64,000 nt of DNA, from the IMG/VR virus record IMGVR_UViG_3300021399_000103, positions 64,001 to 128,000 of that record, one strand, 5' to 3'. Source of the stretch: a virus. Taxonomy: Duplodnaviria; Caudoviricetes. A program made the position numbers and the translations under genes. The notes beneath the pieces were generated by a model that saw only the letters and a list, made by a program, of their open reading frames with translations, was not told the DNA's origin and did no database searches. Shown one piece after another: positions 1 to 64,000 of the stretch (positions within the stretch are counted from its first letter, which is position 1; the number at the start of each line of letters is the position of its first letter).

Positions 1-3000
1 ACTAAAATTACTATTTATGCAAAAGGTATTGAAAATGGTACTAGTAAAGAATATAGCACTGATGTTACTACAACAGCATTAACTTTAAATAATTCTGCAA
101 GTTTTTCTAATTTAAGTTTATTTGCATCTAATAGTGTTAACTTATCTTGTGAAGCTATTGGTAGAATGGATAAAATATTAAATTTCTACTTTGATGGGGA
201 TCTTGTTGAAAGTAGACATTTGTCAGCAACATCGACAGAAACTCAAACTTATAAAGTGTCTCCAGAATTAGCAACTCAAGGTGCTCATACAGTTAGAATT
301 ACTTTAAGTCAAGCTAAAATTAACACAACGACAGAGGAATGAGAAGTTCTTACAACTTTAGATCCTCTTGAATTTGAAATTGCGGTTTATGATAGTAATT
401 CAGAAAATTTAACTCCTATCATTTGGTTAGGAAGTTATCAAAATGAATATTATAATTATGATAATATTCAAATTCCATTTATGGTTTATAATCCTGCATC
501 TCCTGCAAGTACAATTGTTCATTTAAAGAAAAATGGACAGGATATTGCTGGTTCTCCAAGAACCATTGAAACAGATGCTACAAATTCTCGTTCATGGAAT
601 ATCTTTGAAATTGCCGATGCAGATATAGATATGTTAAATTATTATTCTATTTCTTGCGGAGTAACAGAAAGAACTATTACATTTATGGTCAGTCAAGACC
701 CAAATCGTTCAATGGAATTAATAAAGAAAGATGATTTGATTCTATGCTTTGACGCTACTGGTCGTTCAAACGCAGAATCTGAATCTAATAGAATTTTAAT
801 TAATGATGCATTGACAAAAGAGAACATTCCAGCAAGTTTTATTAACTTTAACTGGTATAATAATGGTTGAATTTTAGATAATGATAAAAAAGCATGCTTG
901 AGAATTAGTAATGGAGCATCTTTAGAATTACCTATTGGTTCAATGATTTTGAATGATGGCGATCATATTGATCAGCAATCAGTTAGCTTTGAAATGGAAT
1001 TTAAAGTTAGAAACGTTCAAAGCTATGATAACTTAGTTTCTAATACAACTCGTTATGAAGAGGATGACAGCTATTATGCAGCATTCTTAGCGCAGGAAAA
1101 ATATAATAACTATGACTCATTCTTACATGACTATTTACCTACTATTGGAAAAGAATATGATGATTTAAAATTTAGAAAAGTCCAAAAAGATATTAATACA
1201 GAAAGAGTTGTGGCAAAATATTATTCTGGTTCTGGCGCAACTTTAACTGGTTTTGGTATTGGTCCACAAGACGCATTCTTCTCTAATGGTACTGATACTG
1301 TAAATATTTCATTTATTGAGGATAAAGTTGTTAATTTTACAATGGTATTCTCATATCCAGATCAAAGATTATATATTTATAATAATGGTGTTATTACTGG
1401 AGTTATTGCAAATAGTATTAATGATACTTTTTCTATTGCAACAGATAAGTTAGTATTTAATTCAACATATTGTGATATTGATTTATATAAATTTAGAATT
1501 TATAAAACAGCATTAAATGTTAATGAAGTAGTTCAAAACTATGCTGTTGATAAGAAGAATATTGATATTTACGATCAAAACGCTTTAGCAAAAGCTAATT
1601 CCACATTGGGAGAATATCAATTTGATTATCAAGCAATGTTAGATTATAATGAAGCACATCCAAATGCTCCATTAATGCCTTATGTTATTTATGATACAAG
1701 CAGACAAACTTCAGATCAAATATCTTATGCTAAAAAGATTAAGATTCCTATTGATTTTGAATTTGTTAACACTCCATTAGAGCTAGCATATAGAAATGGT
1801 GAATTATTAGCTTTAGCTATTGCCGATGGATTATGTACTGCAAGTTCTAGTGCAGAAGTTAAAGAAGCTGCAGTTAAAGAATACTATTTGCATCATTGCC
1901 CTAGTTTTATTAGTACAAATGCAGAAATGGCAGTGCAAGGAACTTCTTCACAGTTCTATCCTAGAAGAAATTATAAGATTAAAACACAAACAAAATTTGA
2001 TGCAGATGAACAGAAAAGAACTCATATTTATCTAAATAGAGGACCGTTCTTAAATGATTTCTTAGCAGATCAAGAATTAACAAAGAATTTTACTGAATTT
2101 GCTGATCCTACGACAGGCGAAGCTTATAAGTTAAAATCTGCACAAGATTTCTTCTATATGGATAATTACACTGTTGGTACAACTAAATTCACAATGAAGA
2201 TTGATTATATGGAATCTTCTGGAACTTATAATACAGGTTTTGCTAATTTAGTTGCAAATGCTTATTCAAAGCATCCTTTAAGTGATTATAATAAAGCTGG
2301 AGCTTTTGCGAAAACTGTATATGAGAAAGATAGCAGTAATAGTTTTGATGAATCTAAGACTTATTATCAAGATTCAAAAGGAAAAACTAAAGCTGAAGTT
2401 ACTGCAGAAACATATCAACCAAATACATATTATATCACAGCCTATCAGCCATATCAGTTTAGTCATTTAAATGATTACAGAACTTCTGTTCAAGGTTATA
2501 GAGTTTTAGCTTTCCACAAAAAGAAGGTAGCTGGAACAAGTGGTAGTAATTATGAATTTATCGGTTTATACAACATGAACATTGACAAAGGTTCTGATGA
2601 AATGTATGGATTTAAACCCGATAAGAGCATTGTTGGTAGCTATTTAAAAAATAAAGCTATTAGCAAAAAGGCTGAATGTTGAGAATTTGAAAATAACTCC
2701 CGTACCTTCTGTTCTTTTAGAGATCCTTGGGATAGATATGAATTAAGTTTTAAAGGCCCAGATGCTGCATGGTTTGCTGAAAGAACCGCAGATTATCCGA
2801 ATGGAAGTAATGCATTAAATGGTGCGCTCGCGCCAGTTGTTGTAGATAGTTTTGAATATCGTTATAACACAAATGACGATTTTATTGATTTATTAATTGA
2901 AACTTCTACAGCAATAGATAGTCCAGATACTTGCGCGGATATTTTAAAAGAATTCGGCGTAGATATTGCTGGAAATGCTGAAGCCGCAGGAGATTTAATT

Positions 3001-6000
3001 TTAGATATTTATAAGAACTGAGAAAAAGCTGTTAAGTGGGTATGGTCTACTTCTACAAAAGATATTGCTTCTCTTGGTACTTATAATGAGATTGAAGTTG
3101 GTAATGAATATCAGCCAAATAAATATTATGTCTATAATGAATCAACAGGTGTCTATGAATTAGACTCTTCTCCTACTTACAGAGAAGGTATTGTCTACAG
3201 AAATAAAGTAAGCAGAGAAGAAACTGATACAGAAACAGGAGAGAGTATTACAATTGATGAATATGTAAATGCATTTGTTAGCGCAATTCCATATGTAAAA
3301 AATACATATTATATTAAAAATGCAGATAATACATATACCTTATCTGCCGATGATTTTGATGAGTCTTTAACATATTATCAGATTACAGAATATACAGATG
3401 AGCAACTAGCAACAAGAGCCGCAAGATTGGTAGAAAAAGATTCTGACGGAGTATTTGATCCTGCCGCTGAATATTATGTATATGATGGTAGTGTTCAGGT
3501 AAAAGATATTGTTACTGGAGTAGACACTCCAACAAAGAAGATTTCTTTAACTTCTGAATCTTATATTCCAAATACTTATTATAAAGGAAAAACTGTTGTT
3601 TATAATGGTAAGAGTTATAAGTATGATACTCAAGAATATCGTTCTGCAAAATTCTTTAATGAATTAGCAGATCATTTTGATATTGAATATCTTGCTACTT
3701 ATGTTATTATGACAGAAGTTTTTGAATGCTATGACTCTCGTGGAAAGAATTTAATGATGGCTTCTTGGGGCCCTCAAAAGGCTGGTGGAGATTACATCTG
3801 GTATCCAATTTTCTATGATATTGATACTCAGTTGGGTATTAATAATACAGGTATTCCTTCATTTGCATTTAATGTAGACGCAACAGAAGCTGGAAACTAT
3901 TCAACTTCTGATAGTATTCTTTGGATGAATTTCTATAATAGATTTAAAAAGTCTTATGTTTTACAGAAATATAGACATCTAAAGGGAATTACAACTGGAG
4001 TTCCTACAAGTTGGACTAGATTAGCTAATCCACCTCTTAAGAGTATTGACTTTATTGAGAGTTGGTATGAAACAGATCCAAACGTTTGCAATAGTATTGC
4101 AATGCGTGGTACAAGACCTATGATTGCAACAAATTTGGATGAATGGTATAAATATTTAACTATCACAAATCCAAAAGGTAAGTCTACTGGCGAAACAGGC
4201 TATATGGATGACAATGGAATCTTCATTGACGATAGTGGTAAAAATACTTACTTCTATGCATTACAGGGTGATAGATCTCAATCAAGACAACAGTTCTTGT
4301 CTAATCGTATTGAATATATTGACTCTTGGTTAAATGAGGGTAACTACCAGCGTGGTGGCGCTAATAGAATTAGAGGACGTGTTGCCGCAAACAATCCGGC
4401 AAAAACATCAGACCAATGGGTAGCGTCTGCGGAAGATCCTTACTTCAAGCCAAATGGTGAGAAATCACATGAATTTGATGCTGAATATTGGATTAATTTA
4501 ACTCCTGTTAGAAGTTCATACGTTACATTAAGTGATGATAATGAAGCTTATCCATCTCAGAAATATGATGGTATAAATCCAGTTAAATTTAATATTGACG
4601 CTATTGAGAATGGTGTTAAGAATAGTGCTAACTATCCTGAGCAGTTGTTATATATCTATGGTATGAATCAGATGGCTGATTTGGGTGAGATGCATAATTT
4701 ATACTGGCAAGAATTTGAATTATCTGGTGATGCTAGAAAATTAACGACTTTAAAATTAGGTTATGATGGTAAGGATAAAGATAATAATAACTGGTATAAT
4801 AGAAATATGAATCTTCCTACTATTCCTGGAAAGAAGCCTGAAGATGATTCTGGTTTTGGTTTACCTTTATTACAAGAAGTTAATTTAAGTAATATTACAA
4901 TTAATGCAGGCTCTCCTACATTGGATTTAACAAGTTGTGAAAAATTAAGAAATTTAAGAGCAACTGGTTCAAATTACCAAAATTTCTCATTTGCAGAAGG
5001 AGTAGCTTTAGATACATTATATTTACCAGACAGCATTACTCAACTACAATTAACAGAAGCCAACTTATTAACGAAACTTTTAACAGATTATCAAGCTCCT
5101 ACTAGAAATGCTTCTTCTGGAAAACTTGAAGCAAGACCTGGTTTATATATTGAAGGATTATTTGAAAATAATATTACAAATATTAATAATATTAAATTAC
5201 TTGGTGGCGGATTAGGATATGATAGTTATAAATTATTAGCTAAATGATATTCTATTAAAGATGCTTTAGATATTGTTGGAACAGACATTGGTAGTAATCA
5301 AATTACCATGACTAAAGTTAAATGAAGTCCATATATTCAATTAGTTGAAGGCGACACTTATATTTCAGCTGATTCTGCAAAATATTATATGGATGATGGT
5401 CACTATGGATTTGTTCCTTATTCATATAATAGAGATACTTTTAATGCTCAGGTACTAAGTGGAGAAATTTATAAATTAGATACTAGTATTCCTACTGCAA
5501 CGATTGATCAAATTGCGGACGTAGATATGCTTGCGCAAATGATTACAAATAATCATTATACAGCAGGCACTTCACAAGTTCCAAACATTACTGGTATTAT
5601 TTATGTAAATAATACTAATCCAATAGATGAATTATATATTAAAAATACTTTAGTTAAAAATTATCCTCAATTAAAATTCTTCTTTGCTAATGTAACAAAA
5701 TGTTATTCTGCAAAATTTGTTCTACCAAAAGAAGATGGTAGTTATTCTTATGTAAAATTTCAAGATGAAAATATTACAGAATTAACAATTCAAAAAATTA
5801 GTAGTTCAGATTGATTTGAAAATCCTTATAATTTATATGTTGCTGAGAAAGATAATTATGACTTCCATGGTTGGTCAACAACTAAAGATGATACTGGTTT
5901 AATTTCATCTGAAAATTGAGCTTCAGCCAAATCTTCAGTATTTGATCCAAACGTAAATGATTATATATTCTATGCTGTTTTTACTATTCATAATTATAAA

Positions 6001-7119
6001 ATGTCTTATTATGTTGGAACTGATTTAGTAGCAACAAAATATATTCCTTTTGGTTCTGTACTATCAGATCCTCAAATATTGCCATATTATACTGATGATT
6101 CATTAAATTTAACAGAAAATTATAAATTCTTAGGATGAACTCAAAATGAGAGAATTAAAATTGTGGAAAGAGCAAATCAGGCTAATCTTGTTGATTTTTC
6201 AAAAATGCTATCTGTTCAAGATTATAATTTTTACGCAGCATTTAAGAAACAATCTGTATATGATGAACCTACAGATTTAAAATATTTTGATTTTAGTCCT
6301 TTAACTTACGTAGACAAAGATCGTGTATCAGAAGCTTATGGTGATGATAGTTATAACATTACTGGATATATGATTTCTATTAAAGAAAATATGCAGTTAA
6401 AAGGTAAAATAACACTTCCTTCATATTATAATGGACTACCTGTTATAGCTATTGGCCCTACTTTTGGTAAAAATACAAATGCATCTGCGGGATGACAAGG
6501 CGGAGGTGCTGAAATTACCCATATTTTCTGAAAAGTTTCAGAATCAGAGCCTTGTAAATTAAGATATATTTCTAGTTATGCTTTTGCTGGAATGAATAAT
6601 GCACCTACAAATTTACAATATATTGAGCTTCCAGAAGGATTGCGCCATATTGACGGTTCAGCATTCTTCTGTGTTAAACATCTTAAAACAATTACTCCTA
6701 TTGTTAATGGCGATATTGAAGAAAATTCTATAATATTACCTTCAACGCTTAGATTTATTGGCGCCAACGCATTCAATGGCGCTTTTGCAGAAAGTGCTAC
6801 AATTAATCGAATTGTTATTCCGTCAGAAGTTGCTCGTTTAGGAAATAGAACTTTTGGTAATATTGATGCTATTGTTTCTTTAATTGAAATAGGTACTAAG
6901 GAACAAGGATCTTCTTTGGCGCAAATTGATGATGGTATTTTAGCAAATGGTGATAGACCAGGCAATCCAATAATTAATTATACAACAAGGGGATCAATAG
7001 AATCCTTTGTATTCTATTATAAATCACCAACTATAAGAGATGCGGTACAAGATATCGTAAATTTAAATTATATTAGAGCTAATAATGTTAGTTTTGTACC
7101 AGCAAATGATTTAGTCTAA
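1..7119 (+). CDS. Giant tail-associated protein (>2370 aa, 5'-truncated), with LamG-like region, CotH-like kinase domain, LRR and BspA-type LRR C-terminus; TGA=Trp
   Basis: ORF-track pieces 481, 898, 3427, 5389, 6163 and 6592 are all in frame 1 and separated only by TGA (11 seen: 340, 868, 2680, 3019, 5245, 5323, 5812, 5917, 6136, 6493, 6529). Contexts such as NWYNNG*ILD, AEC*EF and FLG*T fit Trp. CotH-like motifs QGTSS..YPRRNYK, DSRGKN, WYPIFYDIDT. Ends at TAA 7117-7119. Confidence 0.85.
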
Positions 7120-7138
7120 TTAAGAAAGGAGAAAAATA

Positions 7139-7360
7139 ATGAAAAAAACTGCTTTATATACTTATTTAGGCACCAACGGAACAATTACTTCTCCTGTTCA
7201 TCTTGAAGATATTTACTATATTTTAAGATATCGCTTAGAAGCGAGTGAAAATAAAGTCCTTGTAAATGATTCAACTGGTATAACAACTAAAACGATTGTT
7301 GTTTCTGCTGAAGAGGTAGATGACTGGAAAGAAATATATTCTAAGGTCAGTTCTAAATAA
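7139..7360 (+). CDS. Small hypothetical tail-module protein (73 aa)
   Basis: GAAAGGAG RBS, intact ORF directly after the giant gene. Confidence 0.75.
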   Translation: MKKTALYTYLGTNGTITSPVHLEDIYYILRYRLEASENKVLVNDSTGITTKTIVVSAEEVDDWKEIYSKVSSK

Positions 7361-7394
7361 TTTAACTTAATGAAAAATTAAGTATAATAGTTAA

Positions 7395-7419
7395 AGGGAG
7401 AGAGTTAATCTCTCTCCCT
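7395..7419 (+). terminator. Stem-loop (AGGGAGAGAG/CTCTCTCCCT), possible terminator or regulatory hairpin
   Basis: Perfect 10-bp inverted repeat between genes, preceded by TATAAT at 7383-7388. Confidence 0.5.
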
Positions 7420-7448
7420 CATTTTAATAAAGATAGGAGGAAAACTAA

Positions 7449-9803
7449 ATGATCACTTATATTGATAGTGAAAATAGACAAAACTATACGGTATTGTTTG
7501 ATAAAGCCTCTACTAAATTAGGTCTAAAGCCAATTATTGAAGAAGTTCGTGATCCAGAAACTCATGAAATAACTAAACATTATTTTAAGAGAAAATATGA
7601 TCAAACTACTCAGGCTTGAATTACAGTTGCTTGTGAACCTGATGAAATTGACACAGCAACAGATTCTATTTTAGTTGATGATGGAAATGGTAATAAAGTA
7701 CCTGTTCAGCAAATTACTAGTTTAAATGAATATTTTCAACATATTAGAGACTTAGCCGGTATGGCTATTGGTACAGGCCGTACTGGAACAGATCCATATT
7801 TTCTAAGACTTCCTCTTGATGAACCATTCTTTGAAATTAATGCTAATACTCGTGGGATTACAGTTCCTGGTGAATTAAGTCAGATTGCTGTAAGAGGTGA
7901 TAAATTAGCTGAAGTCGTATTCTTTAGAATTGATAGATATTATGATGCAGTAGATTTAAATACTCGTCATATTTATATTGAATGGGAATTACCAGATGGA
8001 ACAAAAGGTATTTCAAGAGATTTCTTGAGAGATACACAGTCTGAGAAAGATAAGATTATTTTTGGTTGGGCTATTGGTGAAGAATTAACAAAACAGGTCG
8101 GTACAATTAGATTTGCAGTTAGATTTGTTGAATGGTTTGATAATACTGTATTAGATCAGGATGATCGTAGAATTAATCTTGATACTGCTACAGAAGATAC
8201 TCAAATGCTTTATAGCTTTAGCTCATTGCCAGCAACAGTTTCAGTTGTTGACAGTTTAAATTATTCATTATTTGAAGATGATGAAGATTTAAAAGATTTT
8301 AATAGTTTAATTACAGAAGACAATATTGGAACTATGGTTCTTTATCTTGAAGATTCTGATCCAGATTCTGCTGATGAAACCGCACCAGAACTTGCGGCAT
8401 TACCTATTTATGTTAGAGATTTAACTCCAGCATTTTATGTTAATGCAAGCGCAATTGCGGAAAAAGAAAAAGAATATAAGATTAATCTTGTTAACGGTAA
8501 ACTTGAACTACGCGTTGAAGCTAATGCCGCAGATGGCGGACAAATTTCATATGTATTTGGACGTATTGCGCATACAGCCGACGAAGGTACGGGCGTAGCA
8601 GCAACCGGCGCAAGTGGTATTGTAGCTAAATATAAGTTTATTGAAGCTACAGATGTGTTTACAGATGAAGATGAGAGAACAGCAGAAAACTTTAATACAA
8701 AGAAAACTTTCTTTATGAAAGATTCTACTGGAATGTTAGCAGTTGTTAATGCTAATGATGCAGCTTTAGCAGTTGAAGAAGATCCAGATGTAGAATTCTT
8801 TGAAAGAGTTGCTTATGTTGAGGTACAATTACCAGGTCATTATTATGCTATTGCTGATAATAGAGCTGGTGGAAAGAAAGCTAATAGCGCATACAGTTCA
8901 ACATTCTATATTCCATGGGCAAGTAAGCCAGAAGTTGGGACAAAAATGGCTTCAAGATTTGTTGGCAATGAATTAGAATATACGTTAGCTGCCGATGAAA
9001 GTTTTAATGAAGCTTCTATTGATAATCGTGGTAAGACAAATTTGCGCACAAGTACTACAGTAGTTGCAGATACTAATTTAATTGAATTAAAGCCAACTGT
9101 TACTGCTGCAGAAACAGCTGGTTTAACATATACTTGGTATAAAAATGCTAATAACCATTTAATGGATAGTGGAGAAGTAGCTAATGCTGCTAATTACACT
9201 CGTCCAGAAGGATTAAAAGATGACGTTTGGGCTGCACAAGAAGCTACATTAATTGCAGATGCTGGATGGCAAGTTATTGAAGGTGCAACCGCACCTACTT
9301 ATGTAGCATCAGAACCTGGTTGCTATGCAGTTAAAGTCACAAATGATTTTAATAACAGCGTAACAACAACAGATTTATTAGATGCAGGTGCTTGTCGTGT
9401 AACAGGAATGCCTAAGATTCCATCAATTGATTGGACTTCATTTAAGGCATCAGCTAGTGCCGGCGCAATTCCAAATGCTATTGATATTGAATTAAAAGAT
9501 ATTAATGGCGATGCTGTTGATTATGATAAGATTGAATATCAGTGGCATAAAGTTACAATCCCAGATGCTGAACATCCAGGACTAGCAGCAGATTTAGAAC
9601 TTGCAACAGAAGATGATATGACTTCTCCAGCTTCTCCGGCAGAAGGAATGACTTTTGATGCTGAAGGCAAGGCTAAGATTCCATTCCAGCCTAAAGTTGC
9701 AGGTGCTTTCTTCTTAGAAGTTAGAAATACATTAAATGGTGCTACTGTTATTTATAATGGTGGTGAAGATGAATTAATTGGTACAATTCAGATTTCTGCC
9801 TAA
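7449..9803 (+). CDS. Baseplate/tail protein with BppU-N-like domain and Ig-like folds (784 aa; one TGA=Trp)
   Basis: AGGAGG RBS, ATG 7449 in frame with ORF 7761 across TGA 7617. Motif pattern F.IDRYYD.VDL...IIFGW.I...T...G.I.FAVRF. Confidence 0.7.
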
Positions 9804-9822
9804 TAGAAAGGAGGTTTAATTA

Positions 9823-10641
9823 ATGATTACAACTCCTGAAGAATATTTTAAATATTTATGGGGTATTGAAATCCAAGAACCTCTTTTAGATGAAAATGGT
9901 AATGAACAATTAGATGAAGAGGGAAATGTTATTATGGTGACAAAAAATCCTTATAATAACAAACCTCTTCTTTCTATTATATTACCATCTGATGAGAGAA
10001 CTTTTGATGTCGATCTTTCGTCAAGAACAATTTCAGTACCTACTTTTTTAAGTGTAGCAAAAGATCACAGAGCAGAAACAGTTTACTTTTTAGTAGATCG
10101 TTTCTTTGAATATAAAGATTTAGCAACAACATCATGTATGATTGAATTTATCAATGCAGAAGGTAAAGGTGGATTTTATCCAGTACCTTTCTATGACATT
10201 TCTTCATATCCAAGATATTTTTCTGAAGAAAATGGAGAACAGGTCGTGCATGAAGCCAAGATGATTATACCTTGGTGCATTGAAGGTGATGTTACTGCGG
10301 CCGCAGGTGAAGTTCAGTTTATTTTAAGATTCTATGAGTTAGATGAGACAAAAACTGAATTAGTTTATAATGTCAGAACACAAGTTGCTACTGGACAAGT
10401 TCTAGTTGGAATGGATCCAGGTGTTTTAGATGAGGCCGCTGCAGATTTAGAAGCTAATTTCGCACAACAGATTAATGATAAAATTGAACATGCAACAGCA
10501 ACAATTTATTGAACTGATTTGCCAGATAGCGAATTTAGGTCTGATTTTCAACCATCAAAATCAACGAAAAATTCTACAAATTATTCTAATGGACTTGAAA
10601 ATGCGTCACCAATGAGATTATGATTTAAGGATTCCGATTAA
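9823..10641 (+). CDS. BppU-N-like baseplate protein (272 aa; two TGA=Trp)
   Basis: Similar FLVDRFF..KDL / IIPW.I...VT...G.VQF.LRF pattern to the previous gene. Reads through TGA 10510 and 10621 to TAA 10639-10641. Confidence 0.7.
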
Positions 10642-10659
10642 GGAATCCTTATTTTTTTT
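10627..10659 (+). terminator. Rho-independent terminator
   Basis: AAGGATTCC/GGAATCCTT stem followed by a T-run. Confidence 0.75.
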
Positions 10660-10767
10660 GGTCAAATGGAGGAAAACAAATATATTGTTTTTTTAAGTAT
10701 TTTAGCAAAGAGAATTAACTCTTATAGAGAGTTTTATATATAATAAAGGAGAAAGGAGCGAGCGCAA

Positions 10768-13700
10768 ATGGCAAATGAATTAATTAGAATGAAGTCTGGT
10801 TTAATCAAAAACATTGAAAAAGATGAAACTGGACATTCCCCAGTTAATATTCAAGCTGGAACAATATATTTTGCCGTTGATGATGATAAAGAAACTGGTA
10901 AAATTTTATATGATGTAGATAGTACTCACCGCGTTGTCATGAGCACTCAAGCTGAATACGCCGATGAAGCTGGTAAAACTATAGGTATTACTGGTATATA
11001 TGCAGTTAAAGGTATGCAGACTAAAGCAACTAGTGTTTGAACTGGTGCAATTGAAGGTGTTAATGAGCTTTTTGATGGATTAACAATTGCTTATTATTTA
11101 CCTTATAATGGAACATCAACTGCGGCCACATTAGATTTAACTCTTGCGAATGGAGATTCAACAGGTCCTATTAACGTGTATTATACAGCTACTACAAGAG
11201 TAACAACTCATTATTCTGCTGGATCTACAATTATATTAACTTATTGGTCTGCTGGTTCTATTAAAGTGAGTGGAACTGCTACAGCAGAGGCAAGATGAAC
11301 AAGAGCTGATTATGATAATACTATTACTTATCAATTAAGACATATTTATGGATCATATACAGCTGCTGCTGCTTTATATCGTTATCAAGTTTTATTAACA
11401 AAAGATGAAACATCTTTACTTCCTGTTAACAGTGTAAATAATAATACAGGAACATCAAAAACTTTAACAACAGAATCATTTGATCCTTTTGGTCCAATTT
11501 ATTACTATAATGCAACCACCAATATTGCAGCTGATGGAGCGATTACCGCAGGTAATTTATTTGAACAAGTACTTGCTGATTTAAGGTATTCTTTTAATAC
11601 TGGGACAACTTTAACTGCAAGAAAAGCTATTTATATAGTCGCAATACCTCAATCAAATGGATTGGCAAAATTAGATTCTACTCCAATTACGCAAACTTTA
11701 CCAACTGCTAAAGATGGAAAAATTTATATTTATTTAGGTCAAGTTTATTATGAAAATAGTGGTAATTGTTACCGTGTAGAATTAGAGGTTAATCATCCTG
11801 TATATTATTATAAAAATGGAAAAATTGCTTTATATACAGGAGAACCAATAGCTACATCATCAAACACTGGATTAATGTCGGCAGATGATAAAATAAAATT
11901 AGATGGAATTGCAGAAGAAGCTACTAATACAACAATTTTTGCAACTTCGCCAATTATTGCTAGTGCCTCTACTGGTGCAGTAACTTTATCACATGCAGCA
12001 AGTGGAGTCGCTGCTAATACTTATGGAACTACAGCAACCACAGCGATTAATCCATCTTTTGGCGATACTTTTAGTGTACCTGGATTTAAAGTAAATACAA
12101 CTGGACACATTACATCGGCGGGTGCACATACTGTTAAAATACCTTCTACCTTAGCCACAAGCGAGGTAGATGGATTAATGAGTCATACCGACAAAGGAAA
12201 TTTTGATCTTGGTGTAACAATTGCTGGTAATCAAATTGATATTGGCGATGAACTTAGCGCTACAGATTTACGCACTTCATTAGGATTATCTAATGCAATG
12301 CATTTTATTGGACATGCTACTGTCTCAATTGGAGATAATACTACAACAGATCCTGAGATTTTAGATTATGATTTTGGCGTTAATGGAGCCAATGCTACGC
12401 CAGGAGACGTTATTATAGATAGTACTACTAATTATGAATATGTATGGTCTTCTCTTGGTCGATGAGAAAGGCTTGGTGGAGATAGCAGTTATAAGGTAGT
12501 TCAGAGTGCAGTAAGTGATTTTACTTATAATGAATCAACTACAACTACTACTTTTGTCTCTGCAGTGACTCAAAATACAAATGGTGTAATTACTGTTACT
12601 AAACGCAAATTACCAACATATAATAATTACACTCATCCAACTTATACGGCAAAAACAGCAGCGGCTGTTAAAGTAGGAAATGATAGTACTGGTCACGTGG
12701 TAATTGGAGATGCTCTTACTAAAAGTGATGTTGGTTTAAGTAATGTAACAAATGATGCTCAAATTCCAAAATCAATAGGAACTGCTAAAGGAGATATAAT
12801 TTATTTTAGTGCTTCTGGAACCCCTACAAGACTTGCAGTTGGAGGAAATGGCACTGTATTAAAAGTTAATTCTAGTGGTGTTCCTGCTTGAGCTTCAGAT
12901 AGTGATAGCCATTATACAACTCATCTATATGCAGGTGCTAGCGATGGAAATACTAATGCCGCAACAACAAATGGCAATACTTATTTAATTGTAACTGATA
13001 ATACTACTGCTAGAGATAGAAGAAAAATTGCTGGTACTGGTGCTACAACAGTTACTTCAGATGCAAACGGCAATATTACAATTGATTCAACAAATACTAC
13101 TTATACATTTGATGGAACATATGATTCTTCTACCAATAAAGCAGCTACTGTTTCTACTGTAACAAATGCAATAAATGCTTTAGATGGAAATTTAAATAGT
13201 ACTACTCCAGGAGCGGGAAAGACACTAACTGCCTTTAGTCAGACCAATGGAAAAGTCAGTGCGACATTTGGAAATATTAGTATTACGAAATCTCAAATTA
13301 GTGATTTCCCAACTACAATGACACCAGCAAGTCATACACATGGAAAGATTACGAATGATGGTAAAATTGCGAGTACAGATAATGTAACTATTGCAAATAA
13401 CGATAGATTAATTATATCAGATGCTTCTGATAGTTATATTTTAAAAAATACTTCTATTGTATTTGATGGCTCAACAACTAATAAAGCATTAACTCCAAAA
13501 GGTACGTGAGAACCGTTTAATAATTATAGTTTACCACTTGCCGCAAATGGAACTAGAGGTGGTATTCAAATTGGATATTCTTCAAGTGGGAAAAATTATG
13601 CGGTACAATTGAGTAGTGAAAAAGCTTTTGTAAACGTACCTTGGACTGATACTAAACAAAATATTACATTACAAACTACTAAAAAGGGATATATAACAGC

Positions 13701-13872
13701 TGTTGAGACAACTCCTACTGGTACTGCGGCAGCCCATGAAGGTATTGCTGATACTGGAGTTTATTTAACGACAACTGCTGGTCAAATAAATGCAAAAACT
13801 TATAAAGTAGATGAAGAAGTAACTTTAGAATATAATACAACAACGAAATCATTAGATTTTATTTTTGCATAG
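10768..13872 (+). CDS. Long tail fibre protein A (1034 aa; TGA=Trp)
   Basis: Fragments 10768, 11662, 12565, 13318 and 13609 share one frame, split by TGA. Fibre motifs GLMSADDKIKLDGI, KSDVGLSNV.N, HTHG.ITNDG. Confidence 0.8.
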
Positions 13873-13914
13873 TTAAGGGAGAGTTTGACTCTCCTTTAAC
13901 TTTTATGATATAAT
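13871..13914 (+). promoter_or_regulatory. Hairpin overlapping a sigma-A-type promoter (copy 1)
   Basis: Stem AGTTAAGGGAGAGT/ACTCTCCTTTAACT; TTGACT 13885-13890, 18-nt spacer, TGn-TATAAT 13909-13914. Confidence 0.65.
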
Positions 13915-13934
13915 AAGAGAGAAAGGAGATCGCT

Positions 13935-16130
13935 ATGGCGTTAAGAGTATGATTGCCGTTAAATGGCGATCTTGAAAATAAAGGGATTAGTAATATTTCA
14001 ATTTCTACGAATAATTTTTCTATTAATAATTTAGGAAAGTTAGGCAAATGTTATCAGGGTCATGGTTTAACTCATTTGTCTCAAGAAATATTAAATAATA
14101 ATTGAAGTATTGCTTTATGGGTTAAAGAAACTAGTGCTTGAAGTCAATATAATCAAATTCTTTTCTGTAAAAATTTAAAAGATTCTAGTGATTGCCAAAT
14201 TTATTTTTCTATTATAAATGGTAAATCTTTAAATCTTGGAATAAATGGTCCAAGTGGAACTGGTTCTTATAACTATAATTTTAATTTAAATACCTGATAT
14301 CATGTAGCAGCAACTTATGATGGATTAAATTATTGTTTATATATTAATGGAACTTTAGTAAAAACAGGTACTTGTACAACAGCATTTAATGCAAATAAAT
14401 TAAATCTTGGATTTGGATGTAGAAGTGCAAATGATAATGCTACATCTGGAACAGGTCAAACCAGCACTCAATGTTTTAATGATTTTAGGTTATATGACCA
14501 TTGTCTTTCTCCATTAGAAGTAAAAGAAATTTCGCAAGGGTTAATTTTACATTATAAATTAAATGGATTTAGTGGTGGAGTAGGTGAAAATCTATTACCT
14601 AATACAAGTTTTAATGGAATATCTCAAAAATATACTTTAAATAGCGGTACTGAGGGAGGATTTAGGTATGTACCTATTTCTGTTAATAGAAGCACCTTAT
14701 ATACAATAAGTTGTTATTTACGAGGTAATGCCAATATGACATTGTATCGTATTTGTTCTGGAGGTAATGAATCAACTCCTTGAGTAAATAGAAGTGATAT
14801 GTCTGAAACAGAATATAAATATTTTAGTATTACTTTTACTTCTCCAGCAGCAAAAGATATTTCTCAAATTTATATATGCACACGATATGGGACTTCTAAT
14901 TCTCAAACTGGAGATTGATTTGAAATTAAACCATATAGTTTAAAAATGGAACAAGGTTCAATTGCAACTCCTTGAATTCCCGTATTATCAGAAATTGGTA
15001 TAGATACTACTAAAATTGTAGATTCTTCTGGTTATGGAAATGATGGAACTGTTATTGACTCATTAACAACTGAGATAAGTAATACCGATGGAAGATATTT
15101 AATAGCAACTAAATTTCCCACAAATACTGCACATATTCAATTACCAGTAATTACTTATAGTAATTTTGGTTCATCATATACTTTTTCTTGATGAGAATAT
15201 TTAACTACTGTTAGTAGTAGTCCAATGCCATGAGGTTTTAGTGATGGTAATAGATTAAATTGTTATCATGTAAATACAAGTATGTTATGTTGAAATACAA
15301 GTAATGGAACAAGCAATCCATTTGAACCAAATATAACTAGTACAAGTTTATTAAATGGATGACATCATTTAGTGATAACTGGAAATGGAACGGTCACTAA
15401 TTTATATATAGATGGTGAATATAAAGCAAAAGCAAAAACCTATGTTGGATTAACTGGAACTCAAATATGACTAAGTGGTTGAGCAAATGCTACTGGTTAT
15501 TCAATGGTTAATAATAAAATGTCAGATTTCCGTATTTACGCAACCGCTCTCAGCGCAGAAGATATAGCCACGTTATATCATACTCCGGCGCAAATAGATA
15601 ATTTAGGTGGAGTACATGGATTTGAAATGAATGAAATAAGTAGTAATATTTTAACCTTAAAATCATTTGAACAAGGCGGTCTTGGCGATGCAAATGGTGC
15701 TGAAGTCGCTTTAAATACGAGAATACGAACTCTATACTTACCTATTATTCCAAACGCGGAGTATAAAACTTTTACTTCTTCTGGTTTTGTAGTTAGAGGA
15801 GTTCATTTTTATACTGAAAATCAATCTTGAATTTCATACTCATCTGGAAATTCTCAAACAATGAATTTTATTATACCCGAATCTTGTTATTATATAAGGA
15901 TTGTTTTCCAAAGAACAAATGCAAATACAGAATTACTTCTTAGTAATTTAAATTTAGTTAATCCTGTTTTAACTGGAATTATTGAAAAAAATTCATCATT
16001 GTTAAATGATGAATATAATATAAATATAAATAAAAATGGCATTATTTATGGAAATCATTTTAATATATCTAAAAAAAGTGGTATTGATAAAACGGGTATT
16101 ATTGAAGCAACAAATTTTATAGAAAAATAA
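13935..16130 (+). CDS. LamG/ConA-like receptor-binding or tail protein 1 (731 aa; about 15 TGA=Trp)
   Basis: GAAAGGAG RBS; starts MALRV*LPLNGDL; LamG motifs *YHVAATYDG, *HHLVITG, SDFRIYATALS; in frame with track ORFs 15504 and 15861. Confidence 0.8.
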
Positions 16131-16142
16131 GGAGGTGCTAGG

Positions 16143-19067
16143 ATGGCACAATTAAAGGATACATTAATTTCTGGTGATTTGCGTGTCACTGGCACGATAT
16201 ATGGTGATGTTCCATTAAATGATTTGGTTGATGCTGATGATTTAAAAGCTATCGAAGCATTAAGTGGAACATCTGGTTTATTAAAAAAGACAGCTGCAAA
16301 TACCTGAACATTAGATACAAATGCTTATACAACAAGTTCTGGCGTAACTAGTGTTAGAGTACAAGCTACAAGTCCAGTAGTATCAAGTGTTAATACGGCA
16401 CAAACATCTACACTTAATACTACTATTAGTTTAGCTGATAATTATGGAGATACTAAAAATCCATATGCAAGTAAAACAGCACGATATGTACTTGCGGCGC
16501 CTGCTTCGGCGAACGGAGTGCCTACCTTTCGCGCACTTACCAATGCAGATGTAGGATTAGGTAATGTTGAAAATACAAAACTTTCAACATGAGCAGGTTC
16601 TACTAATATTACAACTCTTGGAACAATTACGACAGGTACTATTCCATGAGCTAATATTAGCGGTAAACCAAGCCAAGCTACTGCTTGACCTAATTGAAGT
16701 CAAATACAACAAAATGGTGCTGAAAATATTAATGAAGGCAATTCTGATTTAACTGATAATACAGAAATTTTTACTTCATATGCAAGTAATAATGGATTTG
16801 CTGATACAAATGCAAAAGGTGTTGTTTATCGTAGAGATGCTATTCATGTATATAATTATATAAAAGCAAAAACAGATACTTTATATGCGGCTAAGAGTCA
16901 TGCTCATGGCAATATTACTAATGATGGTAAAGTTGGTACAGCGGCTAATCAGGCAGTTTATACTACAACAAATGGCGTAGTAACGGCAGGAACATTGCCG
17001 ATTGCAGCAGGAGGTACTGGTGCAAGTAATAAACGCACAGCAGGATTAATTTATGATTGGACTGCAGTAGTGCAAGGACAAAAATGATCTAGACTCTGCT
17101 ATATTCCATGTTCTACATCCGTTACTGGTACTAATTTTATTTTAAATGTTCGAGGAACAAGAGGAAGTGTTGTTTATAATTATACCTTTATGATTACTAC
17201 ACATCATGCATCAAAATGCCATATTACAGCACTTGCTTGTTCAAATTATTCTGCGATAAAGATTAGAGGAGTAGTTGATTCTAGTGGAAATTGTTATATA
17301 GAATTATATGATGAAGCTAATAGTATTGCTTCAGGCACCACTCAAAGTGTATCTTGTCATTTATTCATTTTAACAAAGGGCACAACAGAGCCAACTTTAT
17401 ATACTGCCTTTACGGATGGTGCGACATTACCATCAAATTTTACTGCAGTGACTTTAGAATTAAAAGCAGCGGCTGGGATTCAAACTTCTGGAACATACTA
17501 TGGCACTTGGAGCGGTTCCGCAATTCCTGTTGCTAATGGAGGAACTGGAGCTACTACTGCAGCTGCCGCAAGAACCAATTTAGGTATTACTCCTGCTAAT
17601 ATTGGTGCTGCTACTAGTGGACATAATCATGATTCTACTTATGTTAATGTATCTGGTGATACTATGACAGGTGCTCTTACCCTTAGTGGAGCACCGACCG
17701 CAAATCTTCACGCAGCAACTAAGCAATATGTAGATCAATCATTTGCGGCTAATGACGCAATGATCTTTAAAGGTACTATTGGTTCATCTGGAGCTACAGT
17801 AACTGCATTGCCAGCTACGCACAGTATAGGTTGAACTTATAGGGTATTAACAGCTGGAACTTACGCAGGAGTTAAGTGCGAAATTGGTGATTTAATTATT
17901 TGTATTACTGATGGAACAGCTGCTAATGATGCGCATTGAACAGTAGCGCAAACTAATTTAGATGGTGCAGTAATTGGACCAGCTAGTGCAACGAGCGGCA
18001 ACATCGCATTATTCGATGGAACTACTGGTAAATTAATTAAGAATAGTAGCTATTCTCCAAGCAGTTTTTCCGCAGCGGGTCATACTCATAGTAGTATAGT
18101 AACTGTTGGAGATCAAAGAAATAACGATACAACCCCTAATAGTTATAATAATAATTTTATTTTTCAAGGACTAAAAACTAATAGTAAGATTGGGTCTCCT
18201 ACATCAGATAATTATTCTTACGTAATTGGTTTAAGAGGATGAAGTGACTCAAGTGGTGGTAATTCTCATGAATTGGCTTTTAATAATACTGGTATTTTTT
18301 GACGTAGCGGAGCAACAACAGCTTGAGGCAATTGATATCGTATATATACAACAGCAAATAAACCAACTGCCGCAGATGTAGGGTTGGGTAATGTAAAAAA
18401 TCAAGCAATTACAGTAACTTCTTCAAGTGTAAGCGATGGGAGTATTACTTTCAGTAAATATGAACATCCAACAACTTCTGGTAATAAGCATATTCCAAGT
18501 GGCGGATCAACTGGACAATTTTTAGGTTGAGATTCAGATGGAACTGCAAAATGAGCAACTCCACCTGATACTAAAAATACTGCTGGTTCAACTAATAGCA
18601 ATAGTAAATTATATTTAATTGGTGCTACCTCACAAGCTGCAAGTGTAACAACATACAGTGATGAAGAAGTATATACAACTAATGGTACATTAAGCGCAAA
18701 AATACTTTCCACTACAGCCGGTGTCAATGCAAATACGGCTAATTCTGGCACTGCTGGAGGTGTTTCTTTATATAGCACATCGCCAACTGATTATGGTGTT
18801 ACTATGCGTAACACTGGTACATCTTCAGGACAACTCGGAAAACATGGATATGTTCAAGGAGATTGGGCTGGGTATTTCTGCTTTACTGGAGCTACCAATA
18901 GAGGATATATATTTAGACATGCTGGCGCTAACGTAGCTTCAATTAGTGGATTAGGTCATGCTGTTTTTAATGGTTCAGTTACTGTTGGTGGTAATGCAGC
19001 AAATACTTCTGGTGGAAGAATGGAGTATGATGCAACAGTTGAAGCAATTGGATTTACATTTAATTAG
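16143..19067 (+). CDS. Tail fibre protein B (974 aa; TGA=Trp)
   Basis: AGGAGG RBS; MAQLKDTLISGDLRVTG; in frame with ORFs 17190 and 18804; motifs ANGGTGATTAAAARTNLG, GDTMTGAL, KPTAADVGL. Confidence 0.8.
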
Positions 19068-19109
19068 TTAAGGAGAGATTTGACTCTCCTTAACTTTTTA
19101 TGATATAAT
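19066..19109 (+). promoter_or_regulatory. Hairpin overlapping a sigma-A-type promoter (copy 2)
   Basis: Near-identical to 13871-13914; TTGACT 19080-19085, TATAAT 19104-19109. Confidence 0.65.
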
Positions 19110-19135
19110 AAATAGAGAGAAAGGAGATCACTATT

Positions 19136-21472
19136 ATGAGTTTGAAAGTTTGATTACCGCTTAATGGTGATCTTAAAAATTTAGGCTGTAGTGATATAAT
19201 AGCTACTAATAATGGGGCAACTGTTGATAATAATGGAAAGATAGGAAAATGTTATAGTTTTGATGGCGCCGATGATCGTATTTATGCTAATAATGTTTCT
19301 ATTTCTAATCAAGAAATGAGTGCATGTTGTTGAGTAAAATTTAATAATTTAACTAATAATAATTATCCTTATATTTTTGCATTAGGTAGTAATGTAAGTG
19401 GTACTAGTATTCAATTAGGATTAGCTTATTGAAAAACTGACGGTAAATTACATTTAGTTGGTCATGGTTCAGAAACAGCTTCTACATACGCCCCAATTTT
19501 AAACACTTGAACTCATTTATGTATAACAATAAAGGGGAATCAAACGTTATTATATGTAAACGGTGTTTTAAATTCAACAATAACAAATGCTAATTCGCCA
19601 AAAACCCAAACTTGTCTATGCATAGGAGCTAGACCAAATTCAACGGCAGGCGCAGGGACAGCAATAAGTTATCCAATGAATTGCTGTTTGAATGATTTTC
19701 GCATTTATGACCACTGCTTATCAGCATTAGAGATAAAAGAAATAAGTCAAGGTTTAGTATTACATTATAAATTAGATGGAGACACTCAACAAAATATTCT
19801 TACTTCAACATCTTCACAAACAAAAACAATTTCATCTACTGGAACAAGTGTTTATACTAGTTATTGATATATAGATGAGAAATATACTTCAGCAATGACA
19901 GAAGGAGCTTTGTTAACTGTAGAATATGATTATAGTGTAAATGATGTGACAGAAACAACTTCTTATTTATATTCACAATTTAATACTACAAGAGTTACTC
20001 CACATGAATCTTTAGATTATTCTACTTTAACGGCAACTACATTAGGTCATCATAAATGAACTTTTAAAGTCACTGCTGCGCAAGCCGATTATGCTACTAC
20101 TGCGCAATCTCGTATTAGGATAAGACTTATGAGTAGCAATCCAGGAGCATCTTTTACCATTTCTAATATTAGATTATATTTTGGAGAAGAAAAAAATCAA
20201 ATAGCAGATTCTTCTGGTTATAGAAATGATGGAGAAATAGTAGGAAATACAATAATTCAATCAAACTCTCCAAAATTTAATATGGCTACATATTTAAATT
20301 CATCGTCTCCAACAACAAATAATGATGTAGGATTAACATATATTCATTCTAATTTTGGATTAACAGCACCTATACAAATGTCGGTATGTTGATGAGCAAA
20401 ACCTGAAAATGGTTATGGTGGGACAACTAATCATGCTGCTTGATGTACATCAATAAATTCTTCACATCCTACTGATTATAACTCAACTGCTTTTCATCAT
20501 AGAGATGCTAAATTTGATATTTGTTTAAATTTAGCTTCTACAACATCTTTAAGTTTAACATTTAATAATTATACTAAAAATGAATGACATTATTATTGTG
20601 TTACTTATGATGGAAAAATAGCAATTTTATATAAAGATGGAGTTGAAACAAATAGAAGTACAATTAGTAGTACAGAAGCACCATTAAAAACTTTTACCAA
20701 TATTTTTATTGGTTATTCTAGAGCTGGTGGTGTTTGAAGAAAAACACTTGGCTCTTATTCTGATTTCCGCATTTATGTAACAGCTCTTTCAGCAGAAGAT
20801 ATTAAAAAATTATATCAAACTCCAATAGAAATAGATAAAAGTAATAAACTTCATTCTTTTGAATTTGATGAAAATGCTACTAATGATATTGAATTATTTG
20901 GTGGAAGATTGTGGACAAGTAGTTATGGTCAAAAGATTTTAAATTCAACGAATATGTTTATTAATTATAATACTAATGGAGAGCCAACTTTTTCTGGATT
21001 TTCATCAGCTGGTTCTGAATATATAAAAATAGAACCGGGCGGAAAAACATACTATTATGATACAGAGGTATCTATTGCCGCAGGTAATCAATTTTATATT
21101 GGAATTGAACGATATGATGTAGATAAAACTCCAAGGTCAAATAATGCTTGTGTGTATATAGTAAGCCAAAAACCAAGTACAGATTTAGTTCGAAAAAGAT
21201 TTTTTGGAACTGTAAATCTTGCAACTGATGGAACAAATACAACAGATACAATATCTTTAAGAGTTTTAAATAAATGAAGTGGTTCCACTAGTGATACTAC
21301 AGGAACTGCAACAATTCATTATTTAAGTTTAAGAGAAATAACTGGTAATCCTCAAGTTGCTTTATTAAAAAAGACAGGACAAGTTTTAACAAGCGAATTC
21401 ACAGAACGTGATGATATAGTATATTTTTATAAAAATGGATTTATTGGAAGTTCTGAAATGATAGAAAGATAG
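19136..21472 (+). CDS. LamG/ConA-like receptor-binding or tail protein 2 (778 aa; about 12 TGA=Trp)
   Basis: Starts MSLKV*LPLNGDL; paralog of the 13935 gene (shared NDFR.YDHCLS.LE.KEISQGL.LHYKL block); in frame with ORFs 19676, 20129, 20909; TAG at 21470-21472. Confidence 0.8.
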
Positions 21473-21483
21473 GGGGTCAAAAG

Positions 21484-23871
21484 ATGGCATTTTTAAAAAA
21501 TTCGGTGGTCGCTGGCGACCTTCGTGTAACTGGAACAATATTTGGGGATGCAAATTTAAGTTCTATAAACGCAGATAGTACAGGTTTAGGCACAAATGGG
21601 CAGATTCTTAAATCTACTGGAACTGGAATAGTTTGAGCTGATGCTGCGAGTTCACATACACATGGTCAATATGTATTAAAAGCTGGAGATGAAATGACGG
21701 GGGCATTAGATATTAAAAGAACTACGAGTTTATCTCTGGCAATAGACAATAATTTAAAAATTGGTGCGACCCGTTATGATTTAAATTTTAATGTTAATAA
21801 TAGTACTGGTAGCGGTATTAATAATGGTAATGTAAGCGCAATTACTTGAGGTAAAGATGATGCTACTTATGCTGGAATATATTACCAATCTTCTAGTAAT
21901 TATGGTTCTCGTTTAATATTTGGAACCACTGGTTCTTATTCAAATGGTGCATATGCACGTATGATTATTCAAGCTAATGGTAATATAGGTATTGGGACAT
22001 TAACACCAAGCGTTATGTTAGATGTTAATGGAACTGGTAAATTTAAAGGTATTTCAAGTACAAATGCTATAAATATTGAACATTCTAATTCCGCAAAACT
22101 TACCGCAAAAGATACTACATCAACAGGTGAAGTATTCTATGGATTTGGCTCTGCTCATCAAAATCATGGAATTTATAGTTATGGTTATGCGCCGACTGCT
22201 TCAACTTGAACGACAGATGAAAAGTGAATGGTATATAGAGACTCCACTGGTAAAATTACCCTTAACGGCAATGCGACGACAGCAACTAAATTAGAAGCAG
22301 CTAAAACATTAACCATTGGTTCTAGTGGAAAAACTTTTGATGGTAGCGCTAATGTTAGTTGAACTCTTGCGGATATTGGTGCTGTTAGTAAATCGGGAGA
22401 TACAATGACTGGAGGCCTTACACTTTCTAATGGTTCTAGTGCGTATAATGACAAAGGACTATTGTTTACTCATGGTTCAAGAATTGGAGAAAATACTGGT
22501 GGTGATTTAGGTATTTATGCAGCAAGTGGATTATATATAAAACCTTCTTCCCCAACTGCTTCATCAGGTACTGAAGGTATAAGAATTACTGATGATGGAT
22601 TATATCCATGTGTTAATAATACTGAATCATTAGGATTAAGTAATTATAAATGGTCCAATGTTTATGCTACTACTTTTACTGGAGCATTATCTGGTAATGC
22701 TAGCACCGCCACTAAATGGGCAGCTGCACAACAAGTATATGTTAATTTAGCTTCTGCATCTAAAACAGCCACAATACAAGGTGGAAGTTCAACAGCTTCA
22801 GCTATTGGAGTAGATGGTAAATTACCGATAGCAAATGGTGGTACTGGTGCAGATACCGCAGCCGCTGCAAGAACAAATCTTGGAGCAGCGACAGGAAATG
22901 GAAGAATTTTCTATGGTACTTGTGACTCTGCAGCGTCCGCGGCAGAAAAGGCAGTAACTTGCGCAACTTATGATGCATTGACTGAAGGAGATATTGTTAT
23001 TGTTAATTTCAGTAATACTAATACTGCTGCAGTTGCAAATTTAAAATTAAATGTAAATAGTAAAGGCGCGAAGCCTATTAAAAAATTACATAATAGTACT
23101 GGTAATAATAATTTAAGTGCGGTTGGAGAAATAAATGCAAATGGCGTAGGAGTATTTTCTTATGATGGCACTAATTGATGTCTATTAAATGCTGATTATA
23201 ATACTACTTATACAATAACTTCGGTTTGATGTAATACTGCTGCTGGAACTGCAGCAAAAGCTAGTAGCAACGCAAGCTACTATGCTTTAAGACAATATAG
23301 CTATTTTGAATTAACATTGCGTTATGCAAATAGCGCACAAAGTGCATTGACTTTAAATGTTAATGGTACTGGAGCCAAACCAATTTATATTAATGGAACC
23401 GCTTCAAGCGCAAGTAATTATACTTTACCAGCAGGTAAATATTTGGTTTATTATGATGGAACTAATTATTATTTTAGAACAGATAATTATATTACCACTG
23501 GAAATATAACTGGGACTGCGGAAAATGTAACTGGAACTGTAGCTATTGCTAATGGTGGTACTGGAGCTATCACTGCAGCTGCCGCTAGAACTAATTTAGG
23601 TTTAGGTACATTAGCAACTAAATCCAGCATTGGAAATCATTCATATACTCCAGCTGGAGATATCACTGTAAGCGGAACAACATCAACGGCTACTGTTGTA
23701 AAGACTGTAACATTTAATCAAGTTATTACTAATGCAGAAGTTGCCAATGAAGTTTTGACAATTTCTGCGGGTGCTGCGGGAAGCAGTGCTAATCAAGCAG
23801 GCGTTCTTACTGGTAATCCAACTTATACATTTAGTGGAACACCTGCAACATTAACACATTCAGTTTCATAA
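21484..23871 (+). CDS. Tail fibre protein C (795 aa; TGA=Trp)
   Basis: MAFLKNSVVAGDLRVTG resembles the 16143 gene start; in frame with ORFs 21961, 22405, 23317; two IANGGTGA.TAAAARTNLG repeats. Confidence 0.8.
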
Positions 23872-23904
23872 TAAAAAATTTTCTTAAAAAAAATTAAAAA
23901 ATAT

Positions 23905-23934
23905 TTGCTTTTAAAAAATATTTTTTGGTATAAT
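23905..23934 (+). promoter_or_regulatory. Sigma-A-type promoter upstream of endolysin 1
   Basis: TTGCTT, 18 nt, TGG-TATAAT, with an A-rich upstream tract. Confidence 0.6.
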
Positions 23935-23942
23935 AATAATCG

Positions 23943-24053
23943 TAAGGAAACGAGTTGATACCAGAATGGAAAAGTTGAAGAAAATGGATGGAAAATTTTG
24001 GCTGGAAAATCCTCGTTTCCTTATTTTTTAATAAAAAAATGAGAGGTAAATAA
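23943..24053 (+). promoter_or_regulatory. Structured 5' leader with a 12-bp stem, T-run and possible Trp/TGA-containing leader ORF
   Basis: TAAGGAAACGAG (23943-23954) pairs perfectly with CTCGTTTCCTTA (24012-24023), then T6. TTG-started ORF 23955-24053. Confidence 0.45.
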
Positions 24054-24055
24054 AT

Positions 24056-25996
24056 ATGAGCTTACAAGGATTTACAAATCACAAAGCAGAGACTCAAAAA
24101 ATTATTGAGGCTCATAAAAAAGATTTTAATTACAATACAGTAAAATCATTTTTACAATCAAAAGGTGGATATAAAGCCTATGTAAAATCATTAGGTGGCG
24201 TATTTGCTAAATATGTTGATTTTACTGGTAAAATTACAACAACAAAACAATTAGAAGAAATTGCTGATTATGTTTGAGGTTTATATGATATTTGAGGAGT
24301 AGATTATTCTAACGGATGTTCTTACACTTATTCAGAAAATATCTATAAAGCCTACGCAAAAGATGGTTCTCAATTTTATCCAAAAGAAGATCCTAAAAAA
24401 AGATTTAATATGAATTATGCGGCTTTTAGTTTTGGTAACGGTGAAGATTTACCTGGTGTAGATGAAATGTTAAGCAACCCTGATAAATATTACGCAGTTG
24501 TTAATTGCGGCCAGGGTCCGTTACAAGTATTGAAAAAAGCTGGATTATGTCCTAAATCTTTCCCAGATCCTGCTGAATATCCAGCTTATTGGAAATCAAA
24601 AGGATACAATTATACTTTAATCAAAAACGCAAAAGATCTTAAAGTTGGTGATATTATTTATGTTTTTAATAAAACTATCGCTAATAGAAGTTCTATTACC
24701 CAGTTAAATAACTGGCATGATGGCGGATATCATATCACAATGGTTGGCGAGCGCAATGATTTACTTGGAACTATCACCTACTTTGATTCAGGTCATGCTT
24801 ATACTTACTATGGAGAATATAGAAGTATTCGTAATATTGGCGAAAAGCCTTATGAATGAGGTGTAGACTGGATTGGTTTGAGATACAATTTTGGATTGAA
24901 GGAGGAACAAATGGATATTAGCAAATATAATGATTTACAATTAGCAAAAATGGTTTGAGAAGGAGCTTTAGGTTCTGGCGATACTCGTAAAAAAAATCTA
25001 GGGTCTCGTTACAATAGTGTTCAGCATTTAGTTGATTTAGGTAAAGATAAAATTAACGAAATTTTAAATGCTAAAACAAAAGGTCAACAATTAGAAATGT
25101 TAGCAGAAGCACAGCTTGGTATGGATGGAACATTACCTTGGGAAATGTTCGGATATAAAGATGAGTGGTGTAGCGAATTTGTAGCTTACTGCGCAAACTG
25201 TTTAGGATTTATCTCTGCTGGATTAATGCCAAAAGCTGACATTTGCTCTAAAGCACATGCTTTCTATAAGCCAAAAGGACAACTACATACAAAAGCTCAG
25301 TATACTCCAAAAATTGGTGATATTGCTTATTTTGGAGAAAATGGAGAAATGCATACTGCTATTGTAAAATCAGTAAATGGAAATACATTAACAACTATTG
25401 ATGGTAATCAATATGTTGATAAAAACACATGGCGCACTTCACATGTAGGAAGAATTAACTATAATATGAACGATAGTTATGTATGGGGATTTGCGAACCC
25501 GCTTAATGACGGCATAGATGCTAAATCCGCAATTAGATTAGCTATTGAAGTATTAGAAGGTAAATATGGAAGTGGCGATATAAGAAAGAATAATTTAGGT
25601 TCAAGATATACTGAAGTTCAGACTTTAATTGATAAAGAATTAAAGACAATGAGTGTTGCTGATGCTATTATTGATCTATTGGCTCAAGAAGTTTTAACTG
25701 GTTATTGGAGCAGTGGTGATACTCGTAAAAATAATTTAACAAAAGCTGGATATGATTATAGTAAAGTTCAAGCTAGAGTTAATAAATTAGTCGAAGATTC
25801 TAAACCAAAAGAAGGTTGGATTAAAGAAAATAATAAATGGTATTATTATAAGAATAATAAGAAATTAACTGGGCTACAATATCTTGAATATAATAGACAG
25901 AAGAATTGGTATTATTTTGATGCTAATGGAATAATGCAGACTGGAAAAGTTACAATTACAGCAACATTTGATTCTTCTGGAAAATTAGTCTCTTAA
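24056..25996 (+). CDS. Multidomain endolysin 1: N-terminal putative peptidase, Cpl-7-like repeats, CHAP domain, C-terminal cell-wall-binding repeats (646 aa; 4 TGA=Trp)
   Basis: Fragments 24056, 24410 and 25097 are in one frame. CHAP motifs EWCSEFV, HTAIV, TIDGN; Cpl-7-like EVL.GKYGSGD.RK..L; WYYFDANGIMQTG repeat. Confidence 0.8.
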
Positions 25997-26008
25997 TTGA
26001 TGAATGAG

Positions 26009-26034
26009 AGGGGCGATTAATATCGCCCCTATTT
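26009..26034 (+). terminator. Stem-loop / probable terminator
   Basis: AGGGGCGAT/ATCGCCCCT stem after the lysin gene. Confidence 0.55.
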
Positions 26035-26055
26035 AGAGAATAGGAGGAGATATTA

Positions 26056-27000
26056 ATGGCTTATGTTAAACAAATAAATGTTTCAAATACGGCATATGAT
26101 ATAAGAGCAAAAGCTTTGGGTGCTGCACAATTAGGTTCTGCTACCAGAGGAATTTATTTAACGAGCACTGGAGAACCAGCAGTGGTTGGTTGATATCCTG
26201 TTTATTGTACCATAGACGGAGGAAATAAAGCTAATTATCCATGACATAGATTTGCAACTTGTACAACTACTACAGGACAATATCAAGATTATGATGCTAT
26301 AATTATATTACGTTCAAGATATCATGGAGGGGCTTTTGGTATTGTAAAAGCGATGATAAGAACAAATAGTACAAACAGTGGAATGAACATGGATGTTGTA
26401 TGATTATATAGATATGGATTTGCTGTTAATGATATTTGTATGTCACCAAACGCAGGTACTTCTGGTCATAGTGTTACTTTTAATCTTTATGTAAAATGTC
26501 CTACGTATCCAAGAAGAATTGCGTATCTTATGGAAGGTTCTAATAAAGGGTGGAGTTTGATTAATTCTGCAGAAGCCAACGACACAACAGCAACAGATCC
26601 AAAAACAAGCTATGAAGTTTTTGCTAATGGGGGGATACCTAATTATAAGTATGCAATTGATAATGAAGGCAGCGCTTGAGTATTAAAATCTGGGGATACA
26701 ATGAGTGGAAATCTACATGTTGTCAATACTGCAAATAATACGGCCGGTTTAGCTATAAACATACAAACACAATCGTATAGTTTTGGTTTACATATGGGAA
26801 CTGGTGGAACAAATCATGGAATATATGATTGATCTACACCTGAAGGATGAATGATAGTAAGAGGTTCTGGCAATAATATTTGAACTAGTTTTAATGCAGA
26901 TACTTCTTCCGCTTCAATCAGAAATATCGCTTATGGAACAACTGCACCGAGTAATAGTTGAGGTGAAAATGGTCAAGTATATATTAGATATACTGCATAA
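26056..27000 (+). CDS. Short tail fibre-like protein (314 aa; TGA=Trp)
   Basis: AGGAGG RBS; GDTMSGNL motif; C-terminal GTTAPS..*GENGQVYIRY; TAA 26998-27000. Confidence 0.7.
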
Positions 27001-27012
27001 TGAGGTGGATTT

Positions 27013-27723
27013 ATGGCAAATGCACAAATAGCTAGTGGAGTTTTTCGTATGTGAGGTGGTAATTGAAAATCAACTGAGGCAAATAACTGAGCATATTTAT
27101 ATTTAGTTGATCCAGCAGCAAATACTGTGGTTGTTGGAGGCAAAACGAAAAATTCAGAACCAGCAGGAGGAACAGCTATTGTAGATGGCACTGATTATTA
27201 TACGTTTAAACCAGATGTAACTTATAGTTATTGGTATATTCAAGAAGTTGATACTACAAATCATTATTATTGAATTAAACCTTGAAGAATGTATAATGTA
27301 TTTGCTTATCTTGAATGACCTTTGACTTATAATTCAAATCAATATTTTTATAATTCTGATTGATGAAAAGTAAATTGCACTGTTCAACGAAATACTAGTA
27401 ATAATGCCGCTAGATGATACTTTACCGAAACCACTAGTAGTTATACTACTTCAACAGTATATTACATTCAAAATGTGGATAATGATAGATATTTATGTGG
27501 CGGTACTAGTGATATGGGTTATAGCGCAGTTGCTAGAACTAGTAATGGCACTAGGGCAAAATGAGGCTTAAGTAGAGTATCTGCTTCTGCCTTAGGTAAT
27601 GAGGTGTGAATTAAAATTGGCGGTATTTGAAGAATAGGAATTCCTTATGTAAAAGCCACTGATGGTAAATGACATAGACGCGATACAACTCAAATAAAGA
27701 TAAGTAATGGAACTTGAAAATAA
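27013..27723 (+). CDS. Tail-associated protein, possibly beta-trefoil/lectin-like (236 aa; 14 TGA, 1 TGG)
   Basis: GAGGTG RBS; no TAA/TAG until 27721; C-terminal V*IKIGGI*RIGIPYVK..DGK* pattern resembles phage tail proteins. Not in the ORF track. Confidence 0.7.
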
Positions 27724-27834
27724 TAGGCCAAACTAAGATAATTTTGCCATCGCAATTTTTATAGATAGTAGAACCAGTAAGAGACTGGTTCTTTTCAATG
27801 GAAAAGTTTTACTAAAAATGGAAGGAGAAAAATT

Positions 27835-28215
27835 ATGATGAATTACACAGGATACCCAGCTCCTAGCTATCCAAGTTATAATGCTATGAATATGGGTCAA
27901 CAGATGTATCCTCAACGACAAGAAGTTGTTAGGGTAAATGGTCAAAATGGTGCGAATGCCTACCAGATGGCGCCAAATAGTAGTATACTACTTCTGGATG
28001 AGACTGCACCAATTATTTGATTAAAGACAACAGATGGAGCATCATATCCAACAGTAACTGGATATACAATAACTCCTATTGAAACTCAAACTACAAGTAA
28101 AGTAAATACTGATTATTCTGCTCTTGAAGAGAGAATAGCAAAATTAGAGGAGGCATTCAATGCAAGGAAATCCGATGTTGCAGATGTTAAACCAATCAAG
28201 ACCATTAAACAATAA
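27835..28215 (+). CDS. Hypothetical protein, Q/P/Y-rich N-terminus (126 aa; one TGA=Trp)
   Basis: GAAGGAG RBS; reads PII*LKTTDG through TGA 28018 to TAA 28213-28215. Confidence 0.7.
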
Positions 28216-28411
28216 TAACGGTTTAATGAATATGATTGCGGCGTTTAAGAATTCGCCAAATCCGCAAGCCATGATAAGCAATATGATGGCTCAAAACCCT
28301 CAAGTTACTGGATTGATAAATCAATATGGGGGAGATCCAAAAAGTGCGTTTTACGCATTGGCGCAACAAAAAGGAGTCAACCCTAACGATATATTAAATA
28401 TGTTAAAATAA
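28160..28411 (+). CDS. Small M/N/Q-rich hypothetical protein (83 aa)
   Basis: GAGGAGG RBS; intact ORF. Confidence 0.7.
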   Translation: MQGNPMLQMLNQSRPLNNNNGLMNMIAAFKNSPNPQAMISNMMAQNPQVTGLINQYGGDPKSAFYALAQQKGVNPNDILNMLK

Positions 28412-28469
28412 CTCTTAAATGGTAAGACTTTTATCATTGAAAATCTTATTATTTAGGAGGAAAATTAAA

Positions 28470-29138
28470 ATGGAAAATGGAAGTTTAAGTGCTAGCGATG
28501 TTGCTTTATTAAGTGACCGTAATGGTTATGGCGACATGTGGGGCGGAAATTCAATGATGTGGATTTTTGCTTTATTAATTCTTGCTGGTGGCGGATTTAA
28601 TGGCTGAGGTGGAAATGGTTTTGCTAATGCTATTGGTTATGAAAATCTCGCAACACAGTCTCAAGTTGATCGTGGATTTGATACACAGAATATGATGGCA
28701 AATCAGAGAGAGACTCTCGCTGCTGTTAATGCTGGAACAGCACAGGCAGTAGCTGCTACAAATCAGACATTCCATGATACAATAAATGCTTTAAGCGATA
28801 AATATTCTGAATTAGCAAGAGACATTAGTGGTTTAGCAGTAGGTCAAGCTAATATGTTGGCTCAAGAAAATCAATGTTGCTGCCAGACACTTCGTGCTAT
28901 TGACGGAGTAAATTATGCAAATGCTATGAATACAGCTGCTATTAATGCTAATACAACAGAACAGACTCAAAAGATTCTTGACGCTATTACCGGCAATAGA
29001 ATGGCTGATATGCAGAATCAAATTAACCAGCTTCAGTTACAGCAAGCCGTTGCTGGCGTAGTTCGCTATCCAACAGCAAGTACATACTATGCAGGTTCAA
29101 ACCCATTCTGTAATTGCGCTTGCGGAGCAACACTTTAA
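28470..29138 (+). CDS. Conserved hypothetical protein with Gly-rich hydrophobic N-terminus, coiled coil and CCC motif (222 aa; one TGA=Trp)
   Basis: AGGAGG RBS; GGGFNG*GGNG readthrough at 28605 joins track ORFs 28419 and 28692. Confidence 0.75.
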
Positions 29139-29149
29139 TATAACAATCT

Positions 29150-29176
29150 AGGGGCAGAAATGCCCCTTTATTTTTT
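29150..29176 (+). terminator. Rho-independent terminator
   Basis: AGGGGCA/TGCCCCT stem plus T-run. Confidence 0.7.
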
Positions 29177-29203
29177 AATCAAAGAAGGAAAAGTTTAGGA
29201 GGA

Positions 29204-29623
29204 ATGATTAAAATGTTAGAAGTTTATTCTAAAAATGTAACAACTGCGGAAAATGCTAGTATTCCGCTTACTACAGTCGCTTTACTAAAAGGTACAAGCA
29301 CACAATTATTGGGTACATCAACAATTCAATTAAATAAATGTGGGGTTTATGAAGTTACAGTATCTGGTAGCGTTATTGGTAGTGCTGCTGGAGAAATTGT
29401 CGTTCAGTTGGAGAAGAATGGAGTTGCGCAGCCGCAAGCAGTTTCATTCATTACAGCTGCCGATGCTACTTCACAAACACCGTTTTCATTTACAACATTA
29501 GTTCAGGTTCCTGATAGTAATTATATCAATTGCCCTTGCGCAACTACAACAGTAATTAGTTTAAGAAATGCTGGTATTGAAGCTACTTATAGTACTATTG
29601 ATGTAACAGCAGTTAGGGTATAA
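29204..29623 (+). CDS. Beta-rich hypothetical protein, possibly C1q/BclA-C-like fold
   Basis: AGGAGG RBS; G.YEVTVSG..., VVQLEKNG pattern. Confidence 0.6.
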   Translation: MIKMLEVYSKNVTTAENASIPLTTVALLKGTSTQLLGTSTIQLNKCGVYEVTVSGSVIGSAAGEIVVQLEKNGVAQPQAVSFITAADATSQTPFSFTTLVQVPDSNYINCPCATTTVISLRNAGIEATYSTIDVTAVRV

Positions 29624-29625
29624 TT

Positions 29626-30186
29626 ATGACAATAGAAGAGATTTATTCTGAATTATCAGCCCATATGATTAAAGGGTTAATGGTTCATAATCAAATGGCT
29701 AATTACTATTGTTTTCTTAATCTAAAAGGTTACGCAAAATGTCATACCTATCATTACTTATGTGAAAATAAAGATTACATGGAATTAAATCATTACTATC
29801 ATAGGCATCATAACAAGTTAATAAAAGAAAAACCTGTTACTGATCCTAAGATTATTCCTAACTCTTGGTATGCATATGTGCGCGCGGACGTTGATGCTAC
29901 TACAAAGCGCAACGCTGTAAAAACAGGACTTGAAAAATGAATTGATTGAGAAGAAGATACATTACAGCTTTATTCTAAAATGTATAAAGAGTTGTTCGCT
30001 CTTGGCGCAATTGCTGATGCTAAATATTTAGAATGTTTAATTGCTGATGTTAGTGATGAATTAGCGCAAGCTAATTCTTTATATATTAAGAAAAAATCTA
30101 CTGATTTTGATATTGAATCAATAATGGGAGATCAACAGGAAAAAGCTGAAAAATACTGACAAAAAATAACAGAAATTTGGAGGTAA
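29626..30186 (+). CDS. Ferritin-like four-helix protein (186 aa; 3 TGA=Trp)
   Basis: His/Glu-rich helices, K*ID*EE.T..LY motif; reads through TGA 29938, 29947, 30157 to TAA 30184-30186. Confidence 0.6.
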
Positions 30187-30190
30187 TAAC

Positions 30191-31777
30191 ATGAGCTTAA
30201 AAGGGATCGATATTAGTAATTGGCAAAAAAATATCAATTTATCTGCTATTAATGCCGATTTCATTATCGTAAAATCTTCAGAAGGGATTGGTTGAACTGA
30301 TCCAAGTTTTTCAAAATTATATAATGCGGCTAAAAATACAGGGAAAAAATTAGGGGTATATCATTTTGCTAGACCAACAGCTAATAATGATCCCGTTAAA
30401 GAAGCCGATAGCTTTCTTTCTGTTATTAGAAAAGAAGATGTTATCGGCAAAGCAATTTTGGTTTTAGACTGAGAAGCTGAAAATAAACAAAATACTGTTT
30501 GAGCTAAAAAATGGCTTGATCGTGTTTATGCGCAAACTGGTGTAAAACCTATGATTTATATGAGCGAAAGCGTTGTTAATGCTTACAATTGAAGTGCTGT
30601 CGCTAATGCGGGATATGCGCTTTGAGTTGCTAAATATAGAGATAATGCTGTTGATTATAATTATAATATGTCTAATGCTGGAACTGCTCCAAAAGTCAAA
30701 CATTGAAAAGAATATAAAATGTGACAATGAACTTCAGCTGGTATTTTAAATGGATATAGCGGAAGATTAGATTGTAATGAGTTTTATGGAACGGCTGCGG
30801 ATTGAGATGTGCTGGCCGGTAAAACGGTCGCACCAGCCCCGGTTAAGAGTTCCTACACAGCGCCGGGCGCATACCTAACTCCGCAAGCATGATACAATAT
30901 GACTATTGGGAAGGGGTATAATGTTGATGGCGCATATGGCAACCAATGTTGGGATTATTTTGCTTATTTTATTAAGTATTTTGGTCTTGGATTAAGTACT
31001 TATTGTGCTACTACTGGATATGTAATTGATTTATGGAATCTAAGAGATAGATACAATTATTCAAAACATTTTACATATATTACAGATCCAAAAAAACTTC
31101 AAAATGGAGACTGGTTAATTTGATCTAAAGGTTCATCTTGCCCATTATCACATGTTGGTATGTATTGGAACGGTCAAGTTGTAGGACAAAACCAGGGTGG
31201 TTTAAGATATGTCAATGCGCGCACCTTAAAATTAGATATAGCCGGCGCATTTAGATGGAAAGCTTGGGAAACAGAAACTCAAAAAGAAACAACTGATTTA
31301 TCCAAGTATACAGATCAGCAATTAGCTGAAATGGTATTACAAGGCACTTTTGGAAATGGAGATATTCGTAAAGCATTACTTGGTTCAAGATACAGTGCAG
31401 TCCAAAAGATTGTAAATAATCTTGTTTCTAATAAAAAATCAAATGAAGAAATTGCTAATGAAGTACTTCAAGGCAAGTGGGGCAATGGAGATGAGCGTAA
31501 AAAGAAGCTCACCGCTGCTGGATATAATTACTCTACTATTCAGTCATTAGTTAATAATTTAGTAAAAAATCAGACTAAAGTTAATAAAACATTAAAGGTT
31601 GGCGCAAAAGTTAGAATTAAACAAGGCGCTCTTGATTTAAATACTAAGAGAAAATATGCTTCATTTGTTTATAGCACAAATTATATTGTAAAATCTATGA
31701 GTAATAATAGAATCGTATTTGGAACACCTTCTGTCGTTATTGGCGCAACCGATAAGAGTAATATTATTTTAATATAG
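30191..31777 (+). CDS. Endolysin 2: GH25 muramidase + CHAP-like domain + Cpl-7-like repeats (528 aa; about 11 TGA=Trp)
   Basis: MSLKGIDISNWQ, VKSSEG, GVYHFA, LD*E, M*Q*TS and LDCN are GH25 hallmarks; DGAYGNQCWD and HVGM are CHAP-like; in frame with ORFs 30899 and 31160. Confidence 0.88.
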
Positions 31778-31787
31778 GAGGAGCGAT

Positions 31788-32078
31788 ATGGAGATTTATA
31801 GCTTATTAGCAATATCTTTGTTAATCGAAGGATTGATTACTTATGGACAAACAATAATTAAACAAAAAAAGATTCAATGACAAATTGTAGTGGCAATTTG
31901 TGTGGCTTTCATTTTTTGTTATAATTCAAACATTAATTTATTTCCAATGTTAGGATTTACTGAAAAGTATCCAATTATTGGCACTATTGCAACAGCGATT
32001 ATGCTTTCAAGAGGATCTAATTATATGTTTGAATTTTATAATCAACTTAATTCATGAAGAAATAGTGGACTTCAATAA
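31788..32078 (+). CDS. Holin-like membrane protein (96 aa; 2 TGA=Trp)
   Basis: AGGAGG RBS; about three hydrophobic segments, SRGSNY motif; directly after the endolysin. Not in the ORF track. Confidence 0.7.
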
Positions 32079-32099
32079 AAAAAGTCCACTATTTTTTTT
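32061..32099 (+). terminator. Rho-independent terminator closing the lysis unit
   Basis: AATAGTGGACTT/AAGTCCACTATT stem plus T-run. Confidence 0.75.
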
Positions 32100-32126
32100 G
32101 ACTTTTCTAGAAAATTTTTGTATAAT
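32098..32126 (+). promoter_or_regulatory. Near-consensus sigma-A promoter for the small ORF-hsp20-tRNA unit
   Basis: TTGACT, 17 nt, TATAAT. Confidence 0.75.
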
Positions 32127-32149
32127 AACAATTGTAAGGAGAGAGATAT

Positions 32150-32326
32150 ATGGAGTTATATTTAAGAGATTATGAACAATTAAAAAAGGTAGAGAACTTC
32201 TTGTTTAGATTTATATATCCAGAATCTTTTACCTTACAAATTTTTATAGAAGATACTAATGACCATTTTAATTATGAAACTATTCATAATGATTTAGCTG
32301 GTGGATTAGTTCTTGTTACTTTTTAG
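32150..32326 (+). CDS. Small hypothetical protein (58 aa)
   Basis: AAGGAG RBS; ATG 32150 to TAG 32324-32326; no TGA. Confidence 0.55.
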   Translation: MELYLRDYEQLKKVENFLFRFIYPESFTLQIFIEDTNDHFNYETIHNDLAGGLVLVTF

Positions 32327-32339
32327 GAGGATTTTTAAT

Positions 32340-32714
32340 ATGATGTTTGATTTAGATTCTTTTTTCGATTGGGATAAACCCGCTTACACTTTTAGCCGTC
32401 CAGTGCACGATATGAAACCTTATAGTATCAAAACTCTTAGTGATAGAGTTGTATTAGTACATAATATCGTCGGGGTTAAGGAGGATGATATTAAGGTTGA
32501 TGTTGTTCATGAAGATGATGGCAGAGACAGATTAGTAATTGAAGGCGTTACTCATAATGATGTCTTAAATTATGATTATAAAGTAAGCTCTAAGTTTGAT
32601 ATTAAAGCTGATATGTTTAAGTCAGTTACTTATGAAGTTAAAGATGGATTGCTTTATATCAATCTTTATAAAAAAGAACCAGAAGTAACTAAATTAATAG
32701 TTACTAAGGCGTAG
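32340..32714 (+). CDS. Hsp20/alpha-crystallin family small heat-shock protein
   Basis: AGGAGG RBS; GVKEDDIKV...LVIEG and ..KDGLLYI.L motifs. Confidence 0.75.
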   Translation: MMFDLDSFFDWDKPAYTFSRPVHDMKPYSIKTLSDRVVLVHNIVGVKEDDIKVDVVHEDDGRDRLVIEGVTHNDVLNYDYKVSSKFDIKADMFKSVTYEVKDGLLYINLYKKEPEVTKLIVTKA

Positions 32715-32746
32715 AGAATATTTTAGAAGTTCTCTACTATTATTAT

Positions 32747-33014
32747 AGGGGAGTAGTTTCAATGGTAAAACGATGGTCTTCAACCTGAAGTTTTTCAAAA
32801 TTGGTGCCTTATTATAGGAATATAGTAAGTGGAGGCGATGATATCGGTGAACCCTGTAAAATGGGAATACCGAGGGAACGAAAGGCCCGTAGAGACTAGA
32901 TAATCGCCCAGACAGAACGCCTGAAGATATAGTCCAGACTACAAACAGAAGTGGCGGTGAAAACCGTAGTAGTACGCAACACCATATTTGGGGGTTCGAA
33001 TCCCTCCTCCCCTG
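32747..33014 (+). tRNA. tRNA-Trp with UCA anticodon (reads UGA), interrupted by a group I intron; exons 32747-32780 and 32977-33014
   Basis: Acceptor stem AGGGGAG/CTCCCCT, discriminator G, D-stem GTTT/AAAC, anticodon stem ATGGT/ACCAT, spliced loop CT-TCA-AC, T-arm GGGGG-TTCGAAT-CCCTC. A1-U72 and G73 match bacterial tRNA-Trp identity elements. CCA not encoded. Confidence 0.9.
32781..32976 (+). ncRNA. Group I intron (196 nt, no ORF) in the tRNA anticodon
   Basis: P3 GGCGAT 32834-39/ATCGCC 32903-08; P4 TCGGT 32844-48/ACCGA 32869-73; P7 GACTA 32894-98/TAGTC 32930-34; R-like GTAGAGACTA and S-like AAGATATAGTCC; follows an exon U and ends in G. Confidence 0.9.
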
Positions 33015-33058
33015 CTGTTTATAACGATCGGTTAGATCGAGGAATAAGGAGATAAATA

Positions 33059-33466
33059 ATGACAACACAAATGTTACAGGATATTTTCTTTACAGTCTTA
33101 ATTCCATTGATTGGAATCTTATGTACTTATGGAATCGCTTTTATGCATAAGAAAATAAAAGAGTTACAAGACAATGTAAAAAATGAATTATTTACTAAAT
33201 ATTCAGATATGCTTGTTAGTATTATTGAAACTTGCGTTATTGCCACAAATCAAACCTATGTTGAAGAATTAAAGAAACAGGGTAGATTTGGTCCAGAAGA
33301 GCATGATATCGCATATCATAAAACATTCGATGCAGTAAAAGCATTAATGACTGAAGAAATGCAAAAAGTCCTTGGAGAAGTATATAAAGATATTGATTTC
33401 TATATTTCTCAATTAATTCAAGAAAGTGTAAATGTTGTAAAATTTACTCAAAGTACAAAAGAATAA
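33059..33466 (+). CDS. Holin-like protein (LL-H-like, one N-terminal TM)
   Basis: AAGGAG RBS; N-terminal hydrophobic helix; V.ATNQTYVEELKK.G.F motif. Confidence 0.6.
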   Translation: MTTQMLQDIFFTVLIPLIGILCTYGIAFMHKKIKELQDNVKNELFTKYSDMLVSIIETCVIATNQTYVEELKKQGRFGPEEHDIAYHKTFDAVKALMTEEMQKVLGEVYKDIDFYISQLIQESVNVVKFTQSTKE

Positions 33467-33508
33467 AAAAAATAGGGATAGCTTATTATTTAGCTATCCC
33501 TATTTTTT
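33465..33508. terminator. Bidirectional terminator where the two gene arms converge
   Basis: AATAGGGATAGCT/AGCTATCCCTATT stem flanked by A-run and T-run. Confidence 0.85.
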
Positions 33509-34088
33509 ATTTATGTGGCTTCATATCTTCATCTGTTACAAACAATTCATCATCAATATGATCTACTTGTCTTGATTCGCTCTCTTTTAGAATATGTAAA
33601 GCAATCGCTTTATCGTAATATAAATCACCTTGGCTATTTCCTCCAAGAGAATTGTAGATTTTATGAAGTTCTGTTAATCTATCAAATTGATACTGAGTCA
33701 TTCAACCTTGTGAAATATATTTTTTACAAGTATTAATTAATTGATATTTATAAAAAGTAAGATTTTGTTCTTTTAATAACTTAAAATCTTTTTCTACTTC
33801 TCTTAGATTATTAACAGCTTCTCAATACATCTTTTGTCAATAATCAAATTTTGATTGTGCTTCTGTTTGATTCGCATTAATAGATTCATTAATTTTTTGT
33901 TGATAAGTAGTAATTGTTTTATTAACAATTTCTACAATATGTTTATCAACAGCTTGTTCATCAAAGTTTTTTGCTTTTTGTTCTGTTTGTTCGCCTTTCT
34001 TAACCATACGGTCTCAAAGATATCTAACAGCAAATCCACAGAACGCAATTATAATATAACTAAAAACACTCTCTGCTGTAAATGTCAT
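33507..34088 (-). CDS. Membrane-anchored, possibly holin/lysis-associated protein (193 aa; 4 TGA=Trp)
   Basis: GGAGG RBS, ATG 34088 in frame with track ORF 33507-33701; N-terminal TM; Y.SLGGNSQG motif. Confidence 0.6.
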
Positions 34089-34142
34089 AATTTTTCCTCC
34101 CTATTTGTCTTATATAATAAAAAAGGCGCTAAGCACCTTTAA

Positions 34143-34667
34143 TTATTCTGACCAATCAAAGCCTTCTTCTTTTTTGTTTGCGGCGATCGCTATAACCGAT
34201 CGGTCAAGCGAGCTCGCGCAAGTCCCAATACAGATACTATCGCATTCATCTTGAGTTGCTTTTACATTATACTTCTGGAGAACAAACTCTTGAGCATTGC
34301 GTTTTTGCTCTGGTCTTGTTCTACCTTTAATTTGTAATTTAGATTTTCAAGTTGAAGAGGGTATAACTTCATAATTTTTATTAAGCTCTACGGCAGTCAT
34401 AAGAACTACACCATAAACATTTGCTAATACTTTGAATGTTTTTACGTTGTTTCCAACAGATGATTGTAATTGTATATCTTCAAAGGCAATCGTATCTATA
34501 TTTCACTCTTGGACTTTATTTTTTATAAAATTATGAATTGTAACTAAACGTTCCCCAATATCATCTTGATTCGTTGTGAGATGACCTCAATCTTTTAATT
34601 CTCCGTTAATAAATACACTTCATCCAGATACTCTACTCGCTTGGTCAAGCGCAAGAATATTACTCAT
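34143..34667 (-). CDS. RuvC-like Holliday junction resolvase (174 aa; 4 TGA=Trp)
   Basis: MSNILALDQASRVSG*, IAFEDIQ, PSST*K and DECDSICIG carry the RuvC acidic catalytic pattern. Not in the ORF track. Confidence 0.8.
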
Positions 34668-35025
34668 CAATTAAATCCAATAGACCTTCATCATATAGGT
34701 AATCTTCAAAATCATCCCAAAGATCAAGCCTTTCTTTAAATCCTATTGGTTCACAATAAGCATCAAGAAAATCTGAAACTACTTTAAAGTTAGGCTCTTT
34801 TCCAATACTATATTTTGTTGCTAAATTGATCATTGCGTTTTGCACATAAATATAGTCTTGATCTTGTTTTGTTAGAATACCATGACCCCAGTCATCTTTA
34901 TTATGCTTGAGACGTTGAACCAAAACCGCCTGTGCGGGTGTTAGTTGCTTCATCTCCTTCGGCTTTTTCATATTTTTTAATAATACCCTGACCAATTTTA
35001 TCTCCAGCCTCAATAATAATATCAA
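34660..35025 (-). CDS. Hypothetical protein (true start probably downstream of the listed one)
   Basis: Fills the gap between dUTPase and RuvC; 5' part overlaps dUTPase. Confidence 0.45.
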   Translation of the reverse strand: MILLLRLEIKLVRVLLKNMKKPKEMKQLTPAQAVLVQRLKHNKDDWGHGILTKQDQDYIYVQNAMINLATKYSIGKEPNFKVVSDFLDAYCEPIGFKERLDLWDDFEDYLYDEGLLDLIDE

Positions 35026-35446
35026 CTGGTGATAAGTTAATTACCTGGAAGAAGATTTCACCTTCATTATCTGGATTATTATAGTAATCTCCATCAATAA
35101 TACCAACTCCATTAGCAAGAATAATCCAGTCATTTAATGGGGTTGAACTACGAACAGAGATTTCAAGATAATATCCCTCATCTAATTTACATTTAATTCC
35201 TGTTGGAACCAGAGTGGGCCGTAGTTTAGTTGTTTTTACAATTTGTTTAAGTTCTCCAAGAGGATAAGGAATTTTTGGAGCTACATAGTCAGAAAGGAAT
35301 TCCATTGTATTTTTATACGCAGGAACTATAACAGTTTTAGCTGCGGCAAAATCATATCCAGCACTATGTGCGGTAGCACGAACTGGGAGATTAACTGTCA
35401 CTTGTTCATCTTCAAGATATTTACTTACTATTTCAAAATTACTCAT
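34901..35446 (-). CDS. dut: Trimeric dUTPase
   Basis: SAGYD, RSS, GIIDGDYY, QGI and RTGGFGST motifs. Confidence 0.92.
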   Translation of the reverse strand: MSNFEIVSKYLEDEQVTVNLPVRATAHSAGYDFAAAKTVIVPAYKNTMEFLSDYVAPKIPYPLGELKQIVKTTKLRPTLVPTGIKCKLDEGYYLEISVRSSTPLNDWIILANGVGIIDGDYYNNPDNEGEIFFQVINLSPVDIIIEAGDKIGQGIIKKYEKAEGDEATNTRTGGFGSTSQA

Positions 35447-35456
35447 TTATATCTCC

Positions 35457-35711
35457 TTAAATATTGTAATCTACATCATAGTCAACTTTAATATGCTGAC
35501 TTGGCTCTTTTTCTGCATTGAATTTCTTTGTTAAAATTACACGATACCAACTATCAATAACTTCACCTTTTGATTTTTGCTCTTTATATTCAGAACTGTA
35601 TTTACCAAGTTCAAACATAGAAGATTTCTTCGCTTCTTCAATTAAAGTCTTTGCTTCATCATCATTGTCTACACGATAAGTTTCTACTGTGCTAACTAAA
35701 AATTTACTCAT
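35457..35711 (-). CDS. Hypothetical protein (84 aa)
   Basis: Operonic ORF, overlaps the upstream stop. Confidence 0.65.
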   Translation of the reverse strand: MSKFLVSTVETYRVDNDDEAKTLIEEAKKSSMFELGKYSSEYKEQKSKGEVIDSWYRVILTKKFNAEKEPSQHIKVDYDVDYNI

Positions 35712-35967
35712 TAATTTCTACCTCGATTCTTTTTCCATATCTAGCTATACTTTCTTTTTCAATTCTATTTTTAAGTGGTTTTGTATATTGCGAAAGACCA
35801 CCTAATTTTACTTTATATATATGATTTTCATTACAACAAGTTGTAATAAAATGATCTAAGTTTTGGTAAGTTGATTTACCTAATTGTTTTGTTGTTCCAT
35901 CGTCATTTATAATAATGACAGATTGATCGTAATCAAATATATTTATTCCACATCCAATTATTGGCAT
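35704..35967 (-). CDS. Hypothetical protein (87 aa)
   Basis: GGAGGTG RBS; operonic. Confidence 0.6.
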   Translation of the reverse strand: MPIIGCGINIFDYDQSVIIINDDGTTKQLGKSTYQNLDHFITTCCNENHIYKVKLGGLSQYTKPLKNRIEKESIARYGKRIEVEINE

Positions 35968-36464
35968 TTTATAACACCTCCTTGATAGTCAAATAAGTAA
36001 TAAACATATGAATTATCGCCTTCTGTGAGCCAGAATTCAATGCCACCTTCAACTTCATCTATATCTTTTAGAATACCACGATTATCAAGACATTCAATAA
36101 CCTCATCTTCAATTTTACCATAATTGAAATCAGTTCCAGTATCATAACCAGTAATAAACACTGTATAATAATTTCGATCATTACTTAAAAGCATAAAATA
36201 CTTAGACTGTTGCTTTGAGATAAAATTCGCAATTTTTTGTTTGGCGATTTCGATAGCGCCGATCTCCATAGCGGGCAGCGCGGTCATTGCGCCTTGGTTT
36301 AATTCATATAAATTAGCTTTAATACCACCTTCTGGTTTATAAACAATCCAGTTAGCGCCATCCCATTTATAAAGCACTCTTGTTTCTTCAACAATAGCTA
36401 ATTCACCCTCTTTATTATTATTTTTTAATCTTCTTAATGTTTTTAAATCCCTGACTTTGAGCAT
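35958..36464 (-). CDS. Hypothetical protein (168 aa)
   Basis: Operonic intact ORF. Confidence 0.65.
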   Translation of the reverse strand: MLKVRDLKTLRRLKNNNKEGELAIVEETRVLYKWDGANWIVYKPEGGIKANLYELNQGAMTALPAMEIGAIEIAKQKIANFISKQQSKYFMLLSNDRNYYTVFITGYDTGTDFNYGKIEDEVIECLDNRGILKDIDEVEGGIEFWLTEGDNSYVYYLFDYQGGVIKCQ

Positions 36465-36700
36465 TGTCCGTATAACCTCAATATTCCGTTTTGCATATCT
36501 GTTCTGCTGGCACGTACCGCGAATTGAACTATGTCTTTATTATCTGATACATCGAAAAATAAATTATATTTTTCATATGGAAATGATGTAGCGATAATAA
36601 ATCCTATCATATTATATAATTTTATTATATCTCTTTCTATTATATCTTCTGGTTTTGTTATATCTTTCTGTACTTGTGAGCGTTTTTCCAACTGTTCCAT
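36443..36700 (-). CDS. Hypothetical protein (85 aa)
   Basis: AGGAG RBS; operonic. Confidence 0.5.
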   Translation of the reverse strand: MEQLEKRSQVQKDITKPEDIIERDIIKLYNMIGFIIATSFPYEKYNLFFDVSDNKDIVQFAVRASRTDMQNGILRLYGQCSKSGI

Positions 36701-36870
36701 TTTTTTAAGTATTCTCCTATTTTTCCAACTGGGAAATCTAAAGTTATTTTTGTCCCAATTACAGCATTATCTTTATTTAATATATCAGTTACAGCTATAT
36801 GTACATTATTATCTAAATCTAATGCTTTTTTAATGCCTGCTACTATTAAATCTAATCTTACATTTTTCAT
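36658..36870 (-). CDS. Hypothetical protein (70 aa)
   Basis: Immediately downstream of a TTGCAT..TATAAT promoter-like sequence. Confidence 0.45.
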   Translation of the reverse strand: MKNVRLDLIVAGIKKALDLDNNVHIAVTDILNKDNAVIGTKITLDFPVGKIGEYLKKWNSWKNAHKYRKI

Positions 36871-36911
36871 ATTATTATTATATCATAAAAAATAAAAAAA
36901 TGCAAGAAATA

Positions 36912-37064
36912 TTATTTTAATATTCCTTGCATAAAGTTTACAAACCAATATGACATAACTACCATCCAATAGAAACCTAATTTTCTATTGTTTAAATTAA
37001 TCATTTGGTCATAGCTTAAATAAGCTGAAAATAAGACAAGTATTATTTTAATAAAATGTATCAT
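36912..37064 (-). CDS. Small membrane protein (50 aa)
   Basis: Two hydrophobic segments. Confidence 0.45.
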   Translation of the reverse strand: MIHFIKIILVLFSAYLSYDQMINLNNRKLGFYWMVVMSYWFVNFMQGILK

Positions 37065-37066
37065 AA

Positions 37067-37312
37067 TTATAATATTGTTAATGGTGTAGTGCAATTAGGA
37101 TATTTATTATAAAATTTATAAATATAATCACTACATAAACTCCATTCTCCTTCAAAGAAAACTTCTGTAGGATTATCTCTAATAATTAAAGAATATAATG
37201 TACCAATAAAATCTTGCGGTTTTGTTCAACATTCTTGTAGAGTATAATCATTTTTTATTAAAAATTTTTCTTTCTCTTCACTTAAAAAACAAGTAAAGTG
37301 ATTAGCATCCAT
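37067..37312 (-). CDS. Hypothetical protein (81 aa; one TGA=Trp)
   Basis: GAGGT RBS, ATG 37312, one internal TGA, TAA 37067-37069; fills the gap after nrdG. Confidence 0.55.
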
Positions 37313-37328
37313 AAAATTTTACCTCTCT

Positions 37329-37817
37329 TTAAAAATCTTTTCCTTTATATAATATGCGTTGATTGCGGCTTCCGCGTAATGGGAGCGTTATATCTCGTTG
37401 TTCTGCAATATACGGGCCATCAATAAGAATATCAATACGTTCTAAAATTGGTTTAATACCAATTTCATATATTGGAAGTTCTTTTAACTGCTCTAATGTG
37501 TAACCAGTCCAGATATAAATTAAAATATCTGGATTATATATGCGCACATGATCGACGACCGCAAATGTTAATGAGACGTTTTCTGGACAAAGTGGCTCTC
37601 CACCAAGAACAGAAAAATTACGTTTTATACCGTTAGCATGAATAGCTTCATCAATTTGTTTTAATATATCTCTTGGAAGCTCCTCGCCTTCGTTGAAATC
37701 CCAAGTTTGTGGATTATGACAACCTGGACATTTATGTGGGCAACCTTGAACCCAAAAGCTAACGCATACTCCAGATCCATCTGCAAAGTCATTTTTATTT
37801 AAACCAGCATAACGCAT
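37329..37817 (-). CDS. nrdG: Anaerobic ribonucleotide reductase activating enzyme
   Basis: Radical SAM CPHKCPGC, GGEP, RGSRNQR; adjacent to nrdD. Confidence 0.92.
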   Translation of the reverse strand: MRYAGLNKNDFADGSGVCVSFWVQGCPHKCPGCHNPQTWDFNEGEELPRDILKQIDEAIHANGIKRNFSVLGGEPLCPENVSLTFAVVDHVRIYNPDILIYIWTGYTLEQLKELPIYEIGIKPILERIDILIDGPYIAEQRDITLPLRGSRNQRILYKGKDF

Positions 37818-37819
37818 TA

Positions 37820-40078
37820 TTATTTTCTCCAATTAGATAATGAATTAGAATGCTTATAACGCATTTCAACTTCTTGCTGTTTTCCAAGGTTAAAAGCTGT
37901 TGTATAATTACCTGTTAAATAACCAGTGACTCTGCGCAAACGCTGGATATGTTTACTGCCACAGACTGGGCAAGTATCATTCATATCATCAGTATATCCG
38001 CAATCTAAACAAGTATCATTAGGAACATTGATCGCAAAATATGGGATATCTTTATCCATAGCATAATTAACAATTTGTTCTAATGCATCAAGGTTATTTT
38101 TTACACTTGAATCTAATTCAACATATGTAATACAACCCGCATTTGAATATCCAGTTAACTGAGACTCAATATCAATTTTCTCAAACGGATCCATATGCTT
38201 CCAAACTGGAACGTGGATACTATTTGTAAAAAATTCATTTTCAGATACATTTGGAATAACGCCATATTTTTTCTTAAATGCTTTCATTGCAGTATGACAT
38301 AGATTTTCGGCTGGTGTGTAATAAACTCCAAAGTTTAAATGTTCTTCTTGCTTAAACTGCGCGCAACGTTCTTTATATAATCGTTCGATACGTTTTGCTA
38401 ACTCCATACCTTTTGGAGTAGTTTGATCACAGCCAATAAGAATTTGGAGAGTTTCTGCCATACCAAGTTGACCAATTACAAGAGTTCCATGCTTTAGCGC
38501 ACTTCTAATACCTTCTTCTGGTTTATATCCAAGCATTGTTCCATTTTCATACATGAACTGCGCAGATGCTGGAGATTGAGAACACATCCATTCATAGCGT
38601 TCTTTTAACATATCTCTTGCTTCATGAAGTTTTTGATCTAAACATCTTAAGAAATAATTGATTAAATCTTCTTCTCTTTCCCATCCATTTGGATTATTTG
38701 TGCGTAATTTAGCTTCCATAGCAATAAATGGTAGTAAAATTGTAACAGGTGCTAAATTACCACGACCATCTTTAGTTTGCGGATTTGTCCCTGGTTCTGC
38801 GTTAATGTCCGCTCCATTGTACGTTCTACACCCCATTGTGCTGACATATGTGTTTGGATCATTACGGTCATATCCCGCATTTGTAGACCAGTCTACATTA
38901 ACATAGTTAGGATATAATCTTTGCGCAGTTGATTTTAGTGCTAACTTAAATAAATCATAGTTAGGGTCACCAGGAGCACGGTTAACGCCTTTCATACACT
39001 GAAAGATTCCACAAGGGAAGATAGATGTTTTATGTAGTCTACCAAGACCTTCAATAGAAACATTTAGAATTTCTTCTGTAATCATTCTTCCTTCTGGAAG
39101 CGTACATGTACCATAGTTGATGCTGGTAAATGGTAACTGATTCCCAGAACGTGATTGAAGTGTATTTAGATTATGATACATACCTTCAACTGCTTGATGG
39201 ATTTCCTTTTTAGTCATATCCATAGCGTATTGATATGCTTTTGGTCGACTTTTATATTCTCCATCTTCAATGCTCGCATCTTTTGGAATATGATTAAAAT
39301 AATCTTCATTATTATAATTTTCAATATATTTTAATCCATCAATATAATGTTTTCTAAAACTTTTTCTAACATAAGGCACCATAGTCCAGTCAATATGACT
39401 TGCACTAACGCCGCCAAACTGCTGTAAAGATTGAAGCTGGAAAATTACAGCAACAAGCTGGAACGCTGTGTTTACTGAATTGGCCGGGCGCACATCAGTT
39501 TGACGAGTATTAAAGCCTTCTGCTAATAGTTTATCAAAAGGGATAGTTAGGCAATTATGCATTCCAACAGCATAAGCATCTAAGTCATGAATATAAATGT
39601 AGTGATTGAGATGATTGTTGCGAGACATCTCTGACATACAATAATCGAGAGCAAATTTTTTAGTTAATGCTCTACTGGCTTCACCCATGCGGCCGCCGAA
39701 GGAATGTTCATCTACATTGGCGTTTTGATTCTGAACATCACTGGCATCAATTTTACGAGCAACTTCTTTCATAAACTGCGTATTATGTTCTCTTACTCTT
39801 GTGCGCTCATAACGATATTGAATGTAGGCTCTAGCGACATCTTTTCTACGGCAACTCATTAATCCTTGTTCTACTAAATCTTGAATTTCTTCAACTGTAA
39901 GTTCATGATCACTTTTGTTTGCCTGTGAAAAAACATAAGTGGCGATATTATCTGCTTTAGTTTTTGCGTATTCATCAATTTTACCATCAACATCTTCAAA
40001 AGCAGCTAAAACCGCATTTTCAATTTTTGTTCTGTCAAATTCTACAACAGAACCATCTCGTTTAATAATTAATAACAT
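37820..40078 (-). CDS. nrdD: Class III anaerobic ribonucleotide reductase with ATP cone
   Basis: N-terminal IKRDG ATP cone, MGCRT, TPAENLC, CxxC..CxxC, RRVTGYL glycyl-radical motif. Confidence 0.95.
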   Translation of the reverse strand: MLLIIKRDGSVVEFDRTKIENAVLAAFEDVDGKIDEYAKTKADNIATYVFSQANKSDHELTVEEIQDLVEQGLMSCRRKDVARAYIQYRYERTRVREHNTQFMKEVARKIDASDVQNQNANVDEHSFGGRMGEASRALTKKFALDYCMSEMSRNNHLNHYIYIHDLDAYAVGMHNCLTIPFDKLLAEGFNTRQTDVRPANSVNTAFQLVAVIFQLQSLQQFGGVSASHIDWTMVPYVRKSFRKHYIDGLKYIENYNNEDYFNHIPKDASIEDGEYKSRPKAYQYAMDMTKKEIHQAVEGMYHNLNTLQSRSGNQLPFTSINYGTCTLPEGRMITEEILNVSIEGLGRLHKTSIFPCGIFQCMKGVNRAPGDPNYDLFKLALKSTAQRLYPNYVNVDWSTNAGYDRNDPNTYVSTMGCRTYNGADINAEPGTNPQTKDGRGNLAPVTILLPFIAMEAKLRTNNPNGWEREEDLINYFLRCLDQKLHEARDMLKERYEWMCSQSPASAQFMYENGTMLGYKPEEGIRSALKHGTLVIGQLGMAETLQILIGCDQTTPKGMELAKRIERLYKERCAQFKQEEHLNFGVYYTPAENLCHTAMKAFKKKYGVIPNVSENEFFTNSIHVPVWKHMDPFEKIDIESQLTGYSNAGCITYVELDSSVKNNLDALEQIVNYAMDKDIPYFAINVPNDTCLDCGYTDDMNDTCPVCGSKHIQRLRRVTGYLTGNYTTAFNLGKQQEVEMRYKHSNSLSNWRK

Positions 40079-40135
40079 TCTTGTTTCCTCCTAAGTATTT
40101 ATATATGTTAAGGAGTCGCAATGACTCAATTATAT

Positions 40136-40744
40136 TTAAGTTTCATTATAGTTCATTTGTTTTAATATGTCCAAAATTGCCTCACAAGGATTATTATTAT
40201 CATTATTTACAACCATATAAATTTTTTCTTTTTCTTTTTCCAAAGGAAACCATTCTGATTTTATCATTTTCTCAAAATCTTCTTTATCGGTATTATATCT
40301 TCTAATAATCTCATCTACATTTGGATTTTCTTCTCTATTAAGTTGTCTTAATAATCGAATTTTTGGATCGGCATAAATCCAAAAGACTGTTAGATCTATT
40401 TGCTGGATTTGTAATAATTTCTCAATTCCTGCTGGATTGAACACACCAATATTAATTTTATTTGGATCTAAATCTTGAACTCTTGTTCCATAAAACCATC
40501 CATTAAATACACAATATTCAATAAAATCGCCATTTTTTATTTGGTTAAAAAAATCTTCCTCAGTAAGAAAATTATAATTTACACCATCTAATTCATTTTC
40601 TCTTTTAGCCCTAGTTGTACAGGAAACAACCTCTTTCCAATTTCTTGCGGTTCTAGGATGGCGTTGAAAGAGCTGGTGTAGAACCCAGTCCTTACCAGCT
40701 CCTGCCTCTCCTATTAACGCAATTATCTTAATCTTCTTCATCAT
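40136..40744 (-). CDS. gmk: Guanylate kinase-like protein
   Basis: GEAGAGKD P-loop, TTR.KRENE.DG..Y.F, FYGT. Confidence 0.8.
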   Translation of the reverse strand: MMKKIKIIALIGEAGAGKDWVLHQLFQRHPRTARNWKEVVSCTTRAKRENELDGVNYNFLTEEDFFNQIKNGDFIEYCVFNGWFYGTRVQDLDPNKINIGVFNPAGIEKLLQIQQIDLTVFWIYADPKIRLLRQLNREENPNVDEIIRRYNTDKEDFEKMIKSEWFPLEKEKEKIYMVVNNDNNNPCEAILDILKQMNYNET

Positions 40745-43700
40745 ATTCTCCCTGCGCTCTTGTTGATTGAAGTTTTATTTCTGTTCCATCTTTACTAATT
40801 TCTGAAATTTTATATAACTGATGAGCCATTCCTGTATTGGTATATTTTTTAGGTAAGAATGTATCTTCCATTCTAATACCTTGAACAACTATCATATTTC
40901 CTCTATTAAACCAACTTTTTTCAATTACATGCTTAACTCCATCTGCGCCAAGTGCTGAAATCTGCTTATCAAATAACGCAAAATATTCTTTTCTAAATTT
41001 TACATCAACAACGCCATTAGTCGTTAATAAAGTAACAGTTGATCTAACTTTATCTTTTGCTATACAAGTTCCGCAAATTGTGTACAACTGAAATTTTTTC
41101 ATTATATGACCATTTTTTGTTTTAATAGAACTTGTTACTATTGGATAAGTTGGCAAATCATTAAAATTAGAATATCCATATTTTCGCATATCTAATTTTG
41201 CTAATTCATGTTCATGATAATAGAAACATAACACTTCCATTTCCCAAGAAGATAAATTGCCACTCGCATATTTATTCCAATCTTCTATAAAAATTTTATC
41301 ATTTAAGTTTTGTAAAATTTTATCTTTATTTTCAGAAATCCATTTTCTAAATATATCCATCCATTTCTGATAGACTTTATCCCAATCTTTAACTAAAATT
41401 TTATTTCCATCTACAATAAGATTTTCATAATTCATTTCAATTAAGAAATTCATTGCTCTATTGGTTACTTCATAATATGTTTTTGTTGAATTAATACATT
41501 CCTTTTTTAGATATCTATTAAATTCAAAAATTCTACGTGCGGTAACTTGTTCTTCGGTCTCTTCTGGCAATAATCCATGTTTAATTAATCCTGGCATATT
41601 TTGAAGAGTTAATCTTTTTTTCTTATCACAAGTTTCCCAAATATACCAAGCCATAACGAATTTTCTATCTTCCATTTGATCAAATGCTCCACCTTTAATC
41701 AAACTAATCATTGCTTGTTTATTTGGCTTAACTCTTAATAAGAAATCTTTCGGTGATGAATATGGACGATTTTTAATTGTATTTTCAATAACATCATCAC
41801 CAACATTCAACATACTCTTTAATCCAAACAAAATTTGATTATTTTCAATATCTGGTTCAAATCCAAGAGCGGATTTATTTATATCAACAAGACTAACTTT
41901 AATGCCTTCGTTCATAATATCGCCAAGAGCCTTTGCCATTTTTCTATAATCTGTTGAACCACCGCCAATAGAACCGCTATTAACTGTTAAACACGCTGTA
42001 TTCCAATATATCGGATTAAATCTTGTGCCAATATATGCGGTTTGATATCCAATAAATGAATATGCTAATGCATGAATAATACTAAAACTATATCCCATCT
42101 GCGGGCCGACGCCATATTGCCATACATATCGACCAAGCGCAGGAGATTTTGCTCTTTTTAATACCTCTTCTCTTAATGCGGGGATTTTACTCATTTGTTT
42201 CTTACCAACAATTTTTCTCGCACTATTTGCTTCCGCAAGACCAAAACCGCAAATGTTTTCATCCATTAACATTCTCATTAACTGCTCCTGGCTTGGTGGT
42301 ACTCCATAAGATGATAAGAAATATGGCTCTAATGTTTTTTGCTCTTCTGGAGTTAATCCAGCTTTGCGCATTTCCGCATACCATAAACTAATATCTTTTT
42401 TATAACGAACATATTTATCCATTGGCGTTTCCGCGCCACGTTCTGCTGTCATAAGACGCATCAATCCATTCGCATCGGCCAACTCAAGAATTGTCTTTGG
42501 CTGAATCTTTTTTGCGGCTTGCGCTCCAACCATTGAATCAAACTGAAAGATATTGATAACAGTTCCATTTTCAATCGCATCCCAAGCTGGTTTGTAATCT
42601 AATGGCAATACTTCTGGATGGAAATACTTATTATATATTTCTCTTAAACTTAAATCTGATTCAAGTTCACCATTTTCTTGTAACAAATTAATTGCTTCAA
42701 CTAATTTATCTTGAACATCGGTCACCAAGAAATCAAATTTTGTCATACCCATACTTTCGCACATATGAAGATCAAATTGAGTTATAATATCGCCGCCTGG
42801 TGTTTTCATAAAAGCACCGAACTCATATGGATCTTCATCAAAGAAAATTACACCAGAAGCATGAGAACCTCTTTGTTTAATTAATCCTTGGATACCTAAC
42901 ATAATATCAATTAAACCTGGATAATTATTTACTTCATTAACAAATTGAATAACTGGCTGACGTTCCTTCTCAGGATTTCCATACATAACATCCTCTAACG
43001 GCCACACAAAACCACGTTCAGAAGGCACTAATGAAGATAGATATTGTGCTTGATCTACATCAATACCAATTGGATATTCTTCTGAACGATAACCTCTACA
43101 AGCCGTTAAAATCGCACTTTTTGTTGATTCAGTTCCATATGTCGCAATTAACGTACATCCAAGATTTTTTCGAGCTAAATCATCAACATCTTTATTAAAA
43201 TGCTGACCTCTTTCTTCTTTAATTTTTTCAATAATCATTGGACGTTTTGATGGACATAAATCCAAATCAATATCACCTAATTCAATACGTTCTTTATTCA
43301 AATATCTGAAAAATGGAAGATTCCATTTAATTGGATCAAGTTGAGTTACTCCTAATAAGTAATGATTTAACCCTGAGCAAGATGAGCCACGGCCCGCACC
43401 TACCATACTTCCGCAATCCCAAAACATATTAATATAATGCTGAAGAGTTACTGGATAACAAAACATATTAGTTTCAAGTTTTTCACCAATAGTTTTTTTG
43501 ATATCTGCTTCTTCTTCAAGGCGCGCAAGATATACATCATTATATTTATTTAAAGATTGAAGTTTATCCAAACACTCTCTTACCCAGTATCTCTCATATT
43601 TATCGTCAGAAGCGCACATCTGTGATAAGACGGGGTATTTTGTTGAAAATGGTTCTTTACACTCATACTTTTCAAATAAAGGAACTTCTACTCTTGGAAT

Positions 43701-44612
43701 TTGCTGTTTATGTTGAATTGAATAATTTTCAATTTTATTATAAATTTCCATTGAGTTTTCGCATAAAAATTCATAATTTAATTGTGTTGGTTCTAAATGT
43801 TTTCTAATATCTTCTTCTGATTGAAGATAAGCATATTCATAGAATGATGCGACTTCTCTTTCACCATCTTTTGAATTAAGATATGCTTCATGAACATATC
43901 TATCTTCTTTTTTAAGATAATGAGCATCTGTTCCAATAACGATTTTCTTTCCATATGCTCTTGCTATTGAAATCATTCTATTATTTACCGCAATTTGTTC
44001 TGGCGACATGCCTGGCGCAATTTCACAATAAAAATCATCACCAAATAATCTGTGTGTAAAAGTCATAAAAGCATGGATTTTACCTTTTATTTCATTGATG
44101 TTTGTGGCATTTGCTTGTTCTGCTTTAATAAGCTCTAAAATCGTTGAAGATAATTCTCCCCCGATACAAGCACTTGTCGCAATTAAATGACCCTTACCAT
44201 ACTTATTAATTATATTTTCCAATTCAGAATAAAGAGTTGGAACTCTTTCCAATCCTCTATCCATATAACTTTGCATCCAAGAGGTAGATGACAATTCTCT
44301 TAACATGCGCCAACCAGTTTTATCTTTACTAATTAAAATAAAATGATAATACTTTTGATTTTTATCTCTTGTTCCTGTAAGATAAATCTCATTACCAATA
44401 GCAATCTTAAAATTTGGATTCGATTTTTGAATTTCTTGTGCATAAAGATTAATCTCTGGCGCTCCTGCTAATGTTTCATGATCCGTTAACGCGATGCCAG
44501 AAAGACCGAGCTCAATTGCTCGGTTAATCAAATCCTTTGGTTTATTAATACTATCAATAATTCTAAAATTACTATAATGACTATGACTATGAACTTCAAA
44601 ACGAGGAACCAT
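40728..44612 (-). CDS. dnaE: DNA polymerase III alpha subunit (family C)
   Basis: PHP motifs H.HSHYS, LTDH, TDAHY; GRGS; DIDLD; HASGV; KFDFL. Confidence 0.93.
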   Translation of the reverse strand: MVPRFEVHSHSHYSNFRIIDSINKPKDLINRAIELGLSGIALTDHETLAGAPEINLYAQEIQKSNPNFKIAIGNEIYLTGTRDKNQKYYHFILISKDKTGWRMLRELSSTSWMQSYMDRGLERVPTLYSELENIINKYGKGHLIATSACIGGELSSTILELIKAEQANATNINEIKGKIHAFMTFTHRLFGDDFYCEIAPGMSPEQIAVNNRMISIARAYGKKIVIGTDAHYLKKEDRYVHEAYLNSKDGEREVASFYEYAYLQSEEDIRKHLEPTQLNYEFLCENSMEIYNKIENYSIQHKQQIPRVEVPLFEKYECKEPFSTKYPVLSQMCASDDKYERYWVRECLDKLQSLNKYNDVYLARLEEEADIKKTIGEKLETNMFCYPVTLQHYINMFWDCGSMVGAGRGSSCSGLNHYLLGVTQLDPIKWNLPFFRYLNKERIELGDIDLDLCPSKRPMIIEKIKEERGQHFNKDVDDLARKNLGCTLIATYGTESTKSAILTACRGYRSEEYPIGIDVDQAQYLSSLVPSERGFVWPLEDVMYGNPEKERQPVIQFVNEVNNYPGLIDIMLGIQGLIKQRGSHASGVIFFDEDPYEFGAFMKTPGGDIITQFDLHMCESMGMTKFDFLVTDVQDKLVEAINLLQENGELESDLSLREIYNKYFHPEVLPLDYKPAWDAIENGTVINIFQFDSMVGAQAAKKIQPKTILELADANGLMRLMTAERGAETPMDKYVRYKKDISLWYAEMRKAGLTPEEQKTLEPYFLSSYGVPPSQEQLMRMLMDENICGFGLAEANSARKIVGKKQMSKIPALREEVLKRAKSPALGRYVWQYGVGPQMGYSFSIIHALAYSFIGYQTAYIGTRFNPIYWNTACLTVNSGSIGGGSTDYRKMAKALGDIMNEGIKVSLVDINKSALGFEPDIENNQILFGLKSMLNVGDDVIENTIKNRPYSSPKDFLLRVKPNKQAMISLIKGGAFDQMEDRKFVMAWYIWETCDKKKRLTLQNMPGLIKHGLLPEETEEQVTARRIFEFNRYLKKECINSTKTYYEVTNRAMNFLIEMNYENLIVDGNKILVKDWDKVYQKWMDIFRKWISENKDKILQNLNDKIFIEDWNKYASGNLSSWEMEVLCFYYHEHELAKLDMRKYGYSNFNDLPTYPIVTSSIKTKNGHIMKKFQLYTICGTCIAKDKVRSTVTLLTTNGVVDVKFRKEYFALFDKQISALGADGVKHVIEKSWFNRGNMIVVQGIRMEDTFLPKKYTNTGMAHQLYKISEISKDGTEIKLQSTRAQGEYDEED

Positions 44613-44634
44613 ATTTCACCTCTTTCTTTATATT

Positions 44635-44663
44635 ATTATATCATAATTTTATTATATAGTCAA
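44635..44663 (-). promoter_or_regulatory. Sigma-A-type promoter for dnaE
   Basis: TTGACT, 17 nt, TGn-TATAAT on the minus strand. Confidence 0.7.
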
Positions 44664-44668
44664 GAGTG

Positions 44669-45877
44669 CTATTTCCGCACAATTACCAGCTTTTCTTTTG
44701 CCCTTGTTACGGCAGTATATAACCAGCGTTTATGCTCATCTCCTCTTGGAAAATCTTCTTCAAAAACCAGCACTTTGTCATATTCAGAGCCTTGAGATTT
44801 ATGTGCGGTAATCGCATATCCATAATCAAATTCATGCGGTTTTAAGTTTCTTGGTATTTTTTTGAAATTTTCTCTATTTACTGTTGGTTGCCATTCAGTA
44901 AATATCTTATAATCCATATTTATTTGATCAAATACACCATCACCATACAATACTTCATCAGAATCTTCAGCGTAATGATCTGGGATAAAATCCGCATACA
45001 TTAACATTGGCATTTGTTTTCTAATTTGCCAAGGAACATTACGATTTTCTTCATAAGATATATTACTTAAATATCCAGTTAAACCATTTACTAATACATC
45101 TCCGGCAGGAGTTATTGAATCCCAGTCATTCCGCAAACAAATGACTTTATCTCCTTCTAATGGAGTTTTAGGATGCTCACCATATATATAATCTCTCATT
45201 AAGTCATTGTAATAATGTCTTGTCGCATTTTTAGCGACAATTACCTGGTCTGCCCATTTTAACATTCCACTTACCAAATCAGATTTATCAATAATTTGGA
45301 CTTCTTTTCCAGAGAATTTTTGTAATTTTTTTCCAGCTCTAATATCCATAGAGACCTGAATAATCTCTGACTCTTGCGCCTGACGCATTATTTCATCAAG
45401 AAATACATGCGGTTTCTGTAAAACTCCATTATCATCTGTTAATGGGGGAAGCTGTCCAGGATCACCGAGCGCAATTACATATATTTTATGACTTAGCAAT
45501 AATTCCCACATTTCTTTTGGTAACATGGATACTTCATCAACTACAATAAGTTTATACGGATATTCAAGTGGACGTCTTGGCATATGGAAGAAAGAACCAT
45601 CAGCACGAGGATATGATTGATATAACAATTTATGTGCGGTCATAGCATTTAGATTGCCTTTTTCTTTTAATACAAGGGCAGCTTTACCTGTATATGCTAT
45701 AAAACAGACATCGTATGGAGCGATGCCTAATGCTTGAATTATAAATTTCACAAGTGTACTTTTCCCTGATCCCGCATATCCAGAAATTACAGTATATTGC
45801 TTATGCGTTCTATATCTATTTATTGCTATTTCAAGTCCTTTTTCTTGCTTTTCTGTTAAAATTATATTATCATTCAT
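44669..45877 (-). CDS. RecD/Dda-like SF1B helicase
   Basis: GYAGSGKS, VVDEVSM, GDPGQLPP, YAITAHKSQGSE, YTAVTRA. Confidence 0.88.
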   Translation of the reverse strand: MNDNIILTEKQEKGLEIAINRYRTHKQYTVISGYAGSGKSTLVKFIIQALGIAPYDVCFIAYTGKAALVLKEKGNLNAMTAHKLLYQSYPRADGSFFHMPRRPLEYPYKLIVVDEVSMLPKEMWELLLSHKIYVIALGDPGQLPPLTDDNGVLQKPHVFLDEIMRQAQESEIIQVSMDIRAGKKLQKFSGKEVQIIDKSDLVSGMLKWADQVIVAKNATRHYYNDLMRDYIYGEHPKTPLEGDKVICLRNDWDSITPAGDVLVNGLTGYLSNISYEENRNVPWQIRKQMPMLMYADFIPDHYAEDSDEVLYGDGVFDQINMDYKIFTEWQPTVNRENFKKIPRNLKPHEFDYGYAITAHKSQGSEYDKVLVFEEDFPRGDEHKRWLYTAVTRAKEKLVIVRK

Positions 45878-46127
45878 TCTTTATCCTTTCGGCACGATGA
45901 AAATGCCATTCCCCATTTTCATCGTGCCTTATACCTTCAGTATCTAAATCATACCATTCAATTTTATTATTAACATAATCTTTAATACATTTAAGACATT
46001 TTTTTTCTTCCCAAATACAATTCCATCCACATCCACCAAAAGGATCGCCAGTGGCAAGCAATCCTTTCTCTAATATTTCTTTTATAAAAGGTATTGATTC
46101 TTTATAACAAGTTATTCTCATTTCCAT
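45867..46127 (-). CDS. Hypothetical Cys-containing protein
   Basis: Track ORF ends TGA immediately followed by TAA. Confidence 0.55.
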
Positions 46128-46169
46128 TTTTTTGCCTCTCTTTCTTATATGTATATTATATCATATTAT

Positions 46170-46472
46170 TTATTTATTTTCAATATTATCATCATTTGAT
46201 CCACACATACAAGTACTTGTTGTATAATATGGTTCTGTCCACCATGGATAATATGGATAGACTGGTTGTGGAATATAATGAGTACAAAGTTCTCCTGTTT
46301 TGTCGCATCTTCCGCAGGGGAGATAATATTTACAACCTGCTAAACTGGAATAATTAATGGTAGTATTACTACTTGTTCCTGTTGTTGTAGTGAAATTATT
46401 TGGATTATCACCAATTTTAGTAGACTGCGTGTCTGTTGTAAATTTTAAATTAGTATTAGTTGTTTTCGCCAT
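46170..46472 (-). CDS. Low-complexity Thr-rich protein with Cys cluster
   Basis: GGAGGT RBS before MAKTT; C..YLPCG.C....C motif. Confidence 0.55.
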   Translation of the reverse strand: MAKTTNTNLKFTTDTQSTKIGDNPNNFTTTTGTSSNTTINYSSLAGCKYYLPCGRCDKTGELCTHYIPQPVYPYYPWWTEPYYTTSTCMCGSNDDNIENK

Positions 46473-46563
46473 ATTTACCTCCAAAATTTCCTAAAGGATT
46501 TTTTAATCAGGTTGTCGGCGCGCACATCCACTGCCGGCCGGTCCTGCTCTTTCAACTTTCAAA

Positions 46564-48303
46564 TTAGAAATAATACTCTTGTTTGCGCACGATATTATAA
46601 TCTTCCATAATGATTTGCGGCCCATTATCCCATCCAGTATTTCTCATACATCTACCAACAACATCAATAATTACACAACCTTCACCAGGGTAAAGCGCAT
46701 CAAACTCATCTTGGGAACTCTTAAACTTGACAATAGAAATATTTTCTGGTAGGCTAATTTTAAGAGTTGATCCAAATAAATTGATATTATCTTTTGTAAT
46801 TGAAACATTTTTAATAGCAACTAATGGTTCATCTACTCCTTGTCCCCAAATGTTTTCTGCGTCTGCTAATTCTAAAATATCGGCAGCATCAATTTTATTT
46901 GCCAGAAACTCAACATCAACATTATATGTCAATGAAAAATCACAATCTTTTAATAATCCATTACTATAAGCTAAAAATGCGTCTACATTAGAATCTGGGA
47001 TCGCTAATCCTAAAGCATTATCATGCCCCTGAGCCAGAGTAAAGTATCCACTATCCTGGGCTAATTGCTGTAATGATTCAACTCCGGCCGCAGGATTATT
47101 TCTACCAGAACCAGCCCAAGTTAATTCACCAGTTTCATCATCAAAAGTCTTATTTAATAACATAACGGGATGTCCATAAGCAGACATTAGCTTATTTGCT
47201 ATTAATCCAGTAATTGATTTACTATCTTCTGTTGGCTCTTCTAATTTAATAAATAAGATTTTATTATCCAAGAGATGATCTGATTTAATTTGGAAATCAA
47301 TATTTTCTACAAGAGCATCTCTTGTTTTATTTTGTCTATTTTTTACATTATTACATATGCGGCAAGCTTGTTCTACAACAGTTTCTGTATCTCCAACTTT
47401 ATGACCTCTTTTAGTAGAGGGAACAAGCGTATAAGCCTTATGATTTAGAAATGCTTCAAATAAGATTTCTTTTTCTTTTGCGGTGCCTACTCTTGTGACA
47501 GCATTAACCGCCGGTGCGATATACCAAGCGACACCAGTTGGAGTGACTTTTCCTTTCAAAGAATACTCATTTTTAGCTACCATTGCTTTAATAAAAGGAT
47601 TCTCAATGTTGCTTAAACCCTTATCAATTAAACGTCTTGTTTCATAATCTTTTAATTCCATTACATCGGCAATTATACCAAGCGCCGCAATATCTAACAT
47701 ATCAGTGGCATAAGTATTGTCACCTAATTTATCTAAATAAGAACAAAATTTATAAACCATTCCAACACCGCTTAAAGATTTAGTAGGATAATTTTCATCA
47801 AGTTGGTTATTGATAACAATAGCATCTTCTGAAAGGTAATCTGCGTTATGGTGATCAATAACAATTAAATCAATATTATGTTCTTTTAATGTCTTATGAT
47901 ATGCGTATTCATTACTACCAGCATCTGGACATATAACTAATTGCGGTTTTGCTGTTAAAATTTGATCCATTAACAATCCATGACCCTTATCTTTATGCAT
48001 CCCCCATGCGATATGCGCAGTAGAAAAACCTGGAAATGCAGAATATAAATAATTGATCATAAAAGCAGCACTTGTGTATCCATCACAATCGCTATCTACA
48101 TTTACAAATATGTCATGCTCTGCCGCAATATGAGTTATTAAACAGCGTGCGGCCGCACTTACATTTTGAATGGTTTCTGGTGGGATAATATCATTGTCTG
48201 TTGTATTCAAATAATGTTGAGGATCTGTAATTCCTCTATTTTTCAAAACTCTATATAAAGCAGAATCTTGTGTATTTTCTTCATTTATTAACTTATATTG
48301 CAT
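46564..48303 (-). CDS. recJ: RecJ-like ssDNA exonuclease (DHH family)
   Basis: DSDCDG, IDHH, LSGVG, GIIADVM, GSGR, GHDNA. Confidence 0.88.
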   Translation of the reverse strand: MQYKLINEENTQDSALYRVLKNRGITDPQHYLNTTDNDIIPPETIQNVSAAARCLITHIAAEHDIFVNVDSDCDGYTSAAFMINYLYSAFPGFSTAHIAWGMHKDKGHGLLMDQILTAKPQLVICPDAGSNEYAYHKTLKEHNIDLIVIDHHNADYLSEDAIVINNQLDENYPTKSLSGVGMVYKFCSYLDKLGDNTYATDMLDIAALGIIADVMELKDYETRRLIDKGLSNIENPFIKAMVAKNEYSLKGKVTPTGVAWYIAPAVNAVTRVGTAKEKEILFEAFLNHKAYTLVPSTKRGHKVGDTETVVEQACRICNNVKNRQNKTRDALVENIDFQIKSDHLLDNKILFIKLEEPTEDSKSITGLIANKLMSAYGHPVMLLNKTFDDETGELTWAGSGRNNPAAGVESLQQLAQDSGYFTLAQGHDNALGLAIPDSNVDAFLAYSNGLLKDCDFSLTYNVDVEFLANKIDAADILELADAENIWGQGVDEPLVAIKNVSITKDNINLFGSTLKISLPENISIVKFKSSQDEFDALYPGEGCVIIDVVGRCMRNTGWDNGPQIIMEDYNIVRKQEYYF

Positions 48304-49406
48304 TATAATATAATCCTTTCTTTAAATAACTGTAAAAACTTTTCCTTATTTTCATCTATTGGACTTGCTTTATATCCAGTTATCATATGTTTATCAAATA
48401 TAAAACTTATTTTTACATAATTTCCATATTTATTATACAATTTTTTCAAATTCTTAGTCAATTTTTTGAATTCATCATCACCTATATCTTGGAATTGTCT
48501 GTCTAATGCCACAACAATTTCTTTAACTCCTAATTCAGTTAAAAGATTCATCTGGTAACCAGAAATATTACTACCACAACAAGCTACAGAAATATCATTC
48601 TCATGACCAAAATAAGTTTGATATAAAAGACATGATTTTTCGCCTTCAAATATTATGGCACGACCTGCAGTCGCAATATTTTTAGCAGAATTATTTAAGT
48701 TATATAAGTTCATTCCAAGAGGGTGATTATACATTTTTTTATTTATAATTAAAGGGCGATATTTTCCATACATTTCCGCATCTTCTTTTGCTAAGGCGCG
48801 GCCACGGATACCAACTAAACGATTGTTTTTATCAAAATGCGGGATTGTTATTTGATTTCCTCCTGGAAAATAACCTATTTTATTATAATCTAAAACTTCT
48901 TGTGAAATATTTTCTTTTAACCATGGAAGTATTTTCAAATCATAATTAAATATATTTAATATATCTTTTTCATATGATTGAAGTTTTACATTATATTGTT
49001 TGATTTCAATTTGTTTAATTCGATCATAATTACTAAATATAGACCAATCTTCTAATTGCTTATCATCTTCATCTAAAACGAATGAGCCAGCGATGCCAAA
49101 TCTAAAAGCAATTAACCTAATAGCGTCATTTAATGTGATCTTTTGGTTTTTTTGAATTTCATAAACTTTAATACATAATTCAAATATATCAAATGAATCA
49201 TCTCCACCAGTATAAGATTTAAACAATCCACTATTTTCATAGAAATAGAGTTTGCGGCTCCCGACTCCAGGCGGATTGTGGTCTATTGTTTCTGCAAGAA
49301 TCCCAAAACTGGCATATTGCGGATCTCCTCCCCATTCAAGAAGGAGATCAAATATGTCGTTAATAGTTAAACTATCTCTAATTTCTTGTTTATCATAGTT
49401 AATCAT
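48303..49406 (-). CDS. DNA primase (TOPRIM)
   Basis: IPH....RLVGIRGR, LYNL, FEGEKS, VALD; adjacent to the helicase. Confidence 0.8.
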   Translation of the reverse strand: MINYDKQEIRDSLTINDIFDLLLEWGGDPQYASFGILAETIDHNPPGVGSRKLYFYENSGLFKSYTGGDDSFDIFELCIKVYEIQKNQKITLNDAIRLIAFRFGIAGSFVLDEDDKQLEDWSIFSNYDRIKQIEIKQYNVKLQSYEKDILNIFNYDLKILPWLKENISQEVLDYNKIGYFPGGNQITIPHFDKNNRLVGIRGRALAKEDAEMYGKYRPLIINKKMYNHPLGMNLYNLNNSAKNIATAGRAIIFEGEKSCLLYQTYFGHENDISVACCGSNISGYQMNLLTELGVKEIVVALDRQFQDIGDDEFKKLTKNLKKLYNKYGNYVKISFIFDKHMITGYKASPIDENKEKFLQLFKERIIL

Positions 49407-50940
49407 CAAATGCTCCACGTTCTACTTTAATTTGATAATCATCCATTTCTATTAACTGATATCGCCAATCGGTAGCAAACATTGGATTGATTCTACAAGT
49501 ACCAAGATCTGCTTTACACCAAAGATAAATTCCTTTATATTGACCTCTACGGTTCTTATAAACAGATAATTTTAAGTCTGGTTTTTCATATATATTTTGC
49601 TTTAATAGATTTTCTAATGAATCCAAATCTTTTTGACCAACAGGTAATAAGATACTACCATAGTCAATTTTATCTGCAATCGCCTTAGCTCCACGAAGCA
49701 AGTTCTGATCAGGAGTTTCTGATTCTTGATAATCTGCATTTAACTGAGTTGCTGACTCAATAAAAATACCATATTTATTACATAAATCTTTTAATCTAAT
49801 TGATAACATAAATAATACATTATCTTCTCTTAGTTTAACACCACCAGAGCGACGAGTAACTTCTTCTAAAATCTTCATTGATGTATGAATATAATCATGG
49901 AAGATATATTTTACATTATGTTCTCTTATACCTTTTTTAATTCTATCTTCAACATCTTGAAGAGAAAAATCTGGCAGTTCTTCAACATATATTGGAGATC
50001 TTTTTAAGATCTCAGCAGCCTTTCTTACTCTTTCTATTTCATCGCCTTCATATTGATTATTGATAATATGCTCTTCATTTACTGAAGATAAGAAAGCTAG
50101 CATCATTGTCTGAATTTCTTCTAACTCTTGCTCTGTTGAAATATATAAACAAGGTTCTGCGATTCCATTACCGATCCAACCCAACATATCATCATAAATC
50201 ATATCTGCGCCAATATAACAGCAATCGGCAATCATTGAACGAGACTTACCTACGCCAGTAGGAGCAGAACGCAAATAAAACTTTTTAAGTCTTGCGCCAC
50301 GAGTGACTCTATTAATAAATTTGCCATATAAAGGAGAACCTACTTCTGGATATGTCATCAATCTATCTATTAAAGCATCAATACCTTCACCAGCTTGATG
50401 AGTATTTCCAAAAGTATCACTAACACACTCTAAACGAATTGCGTCTACAATAGCATCTACTTTATCAGCAATTTGAGTAAGACTCATATTATCTAACTGT
50501 TCTTCTTGAAGTTGTAATTTTTTAGTATCAATTTCATCTGGATTATAAATAAAATTAACATCAATACCATATGAATCATATGCTCTTAAAAGAGTCATTT
50601 TTTTCATTCTGTTATAATAAAAATCAAAAGCAGATGGAATAGCTTTTTCCGCAATAGTTTTTAACCATTCCTCACCTTTATTTACAGTAAAGATAGCCTC
50701 GCTTTTTGGTTTGGTAGATAAAAAATCGCAGATACTTTCTATTGAAATTGATTCTGCGCCAAGCTCATATACTTTATAAATTGCGCCAAATACAATTTTA
50801 TGAAAATCTGAAACAAAATCCTCTTCTGTAATTACATATTTATCAGTTTCATCAAGTAATTGCGGTTTTATAAATACGCTACCTATAACTTGAACTATTG
50901 CGACAGTGTCTAAATATTTTGAACTACCCATATTATTCAT
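49399..50940 (-). CDS. dnaB: Replicative DnaB-like helicase
   Basis: APTGVGKS, ISTE, DYIH, ATQLN, KNRRG. Confidence 0.85.
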   Translation of the reverse strand: MNNMGSSKYLDTVAIVQVIGSVFIKPQLLDETDKYVITEEDFVSDFHKIVFGAIYKVYELGAESISIESICDFLSTKPKSEAIFTVNKGEEWLKTIAEKAIPSAFDFYYNRMKKMTLLRAYDSYGIDVNFIYNPDEIDTKKLQLQEEQLDNMSLTQIADKVDAIVDAIRLECVSDTFGNTHQAGEGIDALIDRLMTYPEVGSPLYGKFINRVTRGARLKKFYLRSAPTGVGKSRSMIADCCYIGADMIYDDMLGWIGNGIAEPCLYISTEQELEEIQTMMLAFLSSVNEEHIINNQYEGDEIERVRKAAEILKRSPIYVEELPDFSLQDVEDRIKKGIREHNVKYIFHDYIHTSMKILEEVTRRSGGVKLREDNVLFMLSIRLKDLCNKYGIFIESATQLNADYQESETPDQNLLRGAKAIADKIDYGSILLPVGQKDLDSLENLLKQNIYEKPDLKLSVYKNRRGQYKGIYLWCKADLGTCRINPMFATDWRYQLIEMDDYQIKVERGAFDD

Positions 50941-51565
50941 CCTCCTCTACAAATTTCCATTTTAGAGGTTCTTTTGTAATGGGATGTTTACCGGCAGAAA
51001 TTCTCTTTCCTCTACAAACTTGACCGATATTACTTAATGGTTTTAGACCACACCATTGCTCCGCTTCTGTTATACTATTAAATATTACACCGGTATTTAA
51101 ACAAATAACTTTTTTCTTCTTTTTTTCACTCATTTTTTGTTTTTCTTCTTCAGTATGTAATCTAAAATGTTTTCCTTTATTATTTAAACTACATTTTTGT
51201 TTTGACAACTCTGTTGGTTTATAACCTAAATGAGATTCTCTTAATTTTTGTTTTGTTTCTTCTGAAACGGGCGCATTATTTCCACCATAAGTTAAATTAT
51301 ATCCATTATTAACGGTATTATAATAATTTATATAATATGCTTCCCAATAGTTTGCTTCATCTAATGTTAAATGAGATTTTAAAATTTTGTGTTCAAAATT
51401 ATCCCATCCATACTTTTTAATTGCTTCAAAAAATTTTGGACTTCGTTTATATCCAAATCCATTTTGCCATCTTCTATCTAAAGGTTGAGATGTTTGACCA
51501 ACATATATTTTTCCGTTTATTTTATTTTTATGTGAATAAACTATATATTCTAATTTACTTGCCAT
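50933..51565 (-). CDS. Free-standing GIY-YIG homing endonuclease with NUMOD repeats
   Basis: VYSH.NKINGKIYVGQT, GYNLT.GG, SEETKQKL/HTEEEKQKMS. Confidence 0.82.
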   Translation of the reverse strand: MASKLEYIVYSHKNKINGKIYVGQTSQPLDRRWQNGFGYKRSPKFFEAIKKYGWDNFEHKILKSHLTLDEANYWEAYYINYYNTVNNGYNLTYGGNNAPVSEETKQKLRESHLGYKPTELSKQKCSLNNKGKHFRLHTEEEKQKMSEKKKKKVICLNTGVIFNSITEAEQWCGLKPLSNIGQVCRGKRISAGKHPITKEPLKWKFVEEDE

Positions 51566-52079
51566 CAACATCCTCCTCGTCTAAAAATGTAAATACTTTG
51601 CGGCGGTGCATTTTTCGCACCGGTTCGGGGATTTTAATTTCTATAATCTTAGGCTCATATCGTTCTAAAATTTTGGCTTCATTATTTTGATTTGCTAACC
51701 AAATAGAATACCAATAATTATAAGCCTGATCATACATATATGGGACAATTCCAATAGAACCATTACCTTTTTCTATTGGTTCTTTTTTTATTTCATATAC
51801 ATATTTCATTGTTCTTTCTATACCAGAAAAAGAAAAACCATTCTTTTCATGATATGATTTTGCTAATTTTAATGTTTGACTATAATTAAATAATCTACCA
51901 TATAATTTGGCGCAATATTGCATTAAATGGTCTAAATCTTTTTCTTCTTGCGTTTTTGCGGCTTCTCGCTCATCATAGCACTTTTTATGCGCATACCAGG
52001 TTTTACCGTGCTTTTCAACGGGCTCTGTGTCTGCGTCAAAGCGTTCACCGCATATTCTACATTTTACATAATGAGCCAT
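51555..52079 (-). CDS. Zn-finger hypothetical protein (possible helicase-loader-like)
   Basis: C..C...H..C motif; located upstream of dnaB. Confidence 0.55.
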   Translation of the reverse strand: MAHYVKCRICGERFDADTEPVEKHGKTWYAHKKCYDEREAAKTQEEKDLDHLMQYCAKLYGRLFNYSQTLKLAKSYHEKNGFSFSGIERTMKYVYEIKKEPIEKGNGSIGIVPYMYDQAYNYWYSIWLANQNNEAKILERYEPKIIEIKIPEPVRKMHRRKVFTFLDEEDVDGK

Positions 52080-52099
52080 ATACACAACTCCTTTATATT

Positions 52100-52128
52100 A
52101 TTATACCATAATAAAATAAAAAAGTCAA
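52100..52128 (-). promoter_or_regulatory. Sigma-A-type promoter
   Basis: TTGACT, 17 nt, TGG-TATAAT. Confidence 0.7.
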
Positions 52129-52146
52129 GCCTACGCTTGACCTTCT

Positions 52147-53118
52147 CTATTTAACTAAAGTATCTTTTATTTCTCCAACAATTAGATCAATAAATTCTGC
52201 CTGATCTCTTGTTGTTTCTGAAACTTTCTTTCCTTTACCAAGATATTTATCGACAATCTCTGTAATCTTAGGCCCATTGCTTGGATTTTTTCTCATCAAA
52301 TCGCCAGTAATTGTTTGGAATTCATTCATAAGTGCGTCATAATCATATGTTGGCGCAATTACATCAGAAACTCTTTCTTCTGTAACGAATTTATTATTCG
52401 TTTCAGCTGCTTCTCTATCAATCGCCTTATTAAGGGCATTAACCAAATCTTGATAACTAAATGGAATTTCTGGTTCAATATATTTAAATCTACAGCCAGT
52501 ATCTACGCTACCATCAAGAGAACGAAGAATTAATTTTCTTTCTCCATTCACAATATCCGCACATGCGAAGATATCAGCCATTCCCTTTACAATTTCATTA
52601 ACACTTCTTTGCGCTGTTGGAACCATCTGATTATATTCAGTTCCATCTTTACGCTTAAAGGTTTTATCGGCAGAGTGTGAGATAAAGCAAACCGCATATC
52701 CAAGTTGAGTAATTGTTCGGAAAGAATCCTCAAATTCTTTCTTATATTTAGACCAGCCATTTGTACTCCAACCGCCATCGCCAATATTCTCAATACCAAG
52801 CTGATTACAAATATATTTCTCACAAAGCGCAGCCGCAATATCAACCGTATCAATGATAATTGATTTATAAACTGCTTGTACTTCTGGTTTCTTTAATTCT
52901 CTTAATACCTGCTTAAATTCACCCCAAGTAGTAATATCCTGAGCCATTACCCCAGGTAGTGCGTTATAACCTCTTTCAAAAGCAAGGATTAGCGCGCCTG
53001 GGAATTGTGCTCCAAAGGTTGTTTTACCAACCTTTGGAATTCCATATACATAGGTAATATAGCCAGATAAATCTCGACTTACTTTATGAGGTTGCAAGTT
53101 TAACAAATTTATAGCCAT
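52147..53118 (-). CDS. AAA_24/Sak4-like ATPase (recombination)
   Basis: YGIPKVGKTT, FERG, IIIDT, FISH. Confidence 0.75.
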   Translation of the reverse strand: MAINLLNLQPHKVSRDLSGYITYVYGIPKVGKTTFGAQFPGALILAFERGYNALPGVMAQDITTWGEFKQVLRELKKPEVQAVYKSIIIDTVDIAAALCEKYICNQLGIENIGDGGWSTNGWSKYKKEFEDSFRTITQLGYAVCFISHSADKTFKRKDGTEYNQMVPTAQRSVNEIVKGMADIFACADIVNGERKLILRSLDGSVDTGCRFKYIEPEIPFSYQDLVNALNKAIDREAAETNNKFVTEERVSDVIAPTYDYDALMNEFQTITGDLMRKNPSNGPKITEIVDKYLGKGKKVSETTRDQAEFIDLIVGEIKDTLVK

Positions 53119-53130
53119 ATTTACCTCCTA

Positions 53131-54105
53131 TTAGAAATTATATTCTTCATCTCTTGGCGCTGTCATAGTGCCTTTTGTAGAAGTGTTACCAATCGCATTG
53201 CCCTGAGATGCCTTATATTCATCTCTACGCTGCTTCAATTCAGCAAGTGTATTTTCACGAGCTTGAGCTGCTGCTTTAAGATCCGCAAATGTAATTGTTT
53301 CTTCAAGACCGAACTCATATGGTTCTGATGCTGCCCAAGTAACAACATAATCTTTATTTGAACTCTGAACTTCTCTTACAGAATCTTCTCCAAATGCAGA
53401 TTCTTCATGAATATATCTTGTAATCTGTTCTGAAACAATCTGACCTCTAACCTTTGTAAATACAGGATTCTTTGGAGACGCTTCAAGTCCTACAAAATAG
53501 TCAATAGCTTTTGGATTAATTGCTGAGAAAGTTACTGGCAACATTTCTTTTCTAAAATTAAAGATTCTACCATCAATAATTGCTTTTGCTGGTGAAGTTA
53601 CATTTCCATTATCATCTTCAACAGCTTCTTTTTCTCTTACTCCAACAATAACCACATCTGCTTCAAATGTGCTTCTCTGATTCTCATTTTCACTAATAGA
53701 CTGAGCTACATGAACAAATCCGCCCTCATTTCTCTTAACAGAAACAAGTTCTTCTGCTCCGCTTCTGTCAGAATAGAATTCATTCAAGCCAATAGCAGAA
53801 TCAACTCTAAGTTTTGCGGCATTATCTCCTACTTCTGGATTTGTATAACAACCAATTTTTCCATCAATGATATTCTTTAATGTTGTAAATGTTGCGTTTT
53901 CCTTGCCGCTTGCAGTAACCGCAGTAACATATGTAAAATGAACTGGAACGATATTTGTTTTCTTATCATTTGTCGCAATATCAATTGTTCCAGAAATAAA
54001 CTCTGTTCCTGGCTTTTTAGAGTTCGGACCCGATACCTTCAATTCAAGATTGTGCTGATACAAAATACCTTCAATTCTTGTTGAGTTTAATAATCTTGCT
54101 TTCAT
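53131..54105 (-). CDS. Putative ssDNA-binding protein
   Basis: Beta-rich, acidic/aromatic C-terminal tail (DEEYNF), next to the Sak4-like gene. Confidence 0.5.
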   Translation of the reverse strand: MKARLLNSTRIEGILYQHNLELKVSGPNSKKPGTEFISGTIDIATNDKKTNIVPVHFTYVTAVTASGKENATFTTLKNIIDGKIGCYTNPEVGDNAAKLRVDSAIGLNEFYSDRSGAEELVSVKRNEGGFVHVAQSISENENQRSTFEADVVIVGVREKEAVEDDNGNVTSPAKAIIDGRIFNFRKEMLPVTFSAINPKAIDYFVGLEASPKNPVFTKVRGQIVSEQITRYIHEESAFGEDSVREVQSSNKDYVVTWAASEPYEFGLEETITFADLKAAAQARENTLAELKQRRDEYKASQGNAIGNTSTKGTMTAPRDEEYNF

Positions 54106-54117
54106 CTTCTTTTCTCC

Positions 54118-54468
54118 TTAATCAATTTTATAATTTTTACCTTTTTCGCTTAATGTATATATAACAGGATCTTTACCAATTTTTTCAGCAAATCCATCAT
54201 TTACCAATTTTCTTAGCGTGCCAGATACCGCTCTTGAAGAAATACCCAATCCTTCTGCAATATCTTTAGATTTTGCCATTTTAATATCATTATCTTGCAT
54301 ATACTTTAAGACAACTTTTCCATTATCTGTAATTTCTGGTGCAGAACTATCTTTTCCAGATCGTAAGATTTCAAGGTACATCTTTACATCTTCTGTCATA
54401 ATACTTTTTGCATAATCTTCATTATGTGAAATTAAATCATCAATAAAACTTAAAAATTCATCTTTCAT
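54118..54468 (-). CDS. Winged-helix DNA-binding protein
   Basis: SKDIAEGLGISSRAVSGTLRKLV..G. Confidence 0.75.
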   Translation of the reverse strand: MKDEFLSFIDDLISHNEDYAKSIMTEDVKMYLEILRSGKDSSAPEITDNGKVVLKYMQDNDIKMAKSKDIAEGLGISSRAVSGTLRKLVNDGFAEKIGKDPVIYTLSEKGKNYKID

Positions 54469-54513
54469 ATTTTTTTACCTTTCAATCATTGTAATTATAT
54501 TATAACATAATTT

Positions 54514-55401
54514 TTATTCAAAGGCAACTTTTTGATCAAATATAAATTGATCCGCATATGGTAGTGTATGCGCCCAATCAACAAATTGATGCCATTCTGT
54601 TAACTTATGATTTGCGCGCTGGGCACAAATGCTGCGTATATTCTCGTAATTCATTGTAATGGTTCTGGTTTGAAGCCATCCATTAGGCAACCAGCGCACC
54701 AATTCTTTCCAATATCGTTTATCTTTAGTTTCATTATATTTTAACCGAAGAGATTCCAAGAACCCGATAATTGTAGCTTCTGGCCAGTAGACATTATCTT
54801 CTTTTTCTCCAACAACATCCTTAATAGATATATGGTAATCAAATGGAGTGTCTCCTGTCTCGTCAATTCCTTCTTCAAAAATTATATTTGGTTCATAATC
54901 GTCAGTTTCAAAACAATCAATGGTAATTGGAGTTGAGGCTAATTTATGCATTGTTGATGTACTATTGGCTACCGTACCGACTTTGTAAGTATCAAATTCC
55001 TTGAAAAAATATAATGGTGCTGTAATATCAACACATACCTGAATTTGACGTAAAAATTTACGATGCTCTGGACCGGCTTTACAAAGTCGCATAGCTAAAT
55101 CCATATCATTTGGACCAATCCAAGCTGTTTCATAAAAATTACCTTGGCTAGATTCTTTAAGTATTCCATTCTTAAACAACCAGTTTAAACGCTTCTCTTC
55201 TTCATCACAGTATTCCTTACTTCCAAATTCTAAGTCGGGAAATAACTTATTGACCCATAAATCTGCTATTTCTAATGCGGTTAAACTACCATCTTCTTCA
55301 ATACCAAATGACGAATCAGATTTCTTCCAACTTGCAAGCGGATTACGCATTCCTCTTAATGCTCCTTCAAAATTTGATACATATGTATTCTCAAATTTCA
55401 T
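54514..55401 (-). CDS. ThyX/Thy1-like protein
   Basis: H.KFLRQI, NS.STMH, LP....QTR...NYE..R.....R..HKL.EW. Confidence 0.6.
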   Translation of the reverse strand: MKFENTYVSNFEGALRGMRNPLASWKKSDSSFGIEEDGSLTALEIADLWVNKLFPDLEFGSKEYCDEEEKRLNWLFKNGILKESSQGNFYETAWIGPNDMDLAMRLCKAGPEHRKFLRQIQVCVDITAPLYFFKEFDTYKVGTVANSTSTMHKLASTPITIDCFETDDYEPNIIFEEGIDETGDTPFDYHISIKDVVGEKEDNVYWPEATIIGFLESLRLKYNETKDKRYWKELVRWLPNGWLQTRTITMNYENIRSICAQRANHKLTEWHQFVDWAHTLPYADQFIFDQKVAFE

Positions 55402-55667
55402 TATAAATTTCCTCCAAACCCTTTAACAAAACATCCTATAATTTCTAAAAATTCATCAATATCATCTAAGTAAGCATTATTTTGATTATAGTCAGATGTT
55501 TTTAGAAAATCATAATATGAAATTATATTGACATGATATCCATAAGCATGTGCTTTTACTAACATTGCTTCTGGATTTTTACATACTAATGTTGCGTTTT
55601 CGTCCTGGCAAAGAGCCATTAGTTGTTTTGTTTTACCTGAACCAGGTTCTCCAATAATCTTTTTCAT
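55401..55667 (-). CDS. Small P-loop protein (88 aa)
   Basis: GEPGSGKT; LDDID. Confidence 0.55.
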   Translation of the reverse strand: MKKIIGEPGSGKTKQLMALCQDENATLVCKNPEAMLVKAHAYGYHVNIISYYDFLKTSDYNQNNAYLDDIDEFLEIIGCFVKGFGGNL

Positions 55668-56635
55668 TAATTCTTATTCCCCTGTGTACTATTATAACCC
55701 CAATCAGTGCTTTGATAAAAATCAATTCAATACTTCTCACGTTCATTAAGTTGAGATCTCTCGCATTTTTCAATAATTTCATACATAAATGATTCTGGCC
55801 CAATAGACTTCATTTCTGTATAAAATCTATTATTTGAAGAAGAAATACCAAGACCTGCTTTAATATGATCGCGTAATCTATTTCGTAAATCAACACTTTG
55901 ACCTATATAACACTGATTGGTTTTTAAGTTTGTAATTTTATATATTCCACAATGATTTTGTCCAGTAGGAGTTAATCTACCTAATAAATCCATTGTTGGT
56001 TTTTTATAATAAAGTTCCCATATTATTTTATTGATAGGTTCTGGATCTTTATTTAATTTTGTAGCGACTTCTTTTAATAATTGTATATCTTCTATATCTT
56101 GATCTGAAATTTTTAATTTATAATAATCTTTTTCAGATTCTTTAAGCATATTTCTTTTATCTAAATCAATTGCGGCTCTTACTTTTTCTTTTAATGTTTT
56201 TAATTCTTCATTTACAGTATTTAATTCTGCTTGTTTTGCAGCAATACTTTCTGTAAAAAGCTTGGCATTTTCTTCCATTATAGAAAGATATTCTTGTTTA
56301 TGCTTTTCTTCTGCTAATTGATATCTATATCCAGCTATCTCCGCAGACTGAGACATTCGTTCTTGCATTAAATCATATGATTTTTTATAGATTTCGTCTG
56401 CGGCCGCAGATGCCTGGGCGCTTATAGTTTCGATGTCTGCGTTAAGAGACGCCTTTCTTCGTTCTAATGCGCTAGTTTCTGTCTCAGCAGAAGCGATTTC
56501 CGCAGTTAATTTAGTTAAATTATTCTGTAATTCTTTATTCTTTTGGAGCACTTCTTCGTCTAATTTATGCTTTGGATATAAATATATTATTATACCAATC
56601 AATGCTCCAATAATTATCGCATAAATTCAAATCAT
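55667..56635 (-). CDS. Membrane-anchored coiled-coil protein with C-terminal GIY-YIG nuclease (322 aa; 2 TGA=Trp)
   Basis: AAGGAG RBS, MI*IYAIIIGALIG TM; GIYKITN..YIGQS; EREKY*IDFYQS..WGYN completes the domain only with readthrough; TAA overlaps the next ATG. Confidence 0.78.
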
Positions 56636-56707
56636 TATTTTCTCCTTAAAAAAGAAGGGGTAGATTAGTAATTACCTACCCCAGTATTTTTACAAAATTA
56701 ACTCAGA

Positions 56708-56971
56708 TTACTCAGCGTCAGCATCTGGGTCAAAGTCTAAGCCTTCCTTAGTAAGACTTAGAAGCTTGATTGCCTTATGAGAACCATCATCAAGTTCAAT
56801 TTCTGCAGGTGTTCTAACACCAAGTCCCTTACGCTGAATAGCAGAGGTAAAGATACCATCTACGCTTCTCTTTTCAAGTCCGAGTGCAGCAGCAACATCA
56901 GCAGCTGTCAAATCTTCACCATTGTGTTCCTTGAGATACATTAATACTTTCTTTGAATTTTCTTTCATCAT
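56708..56971 (-). CDS. Small HTH DNA-binding protein
   Basis: LTAADVAAALGLEKRSVDG; AAGGAG RBS; promoter at 57008-57037. Confidence 0.65.
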   Translation of the reverse strand: MMKENSKKVLMYLKEHNGEDLTAADVAAALGLEKRSVDGIFTSAIQRKGLGVRTPAEIELDDGSHKAIKLLSLTKEGLDFDPDADAE

Positions 56972-57007
56972 AATCTTTTTTCTCCTTATTTCTTTCTTTA
57001 TGTAAAA

Positions 57008-57037
57008 ATTATACCACAAATGTTTTTATTAAGTCAA
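57008..57037 (-). promoter_or_regulatory. Sigma-A-type promoter
   Basis: TTGACT, 18 nt, TGG-TATAAT. Confidence 0.65.
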
Positions 57038-57232
57038 TTATTTTTTTAAAATTTTTTGAACCATATCATCTATATCCATCATATCTTCTAAACTTAAATT
57101 ATATTTAGATGTTAGATTTATGATTTCTTCTTCCGCAGATTCTATTGATTCTTTATTTCGACCATTTTGAATAATCCGCTCTGCTGCCGCTATTCTCCTA
57201 GCTATTTTCTTTTTTAATGACTCACTTGCCAT
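57038..57232 (-). CDS. Hypothetical protein (64 aa)
   Basis: AAGGA RBS; intact ORF. Confidence 0.55.
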   Translation of the reverse strand: MASESLKKKIARRIAAAERIIQNGRNKESIESAEEEIINLTSKYNLSLEDMMDIDDMVQKILKK

Positions 57233-57280
57233 ATATTTGTTCCTTAATTTTTACAATTATATTATACATAAAATTTTTCT

Positions 57281-59236
57281 TTAAAGCAAGAATTTCTGAA
57301 TAAATTCTTCCTCAGTAATAATCGGCACGCCCAATCTTTTCGCAGTAAGATTTTTGGATGAGGTGCTTGTGTTATCGTTATTGATTAGATAACTTGTTTT
57401 TGCAGAAACAGCACTTGAAACTCTACCACCCCTGGATTCAATTTCAGACTGAAGTGCCGCTCTGTTTTTATACTGTTTTAATGAACCAGTGATTACGACT
57501 ACAATATCTTTTAAATTATCTAAATTATCTTCTTTTGCGGACGCAGGCCACTTTTCTAATGCCGCACCAGCCAAAATAGCTTCACCATAATCAAAGTTTA
57601 GGATTGAGCCTACTCGTTCTGGGCCAAAACCATCAATAGCATAAAAATCAAAGTCAGACCCCTCTTCAGTTGCATGTACAAAAGATGGAAAATCTTTGAA
57701 ATGTTTAGCCAATTCTTTTGCCTGACTCAAACCAATTAATGGTATTCCAATGGCAGAAATATATCTTTCTAATGGAATATCTGAAGTTCTGATATTTTCA
57801 ATCGCTTCAAGAATATTGTCTACAGATTTAATCCCAAAACCAGGTTTTGAAACCCACTCATCTCTATGATATTTTAACTCAAAAATATCGTGAAATTCTT
57901 TTACCCAATCCCAATCAATTAATTTTTCAAGAGTTGCTTTAGAAAGACCTTTAATATCTAAGCCTTTCTTGCCGCAAAAATGATCTAAACGATTAATTAA
58001 TTTACCAGAACAATTTGGATTTTCACAAACTAAAGTAATAGAATCAGTTCCATGCTCGTATAATGGTTCTCCGCAAATAGGACAAACCCAAGGCTGGCTA
58101 ATGTATGATTTTGTATACTCATCATCTTCTTCCGCTGATAAAATTTGCGGAATTATCATATTCGCCTTAAAAATTTTAATTTTTTGACCAACCCAGCTAT
58201 TACCGTGTAAAACACTATGCATTATACTTAAATTATGTAGTGAAGCACGTTCAATTATAGATCCATCTAATTCAACAGGTTCAAATACCGCAACAGGAGT
58301 TAAAACTCCAGTTCTACCCATAGTCCATTGAATATCTTGTAGTTTTGTTTCAACAGTTTCTACTTCTGGTTTCCAAGCAATTCCATTTCTAAAATGGTGG
58401 GATGTTTGTCCTAAAGAATTTCCATATTCAGTATCATTAAATTTCCATACAACACCATCGCAAGGATATTCATCTTTAAAAGACATAATTATACTATTTG
58501 TTGATTTAATTTCATCAACTGGTATATCAGTAATAAAATAAACTGTTTCAAACCCATAAGACTGAACTTCAATTAATTTTTCACTTAACAGCTTATAGTC
58601 ACTACCAACAATAACATCCCAAGCAATAAAAGACAATTTTCTTTCTTCTACTAACTGAGTGTCAAGAACATTTAATGCTCCTGCTGCCGCATTTCTTGGA
58701 TTTTTAAACTCATTATTTTTATTGATTTCTTCAAAATCAGAAACTTTAATTATAGCCTCTCCATCAATAATGAATTCATTTTTATATGGAATTTCTAATG
58801 GAACGTTTTGGAATTGCTTAATATGCTCAGTAATATCAGTGCCTTCAACTCCATTACCGCGGGTGTTTGCGGAAATCAATTTACCATTATTATATTTGAT
58901 GCGGACTGATAAACCATCAAGCTTTATCATAGCAATCATTTCTTGACCATTCGCAAAATCCGCAACCTCCTCGTCGGAGTGGCACTTATCTAAACTAAGC
59001 ATTGGTTTTGGCGTAATAGGAATTTTTTTAAGGAAGGGTAAAGTTGCAGTTCCTACTTGTTGCGTTGGACTATTGGATAAAATTATATTATTTTTATTCT
59101 CAAATGCGGAAAGCTCCTCTAATTTTAAATCATATTCTTGATCACTCATTATAGGACTATCAGAATTATAATACGCATCAGAAGCTTTGTTTAATTGATT
59201 TATTAAATCTGAGTATTCTTGAATATTACGCAACAT
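57281..59236 (-). CDS. ligA: NAD-dependent DNA ligase
   Basis: KLDGLS, TRGNG..G, NPRNAAAG, DGVV.K, GRTG..TPVA, Zn finger, C-terminal BRCT. Confidence 0.93.
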   Translation of the reverse strand: MLRNIQEYSDLINQLNKASDAYYNSDSPIMSDQEYDLKLEELSAFENKNNIILSNSPTQQVGTATLPFLKKIPITPKPMLSLDKCHSDEEVADFANGQEMIAMIKLDGLSVRIKYNNGKLISANTRGNGVEGTDITEHIKQFQNVPLEIPYKNEFIIDGEAIIKVSDFEEINKNNEFKNPRNAAAGALNVLDTQLVEERKLSFIAWDVIVGSDYKLLSEKLIEVQSYGFETVYFITDIPVDEIKSTNSIIMSFKDEYPCDGVVWKFNDTEYGNSLGQTSHHFRNGIAWKPEVETVETKLQDIQWTMGRTGVLTPVAVFEPVELDGSIIERASLHNLSIMHSVLHGNSWVGQKIKIFKANMIIPQILSAEEDDEYTKSYISQPWVCPICGEPLYEHGTDSITLVCENPNCSGKLINRLDHFCGKKGLDIKGLSKATLEKLIDWDWVKEFHDIFELKYHRDEWVSKPGFGIKSVDNILEAIENIRTSDIPLERYISAIGIPLIGLSQAKELAKHFKDFPSFVHATEEGSDFDFYAIDGFGPERVGSILNFDYGEAILAGAALEKWPASAKEDNLDNLKDIVVVITGSLKQYKNRAALQSEIESRGGRVSSAVSAKTSYLINNDNTSTSSKNLTAKRLGVPIITEEEFIQKFLL

Positions 59237-59287
59237 TTTTTCTATTCCTTTCTTACAACCAATTATATTATATCATAATTATTTTAT

Positions 59288-60430
59288 TTAATCAAATCAT
59301 TCTATTTTTGAACCATTAATTTGTGTTGATTTTCTTTTTTTCGCTTGATGAACAGCTTGTCTTGAAACCCCTAAATATCTACCAGCTTCTGAAAAAGAAT
59401 CAAACGGTATTTCATCTATAATACAGATAAATGGTACTTCTATTTCTTCTAATGGTTCATCTGTATAATACAAAAAGTATTTACTTTTATAACGAGTTTT
59501 TTCTCTTAAAGCCTTTTGGATTCCAGTGGTTTTGAATCCTTCTAATTGGATATCTTTTACTGTTTTATAAGTAGATTCCAATTCGCCGCCTGCGTTATAT
59601 ACAGCAATAAAACCTTTTGGATTTCCTATATACTCACCCCTTCGCTGAAGCGTTCTCAATGTAAATAACCGCTCATTTGGAGTGTAATAATACATAGGTG
59701 GTTTTTTATGTTCTATAGAATAGTTATTAAATACGTCATCATTTTGTTTATAAATTTTTATTTTTGTACATATTGGATATTCATTATTTGGTTTTGGATA
59801 TTCTAAAATATCAGAAGCAGGTGTTAAAGTTTTATCTAAACGTAATATATAAATAAATTGTTTAGTTCATGTTTTTCTAACATCTGAATATAAACTGCAT
59901 ATGCCTTCTGTAAATGGAATTGATTCAGGGCAATTATGCTTATATAAATACCATAAAGTTGTTAAGTGACGTTCTTGCCCATCCAATAGCCAAAATCCTT
60001 CAGAAATAAAATATCCTAAATATTCTCAATTTGTTGCTTGATAAATATATCCATAATTACCTTCTTTGCGGCCGGAGTAAGAAACTAGTAACCGCACATT
60101 TGGGCGGTATTTTTTTATTCATTTAATACCAAGAGAAATAGCTTGTGATTCTGAATTTTTCCCTTCTGAATCAGCCATACAAAATCTATTTAATTCAAGG
60201 TATTCTGATTTTTCTATTGGTTCTTTAACATATCTATCAAGTTTAATTTTTTCTTGAAAAGAACAACCTCATTGGAGTACTCCTACTAAAAGATTATCTT
60301 CTTTTCGGAATACTCCAAGATTAAGAATTGCTTTTTTAAATCCTACCCCAGAATAATGTCAAGCAGATGTAAATTGATATGCTTTTGACGAGTTTATCTG
60401 GTCTATAAAATATCTTTTATTTTCAATCAT
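59288..60430 (-). CDS. Mom-family (GNAT-like) adenine modification protein with a C-terminal DNA-binding-like extension (380 aa; 6 TGA=Trp)
   Basis: Manual translation: *HYSG, LELNRFCM, NSESQAIS, LVSYS...G..GYIYQATN*EYLG, EYPK. No TAA/TAG between ATG 60430 and TAA 59288-59290; contains track ORF 59297-59695. Confidence 0.75.
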
Positions 60431-60432
60431 AA

Positions 60433-62754
60433 TTATACCTTTGATACTGATTGTATCTTATCTTTTAATGTGATATTACCTGCGGCGGTGCGTCCTAAAA
60501 GCGGAATATCTTTCGCTGAAATACAGATTGATTTAGAACTACCAACTACCAATACCTGGTCTTCATCGCTTAATAAAGCGGCTGCCGCAACTTCATCATT
60601 AGATTTATAACAAATAATACCTTTACCACCACGTTTCTGTAAGACAAGATCATTTGGTGAAATTTTCTTACTGAAACCTGATGTTGAAAATATGCCAAGT
60701 GTATCATTACTATCTCTAACGACCAATGTAGCAATTACTTCATCATCATCATTGAGATTTATACCTTTTACGCCAGAAGTAGTTCTTGAAGTTGCTGAAA
60801 TCTCTGTTGAATTGAACTTAATACACATACCTTTCTTAGTAATAAGAATTATTGGTTCATCTTTAATTAAAGATACGCTGGCTAAGTTATCACCTTCTCT
60901 TAATGTGATTGCGGCGATACCTGTTTTCTTTTTTGTCTTTGTGTATTCTTCTAATGAAGTTTTCTTTACTAACCCATTTTTTGTTGTAAACAAGACATAT
61001 TTTGCGTCAGTATCTCTATAAATTGAATAGATTACTGTTGGATTTTCGTTTGGTTGCATTTGAATTAGATTTTTAACAGAAATGCCTTTTGTTGTATTTG
61101 TTCCCCCAGGAATTGAATCTACAATTAAACGATACATGTTACCTTTATCTGAAAATACCATAAGAGAATCAACTGTATTTGTACGAATCACCGCATTTAC
61201 AATATCATCAGTTGTTTTAACTCCCTTGCCACCTCTGCGTTGTGTGCGGAATGAAGTTGCTGGAACTCGTTTAATCAAACCAGAATCAGTCATAATAACA
61301 ACAACCTTCTCTGGTTCAACAAATTGAATTTCTTTATCCTCTTTTTTAATTTCAATTTGTGTTAATTCAGTTCTACGAGCATCTCCATATTTTTTAACAA
61401 GTGAAGCTAATACAATTTTAACTGTTTTATATTGTGCTTCTGTATTATTTAACCAATTTGTAATTTCTTCAATATTTGAAATTAACTGTTTTTCTTCATC
61501 CTGTATTTCAACTTTTTCCAAGTTGGCTAAGCTACTTAATCTCATTGCGAGAATTGCTTTTGCTTGTTCCTCTGAAAAGTTATATTTTTTGATTAACTCT
61601 TCTTTAGCACTTGCCGCAGAAGCTGATTTTCTAATTAATGCAACAATATTGTCAATATCTTCAAGAGCTTTTAATAAACCTTCAACAATATGTAGTCTTG
61701 CTTTAGCTTTATTTAAATCAAATTCTTTTTCTCTTTTCAAACAATTTAAAGCATTGTTTACATAAATTTCACAGCAATCTTTAAGATTTAACTCTGTTGG
61801 AGTTTTACCTACAAGCGCAACTTGATTATATGAGAAACTTGATTGAAGGTTTGTTTTAGCGAATAGCTGATTGGCTATATAATCAGAATTTCTATCACAC
61901 TCAACTACAATTCTAACACCTTTTTTATTAGTTTCATCTCTTACATCAGTAATTCCTTCGATTTCTTCAGCAACTTCACCAATTTCCGCAATTAAAGATT
62001 CTACGTTTGTTCCATAAGGAATTTCATAAAATATAAGATTATTTTTTTCTTTCTTATACTTCGCCCTAATTTTAACTGAACCATGACCTGTTTTCATAAT
62101 GGCTGGAATATCGTTTTTATTGATGATAATTCCACCTGTTGGAAAGTCCGGGCCAGGTAATGTTGGCTCTTTACCATCAATATAATCGTTAATTGCTTGC
62201 GCAACTTCAATTAAATTATGCGGCGCCCAAGAGCAAGCTAAAGCTACACCAATTCCACTATTTGGATTACAAAGAAGATTTGGAAAATAAGATGGAAGAA
62301 CTACTGGTTCTTTATCTAATTCATCATATGTAGGGACAAAATCAACATTATTCTTCTTTAATCCTTGTAACAATCCATCTTCTGAAATTTTTGCAAGTCT
62401 TGCTTCTGTATAACGTGCGGCCGCAGGGCCATCTCCGACGATATTACCATTACTTCCATGCCAGTCAATAAGAGGATAACGCATAATCCAATCCTGAGAA
62501 AGTCGAGCCATTGCGCCATAAATTGAACTGTCACCATGCGGGTGTAATTTACCCATTACATCGCCTACAATACGAGCAGCTTTAACGTGCGGCTTTGAAT
62601 ACGTGCGCCCCTCCATAAGACAAGAATATAAAATACGTTTTGCTACTGGTTTTAACCCATCTACGGCACTGGGGATGGCACGATCGGAATTAACGGCATA
62701 CGCATATTCAATAAAATTAGTATGTAATTCATTATAAATATCGTTATTTTGCAT
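60433..62754 (-). CDS. gyrA: Type IIA topoisomerase subunit A (gyrase A-like)
   Basis: DGLKPV, HPHGDSS, AAARYTEARL, GPDFPTGG, QRRGGKG GyrA-box-like motif. Confidence 0.92.
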   Translation of the reverse strand: MQNNDIYNELHTNFIEYAYAVNSDRAIPSAVDGLKPVAKRILYSCLMEGRTYSKPHVKAARIVGDVMGKLHPHGDSSIYGAMARLSQDWIMRYPLIDWHGSNGNIVGDGPAAARYTEARLAKISEDGLLQGLKKNNVDFVPTYDELDKEPVVLPSYFPNLLCNPNSGIGVALACSWAPHNLIEVAQAINDYIDGKEPTLPGPDFPTGGIIINKNDIPAIMKTGHGSVKIRAKYKKEKNNLIFYEIPYGTNVESLIAEIGEVAEEIEGITDVRDETNKKGVRIVVECDRNSDYIANQLFAKTNLQSSFSYNQVALVGKTPTELNLKDCCEIYVNNALNCLKREKEFDLNKAKARLHIVEGLLKALEDIDNIVALIRKSASAASAKEELIKKYNFSEEQAKAILAMRLSSLANLEKVEIQDEEKQLISNIEEITNWLNNTEAQYKTVKIVLASLVKKYGDARRTELTQIEIKKEDKEIQFVEPEKVVVIMTDSGLIKRVPATSFRTQRRGGKGVKTTDDIVNAVIRTNTVDSLMVFSDKGNMYRLIVDSIPGGTNTTKGISVKNLIQMQPNENPTVIYSIYRDTDAKYVLFTTKNGLVKKTSLEEYTKTKKKTGIAAITLREGDNLASVSLIKDEPIILITKKGMCIKFNSTEISATSRTTSGVKGINLNDDDEVIATLVVRDSNDTLGIFSTSGFSKKISPNDLVLQKRGGKGIICYKSNDEVAAAALLSDEDQVLVVGSSKSICISAKDIPLLGRTAAGNITLKDKIQSVSKV

Positions 62755-62992
62755 TAATTAACTCCTCTCCATTAATTATTAATAATTTAATTTGATTAGA
62801 ATAAAATTCTAAATAGGTATTGGGTTTATGATATTTTTCTAATAGTGAGATTCCTTTTTGAATATTGTTAATTCCAATATTGATATTACAAAAATCACAA
62901 TGAATATGCCAAGGCGTTCTACCCCATTCGTCTAAACAAATATAACATTCATTTCCACAATTTGGACAGACTATTATTTTTTTATTTTGCAT
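62744..62992 (-). CDS. Small Zn-ribbon protein
   Basis: CPNCG...CDFC. Confidence 0.55.
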   Translation of the reverse strand: MQNKKIIVCPNCGNECYICLDEWGRTPWHIHCDFCNINIGINNIQKGISLLEKYHKPNTYLEFYSNQIKLLIINGEELINAK

Positions 62993-63212
62993 TAACTACC
63001 TCTAGTTTATCCCAGGTTGTGACATAAACTCTATTGTTCCATAATACTCTAACATAATATCCATAAAAATTGTAAAATTCATTTACATATTCTACAATTT
63101 CATGAGCGGGAATATTTGGATATTTTAATGCTGCTTGAGTCATAAAATCTTCGTCATATATTTCTCTCAATGTTCTTAATTTTACATTATTCATGCCATA
63201 CTTCCTCATCAT
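62982..63212 (-). CDS. Hypothetical protein
   Basis: Operonic ORF; start uncertain. Confidence 0.5.
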   Translation of the reverse strand: MMRKYGMNNVKLRTLREIYDEDFMTQAALKYPNIPAHEIVEYVNEFYNFYGYYVRVLWNNRVYVTTWDKLEVVNAK

Positions 63213-63486
63213 TATATATTGAATCTTTAAATCTATAATTTTTCCAATGATATAATTTCATTAAAGCTATATATCTGCCAAATATATTTCTATTTGAATA
63301 ATAATTTTTTAAATTATCCCAACAGAATTTTATATAAGGATAATCACCCAGTTTTAATAATGGAATAAAAGTATCTGGATTATTTTCATCAATTACCTGT
63401 TTTACAATTTTCTTTGGTAAATAAAAATCTCCATCTCTATCTTTGTACCAAGTTTCATTATTCGGCGTTATATAATCCCGCTTCAT
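63187..63486 (-). CDS. Hypothetical protein (99 aa)
   Basis: AAGGAG RBS; overlaps the gyrB end. Confidence 0.5.
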   Translation of the reverse strand: MKRDYITPNNETWYKDRDGDFYLPKKIVKQVIDENNPDTFIPLLKLGDYPYIKFCWDNLKNYYSNRNIFGRYIALMKLYHWKNYRFKDSIYNDEEVWHE

Positions 63487-64000
63487 TGCTATGCTCCTTA
63501 ATATATTCTTTTCTTAAACTTGCACTTTGGCCCATTAAAGTTTCAAATAGCTGATCTGTGGCTGTAATATCTTCAATAGTGATTTGCTTAATAATTCTAT
63601 TATTAGGGTCAGTTAAAGTTTCTTCCGTCTCTTCGACCGACATTTCACCAAGTCCTTTAAGTCTATTAACTAGATATTTTACACCCTTATTCTGGTTTCT
63701 AAATTCATCCAGAGCCGCATCATCTTTTAAATATTTATAACCCTTATTTCCAGGTAAAGTAATTTTATAAAGCGGCGGCACTCCCGCATAGACATATCCA
63801 TCCTCAATTAACTGTGGACAGAAGTTCCAGATAAATGTGTAGAACAGGTTTTTGATATGCGCACCATCAACATCAGCATCAGATTCAATAATAATTTTGC
63901 CATATCTCAAATCTTCTGGACGATATGTAATTTTCATTGTCTTAAGATCAATAGTCAATCCAAAAGCATCAATCATTGACATAATTTCTGCATTCTTTTG
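63458..64000 (-). CDS. gyrB: Type IIA topoisomerase subunit B, C-terminal part (5'-truncated by the window)
   Basis: DADVDGAHI, PPLY, KGLGEM, LMG.....RKEYI. Confidence 0.9.
   Translation of the reverse strand, partial: QKNAEIMSMIDAFGLTIDLKTMKITYRPEDLRYGKIIIESDADVDGAHIKNLFYTFIWNFCPQLIEDGYVYAGVPPLYKITLPGNKGYKYLKDDAALDEFRNQNKGVKYLVNRLKGLGEMSVEETEETLTDPNNRIIKQITIEDITATDQLFETLMGQSASLRKEYIKEHSNEAGLYNAE

Follow-up and report, generated by a model that had tools for sequence, protein, structure and literature searches.

We think it very probable that the phage represented by IMG/VR record IMGVR_UViG_3300021399_000103 (176,419 bp, 33% GC, CheckV completeness 94%) gives TGA two meanings, stop and tryptophan, in a host that uses code 11, that it reads the tryptophan codons with a suppressor tRNA whose gene is split by an intron, and that the distribution of these codons among its genes results from drift together with exclusion from particular genes. 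The 64,000 bp of DNA analysed here, which we call the window, are bases 64001-128000 of that record. The plus strand of the window carries virion, adhesin and lysis genes to about 33.5 kb and the minus strand carries replication genes beyond that point (Table 1); the GC skew changes sign at the junction of these two arms.

The two meanings of TGA

The first-pass annotation had described TGA recoded to tryptophan as dense in tail and lysis genes and absent from core replication genes. The partition itself stands: the late plus-strand genes contain 111 TGA and 67 TGG codons, and 18 core genes of the replication arm, identified from Pfam and PHROG, contain 0 and 93, respectively (Fisher p = 4.6e-29). 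The counts given for single genes were reproduced as well, from the extreme ratio in the LamG gene at 13935-16130 (Table 1) to the complete absence of TGA from DnaE (0 TGA/18 TGG), NrdD (0/6), LigA (0/10), GyrA (0/4), the RecJ-like DHH protein (0/5), DnaB (0/4) and primase (0/3). What did not hold up is a simple split by strand or by tail and lysis function. Some late genes are TGA-poor (1 TGA/9 TGG in the gene at 7449, 11/19 in the gene at 166-7119, and the CHAP lysin at 24056), and four minus-strand genes of the window, encoding the membrane-anchored protein at 33507, RuvC, the GIY-YIG protein and Mom, have TGA codons (Table 1). The two gene sets are equally rich in out-of-frame TGA triplets: 23.9 kb of core sequence has 97 and 482 of them, and 31.0 kb of late sequence has 91 and 514. 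The purging of TGA is thus restricted to the reading frame.

Calling the genes in code 4 instead of code 11 raises the coverage by ORFs of at least 80 aa from 72% to 96%, a comparison that the same annotation had suggested; TAG read-through (code 15), also tried, gave a coverage of only 77%. Alignments confirm that the in-frame TGA codons mean tryptophan. Seven TGA sites of the endolysin lie opposite W in 120 of 120 homologues, TGG is the commonest non-TGA partner at 39 of 49 TGA sites in the relatives that were fetched, and among related phage loci the TGA sites are faced by TGG 1025 times, by TGA 518 times and next by Tyr 138 times. Glycine as the meaning of TGA is ruled out by the homologue alignments. 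Proteomics is available for phages in which TAG means glutamine (PMC9523058).

TGA is also used as a stop. About eight small early genes outside the window, all with good ribosome-binding sites, terminate in TGA. The two members of one early paralog pair have the same end residues but different stops, TGA and TAG. Two further early genes keep the position of their TGA end across several relatives, the read-through tails of which share nothing, and two TGA-ended early genes overlap the next gene stop-to-start. Within the window, the TGA of a tandem TGA-TAA that closes an 85-aa early ORF (Table 1) is probably read as a stop as well. TGA stops in early genes are to be expected in a cell with a working RF2 and speak against a host that natively uses code 4; these true stops make code 11 the most likely code of the host. 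The earlier proposal that the early genes suit a code-11 cell and that the late genes need suppression supplied by the phage is supported by these stops and by the phage's own UCA tRNA (below).

What kind of bacterium might this host be? The GH25, CHAP, CW_7 and choline-binding domains that the phage encodes (Pfam) point to a walled Gram-positive cell. Relatives of its RpoD-like protein that carry host names are scattered Bacillota only (about 49-53%), and a search of the lysin clusters for host organisms returned no named one. The intron core pattern (below) matched four short contigs in bacterial MAGs, which are possibly mis-binned phage and were left out of the host assignment. The capsid candidate resembles SPbeta YonB (a PDB sequence search with it gave no match), and stretches of the sequence turn up in RNA runs whose labels read gut, bovine gut and sheep gut. 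The phage is probably an SPbeta/E3-like, rumen-type tailed phage of a walled code-11 bacterium of the Bacillota.

Table 1. Features of the window; paired numbers are TGA/TGG codon counts
Feature	Position	Strand	Remarks
Late arm: virion, tail, adhesin, lysin and holin-like genes	166..32078	+	Open only with TGA = Trp; 111/67
LamG-domain tail/adhesin-like protein	13935..16130	+	15/1; first TGA at codon 6
Paralog of the 13935 LamG gene	19136-21472	+	12/1; first TGA also at codon 6
CHAP/CW_7/choline-binding lysin-like protein	24056..25996	+	TGA-poor, 4/11
GH25-CHAP-CW_7 endolysin	30191..31777	+	11/9; seven TGA at invariant Trp
SigmaA-type promoter-like site	32098..32126	+	TTGACT-17-TATAAT; 11/12 match
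Hsp20-like gene	32340..32714	+	Weak Pfam match (E 0.006); 0/1 here and in 19/19 relatives
tRNA-Trp(UCA), predicted, exon 1	32747..32780	+	3' end = U34
Group I intron, 196 nt, ORF-less	32781..32976	+	P1-P9.1; U34.G wobble in P1; terminal G
tRNA-Trp(UCA), predicted, exon 2	32977..33014	+	C35 to G73; CCA end not encoded
Holin	33059..33466	+	PHROG 13712; no Trp codon
Two-way terminator behind holin	33467-33508
Membrane-anchored protein	33507..34088	-	4/0
RuvC-like Holliday junction resolvase	34143..34667	-	4/1
Replication and nucleotide-metabolism arm	34901..64000	-	Core genes 0/93; dUTPase-like, NrdG/D, DnaE, RecD-like, RecJ-like, primase, DnaB, LigA, GyrA, GyrB 3' part
Tandem TGA-TAA closing 85-aa early ORF	45867..45872	-	TGA probably a stop
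TM, coiled-coil and GIY-YIG protein	55667..56635	-	TGA at codons 3 and 303; 2/2
Mom-family DNA modification protein	59288..60430	-	Between gyrA and ligA; 6/2

The suppressor tRNA and its group I intron

The decoder of TGA is predicted to be a tRNA-Trp(UCA) encoded at 32747-33014 and split after U34. Default ARAGORN reported no tRNA in the window, and the 28 tRNA genes for 19 amino acids that it lists outside the window include no normal Trp tRNA; direct reading of the DNA 3' of the Hsp20-like gene gives two tRNA halves. Joined without bases 32781-32976, these halves make a 72-nt RNA whose minimum-energy fold is a cloverleaf with the loop CU-UCA-AC and with A1-U72 and G73, which we take to be tRNA-Trp identity elements in Bacillus. 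The split tRNA is present once in the genome. The Hsp20-like gene led to 19 relatives in IMG/VR, and every one of these encodes a UCA tRNA at the same place, 15 of them with the intron and 4 without it, and in three of the intron-less relatives the loop is identical to the predicted spliced loop; the exons show compensatory changes. A search of IMG/VR with a 16-base exon/intron pattern returned chance matches for the most part.

The 196 intervening bases fold as a group I intron with a P1 that contains the U34.G pair, P2, the P3/P7 pseudoknot, P4-P6, P8, the P9 helices and a terminal G. The 53 proposed pairs, placed on 12 related sequences, are paired in 97.8% of 636 cells (42% or less in slid controls), and as the structure was drawn from these same 12 sequences its weight rests not on that percentage but on both-side changes, which occur in 21 of the 53 pairs, including one in P7 (C-G to G-C) and two in P3. 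All 12 sequences have U34.G and the terminal G, and a P10 is given by pairing of the guide UUG with the exon-2 CAA. The intron size, the GNRA-capped P2 and P9 and the insertion site presumably recall the Azoarcus intron (subgroup IC3). In relatives the intron is 201-206 nt long, except for two of 322 nt. More distant phages have the same intron, often with a long loop-1 insert that looks like a homing-endonuclease gene, and with a fully paired P1 where the clade of the 196-nt intron has a conserved U33.U mismatch. An Rfam scan of 31500-34000 gave no Intron_gpI match at E <= 1 and missed the tRNA as well; according to Williams 2020, the Rfam Intron_gpI seed was without bacterial introns.

Is the intron needed for recoding? 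The four intron-less relatives are still recoded and keep TGA in RuvC, so it is dispensable; one of them (L039) nests within the intron-bearing clade (support 0.975) and has a different tRNA body. Four metatranscriptome assemblies contain the phage or its relatives, and their contigs cover the Hsp20-like gene in 4 of 4 runs and parts of the intron in 3 of 4. One contig of a relative spans the upstream flank into the intron and is thus unspliced RNA or DNA; an exon-exon joint was not seen in these assemblies, which consist of contigs only and so cannot reveal transcript starts, transcript levels or the absence of such a joint.

The tRNA lies in a TGA-free unit behind the promoter-like site at 32098 that consists of a short ORF, the Hsp20-like gene, the tRNA and the holin. 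This site is present in 17 of the 18 relatives whose upstream DNA was examined and is similar to those 5' of dnaE and gyrB, an arrangement that would fit expression of the tRNA unit with the replication genes and before late translation. Similar sigmaA-type sites, only partly conserved and overlapping terminator-like hairpins, occur at 13885 and 19080, 5' of the two most recoded tail genes. A candidate late-promoter motif (seven sites, with a matrix that separates poorly from background) was not found before RuvC, Mom, the amidase (below) or the tRNA. Promoter matches are no proof of timing, as the phage encodes its own RpoD-like sigma and similar sites stand before recoded tail genes.

Drift, exclusion and alternative explanations

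The above counts clearly demonstrate that TGA is partitioned among the genes, but is it more frequent anywhere than mutation alone would make it? Lys, Gln and Glu codons, which are themselves shaped by codon selection, served as the control for drift; their A-ending share is about 0.8 in both arms. By this measure about 78% of the 93 core Trp codons should be TGA and none is (p 1e-62), and the late genes, with a TGA share of 0.62 in the window and 0.70 outside it, are somewhat depleted as well. No gene exceeds the AT-drift expectation for TGA (lowest p 0.3), and the LamG gene at 13935 has 94% A at its Lys/Gln/Glu third positions. In relatives that recode TGA, the gene for the YonB-like capsid protein has no TGA and 52 TGG (16 loci), its upstream neighbour 0/47 and the major-tail-like gene 0/20, as compared to 49/67 in TerL, and the capsid, upstream neighbour and major-tail-like genes are also TGA-free in the phage itself. 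The pattern fits exclusion of TGA from early or high-copy genes and drift elsewhere, and not an enrichment in tail genes. The density in the tail genes is what AT drift gives once TGA is tolerated, and so is by itself no proof of a selected regulatory gate; a block on early translation of the late genes follows as a consequence, selected or otherwise.

The order of events that we propose is as follows. The genes needed first, free of in-frame TGA and some of them ending in TGA, would be translated in the code-11 cell. The sigmaA-type promoter at 32098 would express the TGA-free unit with the opal-suppressor tRNA-Trp(UCA), whose precursor would self-splice its group I intron and then receive CCA from the host. 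No RF domain (PF00472) and no class I Trp/Tyr synthetase domain (PF00579) was found in the genome (94% complete by CheckV), so charging and termination would be left to the host, whose TrpRS would charge the tRNA. The suppressor tRNA would then compete with host RF2 at UGA. In genes translated after the tRNA has built up, TGG would have drifted to TGA to about the AT-mutational equilibrium, and early or many-copy genes such as those for capsid and major tail would be kept TGA-free because read-through is incomplete. Late dependence on the suppressor tRNA would arise automatically, and the intron would be a tolerated passenger.

Is the code perhaps that of the host? We give almost no credence to a host with code 4 as its native code (a member of the Mollicutes or one of the code-4 Eggerthellaceae, PMC13462651) and a partition that records gene history. 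Bacteria that read UGA as Trp and lack prfB do occur in the gut, but such a host is at odds with the depletion of the core genes calculated above and with the TGA ends of early genes; moreover, the peptidoglycan lysins exclude wall-less hosts, 46 of 80 TerL relatives are apparently TAG-recoded, and in phages that match a recoded host about 90% of genes contain TGA (Borges et al., bioRxiv 10.1101/2021.08.26.457843; Nat Microbiol 2022). It is also very unlikely that the split tRNA is not the decoder and that UGA is read through by the host tRNA-Trp(CCA) or by an odd Trp(CCA)-like phage element. The lack of a spliced product in the RNA contigs would agree with this, as would a degenerate element in the tRNA array region (genome 143983-144053) that has an anticodon-like hairpin reading CCA, but that element has no cloverleaf fold and no exact match in IMG/VR, the compensatory changes in exons and intron and the position of a UCA tRNA in 19 of 19 relatives favour the split tRNA, and genes with up to 24 TGA would hardly be made by near-cognate read-through. 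Is the intron then a timed or condition-sensing switch, with splicing (GTP, Mg2+) setting when the code changes? Probably not, and we regard this as improbable: the anticodon would exist only after splicing, 15 of 19 relatives have retained the intron, with compensatory changes, and the conserved P1 mismatch could slow splicing, but an intron in an essential tRNA should be conserved even if it regulates nothing, the loop-1 inserts of distant copies look like those of a mobile element, and the intron-less relatives, L039 inside the intron-bearing clade among them, manage without it.

A selected translational gate, in which TGA is actively kept in certain genes and delays harmful or late functions, is compatible with drift and exclusion and makes a stronger claim; it is a serious possibility, and we nevertheless lean against it. 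The best candidates, as a hypothesis, are RuvC, Mom, an amidase in the early arm (genome 130578-131234; 7-9 TGA, no TGG) and a sigma-like gene that heads the late arm (PHROG 5767, E 6e-50). The TM-GIY-YIG protein is another TGA-bearing exception within the early arm. RuvC, Mom and the amidase are packed closely, with hardly a gap, between genes that lack TGA (the RuvC ATG overlaps the stop of the TGA-free ORF upstream, and Mom starts 2 nt past gyrA), yet they are TGA-rich; 25 of 26 RuvC loci, which are kin and not independent, have TGA at codons 17 and 28; and three Agate gene families show a significant preference for TGA according to Borges et al. The sigma-like gene contains 3 TGA and is preceded by a conserved promoter of the sigmaA type, and TGA there would make late transcription itself suppressor-dependent, but Pfam finds no sigma domain in the protein, and its function is predicted from the family label only. 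Against a gate, too, RuvC, Mom, the amidase and the two TM proteins have together 25 TGA and 5 TGG, exactly the AT-neutral share (0.83 as compared to 0.86), the holin gene that follows the tRNA contains no Trp codon, and the lysin segments of intron-less relatives are TGA-poor (0/5 and 1/10). A two-step cascade, in which ribozyme splicing creates the UCA anticodon, the tRNA then unlocks the sigma-like factor, RuvC, Mom and the amidase, and the rates of splicing and suppression set the early-to-late transition, is doubtful. Drift with exclusion remains our preferred account, and the codon statistics sharpen a question that the field faces: has the recoding of late genes been selected as a timer, or is it drift that the phage tolerates?

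Comparison with known systems

The nearest annotated terminases (45-48%) are those of the Enterococcus phages EF1 and H1 (H1, 48% identity in TerL), Geobacillus virus E3 (48%) and phAss-1 (45%; proposed Phassvirus, PMC10607447), and these phages have the same head-gene order. phAss-1 shares recoded late genes and the lack of a synthetase of its own, but it recodes TAG to Gln and its suppressor tRNAs are uninterrupted as described; EF1 differs in not being recoded. Of the 80 TerL relatives, 25 are TGA-recoded by our thresholds, so with the TAG-recoded relatives among them (above) the code varies inside the phage family, in line with published plasticity.

The intron resembles the Leu.3Ug introns of Williams 2020, which share the length of about 200 nt, the U at -1 in a U.G pair, the terminal G and the site CUU| after the third loop base; the insertion site is that of its tRNA-Leu(UAA) class. 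The difference is in the host gene, here a phage stop-codon suppressor; Williams 2020 drew on bacterial and archaeal assemblies, and the accessible text names no suppressor. The Lak megaphages (Devoto 2019, PMC6784885) are likewise stop-recoded gut phages with introns in tRNA genes, which the accessible part of that paper terms enigmatic, naming Tyr and Thr cases and making no group I or suppressor link. A literature search, with most subscription journals outside its coverage, found no publication that describes a phage suppressor tRNA interrupted by a group I intron.

The late-gene partition is itself already published in kind. Yutin et al. found the same recoding pattern in crAss-like phages, and Borges et al. 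described the same partition and an early/late model for the TGA-recoded Agate and Jade phages. Our phage shares with the latter the gain in coding density in code 4, TGA facing Trp, the partition and a (predicted) phage suppressor tRNA; its size and TGA pattern are compatible with the Agate clade, to which it is likened by description, and it has neither the RF1 nor the TrpRS of two Jade genomes. The additions to the published pattern are the split suppressor tRNA, interrupted by an intron and missed by default ARAGORN and Rfam, the evidence for drift with exclusion in the codon counts, and the few genes named above that could be gated. Of the code-4 genomes of Borges et al., only 35% yielded a suppressor tRNA, and these authors suspected noncanonical tRNAs; a tRNA split by an intron is a concrete reason why suppressors could be missed in roughly two out of three phages that recode TGA.

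Trp-tRNA-like elements and other RNAs

The tRNA array of the phage holds, in addition to a phage-encoded tmRNA, a degenerate element like tRNA-Trp(CCA), in which the motif CTCCAA occurs twice, one copy lying inside a perfect 5-bp hairpin. No cloverleaf fold was obtained for this element, and no exact match to it was found in IMG/VR. The GOLLD-like RNA of the array scores 83.9 bits, which is below the gathering score, and the three YrlA-like matches reported with the array's RNAs are all weak.

The suppressor tRNAs of nine related-phage loci (L039, at 6400-6494, and L056, L057, L060, L070, L071, L073, L078 and L087) carry an extra variable-arm hairpin with TCCA in its loop, unlike the window's own suppressor tRNA. 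This hairpin resembles a second Trp anticodon arm. Two other related loci have a longer variant of the intron (below).

Features in the window, the whole virus record (genome; L001 and L002 are stretches of it beyond the window) and related-phage loci (L049, L055)
Feature	Position	Strand	Remark
Candidate late-promoter motif GGNCAA ... TAA ... TTTA	window 7345, 10660, 27726		visible at all three sites
Small-gene cluster, Met/Asn/Gln-rich and hypothetical	window 27835-30186	+	before lysin
Free-standing GIY-YIG endonuclease gene	window 50933-51571	-	0 in-frame TGA, 5 TGG
TM, coiled-coil and GIY-YIG protein	window 55667-56635	-
Near-consensus sigmaA-type sites	genome 2464-11436 and 173660	+	oriented against immediate-early - strand genes
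RpoD-like sigma-70 factor of phage	genome 134698-135730 (L001:6701-7732)	-
DUF2828/DUF7788/vWA protein	genome 138198-139793 (L001)	-	adjoins tRNA array
Degenerate tRNA-Trp(CCA)-like element	genome 143983-144053 (L002 about 3984-4054)	-	in tRNA array
tmRNA	genome 147276-147625 (L002:7275-7626)	-	in tRNA array
GOLLD-like RNA	genome about 152554-152986 (L002:12555-12987)	-	in tRNA array
322-nt intron variant	L049:3588-3909 and L055:5516-5837		P6 loop with structured-looking 120-nt insertion

Sigma factor and promoter-like sites

The phage RpoD-like sigma-70 gene has no in-frame TGA, and the relatives of its product form a large, phage-type family. Both LamG paralogs (tail/adhesin-like genes) are preceded by an identical layout (window 13880-13915 and 19067-19110), in which a sigmaA-type site has its -35 box in the loop of a terminator-like hairpin; only some relatives have this layout. 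The near-consensus sigmaA-type sites elsewhere in the genome share a common downstream sequence.

Small genes and GIY-YIG genes

Trp codons are scarce in the small-gene cluster, and its tested members had no Pfam match. The free-standing GIY-YIG gene lacks TGA in the window copy, whereas its homologues in related loci contain it. The TM-GIY-YIG protein is reminiscent in layout of membrane-anchored anti-phage nucleases, but PADLOC gave homing-endonuclease and coiled-coil matches only. Its role is possibly superinfection exclusion.

Follow-up and report, generated by a model that had tools for sequence, protein, structure and literature searches.

The tRNA-Trp(UCA) of this gut phage, the only UCA tRNA that we find in it, is interrupted in its anticodon by a 196-nt group I intron, and this intron is probably a homing element that has lost its endonuclease and persists within an essential suppressor tRNA. 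The window analyzed here is the whole stretch of 64,000 nucleotides that makes up positions 64001-128000 of the phage record (G000; 176,419 bases, 33% GC, 94% complete). A sequence-only reading of the window had proposed that splicing of the intron gates a change of genetic code from code 11 to code 4 and thereby times late gene expression. As the main explanation this is not supported: because recoded relatives manage without the intron, it looks like the leftover of a mobile element and not like a timed switch.

The split tRNA gene and its intron

Exon 1 of the tRNA (32747-32780, plus strand) ends at U34, as placed by inspection, ARAGORN and folding, and exon 2 (32977-33014, plus strand) ends, by inspection and ARAGORN, at the discriminator G73, the CCA end not being encoded. 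ARAGORN in its default mode calls no tRNA anywhere in the window, as had been foreseen for scans that are unaware of introns. Its intron-aware mode calls a split UCA tRNA at 32747-33015 and, after excision of 32781-32976, the program returns a clean cloverleaf for a 72-nt tRNA with the loop CU-UCA-AC. Folding of the spliced RNA gives this same cloverleaf as the structure of lowest energy, at -22.1 kcal/mol. A blind scan of junctions found that ARAGORN accepts nearly any loop, and the program alone therefore cannot fix the junction; several relatives' split tRNAs are labeled wrongly by the intron-aware mode, as Cys, Leu or Ala. At the level of sequence the junction is fixed in three ways: by inspection, a single junction yields a 7-nt loop while placing U ahead of the 5′ cut and G ahead of the 3′ cut; it is specified by the guide at 32801-32806, whose pairing with U34 continues for three pairs inside the intron and which can bind the same three bases to exon 2; and an identical anticodon loop is found in three orthologues that occupy this gene slot and lack the intron.

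A 7-bp acceptor stem, a short variable loop, A1-U72 and G73 are features that fit the identity rules of tRNA-Trp and not those of tRNA-Sec or tRNA-Gly. The spliced tRNA has A1-U72, G2-C71, G73 and the short variable loop, and both the long acceptor stem and the long variable arm of a tRNA-Sec are absent. Its UCA anticodon co-occurs with in-frame TGA at Trp sites, and we take it to be the phage's opal-decoding tRNA-Trp, which would suppress UGA in a genome where the recoding itself is observed. A second UCA tRNA was not found in the 94%-complete genome, of which 6% may be missing. The record does hold a CCA-anticodon tRNA-Trp (143984-144063 of G000; contig L426; 22 bits), whose D arm is replaced by a GC-rich hairpin and whose acceptor stem is weak; because this gene is aberrant, the split UCA gene is the sole well-formed Trp tRNA of the phage. 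A tmRNA is encoded at 147276-147625 of the record.

The intron (32781-32976, plus strand, like all of its elements) lies between anticodon positions 34 and 35 and has no ORF. Its P1 region (32781-32806) comprises a P1 extension (32781-32783), a stub hairpin (32786-32797) that occupies the place of the homing endonuclease ORF of relatives, and an internal guide (32801-32806) in which G32804 faces U34, U32805 faces U33 as a mismatch and G32806 faces C32; the same guide forms a 3-bp P10 with exon 2. A P2 hairpin with a GNRA loop follows (32808-32829; 9/9 pairs covary), then the catalytic core (32834-32935), with P3 (32834-39/32903-08), P4 (32844-48/32869-73), a short P5 without P5abc, P6, P8 and a P7 (32892-98/32930-35) whose G-binding pair is intact, and lastly, by alignment and covariation, P9.0, P9 and the terminal G at 32976 (32938-32976). 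Pattern scans yielded about 35 distinct homologous introns, 30 of which make up the covariation set; across these 30, 98.1% of the cells of the P2-P9 structure are paired, against 34-46% in slid controls, and 24 of the 43 core pairs show compensatory change, two P7 pairs included; the covariation supports a P3-P9 core with its P3/P7 pseudoknot. U34.G is present in 33/33 introns and the full 3-bp P10 in 28/33, and the tRNA exons of the homologues diverge yet retain a paired cloverleaf.

Rfam, to which the sequence-only reading had looked for confirmation, gave a divided answer: scans with all families found no intron match, and a search with the single family Intron_gpI (RF00028) matched 32771-32954 with an E-value of 9.5e-5 and a score of 22.7 bits, where the family threshold is 50. 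Bacterial sequences are missing from the seed of this model, and Williams worked with 18-20 bits; the shortfall is therefore no argument against membership. The insert is, as judged from its conserved structure, a group I intron, and would splice itself in a guanosine-dependent manner. No joint that skips 32781-32976 was seen in metatranscriptome contigs, which rarely hold an RNA of 72 nt and derive from RNA libraries that may hold DNA. On the cloverleaf and its coordinates, the group I core and the UCA anticodon at the junction, the sequence-only reading has thus proved correct. Its view that the primary transcript of this tRNA would be inactive is supported as well, since the gene is interrupted at 34/35.

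Among known systems, the intron shares with the 34/35 introns of tRNA-Leu(UAA) (“Leu.3Ug”, IC3; Williams, 2020, 10.1101/2020.01.27.920355) the insertion after U34, the exon end C32-U33-U34, a short P1 with U.G, a GNRA loop on P2, the lack of P5abc and the P7-P9 seed motifs; by eye, it resembles the gpI_bact_tRNA seed in having P2, in lacking P5abc and in the motifs of its 3′ half. It differs from them in its host, here a phage suppressor tRNA-Trp(UCA), and in the U.U mismatch of its P1. In the accessible part of that paper, 21 classes of bacterial tRNA introns are distinguished and the seed has no Trp or Sec class.

TGA recoding and the unit that carries the tRNA

Translation with code 4 in place of code 11 raises ORF coverage from 0.72 to 0.96. 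The late genes on the plus strand hold 237 TGA and 121 TGG codons and the replication genes on the minus strand 20 and 147 (Fisher p 3e-33), the 20 TGA of the replication arm being confined to five genes, a Mom-family gene among them. When 102 TGA codons were aligned with one relative, 76 faced Trp or TGA (39 opposite TGG, 37 opposite TGA) and one faced Gly. TGA encodes Trp in this phage. As a stop codon it is rare, ending 3 of 43 code-11 ORFs of the early arm, two of which are pieces of recoded genes and the third of which has TAA directly after. The early genes shun TGA in both roles, as sense codon and as stop, so that on the side of the phage no phase of code 11 exists from which it would have to move, and only the supply of suppressor matters. 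That the host uses code 4 throughout was considered and rejected because the replication genes avoid TGA.

Recoding follows late function and not strand. RuvC (34143-34670, minus strand; 4 in-frame TGA), a membrane protein (33507-34088, minus strand; 4 TGA) and the Mom-family gene (59288-60430, minus strand; 6 TGA) are recoded within a minus-strand arm that is otherwise TGA-free, and the GH25 endolysin (30191-31777, plus strand; 11 in-frame TGA) exemplifies the suppressor-dependent genes of the plus strand. Neither a release factor nor a class Ib synthetase or TrpRS was found in the 94%-complete genome (6% may be missing). The gene that opens the late arm, outside the window (15710-16786 of G000; L425:211-1284), matches PHROG 5767, “sigma factor”, at E 6e-50, with no Pfam sigma match; it contains in-frame TGA or TAG in each of the 11 recoded relatives tested and in neither of two relatives with the standard code. 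This gene is a candidate master gate of late expression, its sigma label being that of PHROG. The terminal regions of the record (1-15700 and 173300-176419) very densely hold more than 55 sigma-A consensus promoters.

The phage shares with the recoded gut phages of Borges et al. and Yutin et al. (10.1101/2021.08.26.457843; PMC7886860) TGA-to-Trp recoding of structural and lysis genes next to standard-code replication genes, scarcity of TGA as a stop, and the use of codes 11, 4 and 15 among relatives, as in the Agate clade, to which the code usage of its terminase-based relatives (all three codes) suggests a likeness. Suppressor introns, however, are unreported in those studies, in which suppressors were detected in 35% of TGA-recoded genomes by tRNAscan-SE in bacterial mode (Borges et al., 10.1101/2021.08.26.457843); one jumbo-phage paper mentions unspecified tRNA introns in recoded phages. 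Our literature search turned up no paper in which the opal suppressor of a phage is interrupted by a group I intron.

The split tRNA stands away from the main tRNA cluster of the phage, in a unit of its own on the plus strand. A terminator-like hairpin with a T-run (32061-32099; z -3.3) separates this unit from the upstream lysis genes, and a sigma-A-type promoter consensus (32098-32126; 11/12), kept in relatives and of the type shared with the dnaE and gyrB promoters, precedes it. There follow a 58-aa ORF of no known family (32150-32326), an Hsp20-like ORF (32343-32714; weak Pfam match, PHROG 432) that marks the tRNA slot in relatives, the tRNA itself and, as the final gene, a holin-like ORF (33059-33466); none of the three ORFs contains TGA. 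A bidirectional terminator-like site (33467-33508) lies at the end of the unit. Promoter and gene order are conserved in relatives, and the 58-aa and Hsp20-like ORFs are TGA-free in every one checked. Transcription of the unit is weakly indicated by contigs from three gut metatranscriptomes that span 32149-32714, of which one is free of mismatches. Promoter class was rejected as a divider of early from late genes, as the late arm too begins at a sigma-A consensus. Ten nucleotides 5′ of the tRNA, a conserved hairpin (32711-32737, plus strand) overlaps the stop codon of the Hsp20-like ORF; it is present in all slot relatives, a hairpin of other sequence stands in the same place in two contigs (L009 and L013), and it is possibly a processing or attenuation signal.

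Relatives and sister introns

Among 19 loci anchored by the Hsp20-like ORF, the intron is present in 15 and absent in 4. The Hsp20-like protein of one intronless phage is 93% identical to that of the window, and two relatives, G016 with the intron and G017 without it, have near-identical exons. The tree of the flanking proteins requires two intron changes with weak support, the starred branches forcing one. Intronless relatives are recoded as well: G002, checked genome-wide, shows the same late bias as the window phage, with 151/179 against 13/147, and in G025 and G017 the terminase or RuvC gene contains TGA. Whether split or intact, a UCA tRNA was found in 8/8 TGA-recoded records examined and in 0/11 standard-code and 0/6 TAG-recoded near-complete relatives, with intronless UCA genes sought by an exact pattern that can miss divergent ones; the split form accounts for 5 of the 8. 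Co-occurrence of the tRNA with TGA recoding, for which the sequence-only reading had suggested a search of related phages, is borne out. Its central proposal, that splicing times the code change, is not supported, since G002, G025 and G017 are recoded without the intron, the first of them likewise in its late genes. What goes with recoding in these records is thus the presence of a suppressor, split or intact, and not that of the intron.

Further afield, G001, a phage with a different gene order, has the same intron-containing tRNA within its main tRNA cluster, many other viral contigs commonly have UCA tRNAs that lack an intron, and INPHARED phages gave no real match. Twelve contigs show a second full anticodon-like arm in exon 2 or the variable region, directly after the UCA arm, whose loop reads CCA and whose stems covary; many related UCA tRNAs have this second arm, with or without the intron, and the tRNA of the window lacks it. 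This arm could be a handle for the host TrpRS or an alternative fold.

Nine sister introns at the same site have a P1 loop of 390-430 nt; one intron (L323) counted as single-arm with an endonuclease merely ends at the edge of its contig. Of six sister-intron ORFs tested, five are PD-(D/E)XK proteins of PF11645 above cut-off and one is HNH-like, and one matches I-Ssp6803I (PDB 2OST; E 0.0011), the only solved relative. The P1 loops of sister introns thus hold the same endonuclease family as the Synechocystis tRNA-fMet intron (I-Ssp6803I, PF11645), from which the window intron differs in lacking an ORF and in its site, 34/35 of tRNA-Trp(UCA) and not 33/34 of tRNA-fMet. In G016 an internal deletion has left the two ends of the endonuclease insert. 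The marks of a mobile intron, present in sister introns, are missing from the window intron, which has no ORF, and from its genome, in which no PF11645 protein was found (94% complete). Because sister introns bear endonucleases, the intron can be explained without a regulatory role, and Rfam scans found no riboswitch or other known RNA regulator near it; both results speak against a splicing-gated switch.

The Trp(UCA) introns all group together in a single supported clade, outside which fall the tRNA-Leu(UAA) and tRNA-Ile(UAU) introns that also follow U34. Group I introns of the latter kind were seen at 34/35 of tRNA-Leu(UAA) or tRNA-Ile(UAU) in six contigs (in L137 at 5749-6302), one with a PF11645 ORF. 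The endonuclease ORFs of three introns (in L137, L144 and L160) contain in-frame TGA and therefore depend on the very tRNA that their own intron interrupts. A subfamily of three contigs (L334, L335 and L118) has a structured insert of ~115 nt in the P6 loop. Dozens of tRNA-Asn(GUU) and tRNA-Asp(GUC) genes in Patescibacteria contigs (L079-L275) have related group I introns after position 35, which form a separate clade and have the P4 motif alone in common with those described here.

Homing, delay and the origin of the suppressor

Homing introns pass through a cycle in which a conserved essential site is invaded, the endonuclease is lost and the intron is occasionally lost exactly or replaced. 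The intron of the window would have come by past homing into such a site, and would persist because only its exact loss is viable and splicing renders it nearly harmless. The host sigma-A RNA polymerase would transcribe the TGA-free unit from the promoter and between the insulating elements seen in the sequence. The anticodon stem would then bring the splice sites together, and the intron, whose fold is attested by covariation, would excise itself at U34/C35. Host enzymes would trim the tRNA, add CCA and, as no phage TrpRS was found, charge it with Trp, and the mature tRNA would compete with host RF2 at UGA, so that the recoded late genes are read through. Late timing would then reflect the build-up of suppressor, with or without an intron. 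Several observations count against a homing relic: most alleles in the slot have the intron, independent losses have weak support (one change being forced by the starred branches), and the guide base facing U33 is a U in 20/20 members when one change would give a Watson-Crick pair, which is more than a neutral relic needs, though the members may be one clade.

This guide base is what most invites a regulatory reading. All 20 members of the single-arm subfamily have U, not A, opposite U33. In surrogate precursors modeled as secondary structure without tertiary contacts, the splicing-competent fold lies 2.4-9 kcal/mol above the ensemble in 17/17 U.U members (5.8 in the window) and within 0.6 kcal/mol in 3/4 members with a fully paired guide. 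The mismatch may be the tolerated inheritance of one clade or a selected brake. If a brake, the intron would be a domesticated delay element, whose slow or conditional splicing in this subfamily holds back the mature suppressor, and with it the translation of late genes and lysis. We regard this as doubtful, despite the points in its favor beyond the shared mismatch and its modeled cost: the window tRNA is the sole UCA tRNA found, and its promoter is of the replication-gene type, so that without a delay the suppressor would appear early. Against it, intronless relatives retain the same recoding; the energy penalty is due almost entirely to the single guide base, in a model that omits tertiary contacts; and P1 does form when the RNA is folded locally with exon 2 left out. 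The idea that the P1 loop has evolved an inhibitory hairpin was tried and rejected, shuffled loops being equally inhibitory, and with the penalty resting on one base there is therefore no sign of an evolved alternative hairpin. Splicing of a group I intron in Clostridioides difficile is reportedly controlled by a c-di-GMP-II riboswitch, a precedent for regulated splicing in bacteria; the window intron, by contrast, has no riboswitch or sensor domain, and Rfam scans found no ligand sensor.

Another reading, compatible with a homing relic, is that the intron made and carried the suppressor: group I chemistry prefers U before the 5′ splice site, and an intron at 34/35 of a tRNA-Trp therefore favors U34, after which homing with co-conversion of flanks, an established process (PMC3943268), would spread the UCA allele and block reversion to CCA. 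U34 is indeed present in every 34/35 tRNA host seen (Leu UAA, Ile UAU, Trp UCA), endonuclease-bearing members stand in TGA-recoded contexts, and the intron-containing tRNA is common to unlike phages; yet the abundance of intronless UCA tRNAs in other viral contigs means that a suppressor can arise without an intron, and tRNA-Leu introns with C-G splice sites are known (Williams, 2020), so that we hold this origin possible, if on the unlikely side. It is very improbable that the gene is dead, with an intron that no longer splices and late genes that rely on host read-through of UGA. The weak P1 and the lack of a spliced product in metatranscriptome contigs, where a 72-nt RNA is rarely held, would fit such a gene, but the core is invariant or compensatory across 30 homologues, the cloverleaf stays paired as exons diverge, and leaky read-through would hardly yield genes with 10-24 TGA each. 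Scarcely credible, finally, is a spliced tRNA for an amino acid other than Trp, be it Sec or, as in code 25, Gly: ARAGORN under code 11 does answer SeC, from the anticodon alone, but its acceptor stem of 7 bp, its short variable loop and the bases A1-U72 and G73 are those of Trp, and TGA aligns with Trp.

With a homing relic in an essential suppressor as the preferred reading, the split gene bears on a wider puzzle, namely that a suppressor had appeared to be missing from most TGA-recoded phages, one having been detected in 35% of genomes (Borges et al.). Split genes would account for part of it; as our sample is small and partly selected for tRNAs, the 5 split genes among 8 recoded records show a route and not a rate. 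Natural alleles with and without the intron, and with weak or paired guides, open the model of timed recoding to a direct test. Should homing be able to give rise to a UCA allele or to spread one, changes of genetic code would have a selfish element as a vehicle.
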